Assembly (NCBI GenBank): GCA_030429145.1
Contig: JAUIDC010000001.1
Coordinates: 540,001-572,000 of the forward strand
Direction of reading: 5' to 3'
From: Candidatus Saccharimonadota bacterium
GTDB taxonomy: Bacteria; Patescibacteriota; Gracilibacteria; Absconditabacterales; Absconditicoccaceae
DNA length: 32,000 nucleotides
In this document: piece after piece, positions 1 through 32,000 of the stretch
Layout: the number at the start of each line of letters is the position of its first letter
How positions within the stretch are numbered: position 1 is the stretch's first letter
Notes under the pieces: model-generated
Database searches by the model: none
Told to the model about the DNA's origin: nothing
The model's input: the letters and a program-made list of their open reading frames with translations, nothing else
Translations under genes and position numbers: made by a program

Positions 1-252
1 GTGATAACCTCATTTGATACCAATCTCATGCAACAGTTCACTGATCAGACGGCGGGAAGACTCTATCGTAATCCAGGTGGTGATGAGATGGCGTCGTTGG
101 CAGAGCTTCTTTCCCGTGGGGAGCAAGAACTCGTTGAGTATGCAGTAGAGAGGAAAAGATTGAATACATATTTGCTACCATGGCTTCTTGTATCGCTCTC
201 GATCTTACTACTGCTACAATTGAGAAGGCTAGTTTACATAAAGAGAAAATAA
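1..252 (+). CDS. 3' end of a gene that starts upstream of the window; hypothetical protein with a C-terminal hydrophobic anchor
   Basis: The frame is open from base 1 to TAA at 250..252. The tail LLPWLLVSLSILLLLQLRR looks like a TM anchor. I recognise no motif. Confidence 0.3.
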   Translation: MITSFDTNLMQQFTDQTAGRLYRNPGGDEMASLAELLSRGEQELVEYAVERKRLNTYLLPWLLVSLSILLLLQLRRLVYIKRK

Positions 253-292
253 CAACCTTGTTATTGGCGCTAGATTTGCTATAGTTTGCCCT

Positions 293-1279
293 ATGAAAGA
301 TAACATATTTTTGTTTACAGGAGATAGCCCATTTTTGCTCTGGGAGGAGCTAAAAAAATGGAAGAGATCGTTTGCTGAGAAATATGGAGAGCAGTATATT
401 TTTTCATTTTCTTCGGACAATTTTGACATACCAACGATCATAGATAATACGTTTTCATGAGGCCTCTTTGTAAACAAAAAGCTCGTTGTGATCTTCTGAG
501 TGCCATGAGATAAAGTGAGTGACAATAAAATCTCTGCCGCGAAGTTGGAACAGTTTGAAAAAGGATTTATCCAGCGTATTGATTATCTATCTCCTGATAC
601 TATCGTGGTGTTTGTTTCGTATGATCCTGATAAGAGATTGAAGCTCTACAAGGCTTTGAGTGAGATCGCGCAAGTGAAAGAATTTAAGACGCCGAATGCG
701 CCAGGTCTGAAGAAATTCCTTGGAGGATTGCTGGGTGAGCTCGTCTCAGGTGAGGATGTGGATTACATCGTCAGTATTGTCGGTAACGACATGTTCCGTT
801 TGGCGCATGAGGCTGACAAGTTGAAAACATATGCGAAGTTTCACAACATGGAGAAAGTGAACAGAGAGGTGATAGATAACGTCGTCTATACCGAGACAGA
901 TGCCAATAACTTCGCAGTACTCGATACCATGTTAACCGATAAACAAAAGACCCTTGAGACTATTGATATTATCTCTGAAAATATGGTAGACCGAAATGAG
1001 TTTGTCGGAATGCTGTATTGGTGACTGAAGCATATGTTACAGACGCTCGATCTCTATGAACAGGGAGAGAAGGACAGCAAACAAATAGCTTCGAAGATAG
1101 GCGTGCACTTCTTTCCGATCATCAAAGATCTGAAGATTATCGACAAGATCAAAGCAAAGAAAACAAAACTCATTGAGATGTTTGATGAACTCATGAGCCT
1201 CGACATGTCTATCAAAAAATGACAATTTCCAGCAGAAGGTTTCTATACTGAGGTAAAGAAAATTATAGCAAAATTGTAA
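293..1279 (+). CDS. holA: DNA polymerase III subunit delta (HolA)
   Basis: ATG at 293, TAA at 1277..1279. Five in-frame TGAs (458, 497, 506, 1022, 1220) join track ORFs 515..1024 and 1034..1222 to an unlisted N-terminus. The 328-aa translation (MKDNIFLFTGDSPFLLWEELKKW..FSGGLFVNKKLVVIFGVPGDK..MLYWGLKHMLQT..MSIKKGQFP) has HolA-like length and layout. Confidence 0.8.
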
Positions 1280-1282
1280 ATA

Positions 1283-1567
1283 TTACTTCGTCCTTATGTC
1301 TTTCATACTATAACGAAAATCGCTAGCAGCAAGTTCCTTATTGATTGCATCAAGGATCTGCTGTTTTTCTTTATAGAGAGCAATGTTTGTCTCTCTTGGG
1401 AGATCTTTGAGAAATAGAATATTGTGTCTGATATATCATTCGGTATTGCTGAAATTGACTCCTGGAAATTTTTTTCTGAGTACACGGAAGCAGGAGCTCA
1501 CGATATTGATCGAGCTTCCCATTGATTTCGATAGCGAGCTTTTCTTCAGTAGTTTTTTGATTTCCAT
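1283..1567 (-). CDS. hypothetical small protein (94 aa), absent from the ORF track
   Basis: The third minus frame reads MEIKKLLKKSLSKSMGSSINIVSSCFRVLRKKFPGVNFSNTEGYIRHNILFLKDLPRETNIALYKEKQQILDAINKELAASDFRYSMKDIRTK, ending at TAA (1283..1285). One in-frame TGA (1436..1438) cuts it below the track's length cutoff. It reads more like protein than the two listed overlapping ORFs (1303..1485, 1371..1613). Confidence 0.35.
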
Positions 1568-1652
1568 CTGCTGTTTTTCGGTAATGAATATTCTTTGACA
1601 AAGCTATATGCAATGAGTATACACAGAAGATGTTTATTTGCCATTTGAAATA

Positions 1653-2120
1653 ATGTCGATAGTAAAAAAAATAGCCACATGGTCTATGATGCTAGGAGTT
1701 CTCTCTTTGCCTCTCTTTACCTTTGCCGTGCAAAATAGCTTTGAGATTATCCCTGAGTCAGAGAAGGATGTCTCTCAAGATGTGGATGAGGTTGGAAAGT
1801 CATGAGGGAGTGTTCGAGATAAGCTCAATCAAAAAGCTCAAGAGTATGAAGACAAGTGAGATCTCGGTGCGCAGTTTGCAAGCGGAGCGTTCACTTGGAA
1901 TACACTTTTGAATTACGTTGTCTATCTTGTAAGATTTTTGTCGCAGATAGCGCTCGTTATTGGTGCGGGTATGATCGTTGTGTCGGGGTACAAGTACGCA
2001 TCGGCATCGTTCACCGGTAAACAGCCAAACTCCAGTGATGTGAAAAATGCTATCATTGGGGTGCTCATAGTTGTTTTCTCTTATGCTATCGTCAGGATAT
2101 TGACCGAAGCATTTCTCTAA
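1653..2120 (+). CDS. small secreted membrane protein, TrbC/VirB2-like putative T4SS pilin
   Basis: ATG at 1653; two in-frame TGAs (KSGGS, DKGDL) join it to track ORF 1908..2120; TAA stop. It has a signal peptide (MSIVKKIATWSMMLGVLSLPLFTFA) and then two hydrophobic helices separated by a short polar loop (..IALVIGAGMIVVSGYKYASASFTGKQPNSSDVKNAIIGVLIVVFSYAIV..). That is the architecture of VirB2/TrbC-type pilins reported in CPR genomes. Confidence 0.5.
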
Positions 2121-2159
2121 GAGTAGGCCTTATATCCTTTAACTTGTAAAAACTGCCAA

Positions 2160-2184
2160 GTTCGCTACTATTAGCGAGCTTTTT
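2160..2184 (+). terminator. rho-independent terminator after the pilin-like gene
   Basis: Stem gttcgcta/tagcgagc (8 bp, one G:U), loop ctat, followed by ttttt. Confidence 0.5.
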
Positions 2185-2205
2185 ACTTATTCAAATGCCA
2201 ATCTA

Positions 2206-2766
2206 ATGGTAAAGATCGACACGAAAGACGTGAAAAAGAATACGATTCTTGATATTGATGGAAACCTTATGAAGGTTCTTGATACAAGCTTTATGCAGAT
2301 GCAGCAGAGACAAGGATCATATACCTATAAAGTACAGAATATCGTAACGGGTAATGTACAAAATGTAACATACAAGTCAGGTACCGTGCTTGAAGTGGCA
2401 GACGTCACAAGAAAGAACGCAACATTTCTGTATCAGGCAGGAGACACCTATACGTTCATGGAAGCTGACAATGGAGAGATGCATGAGCTCCCTATCACTA
2501 TAGTCGGTGAGGATGTTGCTCCATATCTTAAGGAAAATCTTGATCTCTACCTTGAGATTCATGGAGATGATAACGTACTCAATGTGCTTCTTCCAGCAAC
2601 AGTTACCTACAAGATTGTTTCTACTGTTCCTGGTGTGAAAGGAGATAGAGCACAGGCAGGTAAAAAGCCAGCGACATTGGAGACTGGTCTTGAGATACAG
2701 GTTCCACTTCATAAAAATGAGGGTGATGAGATCACTATCAACACGCAAACAGGAGAGGTTGCATAA
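2206..2766 (+). CDS. efp: elongation factor P
   Basis: Intact 186-aa ORF with no TGA. Typical EF-P sequence (MVKIDTKDVKKNTILDIDGNLMKVL..VPGVKGDRAQAGKKPATLETGLEIQVPLH..). Confidence 0.95.
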   Translation: MVKIDTKDVKKNTILDIDGNLMKVLDTSFMQMQQRQGSYTYKVQNIVTGNVQNVTYKSGTVLEVADVTRKNATFLYQAGDTYTFMEADNGEMHELPITIVGEDVAPYLKENLDLYLEIHGDDNVLNVLLPATVTYKIVSTVPGVKGDRAQAGKKPATLETGLEIQVPLHKNEGDEITINTQTGEVA

Positions 2767-2789
2767 AACATTATACATATCTTTCTCGA

Positions 2790-2811
2790 CCCGGGCTCGT
2801 CTCGGGTTTTT
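2790..2811 (+). terminator. rho-independent terminator after efp
   Basis: Stem cccggg/ctcggg (6 bp, one G:U), loop ctcgt, followed by ttttt. Confidence 0.55.
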
Positions 2812-2887
2812 CTATACTGGATTGTAATCAACGCACTATTCTATATACTTCTTTTCAATTATTTATCCTTGAATAGACTCTGTTATT

Positions 2888-4438
2888 ATGGTAAGAAGAA
2901 CGAAAAGAAAACCAAAGATCATACAAAATATTACCATCGAAAAGATGGGTCACGGGGGCGTGGGTATCGCACGCCAGAGTGACGGACGCAAGATTATTGT
3001 TTCGTGAGGTGCTTTGCCTGGTATGGTTGCGGACGTGATGGTCTTCAAACAGAAGAAGGATTTTGTAGAAGCAAAACTTTATCACGTGCACTCGTATGGC
3101 GAAGAGTTTACATTGGATAGAGATGCTGTCCGCTGTCCGCATTATGTGTTTCATGCAGAAGATGGGCTGGAGCACGACGGTATGGGAGAAAATAAAGTTG
3201 GGTGTGGAGGATGTAAGCGACAGATTTTGCGTTATGAGAAACAGTTGCTCCTGAAACATGCCATAGTGAAAGATAGTTTTAGACATATAAGAGACCTTAT
3301 TGAGAAGGTATGAATGAAGCCGTTTGTGCCAGCGCCAGAGCAGTTTGGTTATAGAAATAAGATAGAGTATAGTTTTGGTAAGTATATTACGAATGAGTCA
3401 CCAGAACAGCATCACTGGCAGATGGGTTTTCATAAACAGTGACAGTTTTCAAAAGTGATAGATGTGGATCAGTGTTATCTTGTCTCAGATGAGTCGAAGA
3501 AACTGTATCGTACACTAAAGGAGGTGCTACGCACGTCTGGTCTGCCAGTCTATGATCAAAAGACACATCAGTGATTTCTCCGTCATCTGGTCGTTCGTGA
3601 AGGAAGAAATACTGGGCATTTTTTGGTCAATCTCAGTGTGTCAGAAAAGCAGTTAGAGGAGCTTTGACTCGAGAAGAAGCGAGAGGAGTTTAAGGAGCAG
3701 CTACTGAAAGACAAATACCTTCAAGAGACAGTCACCTCATTCGTCGTGACAGTAAACAATGGATTGGCTGATATCGTGAAAGGAGAAGATGCTACGACCT
3801 ATGTGCTTCGAGGCGAGGGAACGATGTACGAGAAACTACTATTTCCCAAAGAGTCTGATAAAGAACACCTCACAGAGGTGAGCTTCCGTGTTTCGCCGTT
3901 TTCGTTTTTCCAAACAAATACGTTTGGAGCACAAAGGCTCTTCCAGACTGCTATGGATGCTGTCGGGCAGATAGAAGGAGACATACTCGATCTTTACTGT
4001 GGAACAGGAAGTATTGGTCTTAGCTTTCTCAAGGCTGGAAAAGGAGAAAGGGTAATGGGTATTGAGATCGTTCCGGATGCTATCATTGACGCAGTATGGA
4101 ATGCAAAAGTAAATGGGCTTGAAGAGAAGAGTTATTTTGTCGCCGGTAAGGCTGAAGAGCTGATAGAAAAAGATCAGTATATCGCAGAGAACCTTGATAA
4201 GGTAGAACTTGTAGTGGTTGACCCTCCACGTGATGGACTCCATAAGAAGGTTGTTGAGTTTTTGATTAATTTGAAGAGAGAACGTGATTTTAAGCTCTTG
4301 TATATCTCTTGTAATCCAGTCACGATGGCTCGTGATATACAACTACTTGAGGGGGATCACTATAAGCTCCGTAGCCTACAACCAGTTGATATGTTTCCAC
4401 ATACACATCACGTAGAGATGGTGGGAGTACTATCTTAG
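2888..4438 (+). CDS. RumA/TrmA-family RNA (uracil-5-)-methyltransferase with TRAM domain and Fe-S cysteines
   Basis: ATG at 2888, TAG at 4436..4438. Five in-frame TGAs (3005, 3311, 3440, 3572, 3665) join track ORFs 3014..3313 and 3746..4438. Motifs: N-terminal TRAM-like segment, Cys cluster (CPHY..GCGGC), GYRNK, SFFQTN, the SAM motif DLYCGTGSIG, DPPRDG and the catalytic region ISCNP. Confidence 0.85.
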
Positions 4439-4595
4439 AAGTGTTTTTATAAATACTGTCAATATAGTTTATCACTAACTATATCGATTGTGGCTTCGAG
4501 TGGTGGATAATTACCTGTTTTTCTATTGCATATCATCAGAGTATGTCTATACAAACGAGTGTGTAATCAACTTTTACTCATTTATCTTTGAATTT

Positions 4596-5168
4596 ATGAA
4601 GGCAACAAAAAGAGCATTCACGCTTATCGAAATGCTGATAGTTATTGTTATTATCGGTATTCTCGCGGCAGCTTTAGTTCCTAGACTTGTATCAGTACAA
4701 GGTAGAGCAAGAGACACAAAACGTAAGGCAGACCTTTCACAGATTGGTTCAGCACTTGCTATTTATAAGACTGACAATTCAACTTTCCCTGCGGCATCTG
4801 GTAACGTATCTCTCGTGCTTGCAAACCAATACTTGAGTGGATACCTTACAGCGACACCAACAGATCCTGTATCTACAGCAGGAATCCCAGAGATGGGTGC
4901 GTCTGCATCAAATACAGGTTACGGATACCTTTCTGTAACAAGAAATGGTGTAACATCTAACGGTTCGGCACTTGCTGCTCAAACTGAATCAGATGGTACA
5001 AGTTCAAATGCTATCATCTATACTGGTACGATGAACCACAGTACGACAGCTGAGACTTTGGACTCATTCCTTGGAACATGTAACGGAAGAGCAACAAAGG
5101 GTTCTACATTCAACCCTACTACGTGTGCTGCTCCTGCTACAGGTCTCAGATACTACTATGTACAATAA
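4596..5168 (+). CDS. type IV pilin / pseudopilin-like protein (prepilin-type N-terminal cleavage/methylation domain)
   Basis: MKATKRA|FTLIEMLIVIVIIGILAAALVP is a class III signal with the invariant Glu5. The C-terminal half is rich in Ser/Thr/Gly. The track's start at 4488 adds 36 implausible residues, so I prefer ATG 4596. No TGA. Confidence 0.8.
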   Translation: MKATKRAFTLIEMLIVIVIIGILAAALVPRLVSVQGRARDTKRKADLSQIGSALAIYKTDNSTFPAASGNVSLVLANQYLSGYLTATPTDPVSTAGIPEMGASASNTGYGYLSVTRNGVTSNGSALAAQTESDGTSSNAIIYTGTMNHSTTAETLDSFLGTCNGRATKGSTFNPTTCAAPATGLRYYYVQ

Positions 5169-5188
5169 TCAATTTCTCTCTCTTAAAA

Positions 5189-5215
5189 GATCTCCTCACC
5201 CGAGGAGATTTTTTG
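5189..5215 (+). terminator. rho-independent terminator after the pilin gene
   Basis: Stem atctcctc/gaggagat (8 bp), loop accc, then a T-run. Confidence 0.6.
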
Positions 5216-5220
5216 TATTG

Positions 5221-5245
5221 TAAAAAACGCTCTCAGTGAGAGCGT
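5221..5245 (-). terminator. rho-independent terminator for the convergent gene 5280..5828
   Basis: Stem acgctctc/gagagcgt (8 bp), loop agt. On the minus strand it is followed by tttttt. Confidence 0.55.
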
Positions 5246-5279
5246 CTTGGCTGTGGGTCAGCATTATCGTGATGGGAAA

Positions 5280-5828
5280 TTATTTGTCGATAAGTGCTTC
5301 AATGGCTGCTGCCCCATGATCTTCAGATGCGTTTACAATGATGGACAACTCATTGCCGACGTTTCCTTTGAAGAATGTCACTGCTGCTTGGTTGAGAGAG
5401 TATGCTTTCCCTTCATCTGTGAGTGCGATAAACTTGCCATCTTCTGTCTTTGAAAGCTTTGCTTTTACATACTTTCTTGGTGCTTGGGCGATGAGTTTAT
5501 AGACGAGTTTCCCGTCTTCCATGATACGAAGCTTCATCATGTCACCAGGAACAAGCTTTGTCTTACTGGCATAGTTCATAGGTACAGGATAGATCTTTCC
5601 GTCGTTCCCTTGCATGAAATTACCATCAAACGTACCTTCAACTACCTTGATGTTCTCGTCTTCTTCTGTTGTGTCGCTCGCTGAACTCTTTGGTGCCGCA
5701 ACATCACTAATAGAAACGCCTTGGTCGGCATAGAGCTTTTGCAAAAGATGTCTTGCCTTTACCGCATCGCTTTCCATCTTACTGAGAAGGTGCAAAAGCG
5801 TTGTCAGTGCTTCATTTTGTTTGTCCAT
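5280..5828 (-). CDS. hypothetical protein (182 aa)
   Basis: Intact ORF with a TAA stop and no TGA. It has an N-terminal helical segment, an acidic linker (TTEEDENIK) and a beta-rich C-terminal half (VEGTFDGNFMQGNDGKIYPVPMNYASKTKLVPGDMMKL..). I recognise no motif. Confidence 0.6.
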   Translation of the reverse strand: MDKQNEALTTLLHLLSKMESDAVKARHLLQKLYADQGVSISDVAAPKSSASDTTEEDENIKVVEGTFDGNFMQGNDGKIYPVPMNYASKTKLVPGDMMKLRIMEDGKLVYKLIAQAPRKYVKAKLSKTEDGKFIALTDEGKAYSLNQAAVTFFKGNVGNELSIIVNASEDHGAAAIEALIDK

Positions 5829-5978
5829 TTTGTATTGTTCTAGGTTATAAAACTAACTCCTTTAAGTATACATTTTCTCATCAAAAAAGCAAAAAAAACT
5901 TGCCCCTCATTGGTGTTGCAATTGTCGGCATGTTGACTACATATTAGGGTATATCTTACCTCTCTTAACTGTTATTGT

Positions 5979-6485
5979 ATGGTAATCTATTATATTCTTG
6001 CATTTCTTCTTGGTGGATGAGTTGGCTATCTGCTATTTTACCTCAGATATGAGCACAGAGGCCTCATTGATGAACTCAGAGATAATTTTCAGGATACCAA
6101 AAGACAGCTCGAGAACGTACAACATGACTCGCAGGAGCACCTTCAGCAAAATGTTATCCTCAAGGAGAAGGTAACAGAGTTGATGACAAAAAATGATGAT
6201 CTTTCGAGAATTGTCTCAGAGCTCAGTAGATACTACTATCATATCAAACTAGGTGCAGAGAAGGCATCAGAGCTAGAGAAGATCTTACATATCTTTGATA
6301 AAGATATTGAAGAAAAGATGAAATACACTCTTGGTGAAAGGATCCTTGAAAGTCTTCATGAGTGAAAGAAAAGTGTGAGAGGAGACGATGATGACGATAT
6401 GGATGAGGACGACAGACCTCGTCGCCCAGAAAAAAATCGCATCATCGCAGCAGATGGAAAGAGTGGCTGAGGAAAGAAGTGGTAA
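5979..6485 (+). CDS. membrane-anchored coiled-coil protein with acidic tail (hypothetical)
   Basis: ATG at 5979, TAA at 6483..6485. Three in-frame TGAs (6018, 6363, 6468) extend track ORF 6180..6365 in both directions. It has an N-terminal TM (MVIYYILAFLLGGGVGYLLFY), a heptad-like middle section and a DDDDDMDEDD tail. Confidence 0.55.
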
Positions 6486-6518
6486 CAGTAAACTAGTAAT
6501 TATCAATTATTCATTATC

Positions 6519-7130
6519 ATGAGTTATAGAAAGAGTAAGGTTGCGGTTGTGTGAAGCAAAGAGGGATACAATGCTGCTGCTACGCTCTACAAGAAGTTTC
6601 ATAAAGAGCTTGCAAGTTATGACAAGGGACTATTTCAAAGATTTTTGCCGAGAAATATGGAAGGCAAGAGCGTCCTTGATATAGGAGCATGAGATGCAAG
6701 GCTCTATCGTTATTTTCAGGATAAACAGGTTCGCTATGTGGCCATGGATGTGGCGGAGAAGTTATTGAAGCGTGCTCCAGGTCGCGTAGAAAAGGTGGTC
6801 GCGGATATTGAGTCGGCACGGCCGTTTGAAGATAATGAGTTTGATGCTGCGTTATGTTTTTTTGTGTTGTTGCATGTAAGTGATTTACAGCATTTCTTTG
6901 ATGAGGCATATAGAGTCTTGAAGCAAGGAGGCAAGCTTGTAGTGCTACAGAACTATCAGAGACGCAGCTATGAGTACAATATCGATGGCAAGCAATTTAA
7001 GATTGAAGATCGACATCACTCGCATGAAGAGATCTTATCCTCGGCTGAGCATGCATTTTTTACAGAGGAGCATATTGAACTAACAGAAAAGGACATTCCT
7101 ATTGGGATGCTTTACTGCTTCACAAAGTAG
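6519..7130 (+). CDS. class I SAM-dependent methyltransferase
   Basis: ATG at 6519, TAG stop. Two in-frame TGAs, one of them inside motif I (VLDIGA-G-DARL, TGA at 6690..6692). The post-I acidic residue and the LKQGGKLVV motif are present. This extends track ORF 6738..7130. Confidence 0.8.
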
Positions 7131-7211
7131 TCACAGATTCTTGTAATTGTCGTTTGCATATGTATTGTTAGTGAGTGGCTAGTGAAGTTCATTGATACAT
7201 TAGGATAACCG

Positions 7212-7772
7212 ATGAAATCATACGATAAAGATTTTTTACAGAGATTGCAGCAGAGAGATGAGGCTGCGTTCAGTACACTGTACAATGATACAGTCGACAT
7301 GTTTTTCCGTTATCTGAAAGCGACGTATTTTCTTAGTGATAGTGAGATAGATGATCTGTTGTCGTCGTTCTATGTAAAGGTGTGGAATAACTTGAAGCGC
7401 CTCGATACAAATACATGATTGAGTTCTTGGATGTGGACTATCTGTAAGAATCTTGCAAAGGATTATTTCAAAGCACATAGCTCAATTCACTTTAGTCAGA
7501 TGGACTCTAATCGCTATGAAGATGGTGATGCATTTGAAGATGGATTGTTATCAGAAGAAAATATTACTCAGATGTTTCACACCAATCGAGAGTATTCAGA
7601 AATTTTGCAGGCGATGGAGCAACTCACGTGAGATTATAGAGAGGTCTTGTATTTGAAATTTGTAGAAGAGTATTCGTATGAAGAAATTGCAGCTACGTTG
7701 AAAACGAGTGAGCAAAATATAAGGCAGAAAGTGTCGAGATGATTGAAAAAATTGAAAAGCCTGCTTCCCTAG
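7212..7772 (+). CDS. RNA polymerase sigma-70 family factor (ECF-like, regions 2 and 4)
   Basis: Track ORFs 7212..7418 and 7419..7631 plus the tail to TAG at 7770..7772 are in one frame, joined by TGAs at 7416, 7629 and 7740. Region 2-like segment: FYVKVWNNLKRLDTNTGLSSWMWTICKNLAKDYF. Region 4 HTH: REVLYLKFVEEYSYEEIAATLKTSEQNIRQKVSRGLKKLK. Confidence 0.8.
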
Positions 7773-7782
7773 CGGGCTTTTA
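7758..7782 (+). terminator. possible terminator overlapping the end of the sigma gene
   Basis: Stem agcctgct/agcgggct (8 bp, one G:U), loop tccct, with only a short T-run (tttt). Confidence 0.4.
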
Positions 7783-7827
7783 TGTTGGTATAGTTTTGGC
7801 ATATGTCAACACCTTTTTGGGCTGAAG

Positions 7828-7857
7828 AACGGCTTAAAAGACATAAAACGGCTTAAA
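7828..7857. repeat. 11-bp direct repeat aacggcttaaa, two copies with 19-bp periodicity, upstream of hup
   Basis: Exact copies at 7828..7838 and 7847..7857 in the sigma-hup intergenic region. Confidence 0.5.
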
Positions 7858-7970
7858 TAAGCTATTTTCTTTTGGTCTGCACAACGCAGGAAAATAGCAG
7901 GAATCCCTTGAAATGTAGGAGATAACCCCTATATTGCAAGTGTCTTTATTTCTTATTGTAAGATCTAATC

Positions 7971-8246
7971 ATGACTAAGACACAATTGATCGCACACCTC
8001 GCATCTAAGCTTGGTATCTCTAAGAGACTCGCTAACGACGCTCTTAATGTTCTTATCGACGGTATCATCGCTTCTGTAAAGAAGGGACAGGAAGTAAGAA
8101 TCCAGGGTTTCGGTACTTTCAAGTCTTCTAAGAGAGCTGCTAGAACTGGTGTGAATCCAAGAAATCCATCTGAAAAGATCAAGATCCCTGCAATGAAAGT
8201 TGTTTCTTTCAAGGCTGGTGCTGATTTCAAAAAAGCTGTTAGATAA
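7971..8246 (+). CDS. hup: HU family DNA-binding protein
   Basis: 91-aa ORF: MTKTQLIAHLASKLGISKRLANDALNVLIDGIIASVKKGQEVRIQGFGTFKSSKRAARTGVNPRNPSEKIKIPAMKVVSFKAGADFKKAV. The HU/IHF signature is canonical. No TGA. Confidence 0.95.
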   Translation: MTKTQLIAHLASKLGISKRLANDALNVLIDGIIASVKKGQEVRIQGFGTFKSSKRAARTGVNPRNPSEKIKIPAMKVVSFKAGADFKKAVR

Positions 8247-8272
8247 TATATCATATATTATACACGCGCTTT

Positions 8273-8303
8273 CTTTCTCTCCGCAAGGGGAGAAAGTTTT
8301 TTT
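8273..8303 (+). terminator. rho-independent terminator after hup
   Basis: Stem ctttctctcc/ggggagaaag (10 bp), loop gcaa, followed by ttttttt. Confidence 0.7.
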
Positions 8304-8307
8304 ATGC

Positions 8308-8331
8308 AAAAAAACCCCGTAAATGACGGGG
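8308..8331 (-). terminator. rho-independent terminator for the minus-strand gene 8414..9184
   Basis: Stem ccccgt/acgggg, loop aaatg. On the minus strand it is followed by a T-run (plus-strand aaaaaaa at 8308..8314). Confidence 0.55.
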
Positions 8332-8413
8332 AAGATTGTCTGAAGATCATGTATTTATGACGAACCTAGGGGCCAACGTATTGTTAGTTTTTTAAATGAG
8401 TGATTAATTGTTT

Positions 8414-9184
8414 TTACTGTCGTGCAAAAAACGCTTTTATTTCTTCTAGCATGATACTATACGAAGTCGGTGATTGCTCTTCTCCCGGTACATCGCTTAA
8501 TCCTTTCAGATAGACAAGAGAACTTTTGCGATTGTTGTCGCTGTAGGTCATACAATTCCAAGCATTTAACATGTTGCCGTGTTTGTAGTCAGAGTATTCC
8601 GAGATAAAGCATAAAAGGTTGCCAGGCAATGTATGAATAACATCGGCTGGTTGTTGAGATTCTCTCATCAACTTTTCCCTATCTATGCGCATATGTTTGT
8701 GTGCTTTGAGGAAGTTATTTTGTCCTTCGCTTGTGTCCCAAGGAATATGTGCAGGAGCGTTGTAGAGTATAATACGTATATCTTTGCTTACATAATGTAC
8801 TCTATTTCTGCCCTTCAGTACTTCAAGTGTTCCAGCTAAGAGGGCGGGTCCTGCACACATTGCAAATACTTTGTCTATTGGCTGTTGATACTTTTCATAG
8901 ATGCTTTCTATGCTGTCTGCTATGTCTTTGGCTCCTTGCCAGAATGAAAACTCTCCCTCATTGTTTTCGATGTCTTGTCCACTTAAAATTGGAATAAATA
9001 CATCGTAGTGCTCTGAGAGTTTTTCACACAGGGTGAAGTATCTTTCTTGGCGAGGCCCTTCCTTGTCCTTTGCATAAATTCCTGCTCCATTTGGAATGAG
9101 GAGAAGAGGCGATGCCGTTTGTAATTGACTTTTAATGAGCAGTAACGTTGCTGTTTTCGATTTTGCAAATGTTTCTATTGTCAT
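8414..9184 (-). CDS. hypothetical protein, possibly alpha/beta-hydrolase fold with a Cys nucleophile elbow
   Basis: I prefer ATG 9184 (MTIETFAKSK..) over the track's TTG at 9229. Features: a beta-strand-like PLLLIPNGAG, an elbow-like VFAMCAGPALL (small-x-Cys-x-small) and later His/Asp candidates. No TGA among about 15 Gly codons. It lies co-directionally downstream of the radical SAM gene. Confidence 0.5.
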   Translation of the reverse strand: MTIETFAKSKTATLLLIKSQLQTASPLLLIPNGAGIYAKDKEGPRQERYFTLCEKLSEHYDVFIPILSGQDIENNEGEFSFWQGAKDIADSIESIYEKYQQPIDKVFAMCAGPALLAGTLEVLKGRNRVHYVSKDIRIILYNAPAHIPWDTSEGQNNFLKAHKHMRIDREKLMRESQQPADVIHTLPGNLLCFISEYSDYKHGNMLNAWNCMTYSDNNRKSSLVYLKGLSDVPGEEQSPTSYSIMLEEIKAFFARQ

Positions 9185-9275
9185 AAGATTTGTTTTTATT
9201 AAGAACAAGATTATATGTTGTGTAGGCAATAAGTCAATTGTTGACTGTTCGAAACTGTAGCAGAAATTATTCTAC

Positions 9276-10640
9276 TTACCTATCAAATTTTCCTTCATTG
9301 TTATGCTTTTTTATATCTAACGTCTTTTTGTCGTCTCCAATTTCGTATGGTTCAATGGGGATGGTAGTGTTGCCGTCGATTTTACACATTTCTAGGTAGT
9401 ATTTATTTACCATGTCTACGAACTTTTGATCACCATGTGTGAGTTTGTTTGCGAGTGCTGTAAAGTCTAGGGATTGAAATAAGTAAGGTTTTTTAATCAG
9501 TGTTTCGATCTTTTGAGCAAACTCTTTGTCATGTCGTCAATCATTGCCTGGGATAAAAGGTTTTGCTATGTGAGGTCTAGGAATAGCTTTATATCCATGC
9601 ACCATGGCTTTAACGAACTCGAGATCTCTTTGAAGAGATTCTTTATTGTCTACTCACACATGTCCAAAGACCATGAGTAACTCGGGGGTGATGTCATATT
9701 CTTTTCTCGAAATTTCGATGGCACCGAGCGTATTTTCTTCAGTGTTCTGAGGTTTCTTCACTCATTTCCATACCTCTTCTCCCATCCCATCAACGCCATA
9801 TCATGCTGTATCAAATCCAATATCCACCATTTTCCTTATCACCTGAGGATGATTCTTGTGCATCTTCATAAAATAGGCGGTTCCTGCTAATCAGCGCATC
9901 TTAAAAGTGAATTGAGGAAAAGCATTTTTGACCTGCTGTACAGTATCTGCAAACATATTGAGTAGTAGAGGAGACTGTCGGACATCAAGATTGGTAAGAT
10001 ACATAGATACATGGTTGATGCTAAGTTTTGATAGTCTTTCAGCAATATAATAGAGGTCTTGATAGATTATTTCAAAGTCCCTATATTTCTCGGCTGTGCC
10101 TTTAACGGCCGCACAGAATGAACAGCCTTGTGCACATCACTGGGAGAGAAAAAATGAAATTTCACGTGAAAAATATTTTGCAAACAGTTCGTCGCTCATG
10201 TTTTCATATACAGGTATAAGAGAAGTATGAAATTCGCTTTGTATCTTCTCTAAATTGAGAAGCTCAGATCGTACTCATGGTTTCATTCCATTGTGTACAT
10301 TTTTGCCAAATAACTTCTGAAATTGTGGCTCGGTGAGTCCTTGTTTTGTTGTCATTACTTGTCATCAGAGCACTACTGCTAACTCTTCTCCATGAGTTTT
10401 TCTCAGTTCTTTAATTTTTTCTATCACGACTGGAATATAAGGAGCTCATAGAAGGTTTATTCCAACTATGTTAGAGTGAATTTTTGCAGGTGCAATATTT
10501 TCATCATGAAAAGAAACTTCTACACCTGCTTGTTGCAGCTGCGCGCCGATAGTCCAAAGAGATGTATTGGTATAGATATGTCACTCTCCTTGTTCGGAGG
10601 CATAAGAGTGTCTAGGTTGTATAAGGTCAATTGATCTCAT
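9276..10640 (-). CDS. radical SAM protein with N-terminal B12-binding-like domain
   Basis: The gene is invisible in the ORF track, which lists nothing between 9229 and 10827. ATG at 10640, TAA at 9276..9278, 454 aa, 11 in-frame TGAs including a tandem pair at 10362..10367. Translation: MRSIDLIQPRHSYASEQGEGHIY..VGINLLGAPYIPVVIEKIKELRKTHGEELAVVLGGQVMT (flavodoxin/B12-like) ..FFLSQGCAQGCSFCAAVKG (CX3CX2C at 10113..10136) .. Confidence 0.85.
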
Positions 10641-10826
10641 GTCGAAATGGGCAAAAACAAAAAACATACTATAAACAATGTTTGATATTCGTCAACAATT
10701 CTAATCTCTAATCTGCAGTAGATTATTTTCTACTATGATAGAGAATGAGGCGAGAGGAATATGGATTGGCTTGCAACCGTGCGTGAAAATGATACAACAG
10801 GAGAGATTTATTATTGTGTGTGAACG

Positions 10827-12137
10827 ATGAGAAGATTAATTGATCTTTTTAAAAAGATAACGCTTTACAACAAGTGGTTTCCGTATTTTTCTGAAACATA
10901 TATGTATAAGTGGGTGAAAACTCTGCTTGCAAAGTGGGCTGTCTTGAAGTATGGAGATCCATCGCAAGGTATGTTTATCGTTGGGGTGACAGGGACAGAT
11001 GGAAAGACAACAACGTGTAATTTCATCCATAAGGTGATCAACGACAATCTTGGGAAAGCGCTTCTCGTTTCAACTGCAAATATTAAAGTGGGAGATAAGG
11101 AGCAGTTCAATCACTATAAGATGACATCGCTTGATCCTGCGCACTTGCAGGCTATTTTGGCGAGTGCGAAACAGGCAGGATGTAAGTATGCTGTGCTTGA
11201 GGTGGCATCACACGGACTGGCGCAAAATAGATTTGCTGGAGTAGATTTCGATCTATGAGTATTAACAAACATCACGCCAGAGCACTTGGACTACCATAAG
11301 ACGTTTGAGAACTATGCGAATACGAAAAAGAAGCTTTTTCTGCAGATCCTCAAAAATAAAAAATCAGTAAAATATGCTGTGCTTCCTAAGGATGACGAGA
11401 AAGGACGTCAGCGAGAGGAGGAGTTGAATTTTGATAAGATGCTTACATTTTCTACTGCGGCATCTTCTTCAGTGAAGGCGGAAAATATTAGGTTGGGCGT
11501 AGAGGATACAGCTTTCGATGTTTCGTACTTAGGGCAGGTCTATCCTGTGAAGATGCCACTTCGTGGTAAGTATAATGTCTACAATGCTTTGGCGGCATTC
11601 AGCGTATGATTACTCCTTGGTATTGATCCGCATGCTATTGGTAGTTCACTTGGGAATCTTCATGGTATTAGCGGCCGCATGGAGAAGGTAGAGCATGATG
11701 GAGTAAATTATTTTATAGATTTTGCACATACCCCAAATGCGCTTGAAAATGCTCTCTCATATATGAAAGAGATTACTACCGGGAGAGTAATTGTCGTCTT
11801 TGGTGCACCAGGCAGGAGAGATGTGTTTAAGCGTCCTCAGATGGGAGCAATTACACATAAGTTGGCTGACGTCGTGATCGTTACTGACGATGATGCTGAC
11901 GATGAAAATCGTGTGGCTATTATTGCCGATATTGTTGCTGGGATTCCAAGAAAGGAGGGAGAGAACTTTTTCATCTTGCCGGAAAGAGAATTTGCGCTGA
12001 AAATGGCTGTGAACCTTGCAAAACCAGGAGATGTTGTGCTACTCGCAGGTAAATGACACGAACAGGTTCACTATACAAATTTTGGAAAAAGAAAGCGAAA
12101 CGATAGAAAAAAACTTGAAGAAATTCTTAAAAAATAA
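10827..12137 (+). CDS. murE: Mur ligase, MurE-like (UDP-N-acetylmuramoyl-tripeptide synthetase family)
   Basis: Track ORFs 10827..11258, 11286..11609 and 11679..12056 share one frame, joined by TGAs at 11256, 11607 and 12054; TAA at 12135..12137. Motifs: VGVTGTDGKTTT (P-loop), LTNITPEHLDYH, GRME and AGK-G-HE with TGA at the Gly. The N-terminal domain is short. An alternative in-frame ATG lies at 10761. The DNPR position reads DDDAD, so the amino-acid specificity is unclear. Confidence 0.85.
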
Positions 12138-12180
12138 TTATATCAAACCTTTCCCTTATTCGCCATAAATTATCTATATC

Positions 12181-12828
12181 ATGACCTCCCTGCTAGAGTA
12201 CTTTCTCAAAGTGAAAAAGCATATTGGTGACCGCCATGGTGGTAATTTTGAGTCGCAGTTTTACGGAGCAGGTATGGAAGCGGTAGAACAAAGAAGATAC
12301 CAACCAGGAGATGAAAAACGTGCTATCAATCGGAAGATGTCTGCTAAGTATGATGAACTCTTCGTAAATATCTTTCAACAAGAGAAGGCAGTAAACATCC
12401 ATCTATGCTGTGATGTAAATTATAACCGGAAGGGTGGAAACATAAAATCATTCTTGCGTTTTTTTGCTGCACTTACTTATTATGGTGATCGTGAAAAGAT
12501 TTCTATCACCTGATGGTTGCCACATACAGATAGATTTTCCCACCTGGAACAGTGAGCAACACAAAAGAAGTTTATGGAATGTTTATCTTCGTATTCGAAT
12601 AAATTAATCCCTTTCTATAGTTCTTCTTTACAAGATATGTTGCAATCACAAATGAGTGACTGAAAAAGGAAACTCATTATTGTTGTTTCTGATTTCTTAG
12701 CCGATGATGAGGAAAGTAGAACTCTTTTCTCTATATTACGTAAAAAACATGAAGTGAGATTGTTGTGAGTGTCCGTATGATGACAAATCTTTCAAGAGAG
12801 CGCTCTATCTTTATCTTCTTTCGTATAA
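12181..12828 (+). CDS. DUF58-like protein (vWA-related, MoxR-associated family), short form
   Basis: ATG at 12181, TAA at 12826..12828. Six in-frame TGAs, including a tandem pair at 12778..12783, extend track ORF 12181..12513. The core GGNFESQFYGAGMEAVEQRRYQPGDEKRAINRKMSAKYDELFVNIFQQEK matches the DUF58 signature (G..S...G.G.E....R.Y..GD..R.I.WK). The usual N-terminal TM segment is missing. Confidence 0.65.
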
Positions 12829-12831
12829 AAG

Positions 12832-13380
12832 ATGGATACTACTTTGGCTGTTGGTATTTTGGGCGCGCTTATTTTGTTAGTAGGTGCGGCATGGCCAGCG
12901 ACACGTAAAAATGTGCCTTCCGTTCGCTCTTTAAAAGATCGATTGTTCGCGGTCGGTGCTATCATCATGCTTATTTATGCTTATCTTGGATATTTACAAG
13001 GGTGATCATTTTTCTTCATCATATTGGAAATATTTATTCTTGTTGCAACCGTTTTGATGATGTTGGATACTGATGATACTCTGGATCTATGGGTATTGCT
13101 GGTGTCAGGTTTAGCTCTTATTGTGTGGTCTCTTTATCTCTTTGAGGGATATGAAACAATACTCTTTATCATCGGGCTTGTCGTTTTGGGGCTATGATAC
13201 GCATTCGCAATGGGAACTGTTCGCCGTGATGTCGCACTATGTATTGGTTCAACTCTTTTGGCGTTATTTAGCTATATGGCGGGAGATCGGATATTCTTCA
13301 TTCTCAATTTCTTCTTTATGCTCTTTTCAGGCTACTATCTACTAAGAAACTTAAAAATACTACACAAAACGAAATTATAA
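12832..13380 (+). CDS. integral membrane protein (hypothetical, about 6 TM)
   Basis: ATG at 12832, TAA at 13378..13380, two in-frame TGAs (13003, about 13195). The translation is hydrophobic throughout (MDTTLAVGILGALILLVGAAWP..). Track ORF 13121..13345 is in a different frame and I reject it. Confidence 0.6.
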
Positions 13381-13399
13381 AAAAACTGCGATAACGCAG
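13379..13399 (-). terminator. possible terminator downstream of tRNA-Leu
   Basis: Stem ctgcg/cgcag (5 bp), loop of 4 nt, followed on the minus strand by a T-run. The stem is short. Confidence 0.4.
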
Positions 13400-13417
13400 G
13401 TCATTTCTATTATAAAC

Positions 13418-13501
13418 TGCCTGGAGAGGGACTCGAACCCTCACTCCATTGCTGAAACCAGATTTTGAGTCTAGCGTGTCTACCAGTTCCACCACCCAGG
13501 C
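13418..13501 (-). tRNA. tRNA-Leu (anticodon CAA), type II with long variable arm, no encoded CCA
   Basis: The reverse complement reads GCCTGGGTGGTGGAACTGGTAGACACGCTAGACTCAAAATCTGGTTTCAGCAATGGAGTGAGGGTTCGAGTCCCTCTCCAGGCA. It has a 7-bp acceptor stem, a GTG/CAC D-stem, the anticodon stem CTAGA/TCTGG with loop CT-CAA-AA, and the T-arm GAGGG-TTCGAGT-CCCTC. Confidence 0.9.
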
Positions 13502-13510
13502 GTGGAAATG

Positions 13511-13538
13511 ACTATATATATTTCTGTCCTATTTGCAA
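13511..13538 (-). promoter_or_regulatory. candidate sigma-70-type promoter for tRNA-Leu
   Basis: On the minus strand: -35 TTGCAA (13533..13538), a 16-nt spacer, then -10 TATAGT (13511..13516). The tRNA 5' end lies about 10 nt downstream of the -10. Confidence 0.45.
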
Positions 13539-13585
13539 TGCGTGAATATAGCTATTATCATAAGTTGATAATCGAGCTCACACCG

Positions 13586-13603
13586 AAAAATCAATTGATT
13601 TTT
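13586..13603. repeat. perfect 18-bp palindrome aaaaatcaattgattttt
   Basis: Exact inverted repeat in the tRNA-Leu/ssb divergent intergenic region. Its right half supplies the TTGATT used as the candidate -35 for ssb. Confidence 0.6.
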
Positions 13604-13622
13604 GTAGCGTGATACGTATAGA
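13595..13622 (+). promoter_or_regulatory. candidate promoter for ssb
   Basis: -35 TTGATT (13595..13600), a 16-nt spacer, then -10 TATAGA (13617..13622), about 48 nt upstream of the ssb ATG. Confidence 0.3.
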
Positions 13623-13669
13623 CAAGGCAAGGTTAAACGTTTTACGTTTTATTCTTTAAGAGTAGTATA

Positions 13670-14086
13670 ATGACGTTGGATTTGAACAGAATGACCATCA
13701 TCGGAAGATGTGCAAGCGATTTGGAGGTGAAAAAGATAGAAACAACAGGTACTTCTGTCGTAAATTTCACTGTTGCCACTAACAGAAAGTACAAAAACAA
13801 GGATGGAAACCTTTTGGAAGAGGCAGAGTACCATAGATGTGTAGCCTATGGGAATAGTGCTGATGTCCTTGGTAAGTATCTTGTAAAAGGAAAAAAAGTG
13901 TACGTAGAAGGAAGACTGAAGACGAGAAAATGGCAGGATAGCAACGGAACAGACAGATACTCGACAGAAATTATCGTGGAAAACTTCATCTTCCTTGACT
14001 CAAAAGGACCTCAGGATGACAATGATAACGACAGTGGAAGTTCTCATGATGATCATGATTCTGCAGGAGATGATCTGCCATTCTAA
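13670..14086 (+). CDS. ssb: single-stranded DNA-binding protein
   Basis: OB-fold N-terminus (LNRMTIIGRCASDLEVKKIETTGTSVVNFTVATNR..W.D..G) followed by an acidic tail ending in the canonical DDLPF. No TGA. Confidence 0.95.
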   Translation: MTLDLNRMTIIGRCASDLEVKKIETTGTSVVNFTVATNRKYKNKDGNLLEEAEYHRCVAYGNSADVLGKYLVKGKKVYVEGRLKTRKWQDSNGTDRYSTEIIVENFIFLDSKGPQDDNDNDSGSSHDDHDSAGDDLPF

Positions 14087-14141
14087 TAGAGTGGCGCGCC
14101 TGCATCAAATACCCTTTGCTCACTAACAAATAATTTTTTTG

Positions 14142-14771
14142 ATGTCACTCATGGATAGAGAAACAGCAATGACGCCAGTAAGAGGATGGAAAAAGTTCAT
14201 GCTCGATTTTTTTGATGTTATTGCCTTTGTGATTTTTGTTACAGGTATCATAGCAGTTATAAGAATCTATGTATTCCAACCATTTGCTGTGGTCGGAAGC
14301 AGTATGGTACCAACTTTTCATGAGGATGATTTTGTGATAGTTGATAAAATTAGTGAGGTAGAGAGAGGAGATGTAATTGTATTTGTTCCAGAAGGACAAA
14401 AGCTTCCTTATATCAAGCGTGTGGTTGGACTACCTGGTGAAACAGTCAGATTGCAAAACGGCAAGGTGTCTATCTGTGAAACCAATGAACCGAACTCATG
14501 TAATGTCTATACGGAAGATTATCTGCCAGAAGGCACGACAACAGAAGCAAGATGTGGTATAACATCTTTTGATGTCACGACAGGCGGGCTCTTTGTGCTC
14601 GGTGACAATAGAGGGTTTAGTACAGATAGCCGTTGTTGCTTTGGGCTTGGGTGCTATTCAGGAAGTAACTATCAGGTGACCGATCAGGATATGATAGGCA
14701 AAGTATTTATGAGAATATTCCCAGAGACTCAGTTGTTCAATGATGAACAAGCAAGATGGGGTATTCAGTAG
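14142..14771 (+). CDS. lepB: signal peptidase I (S26 family)
   Basis: Motifs: VGSSMVPTF (catalytic Ser), YIKRVVGLPGETV (catalytic Lys box) and LGDNRGFSTDSR. An N-terminal TM is present. I prefer ATG 14142 over the track's TTG at 14139. No TGA. Confidence 0.9.
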   Translation: MSLMDRETAMTPVRGWKKFMLDFFDVIAFVIFVTGIIAVIRIYVFQPFAVVGSSMVPTFHEDDFVIVDKISEVERGDVIVFVPEGQKLPYIKRVVGLPGETVRLQNGKVSICETNEPNSCNVYTEDYLPEGTTTEARCGITSFDVTTGGLFVLGDNRGFSTDSRCCFGLGCYSGSNYQVTDQDMIGKVFMRIFPETQLFNDEQARWGIQ

Positions 14772-14801
14772 TATTTTATATGTTATGGTAACGGATTAAA
14801 A

Positions 14802-15575
14802 ATGTGGGCAATAGCGTGGTATACAGGAAAAGAATTTTTGAGGAAGAAAATAGTATATGTTGTACTATTTATTGCGTTTCTTTTGTTGCTTAGTACGATC
14901 GTTGCTGGATCGCTTGCGTTGTCTGAGCAGGGTAAGATTGTTCAGGATATGGGCTTTGGTGTGATAGAGATATGTGGTCTTATCATGACGCTTTTCTTTG
15001 GGTCTCATTTGCTGGCTAACGAAATTTCACAAGGAACAATCTTCTTGCTGCTGTCGAAAAATATCAAGAGATCGAATATTATCATCGGGAAGTTTATAGG
15101 TTTCGCTTTCATCTTGTTTCTCTTGTGGCTTCTTTTGAGTGCTGCTTTTGTAGGTGTTATGGCTCTGTATAATATAGCATGGCAGGAGCTTTATGTATAC
15201 GCATTGCTTGGTGTTTTTGTATCGTGGCTTCTCACTTTGGCTCTCGTAATGTTCTTCTCTACATTTGTTTCTCCGTTTGTCGCTTTGTTCGCGAGTATCA
15301 TTGTCTACCTCCTTGGGCACATGATGAGCTTTGTTGTCTACTATGTGACAGTACTCAAGACAGAGGTGTTTAGCCCGACCTTCGGTCGGTTCGTCAAATG
15401 AGTCTACTATGTCCTACCAAACTACACAGCTCTTGGAGTGAAAGAGTTTTTTGAAGTTCCTGGGGTATTAGAAGTTGTAAGAGCGCAGTTTGGTAGCTCA
15501 GTAGGTATTAGTTTAGTCTATGTTGTCTTATTGTTGACTTTTGGGACGCTTATCTTTAGAAAAAAGGAGCTTTAA
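14802..15575 (+). CDS. polytopic membrane protein, ABC-2-type permease-like
   Basis: Track ORF 14802..15401 continues through TGA 15399..15401 to TAA at 15573..15575 (257 aa, about 6 TM). The layout resembles ABC-2/NosY-type permeases. No ATPase partner is adjacent. Confidence 0.5.
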
Positions 15576-15591
15576 TACCGCATCATCACGT

Positions 15592-16167
15592 ATGAAAATC
15601 TTTGCCAATTTCGATACCAAGGCTCCGTTGGAGGCTTACAAGAAAGCACTTGTCGAGTACGGGGCCGATAAGGTTATTTTTGTACGTAGACATAGGATTT
15701 ATCTCACATTTTATGTGACAATTCCGCTCGTTTTAGTGGGAACATTGCTTGTTGCAGCATTTCTCCTTTGGTGGGGGTATGCTGTAGATGTGATAGGAAA
15801 TATCGTGACTAATGTTATATTTACTGTGATAGCAGCAATCATTGCGCTGTTCACATTGATCAGAGTGATGTTTAACTACATCAACTATCTGCTCGACTAT
15901 ACGATAGTGACGCCACGTCTTATCATCTCATACAATCAAACGGGTATCTTTCAAAGACAGGTGAGAACTATTGATACTGATAAAATAAAGGCGATTACTG
16001 TGAGTGGTAAGTCCTTCTTGCAAAGTCTTTTTAACTATGGCTCTGTTGTCTTCCTTTCTGAAGGAGATGATGATGACTACGGAGATATCAATCTTCGTTT
16101 TCTGAAAAATCCAGATCTTTTAAGAGAAGAAGTAATTCGTATTATAGAGATGGCAAAAGACGATTAA
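15592..16167 (+). CDS. membrane protein with C-terminal bacterial PH-like (YdbT/DUF304-like) region
   Basis: I prefer ATG 15592 (MKIFANFDTK..) because the 5' part of the track's start at 15541 overlaps the upstream gene. It has two or three TM helices and then ..TPRLIISYNQTGIFQRQVRTIDTDKIKAITVSGKSFLQSLFNYGSVVF... Confidence 0.5.
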   Translation: MKIFANFDTKAPLEAYKKALVEYGADKVIFVRRHRIYLTFYVTIPLVLVGTLLVAAFLLWWGYAVDVIGNIVTNVIFTVIAAIIALFTLIRVMFNYINYLLDYTIVTPRLIISYNQTGIFQRQVRTIDTDKIKAITVSGKSFLQSLFNYGSVVFLSEGDDDDYGDINLRFLKNPDLLREEVIRIIEMAKDD

Positions 16168-16191
16168 GTTTTACTTATCACATACCCTGAT

Positions 16192-16527
16192 ATGTCAGAT
16201 ATTCAAATACCTATGGATGTATACGAGTCGCCAAGAGAGATAGTTATCGTTGTGCCTCTTGGCGGTGTGCAAAAGAAAAGTGTAGAGATGTATTTTGATG
16301 ATTATAAACTTGTTATCTCTGGGAAGAGAGTACAACCAAAGATCAAGGACGACTTGTTGCCATTGCAACAGGAGTGTTATTGGGGAGAGTTTAAGCAAGA
16401 AGTAGAACTTCCTCCTCATATTTATTTTGATCGTATCAAATCGACCATCTCATCGGAGAATATTCTGCAGATTATTGTGCCAAAATCGCTCAAACCCGAG
16501 AAGATGAAAGTAGATGTTGACTATTAA
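16192..16527 (+). CDS. Hsp20/alpha-crystallin family small heat-shock protein
   Basis: 111 aa. The pattern PMDVYESPREIVIVVPLGGVQKKSVEMYFDDYKLVISGKR..FKQEVELP..I.S......L.I.VPK matches the alpha-crystallin domain. Confidence 0.8.
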   Translation: MSDIQIPMDVYESPREIVIVVPLGGVQKKSVEMYFDDYKLVISGKRVQPKIKDDLLPLQQECYWGEFKQEVELPPHIYFDRIKSTISSENILQIIVPKSLKPEKMKVDVDY

Positions 16528-16529
16528 TC

Positions 16530-17618
16530 ATGAAAAAAACGTTTGCGATAGAAACAAGTTGTGATGACACTTCTGTTGGTATAATCTCTTATGCTGATGG
16601 TGTTTTTTCTGTCGATCAACTAATGGCCTATTCGCAGGTAAAGGACCATCAACAGTTTGGTGGTGTGGTACCAGAGATTGCTTATAGATTGCACTCGGAG
16701 AAAATAGTTCGTCTTATACAAGAGGTTGGCATGGATCATATCAGTGCTGTTGATTCTATTAGTGTCACTACTCATCCTGGGCTTGGAGGTTCGCTTCTTG
16801 TGGGGAAGACAGCCGCTCATATGTTGGGTGCTCATCTACAAAAAAAAGTCCTAGGTGTAAACCACATTTACGGACATATTTTTTCTTTATTATTGGATAG
16901 AAATTTCAAAGAGCTACCTTTCCCGCGGGTGATTTTGACAGCGTCGGGTGGACATAATGAAATCTATCTTGTGGAACCGAAAGAGGAGATAACGAACCTT
17001 GATGATGCGCCTTCTCTCCATAACTTTTCAATCACTAAACTGGGGCAGACTCTCGATGATGCTGCAGGTGAGTGTTTTGACAAAGTTGCTCGTATGCTTG
17101 GTTGACCGTATCCAGGGTGAGCTCGAATTGGAGAGCAAGCGATGAAAGGACAACCCAATGAGGAGGTCTCTTTTAAGCGTATCTTTTTGGATCACGACAA
17201 GTATGAGTTCTCATTTTCTGGTATGAAGTCACAGGTGCACCATCTGCTGGACTCTTTTGAAAAGGAGTGACGTTCTTTGACAACACAGTTGATATTTGAT
17301 ATTGCCTATGAGTTTCAAGAGGCGGTCGTTGAAGTGCTAGGAAAAAAGCTTGTACAGGCCGCACACGAATATGGTGCAAAAACGATTGGTCTTGTTGGTG
17401 GAGTCTCAGCGAATGACAGACTCTTTGAGTATACTACTGAGTTTGCTCGTAAAAGATTTTCAGCAGAGAGTATAGAAAAGACTGAAGCGAATACAGTTAT
17501 TGTACAAAACACATTTGATGGTCAAAACATCCCTGTCATGCGTCCCATGAAAAAGGTCTACTCGACAGACAATGCTGCCATGATAGGAGTAGTTGGGTTG
17601 ATGGATCAAGAAGAATAA
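16530..17618 (+). CDS. tsaD: tRNA N6-adenosine threonylcarbamoyltransferase TsaD
   Basis: Track ORFs 16530..17105 and 17277..17618 are in one frame, joined through TGAs at 17103, 17118 and about 17268. Motifs: AIETSCDDTSVGI, GVNHIYGHI (metal His pair), [41 protein letters not shown] and STDNAAMIG. Confidence 0.95.
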
Positions 17619-18362
17619 TATGAATAAGCTATATTATCATATATTATGGAGTATGTTGCTAATAGTCTCTTCGTAGCTTTGAGGCATCTCTACAAATGAA
17701 CTGTGTCCAGCTTTCCCTAAGGTGATAACAAAAGATTTTTCATAATAATGAGCAATGCGATTTGCATTGTGTTTCGGGTTTTTGAAGTTGTTATCATCTT
17801 CCGAATAAAGAATATATGCCGGTGTTTTGATAGGAAGCGTTGGTTCTTTATATTGTAGTAAGAAAGATGCTCTTTCAGAGAGGCCTTTCGATAATCACCT
17901 CTCTGCGCATTTTGTATTCATCTTGATAGACTCAATACTTACTCCGGGCGTTCTTTTGCGGTTAAACATAGTTGCGATCTTATGCCTTAGTCGTTTTCGT
18001 CTATAACAATAAGGCCGAATTTTCTTAGCAACCCATAGTAGTATTTTCGACATGAGAGAAATTTCTTTAGAATCGCTCACACCACAGATGGAGATGTGTG
18101 CTCTGATGGTATTCTTTTTTAATAGCTCTCTTGCGACAATATCACCGAAAGAGCTAGAGATGAAAATAGTTTTTTCTGTGGGGTGGTTTGAAAGACGTTG
18201 GTTGACAGAATGTATTATTTTTTCTAGATCAAATGACTCCTGCCCCCGCTCTATAAGAAGACACTCATAACCTCAATTTTCACAAATAGAAATAATGTTT
18301 CCTCGGGCAGGTTTTCAAGCGTGAGAGATATTGGGGAAGAGGATGCATAATCAAGCAGGCAT
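17337..18362 (-). CDS. alpha/beta hydrolase; the 3' end is problematic
   Basis: ATG at 18362. TGAs at MPA-G-L, HA-G-KP, EN-G-GY and ER-G-LS extend track ORF 17895..18080. Nucleophile elbow: IFISSSFGDIVA; catalytic His region: GKAGHSSFVEMP. The recognisable fold ends near 17610, where the next in-frame codon is TGA (17607..17609). Under table 25 the frame then runs about 90 more codons antisense through tsaD to TAG at 17337..17339. Confidence 0.55.
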
Positions 18363-18511
18363 TATCTTATCTTGGTAGTGACATTAAATTTTTTCATAGG
18401 TTTGCCGAGCATGAGTGCGATTTGTGTGTGTAGGGCAGGAAGTCATGAGAAGAAGAGAAGTGTTGGTCAAACAAGGAGAGCAAAAGCGAAGAGAAGCTTA
18501 ATGAGCTCTCG

Positions 18512-19957
18512 TCATTTTCTTCGTCGTGATTTGAGTTTATCCCGAGGGCAGAAGACGATTTGTGCCCCAATGATAATGATCATCAAGATCATAGAAAATC
18601 TCGCAAAAAGAGAGATGGTGGTACCTAGGCTTATATAGTTGCTGAGTTGGATATCTTTGAAGAAGGTAAAGAATAATCCTGCGAGTAGTACGATATGAAA
18701 TGTTGACCATAAGATGATTGATTCGGTCAGTCTGAGATGTTCGAATACAGCAGTACCTCTTTTTACGGTGTTCCAGTTGCTTACCATCTGTGCGTAGCTA
18801 TATGGAATATCTTCTGCACCGTGTGACCACCTTCTCATCTGTTTGTATTGAGCAGTGGCTGTTTTGGTGAGTGAAACGTTGAGATTACAGTCCTGATAGA
18901 CTTTTGCATAGACTGGCACACACTCATAGTTGCCATCCATAGCAAAGAAGCTTCTTCGATACTGATGACCATCTTCTACAATGGTTTGCTTTGACCAGAA
19001 ATGTGTCTCGAGAAGCCCGTCGAGAGGCTGTGCGTGTGTAGAAAAATTTCTTGTGCCACGCGCTTTGGTAAAGTTGAACAGTATCCAGAAACTATTGAAG
19101 AGACTAATAATCTTAGAGAAGAATGGTGCTTTCCAGAAGTTATTGAAGAAAAAGATAATTGGCTGATAGGCTTTATGTTTTCTATCTGGTGTAATAAGGT
19201 AGGTATACGTGAGAATAGAAAAGTATTCTTCGTCTACATTGGTGTCTGCATCGAGCGTCGTAACGAGTATGCTGTCGGGAGTAGTATGGAAATGTTCCAA
19301 TATTTTTTTGTATAATTTTTCGGCAGCAGTAGTGATATTTGCTCATTTGCCGACTAGTTCATCTGCTGCTAGCTCATGAAGTGTGTGATCAAAAAATCAG
19401 AAGACACCAGTAAATTCTTTTTCTAGTTTTTCCCATACAGACATGAAATGCTCTTTTTTTGCAGCTTCTCCGTTGACGGTGACAGCTAGTTTTTGTAGGT
19501 CATAATTGCTGTCAGCAAGAGCTTTTAGTGTGTCATGTAAAATCTCATAGCTCTCATTGACCATGGGGATCATACATCGATGGATAACATCTCAGGCGTT
19601 TTTATCCGTCGGCAGAGCGTTGCTCAGTCTTTTTTCCTCTGGCGTAAGATCATCCTTTTGAGAGAGGACGTGATCGTAACGATGCTTGTCCGTTTGTGAT
19701 AGTTGAAAGATAGCAATCATCATAAATGTCGCATACTCAAACCCTCTGATGAGCCATCGCACATAGTAGACAAGTATACATGCAGCAATAAAAAAAGCTA
19801 CACCTTGATATTGGTCTGCCTTATCAAAAAGGAAAATGCCATATCCAACACAGATGGTAGTGATAATAAGTAATGCTGCTGCACCTGGGAGGATGGTGAG
19901 AAATTTATATGCAAAGGGATGTTTTTTCTTTGCTTCGCTTATTTCAATATGTCGCAT
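18512..19957 (-). CDS. family 2 glycosyltransferase, processive synthase type (cellulose/chitin/hyaluronan-synthase-like)
   Basis: Track ORFs 19592..19975 and 18512..19300 are in one frame, joined through TGAs at 19592, about 19396 and about 19345. It has N-terminal TM helices, TLDADT (DxD), VEDGHQYRR (ED), QYKQMRRWSHG (QxxRW) and C-terminal TM helices. The start is ATG 19957, or GTG 19975, which overlaps the upstream stop. Confidence 0.8.
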
Positions 19958-19974
19958 GATATTACAGTAGTTCA

Positions 19975-21171
19975 CTAAAAGATAATAGCAAAGGCCGATG
20001 TATTATCTTTCTCGATAACAGGTTTGCTGAGTCTAATATGTACCTCATATTCACCGATCTTTCCTGAGGCATCTATACGGAAATATCTGTCAGAGACTGG
20101 GACGTTACAACCGACGCCAATCTCACAGACTTTGATCTGGTATTCCAGAAAAGGAAATATCTGATCTATCGTAGACGCGAGTTTATTTACTAAGTTGAAA
20201 GAAAGAGAGGTTTCAGTAAAGGTTGAATCGTTGAGTATGCTGCTAAAACCATCTGTTGCATCTATCACTGCACTATTTGCAGGTATCGCATTGTGTCCCG
20301 TCAACGATGATGAGACAATACTCGGCTGACGGATGAGGTTGTGTTCATAGTCTCCACCAGGTTCACCAAGATAAATATTTGGTGTATTCGTCCCATTCGA
20401 GTCACTAGAATCGTTGATGTGTGTCTCTCTGATGGCATTTTCAAAGTCGTATATTGGTGTTTGCTGGTTGTAGTCTACTCTAATTGTTGGGATAATAGAA
20501 AATGATTGTCACTGAGAGGCATTGTATCATTTGAATGACCAATTTGCTACGAGGTCGTCCTTGATGTTATCATTGTCTATATCGGTGCCGTTGTCTAGCT
20601 TATAGAGGCCGCCTCCACCAAATGAGCCAAGGATTTTGGGGGGTAGTCTGAGCGTTCATTGTATGTAGATACCGTTGCTTGCTGTCACGCGGCTAATAGC
20701 TCCTGTAACATATCTTTCACTGGCTGACAAAGCATTGTCCTTATACAAGGGCAACTCAAGTACGCTATCGTATCCTAGCATGTTAAACTCTTTACTACCA
20801 GTCCCTGCTAGTAGCCTCTCTACGTCTCAGCCTGATCCTTGTGGAATGAGACCGTCTGTCAGCGAGGTGATGGATCGCTGCATACTACCAGCGCTGTTTC
20901 TTGTGATTGAACCAAAATTGCTTGTGATAAGGTCAGCAGTCACTCCAGACACGGCTGTGCTTCCGCTAAATCCTCATCGTCACTCGTATCCTGCTACATG
21001 ATGTCTGAGAGAAAGGAGAGCTCTTTCAGTGCTTCCTATTGCTCCGTAGTAGGCGATATTGTAGTCTGCTGTGCTTCCAAGTATACCAAAAAATGGTAGT
21101 ATAGCCGAGTAGAGAGCTCATACGATCACAGCACCAGTTGCGATAATAGTGATAATGATTACGAGAAGCAT
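19975..21171 (-). CDS. membrane-anchored extracytoplasmic protein (398 aa, hypothetical)
   Basis: ATG at 21171, TAG at 19975..19977. Seven in-frame TGAs extend track ORF 19975..20304 about 290 codons upstream. It has an N-terminal anchor (MLLVIIITIIATGAVIVGALYSAILPFF) and a Ser/Thr/Gly/Asn-rich body. I recognise no motif. Track ORF 20675..21001(+) is its antisense shadow. Confidence 0.6.
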
Positions 21172-21235
21172 GAATATGCGCGACAGTAAAAACTACTGTC
21201 AGAGTAATGATTTGTTGTGCGTTCGCAAATAGAAA

Positions 21236-22165
21236 TTAATATCCTTTTGTCGTATCCCAAGGCCTCGTTTGCAGTTTTCTTTTCATGGCGAGAGCGGTAC
21301 CATAGTCTGATTGCAGATATTGTTTATCGAAAAGCTTTGACATAAACTGGTATTTCTTTCGTAGGTTCTGGTCGGTTGTAGCAAGTACAGAAAATACGTG
21401 GTGATGATTGAGATAAAGATTGAAACTTTCTGCAAAATCTTCGAAGGGATCACTCATAGCATAGCCACCAACAAATGAAAGTGTACGAGCGTCTGCGTGT
21501 CTCGTTGTATTATTTTTTCGACTAATGGTATAAAAATCAACAGATGGATCATCTATACGGAAAAATGAGTTGTCGACATTGTAAAATGAGTTTTGGATGA
21601 GACGACTATTTCACTGTAATACACTCAGGTCAACAATATGTCATAACTCATGCGTCAAAATTTCAATAAATTCTTCATCATTATGAAAGTTTCCCATGTT
21701 CAGTGTGATGGTTTTACTCCCTGCTCGTCATCTACGAGAACCTTTTTCACTATGCAAAGTAAGAGAGTAGAGAACGTCACTCAGCTTTACATTGTGAGCG
21801 AGTATATCATCGATACGATTTATTTGCCTGATGACTATTTCTTGATAGTGTCTTTTTTGCGTCTGAGAAAATTCTCCTATAAAGAGAATCTTTTTGCAGA
21901 GAGTTACCTGTGCGTCACAGTTATGATCTAGAGGGATTGGAGCAATCGTCGCTTGTGTTTTCATCGGTTGATCTTCTTTGACTGTTATGTGTACGGGAAG
22001 ATCGAAAGATGTGAGAGCTGCTCACTGTGCACTCTCCATCATGCGTGGAGATGTCGCTCTTTCTCCAGCTTGAGGAATATTCGTAAAATAGGTTGTACAT
22101 ACGCTGAGCAGTCAGCATGCAAGAAAGAAAATAGTCTTTGTCCTAGGTGTGTGAAATGTGCCCAT
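21236..22165 (-). CDS. secreted/lipoprotein zinc metallopeptidase-like protein (HExxH)
   Basis: Track ORFs 21236..21457 and 21728..21964 join in one frame through five TGAs. The N-terminus MGTFHTPRTKTIFFLAC has a lipobox-like FLAC. The zinc motif is H-E-L-G-H at 21638..21652, with TGA (21641..21643) encoding the Gly. Downstream lies GGYAMSDPFEDFAESF, typical of small putative zinc-binding metallopeptidases. An alternative ATG lies at 22207. Confidence 0.7.
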
Positions 22166-24218
22166 AATAGGATAGATCGGCTGAGATAATGTGTTCCAAT
22201 GGGCCATTTATACACAAAGTATATATTTTGTCAATGTTTATTTTCTGTGCAATACATTGGAGATAAAAGTCATAGCCCCCTATGATAATATTGTATGGAG
22301 AGGTTTTGATAGAGAATATGTTTTTTCATTTTCCGCCTGTAATATTTTCTCCATGTACCTTGTGTTTCTGTGGTTTATGGTTGTGGAGTCGAACAAGTAG
22401 TTCTTGTGATGTTTGTTTGTTGTTTGAGAAAATATAGATGTTTTTTTCATCGTAGGTGAGTTTGTCCTTGCCTGGTCGTGCGACGACAGGAGGAGTGGCA
22501 AATGGACTAGTATGTTTATTGAGAGGCTGTCGGTCTTTTTTTGTGTGAGACAGAAAAATAGTCTGGTAGGTGTCAAACAGTTGCTCAAATTCACTGTAAT
22601 CGAGATAAGAGTGCAGTTTTTTGACAGTAAAATGTACCTCGTTTCACTGTAGTCTCGTTGAGATAACGCATGGAGCGTTAAGAAGGTCCGTAAAGATAGT
22701 TCGCTTTTCTTTAACGATCTCTCGATCTTCGTCTGAAACATTGTTTTCTAGCGAATGTATCAGCTCTGTTATCTGAGGAAGGAGCAAGTTTATCTTGTAG
22801 AAGTAGGTGTTGTCTGCTATGTTGTCTACCTCGACAGCGCTATTGCTGACATCTTTGAGGAGATTGGCGACTTCGGTTTGCCATATACCCAAGAAAATAA
22901 CGAGCTTCGTATGCAATGTTTCTCGCGGTGACATCTTTGAGGAGTCTAACAGCTGGTCTCTGTAGAGCAGTGAATCAGTGATTTGTAAAAGTAGGTGTAA
23001 GTCAAATGGCTTTTGAGACCGTTTCATGTGAGTATCATATCGCCAATCTTGATCGAAGAAGAAGATGGTTGTGTACGGCATGATCTCATGGTTGCGCATC
23101 TTTTCATAGAGCATTTCGTGTGTGAGCAGTTCGACAGGCTTTGCTCACTGTTTCTTCTCTCTCTCTTTCAGAGCATGGTAGATCTTTCGATCAGAGCCGC
23201 TATTGAGATCGATATTGCTATGTTCGGACATAGCATGAAAGAAGTATTTGAGCGCAAAGTAGAGTTCATGTTGATCAAAAGATGTTTTACGAAAGAACAA
23301 TCATAGTAATTTTGCGTCAAAAAGATGCTGATTGCCAGTTTCTATGTGCGTAAGGCCGAGCTCGTGAAGTACATTTTTAGCGATCTGTATTTTATGTCTT
23401 TGGGAGAATGCATAGATGACATTTTCTTTCGGTAGAATCTTGCATGCTTCTTTGAGAGAGCGATCACCAGTGAAATGTCTAGCTTTATCAGTGAAAGAGT
23501 CAGTCGTTAAGGTGTCCGGTGTGATAAGTTTTTTGTCGCTCACATATGTCTTGTTGAGTAGTGGAATCGCCGTTGTCAGACCACTTGGTAGTGACGGTAT
23601 TTCTATAATTTCTGTAAGTGCACACTTGCCACGTTGGAGATAGCTCATTATTTGTTCGTACTTTGATGCAGTTTGTTCTATGCGTTTGATACACTCTAAA
23701 AACACTCTTTGAGTCGCATAGGCATCATAAAGTGCGTCGTGGTGTGTTGTGCCGTTAATCTTTTCTGCGCTATCGTTTTTTGCAAGAAGGAGCGACTTAT
23801 CAAGTACCTCAAGCGCATAACTTGGAGAAAATGGCATAAGCGACTGCGCTAATGGGAAGGTGTCTACTTGTGTCAAGTACTCAAAAGAGCCATATTGAGC
23901 TAAGATGCTCAGGTCAAACTGGATATTGTGTCCTATAACGACCGTATTTTTATCAAAAAACCTTTTTACCTCGTCGGATATTTCATGAAATGATGGGGCG
24001 TCTCCTAGTTGCTCTATCTCTAATCCCGTGATAACACGAACGATATCTTTGAGTTCTTGTAGCTCCTTTTTCGGCTTTATATAGCTGGAAAAAGTATCGA
24101 GAGTTTTTCCTGTATGATCAAAAGAGACAATTCCCACTTGAATTGCTTCGTCGTTCTCAGGGTCCAATCCTGTTGTTTCAAAGTCGATACACACATAACG
24201 CAGGTCTTTACGAAGCAT
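22143..24218 (-). CDS. DinG-like protein: N-terminal DEDDh 3'-5' exonuclease (DnaQ/epsilon-like) fused to a divergent helicase-like region
   Basis: Track ORFs 23301..24236, 22644..23114 and the region down to TAG at 22143..22145 form one frame, joined through four TGAs. Exonuclease motifs: CIDFETTGL (ExoI), VIGHNIQFDLSIL (ExoII), HHDALYDAYAT (ExoIII, DEDDh). The C-terminal region has DinG-like blocks (ELLTHEMLYEKM; IFFFDQDW at the DEAH position; IIIGGYDFY..INGPL), but I see no Walker A motif. I prefer ATG 24218 over TTG 24236. Confidence 0.75.
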
Positions 24219-24330
24219 TTTCACTGAAAAAAACAAAAAACATCATCCTAGCGACTATAGTTATGTGATGTTGCAAATCAAATAGACTTCCGCTATAGTA
24301 GAGACCTCATTTGTTTTTCTTTTCTCTGCA

Positions 24331-25611
24331 ATGACAGCAGTGCTGTGATTTTTTCTTCTATTTGCCGCACTTTACCATCTTTTGGTAACAGTTTTTGTTT
24401 ATGGACTTGGACGAGTGCAGCCTGAGATGCTCGTAATTTTCAGGGATATTTTTCGACTTGTGATTTTCTTTGTATTGGCGATTGTTCACAGAAAAATATT
24501 TGTGGACTATGTAAAGCGTACATGGAAGCTTTGGTGAGTACTTATTTTGCTAAGTTTCTTTGCGCTTGCTGTATCGTACATACAACAAAAAACAATGACT
24601 GATATGCTCGTATGAGCAAAGTATGGCATGCAGTTTTTCTTTGTGTTTTTGATGGCTACATTTCTTGGGCAGATCTTTTCTCAAAAAGGCGCGCAGAAGT
24701 TTCAATCCTTTCTCCATATCCTTTTCTATATCTTCGTTTGAATAATTATTGTCGGAATTCTTTGGCAGGTGGGTAAGATGTTCTATCCTGAGTTTTTCTA
24801 TTCGCTTGGATATGCGACATTTGGTGACTGGGTGTTTGGGCAGAACCCTCCTTTGTATTATCTGACCTGACCAGGTGGATATGCGAGACTGAGTGGTATT
24901 TTCTCATGACCAAACAACTATGGATATCTTTTTGTTGGACTGTTTGGCTTCTGGCGACGATATCTTCGCACCTATGTAAAACAGAGATGAGTGAAGGTGT
25001 TGCTTTGGGCCTTGTTTGCCTTTAGTGTTCTTTGGACGATGTCGAGAGGAGCTGTGCTAGGTATCTTTTTACAGATCATTGCACTGTCGTTTGTGCTTTT
25101 CCACGCAAAGCGCTCGTATATCATAGGACTTCTTATCTCAGCGATCTTGATAGCTGGGGCGCTGAGTCTTATTAAACGAGGGTCTACAATGGCTCATGTG
25201 ACTGCTAAATTTAGTAGCCTTGCCTATGTGCGAGCAAATCCGTGGGGTTATGGACTTGGTTCGTCGGGGCCGAGTATCCATACTGGTCACGGTAGTATTC
25301 TGCCTGAAAATTTCTTTGTACAAATACTGTTAGATATAGGTATTCCGTGAATGATTCTGTGGCTGTTGTTCCGATATATTGTACTCAAAAATATCCGAAC
25401 TCGTATCAGAAAGTTGGCTCGCCATGATAAATATGCGGTGTTGCTTATTTGTTTGTCTTTTGGTTTCTTAGGTCTTCTTCTAGAAGGAATGTTCCTTCAT
25501 GTCTTTGAAGACAGCATGGTCAACTATTGGTTCTTTATTCTGTGGGGTGTGACATACGGATATCTGTTAGTTCCACGTTCTAGTAGTTCTACTGAAGAAC
25601 AACAAAGTTAG
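24331..25611 (+). CDS. O-antigen ligase / Wzy_C-domain family membrane protein
   Basis: ATG at 24331. Eight in-frame TGAs (24346, 24535, 24613, 24739, 24868, 24907, 24988, 25348) join an unlisted 220-codon N-terminus to track ORFs 24991..25350 and 25351..25611. It is polytopic, with RLSGIFSGPNNYGYLFV, TMSRGAVLGIFLQ and the periplasmic-loop region GSSGPSIHTGHGSILPENFFVQILLDIGIPG typical of Wzy_C proteins. Confidence 0.8.
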
Positions 25612-26524
25612 TCACGACATACGACACACCGATGATGAGTATACCGATGATAATATAGAGGAAATTTTTCTTGATCCTGTCAATTTGTTTTTCGTCTGTT
25701 GGATTTCTGAGAAGGTTGATTGCTTCGACGATGATAAGTACTACGACGATGAAGCCAACAAGTCCCATAACCCAGTTGAGTACGACATAGAGCCACGCAA
25801 ATGATTTGTCTGCGAGTACTCCCGCACCGATGTCTGCGAGTGACGTTGCATTGGGATTGACGACATCTTCTTGTCTTCCGAATATCGTTTCGACAATAGA
25901 TTTTGAAAAGAGGATGGTCAGGATACCGACGGCATTCCAGATGATAATTGTTCTGGCGTGTTGCTTAATCTTGTCGTCAGGGTTCATCAAAAATCTGAAC
26001 ATATGGAGGAGGAGTATGAGAAATAGCACACCAACTACGACAAACATAATCATCTTTAAAAATGGGAAGATGATCAAGCTGTATAACTTTCGCGCGGCGA
26101 CATTTCCTTGTAGCTGAGTGAAGTCGAGGACTCCGCCTGAGCCAACGAGTCTATTAGCTATGAATGAGGCAGAAAGTATGATGATGATTCCTACAACACC
26201 TCGTAACACATATCTAAATCCTTTCTTTTGCTCTTCTTCTTTTTCTGAAGACATAATCTCATAAAATCACAATATCGACATCAAGACACCAACGATCACA
26301 ATGACCGGTACAATAATTTTCTGTAGTACGGCAATCACAAGATCTCTCGCTCATTCTGCTCATCCCTGCGCACCGGCGAAGCCGGCACCTTCCAGGTGTT
26401 GCTGGATAGGCTGTGTTGCATCTTGTATGGCATTGTCAAAACGTGCTGCACCAAGAAATCAGATATTGAGCGCAGCAAATCCGACAAAGAATATCGATAC
26501 AAGAAGTTTTTTCAGAGCGTGCAT
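25589..26524 (-). CDS. membrane protein of the VirB4 module: signal peptide plus VirB2/TrbC-like N-terminal segment, continuous with a 4-5 TM body
   Basis: ATG at 26524 (MHALKKLLVSIFFVGFAALNIGFLGAA..). Four in-frame TGAs. The frame runs without TAA or TAG into track ORF 25589..26254 through TGA 26267..26269. Under the standard code it would split into an 85-aa secreted TM protein and a 221-aa membrane protein. Track ORF 26301..26537(+) is its antisense shadow. Confidence 0.55.
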
Positions 26525-26550
26525 GTGGAGATATTAGTGGAGATAAAAAT

Positions 26551-27576
26551 CTATGATGATTGATGTGTATTTTGTGTGCTTTGACTTTCTATGTTGACGA
26601 CAGGCTTTGTTCTTTTTCCTCACAGTAGTGAGTAAAGAAGAGGCACCTTTGGTAGCTTACCTGAACTTATAGTCATAATGATCTTGCCAAGCAACAATAT
26701 TTGTGGCAGTAGTGCAAGATTTGCACCTACTGTTGGGTCACTATTGAGCCGTGTGATATAACCTCGGTAGCCGATTGCTCAGATGACGACTATATAAGAG
26801 ATGATGGTACGTCGGTGTGTGAGGGGTTCTAGCTGACTGTAGGTGTGTTTTCGTGTGTTGATCTCTTGAGATAGTGTAGAGTTTTTTTGAAAAAGTTTTT
26901 TGAGCGGATGAATAAGTAATGAGAGTGGATATGCGATGAACTCTTCTATGTTTGTATGAAATCGTTTGTTGATGCTTTGTTTCATAGAAAGAGACAAGAT
27001 GTCCATCCCAGCAAGTAACATGATACATCTGATCGCGATAATGATGAATCCTAAGAATATAACAGTAGTCGTTGGCCAGATGCTGATCAAGATAATATAG
27101 AGAGACCAAAGCAGTACGCTTTCTTTGATCCATCGGTAGTTATTCTTGTCGAGAGTCTCGTTGTACCAAAGATAGAAATTGTAGAGTGGAATGAAATAGA
27201 TGAGGATAGTGGGATTCGTATGTGCCACTGTTTTCTCTCATGGCTGTATTTCTTGATGCACTATGGTTTTGTTATTGATGACAGCAAAAACGCCTATGAT
27301 GATCATGGCGATGACGATACTCATAAGTCCATAGTTGATCCAGTAGAGAACTGGTATAGTGAAAAAGAGTGTGTAGGTTCCTCGAACGATGAGAGCTGTA
27401 GCTAGCATAGTTAGCACCCAATATCCATAGCGGATATAGCTTTTCACATAGCTTTCTTCGTCTGCTGTGATGTCGATATTTTTTTCTTTCAGCATAAAAG
27501 AGACAGCAGGTGCCAGTAGCATGATAGCTGCAAGTGACGCAAGGTGTTTATCTGTAAATGTGTTGTTTGATGACAT
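26551..27576 (-). CDS. polytopic membrane protein of the VirB4 module (about 8 TM; VirB6/TrbL-like role possible)
   Basis: ATG at 27576 directly abuts the virB4 stop (TAG at 27577..27579). Track ORFs 27238..27576 and 26779..27228 and the tail to TAG at 26551..26553 form one frame, joined through TGAs at 27238, 26779 and 26620. The translation is very hydrophobic. I recognise no motif. Confidence 0.55.
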
Positions 27577-29724
27577 CTATTTTACATCAGTAGTGATAAA
27601 CTCTTTTTCGAATGGTGAGGCAAGTACTTTGATAGCAACGTGTTGATTGCCGGCAAAGAGTACTCATTCACCAATGCCCGCCGCAACGAGTCTTTGTTTC
27701 TCGGCATCAGATAGTCCTACAACGCTATTGAGTTCTTTGATAGATGCTGTTGATTGTTTAAGGAGGAGCTGTATAGCCGAGTTGGTAATGATTGGTTTTC
27801 CGTATTTTGATTTTGCAAAGTCCTCGATATCCTGTGATATAGTGGTGATACCGAGTCCATACTTTCTTGCTCTTTTGACCATACCATAGAGGAAGTTTGC
27901 AGAGATGTCGTTTTGCATCATAATCCATGCTTCATCCACTACGAGAAGTCTCTTTTCTTTCTTTGATCTTACTTTGGTCCAGATATAGTTGAGGATGTTG
28001 TACATCGCTGGTGTTTTAAGCGCCTCGTCGAGATCTCTAATAGAGAAGACAGTAAGTCCTGTGTTGAAGTCAACATTGGTTTGGTTGTTGAAAAGTTTCC
28101 CGAAAGTACCAGTAACATACTTGCTGAGTCTCACGGCAATGCTGTTTCCACCATCCATACCTTCAAGAACATGAAGGAGATCTTCCATAATAGGAGGCTG
28201 TTTTCCGCTGTAGTCGTCTTGTTCAAAAGTAATCTCTTTGAGTGCATATGTTGACTGTAGTGCACGGTCGAGTAGTGCTTCTTCTTCAGGAGAAAGACCT
28301 CCAATAAGTACTGAAATCAGACCAATGAGACTCATAATTTGTGTTCTCAAAAGGTCGCCTTTGCCATATTCGACATCTTCCACCTTAGGAGGTAGGTCAA
28401 ATGGATTGACGTACTGCTGACTGTTGATAGCGATGTTGAGGTATGTTCCACCTACTTTTTCACAAAGAGCTTTATATTCATTTTCTGGGTCGATCACGAT
28501 AGTTGGGATGCCTAAGAGGAGGTATCTCATGATTTCAAGTTTCACGCTGAATGATTTACCGGCACCGGATGTCGCTAGTACGACGCTGTTCCCATTTGGT
28601 AGTTTCTTACTGAAACGGTCAAAGATAATGAGTGAACCAGTCTGCAGGTTTGCACCATACAAGATACCAGTTTGTTCAATCAGATCGTTTGAGATAAATG
28701 GAAAGCTTCCTGCAAGAGAGGTGGTTACCATAGATCTTGTGATGCCTAGTTCATCAAGTGCTAGAGGCATAGTAGCATTGAGCCCCTCGTCCATTCTTTG
28801 GATCGCAGGTTTTACTCTGATACCGTAGCCAGCAATTTTTTGTTCAAGCTTTTTACTTTCTTCTGAGAGCTTCTCTTCTGTTTTGTCGTAGAGAGAAATA
28901 TAACATGATGTCTCAAAATACCTTTCTTCACGAGAAGCGAGTTTCTGTCTAATCTCTTCTACGTCACGGTATTGGAGTTCAACTTCTGTGTCGATAGTGA
29001 TGCCTTTTGAGGCAGACTCATTCATCTCGGCCCTCAGCTGTGTTGAACGTCTCTTAAGCATGCTCTGAATGTCTGCATCTTCTTCTGGATAGATAAACCA
29101 AGACATATCCCATTTATCATAGAAGTTCATCATATCTCTTGTTCGGAGGAAGTCGATATATGAAGGGTAGTTGTGTGCATAGTAGGTTTTACCAAATAGT
29201 CCAGAAAGGTTGATACCTTGTGGTTTTACCTCTCGGTAACTTGGTGCCATGTGTGACTTATAGTCAGAAAGCGATGACACGTACTCTTTTTCTATCTTTT
29301 GAATGTGTTTTCTTAGTTCTGAAGTCATCATCTTGTCGCTATATTGATCCTCAGGCATCTCAATAAGCTTTTTGATTTGTTCGGTAAGGGTCTCGTCTTT
29401 GTGAGCTGCATCAATTGCAGCTTGCTCAGCAGCTTTTTTTGCATCTTGTTGTTTCAGCTTCTTTGGATTACCAAAGAGCCAAGAGAAAAATCTACTGAAA
29501 AATCCTGGTTTCTTCTCTTTTTTCTCCTTTTCGTTTGGCTTGTTCGATGATCCGTCATTTGGGGTAGCTGTGCTAGTTGCCACTCCCGTCTGTCATGTAG
29601 AGGCCTCTTGTGTAGCTAGTTCTTCCTGAACTTGCTGTGCCTCCAATGTCTTTTCGTCGAAATACGGAAATCCTCCCTGAGGGATGAGCTGTGTGTAGTT
29701 TGTGTCATAAACAACATTCAACAT
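27577..29724 (-). CDS. virB4: VirB4/TrbE/CagE-family type IV secretion ATPase
   Basis: Track ORF 27664..29583 extends at both ends through TGAs (27664..27666, 29593..29595), running from ATG 29724 to TAG at 27577..27579 (715 aa). Walker A: VVLATSGAGKSFSVK. Walker B: RLLVVDEAWIMM. Also IDPENEY, GITTISQDIEDF and the C-terminus GIGEGVLFAGNQHVAIKVLASPFEKEFITTD. The N-terminal roughly 110 aa are Lys/Glu-rich with a hydrophobic patch, GFFSRFFSWLFG. Confidence 0.85.
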
Positions 29725-29827
29725 GCGCTTTTCGGTTTTTGTTTTATAAATCTTCTACTATTATAGGGAAATAGTAAAAAACCAGTAATTTTAGCATAGG
29801 ACTGGACGATTACGGCGCAAAAAGAGA

Positions 29828-29858
29828 TTGACACTTTTGTGTAAAATATTTTTAGTAT
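29828..29858 (+). promoter_or_regulatory. weak candidate promoter upstream of fusA
   Basis: A perfect -35 TTGACA (29828..29833), but the best -10 is TAGTAT (29853..29858) after a long 19-nt spacer. It would give a leader of about 225 nt. Confidence 0.25.
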
Positions 29859-30087
29859 GTGTCTGTCGCGTTTAATGTGTTGATTGTCTTAAAAACTTTT
29901 TCGTATTCCCATTGCAATTTAGCGGTAAATCCGTATATATTTGCGTATTGCTTTCGACCATTCCCGATGGTGGGAAAAACGGCAGAAAGATAAGGATTAT
30001 TATGGCACGATGATAGAAGGTTTGTGGCCGTTTGTCATCATGTCATTTTAGTTTTATTTACCATATTTAATTACTTGTTTAACTCCT

Positions 30088-32000
30088 ATGGCAGAATTTA
30101 AACCCTTAAATGTAGTCAGAAATGTAGGTATTATCGCGCATATTGATGCGGGAAAAACTACAACAACTGAGCGTATTCTTTACTATACTGGTAAGAACCA
30201 TAAAATAGGTGAGGTTCACGAAGGTGAAGCTACTATGGACTGGATGGAACAAGAGCAGGAAAGAGGTATTACTATTACTTCTGCTGCGACTACTTGTTTC
30301 TGGAGAGACCACCAGGTAAATATTATCGATACCCCAGGTCACGTGGACTTTACTATTGAGGTAGAGCGTTCTCTTCGTGTTCTCGACGGTGCGGTATGTG
30401 TACTTTCTTCTTCTGACGCTGTACAGCCTCAGACAGAAACAGTATGGAGACAGGCTGATAAATATCACGTGCCTCGTATGTGTTTCGTAAATAAGATCGA
30501 CAAGATCGGTGCAGACTTCAAGATGTGTATTGACGACATCAAAGAGAGACTTTCAGGTAAGGCGGTAGCATTGCAGCTTCCATACGGTGAGTCTTCAGAG
30601 TTTAAAGGTATCGTTAGCCTTTTCTCTATGAGATATTATACGTTTGAAGGTGCAAATGGTGAGCAACAAGTAGAACATGATATCCCTGAAGATTTCAGAG
30701 CAGAGTGTGAAGAGTATAGAGAAAAACTTCTCGATGCTGCTTCTGCATTTGATGATGAACTTGCTGAGAAATATCTTGCAGGTGAGGAGATTTCTATTGA
30801 GCTTTTGAAGAAGGCTATCAGAAAGGGTGTGGTAACAAATGAACTGTATCCTGTACTTGTTGGTTCTGCTCTTAGAAATGCTGGTGTTCAGCTTATGCTT
30901 GATGCTATGGTTGATTTCCTTCCTTCGCCACTTGATATTGGTAATGTACACGGTACAGATATCGATGATCCAGAGAAAAAGATGGAGAGAGAGCCTTCAA
31001 ATAGTGCTCCTGCATCGGCTTTGGCATTTAAGATCATGACGGACCCATTTGTAGGTACATTGACGTTTGTTCGTGTTTACTCAGGTGTAGTGAAATCAGG
31101 TGATTCGTTACTCAATCCAAGAACTGGAAATAGAGAGCGTATCGGACGTTTGCTCTTGATGCATGCAAATAAGAGAGAAGAAGTTTCTGAGATTCCAGCA
31201 GGACACATCTGTGCCTTCCTCGGTCTTAAAGACGTGAAGACGGGTGACACGCTTTGTGATGTGAAAGACACTATCATGCTTGAGCGTATGGAGTTCCCTG
31301 ATCCAGTGATCAATGTGGCAGTAGAGCCTGCTTCAAAGAAAGATCAGGAGAAGATGGGGCTTGGACTTTCAAAGCTTGCATATGAAGATCCTTCATTCCG
31401 TTTCTATACTGATGAGGAGTCTGGACAGACTATCATCGCAGGTATGGGTGAGCTTCACTTGGAAATTATTATTGACCGTTTGAAGAGAGAACATAAGGTA
31501 GAGGCTGTGACTGGTAAGCCACAGGTAGCCTATAGAGAAGCTATCTCTCAAAATGCTGACGGTGAAGGTAAATTCGTTCGTCAGTCTGGTGGACGTGGTC
31601 AGTATGGACATGTACTCATCCATCTTGAAAAGCTTGAAGAAGAAGGAAAGATCTATGAGTTCCGTGATGATGTAACTGGTGGTATCATTCCTAAGGAGTT
31701 TATCCCAGCTATCGATAAGGGTGCTCAGGAGGTTATCAAGCAGGGTCCTATTGCAGGATATCCAGTGATTGGTGTAAGAGTTGCTCCATTTGATGGTTCA
31801 TACCATGATGTAGACTCGTCAGAAGTTGCGTTTAAGGTTGCTACATATAGAGCATTCAAGGATGCCTTCATGAAAGCTGGTCCAACGCTTCTTGAGCCAG
31901 TGATGAGCGTTGAAGTAACAACTCCTGAAGAGTATATGGGTGATGTGATGGGTGACCTTTCTTCAAGAAGAGGACTTATCGGTGCTCAGGATCAGAGAGG
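30088..32000 (+). CDS. fusA: elongation factor G (5' partial; continues beyond the window)
   Basis: ATG at 30088. The frame stays open to the window end, which is probably why the ORF track omits it. Translation: [86 protein letters not shown]... There is no TGA in 637 codons, and Gly is almost always GGT. Track ORFs 30106..31623(-) are antisense shadows. Confidence 0.97.

Follow-up and report, generated by a model that had tools for sequence, protein, structure and literature searches.

Probable reading of UGA as glycine and of CGA and CGG as tryptophan in an uncultured Absconditabacterales-like bacterium

The question raised by this locus is which genetic code should be applied to the 32,000-nucleotide stretch of DNA analysed here (the window), within whose reading frames TGA codons recur. 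The evidence points very strongly to a three-change code, in which UGA would be read as glycine and both CGA and CGG as tryptophan, in an Absconditabacterales-like uncultured bacterium of the Patescibacteria/CPR.

The distribution of stop codons is revealing of the status of UGA. The 31 placed genes cover 90.6% of the window and contain 92 in-frame TGAs, slightly above the 85-90 estimated in a preliminary description of this DNA, and neither TAA nor TAG occurs in their frames. The two non-gene frames, tallied on the first 29 genes, hold 229 and 381 TGA, 113 and 193 TAA, and 179 and 107 TAG. Of the 30 complete genes, 20 terminate with TAA and 10 with TAG. The preliminary description had assigned a TGA stop to a hydrolase at 17337..18362; this alpha/beta-hydrolase-like gene in fact occupies 17634-18362 (minus strand), and its last codons read HNI-TGA(17637-17639)-TAA(17634-17636). 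It therefore terminates at TAA, and a TGA stop need not be assumed for any gene of the window. The encoded protein is 42% identical to its counterpart in L002 (OZ246420.1), a syntenic relative at about 70% amino acid identity; it gave no Pfam match, and its gene contains 5 TGA and 5 CGA/CGG. Comparing table 11 with a recoded reading, as the preliminary description had proposed, favours TGA as sense: a greedy, non-overlapping tiling by ORFs of at least 100 aa rises from 70.6% of the window (40 ORFs, median 150 aa) to 92.8% (30 ORFs, median 259 aa), and the control recodings of TAG and TAA as sense give 78.6% and 79.4%. Reading TGA as sense also restores, as had been claimed, full-length holA, RumA-type methyltransferase, sigma factor, murE, tsaD, GT2, exonuclease/DinG-like and virB4 genes. 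Single Pfam matches run across TGAs, among them those to TsaD (profile positions 7-263), Mur_ligase_M and Mur_ligase_C, and L002 orthologues can be aligned right to the C-terminal ends of the ORFs bounded by TAA or TAG. All of the longer genes contain UGA as a sense codon, and UAA and UAG are the only terminators.

Under the standard code the TGAs would be true stops, attributable to pseudogenes, assembly errors, selenocysteine or programmed read-through. The window DNA does carry fragmentary table-11 gene calls in a public collection, such as the 639-aa fragment called on a Logan contig for the VirB4/TraG-type ATPase (27577..29724, minus strand; Pfam P-loop_TraG, AAA_10 and DUF87; 2 TGA, 2 CGA), and table 11 splits genes of the window into fragments. 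Such a reading is scarcely credible when 31 frames hold 92 TGA and lack TAA and TAG altogether: the essential murE, tsaD and holA would all be broken, identical DNA is present in an independent assembly, the exchange of TGA with GGN recurs in five relatives, and the TGA sites lie opposite glycine rather than cysteine or selenocysteine. No SECIS family was detected in the window by Rfam, since its sole Rfam match is a tRNA.

The meaning of UGA is indicated by a codon-by-codon comparison with relatives (BLASTP, with TGA masked as X). Opposite window TGAs, L002 has GGN 26 times, TGA 14 times, TGG once and other codons 18 times; reciprocally, L002 TGAs face window GGN 44 times, TGA 14 times and TGG never. 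Relative to the background GGN share, this enrichment has binomial p values of 3e-21 (window TGA) and 6e-38 (L002 TGA). Across five relatives, which are mutually non-independent and for each of which a given window codon is tallied anew, window TGAs fall opposite GGN in 60 cases, TGA in 36 and TGG in 3, in agreement with the glycine assignment made in the preliminary description.

The TGA coordinates cited there for glycine motifs are all in frame, and by comparison with solved homologues those in the MurE, TsaD and methyltransferase motifs occupy invariant glycines. In murE (10827..12137, plus strand; Mur_ligase_M, Mur_ligase_C), the TGA at 12054-12056 (LLAGK-TGA-HEQ) corresponds to G in 4 of 4 PDB homologues, that at 11256 (DFDL-G) to G, G, G and A, and that at 11607 to L, L, L and G. 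The tsaD gene (16530..17618, plus strand; Pfam TsaD in one stretch) has TGAs at 17103, 17118 and 17268, and the second of these (PYPG-TGA-A, 17118-17120) matches the YPG-G glycine found in all four PDB homologues. Motif I of a class I SAM methyltransferase (6519..7130, plus strand; Pfam Methyltransf_11; further TGA at 6552) reads LDIGA-TGA-DA at 6690-6692, with G in 5 of 5 PDB alignments. The RumA/TrmA-type RNA uracil-5 methyltransferase gene (2888..4438, plus strand; Pfam tRNA_U5-meth_tr and TRAM; stop TAG) has 5 TGAs, of which 3572 (Q-G-FLR) matches a G in each of the two distinct solved homologues and 3440 in one of them. The remaining cited contexts are TFS-TGA-GLF (458-460) in holA, encoding DNA polymerase III delta (293..1279, plus strand; DNA_pol3_delta, DNA_pol3_delta_C; stop TAA; TGAs at 458, 497, 506, 1022 and 1220, CGA at 992), and IFS-TGA-PNN (24907-24909) in an O-antigen ligase/Wzy-like membrane protein (24331..25611, plus strand; weak Wzy_C match; 58% identity to L002; 8 TGA, 8 CGA).

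Both reported tandem TGA pairs are real. One, at 10362-10367, lies in a radical SAM gene (9276..10667, minus strand; Pfam Radical_SAM; 11 TGA, 3 CGA) that has no counterpart in the syntenic L002 region, and the other, at 12778-12783, in a DUF58 gene (12181..12828, plus strand; Pfam DUF58; 6 TGA). The C-terminal TGAs of the GT2 glycosyltransferase gene (18362..19957, minus strand; Glyco_trans_2_3; 6 TGA, 8 CGA/CGG) are opposite GGN in L002, and a putative zinc metallopeptidase (21236..22165, minus strand; Peptidase_Mx1 under the curated cut-off; 5 TGA, 3 CGA) has one TGA within HEL-TGA-H. In other relatives, the P-loop glycine of EF-G (AHIDA-G-KT) is a TGA in L009, and in L008 a TGA supplies the first G of the GGQ motif of RF1. 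UGA is thus interchangeable with GGN and placed on invariant glycines, which on these alignments identifies it as a glycine codon.

Table 4, the Mycoplasma-type code in which UGA is tryptophan, is the translation used for the window's contig in a public protein collection. It shares with the window a UGA that is clearly sense, and the public copy of the RumA-type protein (P0001) carries W at every TGA. Also in common with the organisms that use it (Mycoplasma/Spiroplasma and several insect endosymbionts) are an expected loss of release factor 2 and a small genome. Table 4 is nevertheless extremely unlikely here: window TGAs face TGG in 3 of 144 pairings against 60 for GGN, L002 TGAs face window TGG in 0 of 82, and TGA occupies invariant glycines of MurE, TsaD and methyltransferase motif I. 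In EF-G homologues, W confined to universally glycine columns is the signature of table-4 mistranslation. The preliminary description had argued against table 4 from the continued use of TGG for tryptophan, an argument without weight because table-4 organisms keep TGG too; the code is excluded because TGA pairs with GGN and not with TGG. When a gene caller resorts to table 4, the ORFs are recovered at the price of W where the evidence indicates G; in this window tryptophan would stand at all 92 TGA positions.

Table 25, named in the preliminary description as the full code, agrees with the window in UGA as glycine and in the stops UAA and UAG (SR1 and Gracilibacteria; Campbell 2013, Rinke 2013). 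It keeps CGA and CGG as arginine, whereas both act as tryptophan codons in the window, where 56 CGA and 11 CGG (67 codons in total) amount to 47% of the Trp codons. A screen of all 64 codons found that only TGA, CGA and CGG deviate from their standard meaning. In the five relatives, window CGA/CGG codons lie opposite TGG 48 times, CGA/CGG 64 times and CGY/AGR twice (151 pairings), window TGG codons opposite CGA/CGG 45 times and TGG 83 times, and window CGT/CGC/AGA/AGG codons opposite TGG in 0 and CGA/CGG in 1 of 567. With L002 alone, window CGA/CGG meets TGG 22, CGA/CGG 24, CGY/AGR 1 and other codons 6 times, and window CGY/AGR meets TGG 0, CGA/CGG 0, CGY/AGR 133 and other codons 70 times (Fisher p = 1e-17 for the contrast). 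An arginine-tryptophan pair scored -3 in these alignments, so any bias ran against the tryptophan result.

Individual sites agree with these counts. The murE CGAs at 11412 and 12096 and the CGA at 7587 of an ECF-type sigma-70 factor gene (7212..7772, plus strand; Sigma70_r2, Sigma70_r4_2; 3 TGA, 1 CGA) are opposite TGG in L002, and the tsaD CGG at 16926 and CGA at 17124 are opposite TGG in both L002 and L003. The DUF58 gene has CGG at 12427 and at 12331 (query position 51), the latter at a conserved family tryptophan whose column holds W 120, R 27 and A 2 among 149 family representatives; the 40 closest matches have R 20 and W 19, and the other 110 matches listed W 101, R 7 and A 2. In solved homologues of TsaD, MurE, the methyltransferase (CGA at 7011) and RumA (3 CGA, that at 3218 in CGGCK-CGA-Q), CGA sites fall at variable positions with the hydrophobic or aromatic residues L, V, Y and M, and with R once; the residues opposite the methyltransferase CGG at 6819 are L, L, M or K, with no R among them. 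The window's fusA gene (EF-G; 30088..32000, plus strand, truncated by the window end; identified by Pfam) uses TGG for all three universal tryptophans. These columns are W in solved EF-Gs, with F in Thermus at MDW as sole exception. L008 encodes them as CGG, CGG and CGG and L009 has one CGA, and among 121 sequences (the window and 120 clade homologues) the only alternative is R, in 3, 15 and 6. In these alignments CGA and CGG exchange with UGG and between themselves, and not with CGU, CGC, AGA or AGG; UGG is still tryptophan, and CGY and AGR are still arginine. For CGA within the window, this meaning is based on TGG exchange in relatives and not on a universally conserved tryptophan column.

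Table 25 has in its favour that NCBI and current tools assign it to the clade and that arginine has been inferred for CGA in many genomes of the sister order BD1-5. Given the 48 pairings with TGG against 2 with other arginine codons and the CGG at the DUF58 tryptophan, it is very unlikely as the full code; a table-25 translation would place arginine at 67 positions for which the evidence favours tryptophan.

A further alternative is ambiguous or transitional decoding, with CGA and/or CGG part tryptophan and part arginine, or UGA a context-dependent stop in part. In the part of their table considered here, Shulgina and Eddy (PMC8629427) give CGG as '?' in some Absconditabacterales and as 'Arg' once, and they discuss wobble ambiguity at U34. 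TGA, CGA and CGG are absent from 9 of the 31 genes, fusA, efp, hupA and ssb among them, as might be expected if their decoding were costly or error-prone, and one gene ends in TGA-TAA. Such decoding is very unlikely, because a residual arginine meaning is absent from the alignments (2 of 151 pairings) and CGG stands both at the conserved DUF58 tryptophan and at all three universal EF-G tryptophans of L008.

The three-change code favoured here is already known, as the Absconditabacteria (SR1) code of Shulgina and Eddy (2021, eLife 10:e71402, PMC8629427). All three reassignments are common to it and the window, as are AGA as the main arginine codon, CGU and CGC as arginine, and UAA and UAG as the only stops. 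For all 10 Absconditabacterales genomes in their published table, UGA was inferred to be glycine and CGA tryptophan (fig4-data1), and in the rows considered CGG is tryptophan wherever inferable, with the one arginine call excepted (see also PMC13092985). The GC content of the window (0.40) is just above the range for clades with CGA/CGG reassignment (0.26-0.38, PMC8629427) and above that of the 10 published Absconditabacterales genomes (0.29-0.38). The frequency of CGA, about 60 per 10,000 codons, exceeds the published maximum of 37, a figure that counts Pfam-aligned columns only and is not strictly comparable; among the published assemblies, GCA_002791215.1 alone is comparably advanced. Certain Firmicutes have likewise had an arginine CGN codon captured, with CGG as tryptophan in Anaerococcus and RFN20 Bacilli (Onthovivens) and as glutamine in Peptacetobacter (PMC8629427; PMC13092985). 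Unlike in the window, only CGG has changed in them: UGA stays a stop, and CGA stays arginine because tRNA-Arg(ACG) reads it through inosine.

The window is chromosomal DNA of a member of the UGA-recoded Patescibacteria/CPR clade, and the behaviour of its code matches the order Absconditabacterales. The clade goes under the names SR1/Absconditabacteria plus Gracilibacteria BD1-5, or GTDB class JAEDAM01. The lineage suggested in the preliminary description is borne out by the nearest named homologues, which belong to SR1, Absconditabacterales, Absconditicoccaceae and Gracilibacteria, with SR1/Absconditabacterales the nearest named relatives (RumA 46-52% and EF-G 69-71% identity).

Genes for tRNA(UCA), tRNA(UCG), tRNA(CCG) and release factors were not found in the window or the flank examined, nor did a scan of eight further loci (L001-L003, L005-L009) detect these tRNAs; the account of the decoding machinery accordingly follows published work on the clade (Campbell 2013; Rinke 2013; PMC8629427). 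UGA would be decoded by a tRNA-Gly with anticodon UCA, and release factor 2 would have been lost, which would leave UAA and UAG to RF1 alone. CGA and CGG would be read by tRNA(UCG) and tRNA(CCG) bearing tryptophan identity elements, and CGU and CGC by tRNA-Arg(GCG), since the inosine tRNA-Arg(ACG) is missing in these bacteria; this arrangement would let the CGR codons change meaning independently of the rest of their box. The window's sole tRNA is a tRNA-Leu(CAA) (13418..13501, minus strand; ARAGORN, Rfam), which is not a recoding tRNA.

The remaining genes vary in their use of the recoded codons. Neither TGA nor CGA/CGG occurs in fusA or, on the plus strand, in efp (EF-P; 2206..2766; EFP_N, EFP, Elong-fact-P_C), whose product has an exact match on Logan contig ERR3428547_6724, a type IV pilin-like gene (4596..5168; N_methyl, T2SSG), hupA (HU; 7971..8246; 98% identity to L002; a Bac_DNA_binding gene call on the Logan contig), ssb (13670..14086; SSB), the signal peptidase I gene lepB (14142..14771; Peptidase_S26) or a bacterial PH-domain membrane protein gene (15592..16167; bPH_2). 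The same holds for a minus-strand gene at 5280..5828, missing from the preliminary description, for a conserved hypothetical protein of 183 aa (84% identity to L002 over 182 aa).

Other plus-strand genes encode a hypothetical membrane protein (1584..2120; start codon uncertain; stop TAA; 4 TGA, 1 CGA), a hypothetical coiled-coil/membrane protein (5979..6485; 86% identity to L002; 3 TGA), a 182-aa membrane protein (12832..13380; 2 TGA, 1 CGA, 1 CGG) and an ABC-2 type permease (14802..15575; ABC2_membrane_2; 1 TGA, 1 CGG). On the minus strand are genes for a hypothetical protein of 256 aa (8414..9184; 0 TGA, 1 CGA) with no counterpart in the syntenic L002 region, a hypothetical secreted protein of 398 aa (19975..21171; 62% identity to L002 end to end; 7 TGA, 2 CGA), a type IV secretion pilin-like protein (25589..26524; T4SS_pilin; 4 TGA, 2 CGA) and a 341-aa membrane protein (26551..27576; 3 TGA, 7 CGA/CGG). 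The gene earlier called DinG-like (22143..24218, minus strand; RNase_T; 60% identity to L002; 4 TGA, 9 CGA/CGG) encodes a fusion of an RNase T-type exonuclease with a long C-terminal region. A small conserved protein encoded at 16192..16527 (plus strand; 79% identity to L002 and 62% to L003; 0 TGA), also missing from the preliminary description, looks Hsp20-like by eye.

Within its gene frames, TGA behaves in the window as an ordinary sense triplet. With TGA taken as sense and TAA and TAG as the sole stops, 31 protein genes and one tRNA-Leu(CAA) can be placed, at a coding density of 90.6%, and these 31 frames hold 92 in-frame TGA triplets, no TAA and no TAG. Every one of the 30 complete genes ends on TAA (20) or TAG (10). 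In the two off-frames of the first 29 genes, TGA, TAA and TAG all occur in the hundreds. Tiled greedily with non-overlapping ORFs, the window is covered to 70.6% under table 11 (median ORF 150 aa) and to 92.8% when TGA is sense (median ORF 259 aa), bearing out the restoration of reading frames that the preliminary description had expected; control recodings that make TAG or TAA sense reach 78.6% and 79.4%, respectively. Pfam domains span the TGAs of the window proteins as single stretches, and orthologues from the syntenic relative align up to the shared TAA or TAG ends. The in-frame TGA pattern is real and far above chance. The individual TGAs named beforehand in murE (12054-12056), methyltransferase motif I (6690-6692), tsaD (17118-17120), holA (458-460) and the Wzy-like gene (24907-24909) are all in frame and in the context described, as are both tandem TGA-TGA pairs (10362-10367 and 12778-12783). 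The single TGA stop that had been reported, for a hydrolase at 17337-18362, is a coordinate error; the hydrolase-like gene occupies 17634-18362 (minus strand) and ends ...HNI-TGA-TAA. At this end (17634-17639, minus strand) TGA is followed at once by TAA, an arrangement that probably misled the earlier call. The final glycine of the protein, which the TGA before TAA would encode, is putative.

The window is a stretch of ordinary chromosome from a bacterium with a small genome, neither phage nor plasmid. Its genes are, in order, holA, a membrane protein, efp, a RumA/TrmA-type RNA methyltransferase, a pilin, a conserved 183-aa protein (minus strand) and a coiled-coil protein (genes 1-7); a Methyltransf_11 enzyme, an ECF sigma factor, HU, a 256-aa hypothetical protein, a radical SAM protein, murE and a DUF58 protein (8-14); a membrane protein, ssb, lepB, an ABC-2 permease, a bPH_2 protein, a small protein (16192-16527) labelled Hsp20-like by its resemblance to the eye, and tsaD (15-21); the hydrolase-like protein, a GT2 glycosyltransferase, a 398-aa hypothetical protein, a putative metallopeptidase and an RNase T-type exonuclease fusion (22-26); and a Wzy-like protein, a T4SS pilin-like protein, a membrane protein, a VirB4/TraG-type ATPase and the 5' part of fusA (27-31). 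Reading TGA as sense inflates spurious long ORFs as well as real genes. Three such ORFs were rejected: a plus-strand ORF at 5187-5843, less conserved than the overlapping 183-aa minus-strand protein; a minus-strand ORF at 7965-8354, opposite hupA and less conserved than it; and a minus-strand ORF at 16171-16713, opposite the small Hsp20-like protein and the start of tsaD and less conserved than either.

The meaning of UGA was addressed by comparing window proteins with the ORFs of relatives, TGA being masked as X and the codons read under the aligned columns, so that the comparison is independent of anybody's choice of translation table. Against L002, the syntenic relative, window TGA aligns with standard glycine codons (GGN) 26 times, TGA 14 times, TGG once and other codons 18 times; in reciprocal fashion, TGA in L002 aligns with window GGN 44 times, TGA 14 times and TGG never. 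The TGA-GGN pairing exceeds background with p = 3e-21 for window TGA and 6e-38 for L002 TGA. Across five relatives, the 144 pairings of window TGA include 60 with GGN, 36 with TGA and 3 with TGG. Solved homologues that use the standard code place glycine at the same sites: opposite the TGA of MurE AGK-G-HE in 4 of 4, MurE DFDL-G-V in 3 of 4, TsaD YPG-G in 4 of 4, methyltransferase motif I in 5 of 5 alignments, and RumA Q-G-FLR in both distinct homologues, the glycines of MurE AGK-G-HE, TsaD and motif I being as anticipated. A few window TGAs sit on variable columns of solved homologues. A PDB search with HolA gave no match, and the region of its candidate FS-G-GLF glycine also lies outside the coverage of L002. 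Further examples come from two related loci. The EF-G P-loop glycine of L009 is encoded by TGA, and in L008 (GCA_964430205.1) the first glycine of the catalytic GGQ motif of release factor RF1 (12141-13217, minus strand) is a TGA, normally a stop codon for RF2. The L008 protein scores 450 bits with NCBIfam prfA, above the cut-off, falls below the cut-off of prfB, and carries the PAT motif.

The exchange of TGA with GGN and the position of TGA on conserved glycine columns together show that UGA means glycine in the window. Pseudogenes and selenocysteine are excluded as readings of these codons. Table 4, under which UGA would be tryptophan, does not describe the window either, since window TGA faces TGG in only 3 of 144 pairings and L002 TGA faces no window TGG.

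The codon tables of the relatives gave the first sign of a further recoding, window TGG lying opposite CGG or CGA. More specifically, window CGA aligns in L002 with TGG (16), CGA (12) and CGG (10) and never with CGT, CGC, AGA or AGG, and window CGG aligns with TGG (6) and once each with CGG, CGA, AGG and TAC. The window codons CGT, CGC, AGA and AGG, by contrast, pair among themselves 133 times and not once with TGG or with CGA/CGG (Fisher p = 1e-17 for the contrast in L002). BLAST scored arginine against tryptophan at -3, so the alignments were biased against this outcome. Across five relatives, window CGA/CGG faces TGG 48 times, CGA/CGG 64 times and CGT/CGC/AGA/AGG twice, and the latter group in the window (n=567) faces CGA/CGG once and TGG never. 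In a screen of all 64 codons the deviants were TGA, CGA and CGG only; ATG, TGG and AGA were also marked, merely from having few or no synonymous partners.

Conserved tryptophans point the same way. The EF-G tryptophans MDW, CFW and TVW, which are W in solved EF-G alignments bar one F (Thermus, MDW), are all TGG in the window, and TGG is still a tryptophan codon there. L008 has CGG at all three of these universal positions, and L009 has CGA at the universal tryptophan of TETV-W-RQ. Within the window, the tryptophan conserved at query position 51 of the DUF58 protein is encoded by CGG (12331). When 1.84 billion cluster representatives were searched exhaustively, with the exact table-11 N-terminal fragment as query, the best 150 matches had W in 120, R in 27 and A in 2 cases at this column (n=149); R is frequent in the 40 closest listed (R 20, W 19) and uncommon in the other 110 listed (W 101, R 7, A 2). 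The CGA sites in PDB alignments fall on variable columns, which were used only against a conserved arginine and not as proof of tryptophan. Taken together, the exchange of CGA/CGG with TGG and the EF-G and DUF58 tryptophan columns indicate that CGA and CGG are tryptophan codons in the window.

The preliminary description, which proposed plain table 25, was thus right as to UGA and missed the half of the code that concerns CGA and CGG. Table 25 agrees with the window in having UGA as glycine and UAA and UAG as the sole stops; it departs from it in keeping the standard meaning of all 61 sense codons, where CGA and CGG here appear as tryptophan. No numbered NCBI table is known to join UGA = Gly, CGA = Trp and CGG = Trp. 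These are the three assignments that Shulgina and Eddy (2021) obtained for Absconditabacteria with Codetta (PMC8629427), and all three are found in the window. The window very probably uses this Absconditabacteria-type code. The finding is already known in kind: UGA = Gly dates from 2013, and CGA/CGG = Trp was added for Absconditabacteria in 2021. In the table of the published study, 10 of 10 Absconditabacterales genomes have UGA = Gly and CGA = Trp, and CGG is given for the order as Trp, as '?' or (once) as Arg; in most of the sister order BD1-5 CGA remains Arg, and Peribacteria and Peregrinibacteria are outgroups with standard meanings (PMC8629427). The CGA = Trp trait of the window matches Absconditabacterales rather than BD1-5.

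The mechanism proposed for this code would involve a tRNA-Gly(UCA), the loss of RF2 (prfB) with RF1 retained, tRNAs with anticodons UCG and CCG bearing tryptophan identity (G73, no A20), and a tRNA-Arg(GCG) that would read CGU and CGC because the inosine tRNA-Arg(ACG) is missing in these bacteria; low GC and rare codon usage may have helped the reassignment (PMC8629427). Neither recoding tRNAs nor release-factor genes lie in the window or in its reachable left flank (L001). The window's sole tRNA is Leu(CAA), and eight related loci (L001-L003 and L005-L009) contain tRNAs for Leu(CAA), Met(CAU) and Ser(GCU) only.

Searching one genome per species gave two loci, L002 and the more distant contig L003 (31% GC), and EF-G homologues led to L005-L007 (EF-G identity 85-90%) and to two further loci, L008 and L009. 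L002 (OZ246420.1, 161716-182801) belongs to a complete 1.1-Mb chromosome filed as 'uncultured Candidatus Peribacteria bacterium'; the locus and the window are syntenic over window positions 2.8-27.6 kb at about 70% amino-acid identity, and in L002 TGA likewise pairs in frame with GGN and CGA/CGG with TGG. Because Peribacteria are reported with the standard code, yet this locus is recoded and syntenic with the window, the Peribacteria label of OZ246420.1 is probably wrong. The best 120 matches of the RumA-type search all come from the recoded clade. Identity to homologues named SR1, Absconditabacterales, Absconditicoccaceae or Gracilibacteria is 46-52% for RumA and 69-71% for EF-G with all four names alike, closer relatives reaching 78-92% pairwise identity in EF-G.

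Some side features concern gene order. A region of the window at 8414-10667 (minus strand), comprising the 256-aa hypothetical protein and the radical SAM gene, is absent from the otherwise syntenic part of L002, where murE directly follows hupA. No other window gene has as many TGAs as the radical SAM gene (11 in 463 codons), which, if acquired, would on this count long have been adapted to the code. At 25589-29724 (minus strand), the VirB4/TraG-type ATPase, a 341-aa membrane protein and the T4SS pilin-like protein form a conserved cluster that L002 and L005-L007 share and that in every case adjoins the fusA region; it may serve in secretion, in the uptake of DNA or in attaching to a host. 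Immediately upstream of fusA, L005, L006 and L007 carry gatC (about 9650-9970), and the window has a 363-bp gap (29725-30087) without a conserved ORF.

The importance of the code lies in annotation rather than in discovery, as tables 11, 4 and 25 all mistranslate this DNA. An independent assembly carries the same DNA on a 111-kb Logan contig (run ERR3428547, contig ERR3428547_6724), which stops at about window position 30260, inside fusA; its table-11 calls split murE in three and the methyltransferases into fragments. The public copy of the RumA-type methyltransferase (window 2945-4438; 936-kb NCBI contig) has W at every TGA, which is the table-4 translation. Table 25, assigned to the clade by NCBI and by a 2026 code-prediction tool, would turn 67 apparent tryptophans of the 32 kb into arginine. 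Among 121 EF-G sequences, 120 from clade homologues and one from the window, the only alternative at three tryptophan columns is R (3, 15 and 6 sequences), while at four universal glycine columns 21-32 sequences have W and no other alternative occurs. Such patterns are what translating CGA/CGG as arginine and TGA as tryptophan leaves behind, and because of them public databases can be said to carry two systematic types of error for this clade. Structure prediction, family profiles and motif searches inherit such errors unless a custom table is used.

The recoded codons are unevenly used among the window genes. Nine genes have neither TGA nor CGA/CGG, namely efp (2206-2766), the pilin gene (4596-5168), the 183-aa protein gene (5280-5828), hupA (7971-8246), ssb (13670-14086), lepB (14142-14771), the bPH_2 gene (15592-16167), the small Hsp20-like gene (16192-16527) and fusA (30088-32000); they hold 146 GGN and 9 TGG codons in total. 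The remaining 22 genes hold all 92 TGA and 67 CGA/CGG, a division whose Fisher test is post hoc, like the grouping itself, since the group was defined by the absence of TGA. For fusA alone, the probability of no TGA among 53 glycine codons is about 4e-4. The recoded codons look avoided in these nine genes, several of which are typically highly expressed.

The window differs from the published Absconditabacteria genomes in base composition and in how often it uses the reassigned codons. AGA is its main arginine codon and CGT and CGC are kept, as in the Absconditabacteria code. However, its GC content is 0.40 as against 0.29-0.38 in the published genomes, and CGA, at about 60 per 10,000 codons, exceeds the highest published value, 37, which was measured differently. 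The tryptophan codons comprise CGA 56, CGG 11 and TGG 75 (59.9, 11.8 and 79.1 per 10,000 codons). The low GC (0.26-0.38) with rare CGA/CGG that accompanies the published reassignment is thus absent from the window (GC 0.403, or 40.3%), these features being a correlate and not a defining property, and 32 kb a small sample. The combination of GC 0.40 with CGA/CGG at 47% of tryptophan codons adds a usage data point on the spread of a captured sense codon. In aligned genes only, and in small samples, the TGA share of glycine codons is 60% in L003 (31% GC), 24% in L006 (33%), 20% in L002 (39%), 14% in the window (40%), 8% in L005 (42%) and 6% in L007 (45%). The CGA/CGG share of tryptophan codons tends upward with GC on the same restricted basis, from 21-41% in the three lower-GC loci to 55-63% in L005 and L007. 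Tentatively, with the balance leaning somewhat against it, the window, L002, L005, L007 and L008, with GC of 0.39-0.45, may represent a branch of the UGA = Gly clade that has higher GC and an uncharacterised code, in which CGA/CGG supply about half or more of tryptophan codons through a late, GC-driven re-expansion of the reassignment. If true, the reassignment of a sense codon can re-expand late and is not confined to low-GC genomes. Between the two tryptophan codons gained, L007 prefers CGG and the window CGA.

Follow-up and report, generated by a model that had tools for sequence, protein, structure and literature searches.

The window, the 32-kb stretch of DNA analyzed here, uses genetic code 25 (TGA = Gly). 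Its 12 long open reading frames (ORFs) contain 62 in-frame TGA codons and stop only at TAG or TAA. Translation with table 11 fragments the module region, while table 25 yields three intact and closely packed ORFs on the minus strand, virB4 (product g715), g341, and g311, with the same coordinates and lengths as in the original prediction (Table 1). These genes contain two, three, and four in-frame TGA codons, respectively, and all end with TAG. In database homologs translated with TGA as Trp, W appears at invariant Gly positions, and Walker A, for example, reads ATSWAWKSF. The ATG of g341 (27576-27574) directly adjoins the TAG of virB4 (27579-27577), as had been claimed, g341 and g311 are 26 nt apart, and the three-gene operon showed no internal terminator. 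In the presumed promoter region upstream, a perfect TATAAT is located at 29765-29760, 35 nt 5' of the virB4 ATG. The best consensus promoter match is at 30038-30010 (10/12 positions), and promoter-like sites are not more numerous than expected by chance. A 70-aa ORF in the same region has no transmembrane (TM) segment and no homologs.

Table 1. Positions of the genes, domains, and motifs of the locus in the window.
Feature	Position	Strand	Remarks
Candidate solo single-hairpin VirB2-like pilin, 155 aa	1653..2120	+	2-TM hairpin preceded by signal peptide and hydrophilic stretch; module 23 kb away
g311, 311 aa	25589..26524	-	Family F311; signal peptide, then three tandem VirB2-like pilin hairpins
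Pilin unit 3 of g311 (aa 238-311)	25592..25813	-	PF18895 E = 5.4e-7 (30 bits, above cutoff)
Pilin unit 2 of g311 (aa 146-214)	25883..26089	-	Most divergent; PF18895 E = 0.0055 (17.2 bits, below cutoff)
Pilin unit 1 of g311 (aa 55-128)	26141..26362	-	Alone, PF18895 E = 4.5e-6 (27.1 bits, above cutoff); TrbC E = 1.1e-5
Predicted signal peptide of g311 (aa 1-27)	26444..26524	-	Lys-rich N-terminus and hydrophobic segment ending GAA
g341, 341 aa	26551..27576	-	Polytopic all-helical membrane protein; SR1-restricted orphan family F341
virB4, 715 aa	27577..29724	-	T4SS ATPase of VirB4 type (monoderm, CD1110/MPF-FATA); codons 44 and 687 are TGA = Gly
Walker B RLLVVDEAW (aa 592-600)	27925..27951	-	D597 and E598 invariant in 22 homologs
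Walker A ATSGAGKSF (aa 384-392)	28549..28575	-	K390 and S391 invariant in 22 homologs
Amphipathic aromatic patch GFFSRFFSWLFG (aa 74-85)	29470..29505	-	Lys-rich flanks; candidate in-plane membrane anchor
VirB4 N-terminal motif NVVYDTNYTxxIPxGG (aa 3-18)	29671..29718	-	D7 and Y10 invariant in 22 SR1 homologs
Divergent intergenic region fusA/virB4	29725..30087	-	AT-rich, 34% GC; presumed operon promoter region

The ATPase g715 scores 344 bits against the NCBIfam VirB4-like CD1110 model NF045971 (curated cutoff 325) and matches PF19044 (P-loop_TraG) with E = 1.8e-24. An FtsK/HerA identity was rejected, the HerA/DUF87 model reaching only 35.7 bits. The closest relatives outside the CPR are the VirB4/TraE proteins of monoderm conjugative plasmids (28-33% identity), whose matches start at aa 117-180, and g715 is 60-88% identical to Absconditabacteria proteins, including those of A. 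praedator, V. lugosii, and RAAC1_SR1_1. The original assignment to the VirB4 group of the type IV secretion systems (T4SS) is thus upheld, as are its clear Walker A and B motifs. These matches make g715 a genuine VirB4 motor from the monoderm (CD1110/MPF-FATA) lineage. The annotated start codon is supported by the conserved motif at aa 3-18, which lies outside the portion common to plasmid VirB4s.

The N-terminus of g715 also possesses the Lys/Glu-rich extension and the aromatic patch GFFSRFFSWLFG that had been described, and this feature recurs across SR1. Although the linker is hypervariable, the pattern [KR]xGFFxxxFxxxFG is kept, and the patch is duplicated in P0020, P0031, P0037, and P0043. 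Its hydrophobic moment is 0.41 and its mean hydrophobicity 0.49, and no TM segment is predicted in the VirB4 N-terminus. Given that the patch is conserved and sometimes duplicated while PrgI/VirB3 is absent nearby, it is a plausible stand-in for VirB3.

The AlphaFold model of g341 (pLDDT 87.7, pTM 0.74) contains about seven membrane helices and a helical soluble insert, in place of the roughly eight TM segments predicted earlier. No Pfam or NCBIfam family was found for g341 or for 89 members of F341, no relative of g341 was found by sequence in the PDB, and Foldseek searches of the PDB and BFVD with the model returned no match. Neither sequence nor fold revealed similarity to VirB6, VirB3, VirB8, or CedA, and a VirB6/TrbL-like identity for g341 is unsupported. 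F341 is represented by 185 cluster representatives among 1.84 billion proteins, with the conserved motifs IMFFAP, GYIKxGY, YIPLYNxYLWY, KES, NPEE, and LPxxP. By these searches, F341 is a narrow family confined to SR1 that cannot be named VirB6. We infer from synteny alone that g341 is the membrane platform of the system.

The third protein, g311, is a secreted membrane protein with seven hydrophobic segments and scores above the cutoffs of two pilin models, PF18895 (T4SS_pilin; 45.8 bits, cutoff 26.6) and NF045849 (Mbov_0395 pilin-like; 47.5 bits, cutoff 40). The signal peptide and the VirB2/TrbC-like nature of the hairpin were anticipated correctly, but three hairpins are found instead of one. 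An HMM of single-unit CPR pilins matches unit 1 at 26153-26353 (iE = 2.4e-6), unit 2 at 25877-26119 (iE = 3.3e-5), and unit 3 at 25598-25816 (iE = 2.4e-7), and the hhalign probabilities against single-unit pilins are 95.8, 89.8, and 95.3%, respectively. Orthologous units of F311 share 40-45% identity, compared to 18-20% for paralogous units. By this measure the triplication is ancient, with each hairpin individually conserved. A covalently fused triple pilin has, to our knowledge, no precedent as a fiber subunit, and g311 might instead be retained in the membrane.

The remainder of the window is made up of housekeeping and envelope genes (holA, efp, a Mur ligase gene, ssb, lepB, tsaD, fusA, a type IV pilin gene, and glycosyltransferase genes), with a GC content similar to the 0.40-0.42 of the module. 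As the original prediction stated, the flanks are not those of a mobile element, and VirD4, VirB11, a relaxase, VirB8/9/10, and a lytic transglycosylase are absent from the 32 kb; an integrase is not found there either. SR1 (Absconditabacteria) are recoded bacteria with a predatory or episymbiotic lifestyle. In complete genomes of this group, the locus sits among ribosomal, translation, ATP synthase, and cell-wall genes that vary by genome, and no conjugative element surrounds it, again as predicted.

In SR1 loci, F341 lies directly 3' of virB4 and F311 lies 3' of F341. Of 16 SR1 species loci, 12 have the order virB4-F341-F311, two complete genomes among them, and this order is seen again in further independent metagenome contigs, which bears out the expected synteny of both membrane proteins with virB4. 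The three genes are contiguous in A. praedator and RAAC1_SR1_1, and the housekeeping flanks differ between them. Four loci deviate: F341 is truncated in L014, virB4 is followed directly by F311 in L007, other ORFs lie between virB4 and F311 in L006, and neither partner is nearby in L005. These could be assembly artifacts or a real sign that F341 is dispensable. In one pair of distant SR1 genomes, identity with A. praedator is 69% for EF-G, 63% for VirB4, 33% for F311, and 29% for F341, and on this comparison VirB4 is under purifying selection close to that acting on EF-G.

No relaxase, coupling protein, PrgI/VirB3, TrsD, or b6a-type candidate VirB6 is found within ±10 kb of any SR1 locus. Other CPR loci differ in this respect: 12 have PrgI-like genes near virB4, and about 10 have TrsD-like genes immediately 5' of it. 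The claim that the module contains nothing else stands for the ±10 kb covered. Further T4SS parts (T4CP, PrgI, and TrsD) may have their genes in another part of the genome. For the Gracilibacteria, a 2025 survey reports VirB6 as "absent" and the other T4SS homologs (T4CP, PrgI, and TrsD) as existing but unlinked to virB4 (PMC12102498).

Overall, we give a probability of about 0.6 to the reading that the locus is a patescibacterial T4SS cut down to a single three-gene operon in the SR1 lineage. As far as its genes reveal, the module is a real, vertically inherited minimal variant, the function of which we infer. The patescibacterial T4SSs form a monophyletic group within MPF-FATA, are chromosomal, lack a relaxase, and have VirB2-like pilins close to virB4 (PMC12102498). 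In Southlakia, epibiotic growth requires the T4SS and its pilins (PMC10633639, PMC12857230). The original statement that stripped-down VirB4 loci have no demonstrated function is partly outdated, given this essential role of the homologous system of a Saccharibacterium (PMC10633639) and the 2025 survey of the class (PMC12102498). Work of 2023–2025 had already described the general kind, a patescibacterial T4SS that is chromosomal, non-conjugative, and equipped with pilins, and the SR1 module is an unusually minimal variant of it, not a new kind of machine. Its three-gene composition, fused triple pilin, and orphan partner appear undescribed so far. The Ced/Ted DNA importers of archaea need no more than an ATPase, a polytopic protein, and a VirB2-like pilin (PMC9905601).

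In such a minimal T4SS, a VirB4 hexamer would dock at the cytoplasmic face of the membrane through g341 and its own amphipathic N-terminal helix, the latter replacing the missing VirB3/PrgI tether. The g341 protein would be the platform or channel, taking the functional place of VirB6, to which it shows no detectable homology. ATP hydrolysis would then pull the g311 pilin hairpins out of the bilayer, and the extracted hairpins would form a lipid-associated tube or short conduit where the cell is in contact with its host bacterium. SR1 bacteria have no nucleotide synthesis of their own. Because nucleotides are not made and a coupling protein, relaxase, and effector gene are absent at the locus, the machine would more probably import macromolecules, host nucleic acids or others, than export them. 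In another lineage, tubular structures at the parasite-host interface have been reported together with feeding on host RNA (bioRxiv 10.64898/2026.06.21.733656).

A possible but doubtful arrangement of the same system assigns the roles differently. F311, whose three VirB2-like hairpins give six membrane helices and which often has a large extracellular insert, would be the VirB6-like channel, solo single-hairpin pilins encoded elsewhere, such as the candidate at 1653..2120, would form any fiber, and F341 would be an assembly factor or anchor. The N-termini of VirB6/CedA are homologous to the VirB2/CedA1 pilins (PMC9905601), and "extended" VirB6 proteins possess large hydrophilic domains (PMC12857230), as F311 orthologs carry inserts of 0 to ~700 aa. 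Moreover, the three units differ from one another and each is conserved, as a fixed heteromeric architecture predicts, and SR1 loci, possibly also the window, contain solo pilin-like genes. However, F311 matches the PF18895, TrbC, and NF045849 pilin models and no TrbL/VirB6 model, and a PDB search with the F311 core profile returned no VirB6 or VirB2. The candidate solo pilin in the window matches only weakly (TrbC E = 0.0076; T4SS_pilin E = 0.031; local CPR pilin HMM 17.4 bits) and was not picked up by a six-frame scan of the whole window with the CPR pilin HMM, and its membership in a T4SS-like system is tentative.

It is unlikely that the system is an exporter that, like effector T4SSs, delivers toxic or host-manipulating proteins or hydrolases into prey, although this would fit the predation of Vampirococcus and Absconditicoccus. 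Because no coupling and relaxase proteins are recognizable for the Saccharibacterial T4SS, Wang et al. suggested that it "may instead export proteins" (PMC10633639). In addition, SR1 isolates kill their hosts (PMC8080830), and the Ptl and Brucella VirB systems are effector systems that function without a T4CP (PMC12102498, PMC12857230). Nevertheless, the known T4CP-less exporters depend on loading from the periplasm, and a monoderm-like cell has no such step. In the SR1 genomes examined, genes for effectors, chaperones, or immunity proteins are absent at and near the locus, as is a T4CP within ±10 kb.

A pilus that holds the host without any transport is improbable. The sole extracellular component is indeed a pilin-domain protein, and F311 evolves fast and has variable extracellular inserts, which suggests recognition of host surfaces. 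However, type IV pili, the established adhesion system of the CPR (PMC12857230), are already encoded in the same genomes and in the window (at 4596-5168), and the strongly conserved VirB4 motor with its polytopic partner is more like a translocon. Finally, a decaying, functionless remnant of an integrated conjugative element, to which the conjugative-plasmid kinship of the ATPase and the survival of three of the usual at least eight T4SS genes might point, is effectively refuted by the conservation data: the three ORFs are intact with invariant Walker motifs, an integrase, a repeat boundary, and any anomaly of composition are lacking, gene order is kept while the flanks change, and VirB4 retains 60-70% identity over the entire order, nearly the level of EF-G.

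The three genes of the module encode a VirB4 ATPase (g715), a polytopic membrane protein of the family F341 (g341) and a membrane protein of the family F311 (g311). They form a real, intact and vertically inherited operon that joins a VirB4 motor to a VirB2-like protein of three units and to a polytopic orphan, and in this three-gene form the operon is specific to SR1 (Absconditabacteria). The three minus-strand genes of the original prediction were recovered at identical coordinates under translation table 25, in which TGA encodes Gly; under table 11, the stretch from 25.5 to 29.8 kb falls apart into fragments. Twelve long ORFs of the window contain 62 in-frame TGA codons and are terminated by TAG or TAA only. 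Independent support for code 25 comes from homologues deposited with TGA read as Trp, which carry W at otherwise invariant Gly positions.

The virB4 stop codon directly adjoins the ATG of g341, as originally described, and g341 and g311 are separated by 26 nt. A terminator scan found no intrinsic terminators between the three genes. Upstream of virB4 is a 363-nt intergenic region of 34% GC that is shared divergently with fusA. A perfect TATAAT lies 35 nt before the virB4 ATG; in the consensus promoter scan and in the terminator scan, hits were no more numerous than expected by chance. The GC content of the module, 0.40-0.42, is the same as in the rest of the window. At its 3' end, g311 overlaps a convergent gene for a membrane protein resembling O-antigen ligases, and a terminator therefore cannot fit between these two genes.

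Features of the window and of related SR1 virB4 loci (L numbers) for which coordinates were obtained
Sequence	Coordinates	Strand	Feature
Window	27577-29724	-	g715, virB4; table 25 ORF, 2 in-frame TGA, stop TAG
Window	26551-27576	-	g341, family F341; table 25 ORF, 3 in-frame TGA, stop TAG
Window	25589-26524	-	g311, family F311; table 25 ORF, 4 in-frame TGA, stop TAG
Window	24331-25611	+	Wzy_C-like (O-antigen ligase-like) membrane protein gene
Window	25589-25611		23-nt overlap of g311 and the Wzy_C-like gene
Window	22143-24218	-	691-aa protein with DnaQ/RNase_T-type exonuclease domain
Window	4596-5168	+	Type IV pilin/pseudopilin gene; N_methyl motif, T2SSG domain
Window	1653-2120	+	Candidate solo VirB2-like pilin; 155-aa ORF within ORF 1383-2120
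L014	11844-12167		F341 truncated to 107 aa
L007	2208-3296		F311 directly after virB4
L003	13097-15970		F311 with insert
L002	13083-15167		F311 with insert
L011	4342-5670		F311 with insert
L001	6240-6617		Solo pilin-like gene near module
L046	724-1125		Solo pilin-like gene near module
L006	16996-17439		Solo pilin-like gene near module

The NCBIfam model NF045971 (VirB4-like conjugal transfer ATPase, CD1110 family) matched g715 with 344 bits, above its curated cutoff of 325, in an alignment of aa 145-698 that spans nearly the whole profile (positions 177-734 of 752). P-loop_TraG (PF19044) scored 86.6 bits (cutoff 25.8), and the Mycoplasma ICE ATPase model NF045975 scored 262.7 bits, far under its cutoff of 590. 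The F-type TraC and VirB4/CagE models were matched more weakly than the CD1110 model. Models outside VirB4 gave 35.7 bits for DUF87/HerA, 12.6 for the TraD coupling protein and 44.6 for CedB. With 344 bits for the VirB4 model versus 12.6-44.6 for the rest, the profile scores bear out the earlier assignment of the ATPase to VirB4 and not to FtsK, HerA or VirD4. The Walker motifs, ATSGAGKSF (aa 384-392) and RLLVVDEAW (aa 592-600), are as clear as had been claimed and intact, with K390, S391, D597 and E598 invariant in 22 homologues. Among the PLSDB plasmids, the best matches are to VirB4/TraE genes from Actinobacteria and Firmicutes, all monoderms, with 28-33% identity. These matches begin only at residues 117-180 of g715, and the first ~115 residues are therefore lineage-specific.

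This N-terminal extension consists of three parts. The first is a conserved motif, NVVYDTNYTxxIPxGG, in which D7 and Y10 are invariant. It is followed by a low-complexity linker of hypervariable length and composition and then by a Lys-flanked aromatic patch (aa 74-85), GFFSRFFSWLFG, whose pattern is retained across the SR1 VirB4s. In four of these (P0020, P0031, P0037 and P0043), the amphipathic FFxxLF(G/W) patch occurs twice in the N-terminal linker. The patch is strongly hydrophobic and amphipathic, with a moment of 0.41 and a mean hydrophobicity of 0.49, and is not top-ranked among the 14-residue windows of a hydrophobic-moment scan. It is considered a candidate membrane anchor because of its conservation, duplication and high hydrophobicity, not because of its moment alone. 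It resembles a membrane-targeting helix of the MinD type; no TM segment is predicted in the VirB4 N-terminus. A hidden VirB3 was sought in a 70-aa ORF upstream of virB4, but this ORF has neither a TM segment nor homologues and is regarded as spurious.

Thousands of VirB4 relatives came up in a deep search. The best 120 of these are 59-88% identical to g715, and every one with a named source belongs to SR1/Absconditabacteria or a related CPR group, including Absconditicoccus praedator, Vampirococcus lugosii and RAAC1_SR1_1. The closest VirB4s outside SR1 are from other CPR bacteria (Gracilibacteria, Peregrinibacteria and Saccharibacteria) and share 40-50% identity, against 60-88% within SR1. 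Together with the lower identity to plasmid VirB4s, these values are consistent with a place of g715 in the patescibacterial VirB4 clade. For synteny, 80 species-representative loci were fetched, the genetic code was inferred for each locus, genes were called and iterative HMM searches were run; the 16 loci with a VirB4 above 900 bits were taken as the SR1 clade. Public protein entries of the relatives often read TGA as Trp, such that the Walker A motif of the VirB4 homologue P0103 appears as ATSWAWKSF, or are split at TGA, which leads to fragmented gene calls (loci L086 and L087).

The order virB4-F341-F311 is contiguous in 12 of the 16 SR1 loci, in one of them as seen only by six-frame search. 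Similarly, in two complete SR1 genomes (A. praedator and RAAC1_SR1_1), the gene after virB4 encodes a ~340-aa protein without a Pfam family, and the next one a T4SS_pilin protein. The genes on either side of the module are wholly unlike in these genomes, with rpmG, rpsP, fusA, gatC, a Mur ligase gene, uvrB and frr in one and ATP synthase genes, secG and prfA in the other. Independent metagenome contigs, reached via two F341 proteins, show the same gene order in the database's own gene calls. Thus, across these loci, genomes and contigs, the two membrane proteins are syntenic with virB4, in keeping with the original prediction. In Gracilibacteria, Peregrinibacteria and Saccharibacteria, the neighbours of virB4 differ. 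The remaining four SR1 loci each deviate in another way: F341 is truncated in L014, F311 directly follows virB4 in L007, unrelated ORFs separate virB4 and F311 in L006, and neither family is found within 10 kb of virB4 in L005. These deviations could be either assembly artefacts or real losses. Between the window and A. praedator, identity is 69% for EF-G, 63% for VirB4, 33% for F311 and 29% for F341. Judged by these identities, the motor evolves much as a core housekeeping gene does, and its membrane partners are fast-evolving.

The hydropathy profile of g311 consists of a signal-like N-terminal segment and three two-helix hairpins. The whole protein matches T4SS_pilin (PF18895) with 45.8 bits (gathering cutoff 26.6) and the Mbov_0395 pilin-like model NF045849 with 47.5 bits, also above cutoff. 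Taken singly, units 1 and 3 exceed the PF18895 cutoff (27.1 and 30.0 bits), and unit 2 is below it with 17.2 bits (E = 0.0055). All three units were matched in a six-frame scan of the window by an HMM built from single-hairpin CPR pilins from outside SR1, and hhalign aligned each of them to single-unit CPR pilins with 90-96% probability. The F311 core profile had no match among PDB sequences. With 311 aa and three fused hairpins, g311 contrasts with the VirB2-type subunit, a single hairpin of ~70-150 aa. The six-helix core is constant in 14 SR1 orthologues, as is the architecture of signal and hairpins; an insert of 0 to ~700 aa follows the signal peptide, ahead of the first hairpin, and orthologues are up to 957 aa long. 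Inserts of ~190 to 700 aa are found in L003, L002 and L011, and the copy in the window is almost free of one. Presumably, the insert forms a domain outside the cell. Between species, orthologous units share 40-45% identity, and paralogous units within one protein share only 18-20%, indicating that the triplication is older than the diversification of SR1 and that each unit has its own conserved identity. Because both termini of VirB2 lie outside the cell, a head-to-tail fusion via external linkers is geometrically consistent. No description of intragenic pilin fusions was found in the literature searched; the 2025 survey of patescibacterial systems reports arrays of separate pilin genes (Quinonero-Coronel et al., 2025; PMC12102498).

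The window also contains a candidate solo VirB2-like pilin, located between holA and efp and 23 kb from the module. It combines a signal peptide with a hydrophilic stretch and a single 2-TM hairpin and is weakly matched by Pfam TrbC/T4SS_pilin (E = 0.008 and 0.03) and by the local CPR pilin HMM (17.4 bits). Similar solo genes are present near the module in three other SR1 loci (L001, L046 and L006). With the type IV pilin/pseudopilin gene that it also carries, the same 32 kb has parts of both filament systems thought to be important for the host contact of CPR bacteria.

For g341, no Pfam or NCBIfam family was found, and none of 89 F341 members matched Pfam. The family is narrow, with 185 cluster representatives among 1.84 billion proteins in an exhaustive HMMER scan, almost all of 270-360 aa. 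Such a scan was required, as word-indexed searches recovered just 11 and 18 proteins, their index being swamped by hydrophobic words. Members share the short motifs IMFFAP, GYIKxGY, YIPLYNxYLWY, KES, NPEE and LPxxP. An AlphaFold model of g341 from an 89-sequence alignment (pLDDT 87.7, pTM 0.74) predicts about seven long hydrophobic helices and a helical insert; a model from 13 sequences (pLDDT 50.6) was discarded. Profile searches detected no PDB relatives of F341. In Foldseek, the best PDB hit of the model, complete T4SS assemblies included, had E = 1.2 with TM-scores of at most 0.19, and nothing was found in BFVD.

The profile check against VirB6/TrbL that had been suggested for the table 25 translations did not connect g341 with this family, as no sequence, profile or fold match was obtained, and naming g341 'VirB6' is therefore unjustified. 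Multi-TM proteins of 720 and 953 aa near virB4 in other CPR loci had no match to Pfam TrbL/VirB6, and the comparison was therefore made with a candidate CPR VirB6-like family only (b6a, which is not a validated VirB6 reference); hhalign gave 0.1%. The corresponding probability was 0.4% for CPR PrgI/VirB3 and also below 1% for TrsD and the pilin units. g341 is polytopic and, in SR1, immediately downstream of virB4. Like VirB6/TrbL, it is helical, of similar size and translationally packed against virB4. The resemblance is positional, however, and by sequence and predicted fold g341 has the operon position of VirB6, not its family. That VirB6 goes unrecognised in g341 agrees with the 2025 survey, in which VirB6 was undetected in Gracilibacteria and described as 'absent', 'suggesting extreme sequence divergence' (PMC12102498). 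A non-orthologous replacement of VirB6 by F341 is as compatible with the data as such divergence.

Further components of conjugative systems are missing around the module. As the original prediction had it, the 32 kb contain no VirD4, relaxase, VirB8/9/10/11 or lytic transglycosylase, and an integrase was not found either; the other 26 scanned ORFs either belong to housekeeping and envelope functions or lack a Pfam match. Neither the window nor the ±10 kb around the module in the two complete genomes contains a relaxase, T4CP, or integrase or replication genes, and only housekeeping genes were found there. Other CPR loci have PrgI/VirB3-like genes near virB4 (12 loci) or standalone TrsD-like genes directly upstream of it (~10 loci). 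Searched with profiles from these CPR loci, six-frame translations included, the 16 SR1 loci have no TrsD, PrgI/VirB3 or VirB6-like gene within ±10 kb of virB4; such components may be encoded farther away in the SR1 genomes. The iterative profiles seeded with TrsD-like and lysine-rich multi-TM proteins had drifted into VirB4 and were rebuilt without VirB4 members; TrsD and the VirB4 N-terminus are homologous, and a fusion containing a run of Ns occurs in one locus.

The majority of patescibacterial VirB4s fall into a single clade within MPF-FATA, and the systems are chromosomal and relaxase-less, with VirB2-like pilins encoded close to virB4; linkage of virB4 to TrsD and VirB3 is lacking in Gracilibacteria (Quinonero-Coronel et al., 2025; PMC12102498). 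The supplementary tables of that survey have no entries for the SR1 genome accessions. In Southlakia, Tn-seq identified the T4SS cluster and pilins as essential for epibiotic growth, and the absence of coupling and relaxase proteins was noted (Wang et al., 2023; PMC10633639). Like this system (Southlakia epibionticum ML1, SEML1_0006-0019), the SR1 locus has a VirB4 that probably belongs to the monoderm MPF-FATA lineage, lies on the chromosome among housekeeping genes, lacks a relaxase and coupling protein, and has a pilin gene near virB4 (g311, the second gene downstream), which is unusual for a monoderm system. In contrast, the saccharibacterial cluster has ~14 genes, among them TrsD, PrgI/VirB3, VirB6, peptidoglycan hydrolases and six separate pilin genes, whereas the SR1 operon has three, fuses its pilin units in one polypeptide and adds the orphan F341, as well as an amphipathic patch within an extended VirB4 N-terminus. 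VirB4 is not mentioned in the Vampirococcus genome paper, and a type IV secretion system is not discussed in its searched passages.

In the archaeal Ced/Ted systems, an ATPase (CedB/TedB), one polytopic protein (CedA/TedA, 6-7 TM) and a VirB2-like pilin (CedA1/TedC) make up a working DNA-transfer machine (PMC9905601). The SR1 module has the same parts list, an analogy of composition only, and both are domesticated, chromosomal, relaxase-less derivatives of conjugation machinery. TedC has a cleavable signal peptide (PMC9905601), as is predicted for g311. However, g715 is not a member of the Ced families, given 44.6 bits to CedB NF041017 (cutoff 700) and 21.8 to CedD (cutoff 600). Moreover, TedA resembles VirB6-like proteins by HHpred and F341 does not, the SR1 pilin is a triple fusion, and Ced/Ted hosts are archaea that exchange DNA for repair, whereas SR1 are host-dependent bacteria. 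The best profile matches for g715 and g311 are to the Gram-positive CD1110/pCF10/pIP501 systems and the Mycoplasma ICE (ATPase Mbov_0397; Mbov_0395), with which SR1 shares a monoderm envelope context. Those systems are carried on mobile elements with a relaxase, T4CP, VirB6 (PrgH), VirB3 (PrgI), a VirB8-like protein and hydrolases, all of which the SR1 locus lacks.

In the proposed mechanism, VirB4, kept at the membrane by F341 and by an amphipathic helix of its own, would pull F311 hairpins out of the bilayer, which would then assemble a tube or conduit reaching the host; transport would probably be directed inward. A more far-reaching reading proposes that the three-protein type IV machine of SR1 would be among the smallest bacterial T4SS-derived systems, with a tube built as a covalent hetero-trimer of VirB2-like hairpins, with F341 as a new fold replacing VirB3, VirB6 and VirB8, and with a conduit that would draw in nucleic acids or macromolecules of the prey. 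Its probability is put at about one in four. For another lineage, a 2026 preprint describes tubular structures at a parasite-host interface and feeding on host RNA (bioRxiv 10.64898/2026.06.21.733656).

The main internal rival assigns F311 to the channel, as a VirB6 analogue made of pilin hairpins, and leaves the fibre to solo pilins. The candidate solo pilin between holA and efp might be one of these, and the N-termini of VirB6 and CedA are related to pilins (PMC9905601). Export of effectors by the module is possible, as is a purely adhesive role. A decayed ICE is effectively excluded by the conservation and synteny of the operon.

The central observation of the original prediction, an ATPase with two membrane proteins in a minimal VirB4-centred module, is thus confirmed and its interpretation supported. 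The module is not categorically new, since systems of its class have been described before. As far as the searchable literature shows, its SR1 composition is new and is set apart by a count of three genes, the fusion of three pilin units, an orphan protein in the VirB6 slot and an anchor-like patch at the N-terminus of VirB4. The patescibacterial T4SS, essential for an epibiont and pilus-bearing in a monoderm, is regarded as one of the most interesting members that the T4SS superfamily has gained of late. The SR1 version, with three genes and a motor nearly as conserved as EF-G, is a candidate for its minimal core and offers an easier subject for structure determination and for reconstitution in a heterologous host. 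A fixed triple-fusion pilin limits the possible packing of a fibre, and a confidently folded F341 without a known relative occupies the place expected for VirB6. The interest would be higher if the three proteins do constitute a minimal machine. Co-cultures with the prey exist for both A. praedator and V. lugosii, which makes the predictions checkable in principle.

Two further observations concern the genes next to virB4 operons. The 691-aa protein encoded in the window has its exonuclease domain at the N-terminus, followed by a long C-terminal region without a Pfam match, and in L086, a close relative, its gene likewise lies next to the module. In code-25 Gracilibacteria of the BD1-5 type (L048, L050, L051, L045, L067, L039 and L075), a ~400-aa protein with ~3 TM is encoded directly upstream of virB4. 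Its C-terminus looks, by eye, like a phosphatase of the PP2C/SpoIIE type, which would suggest regulated assembly.
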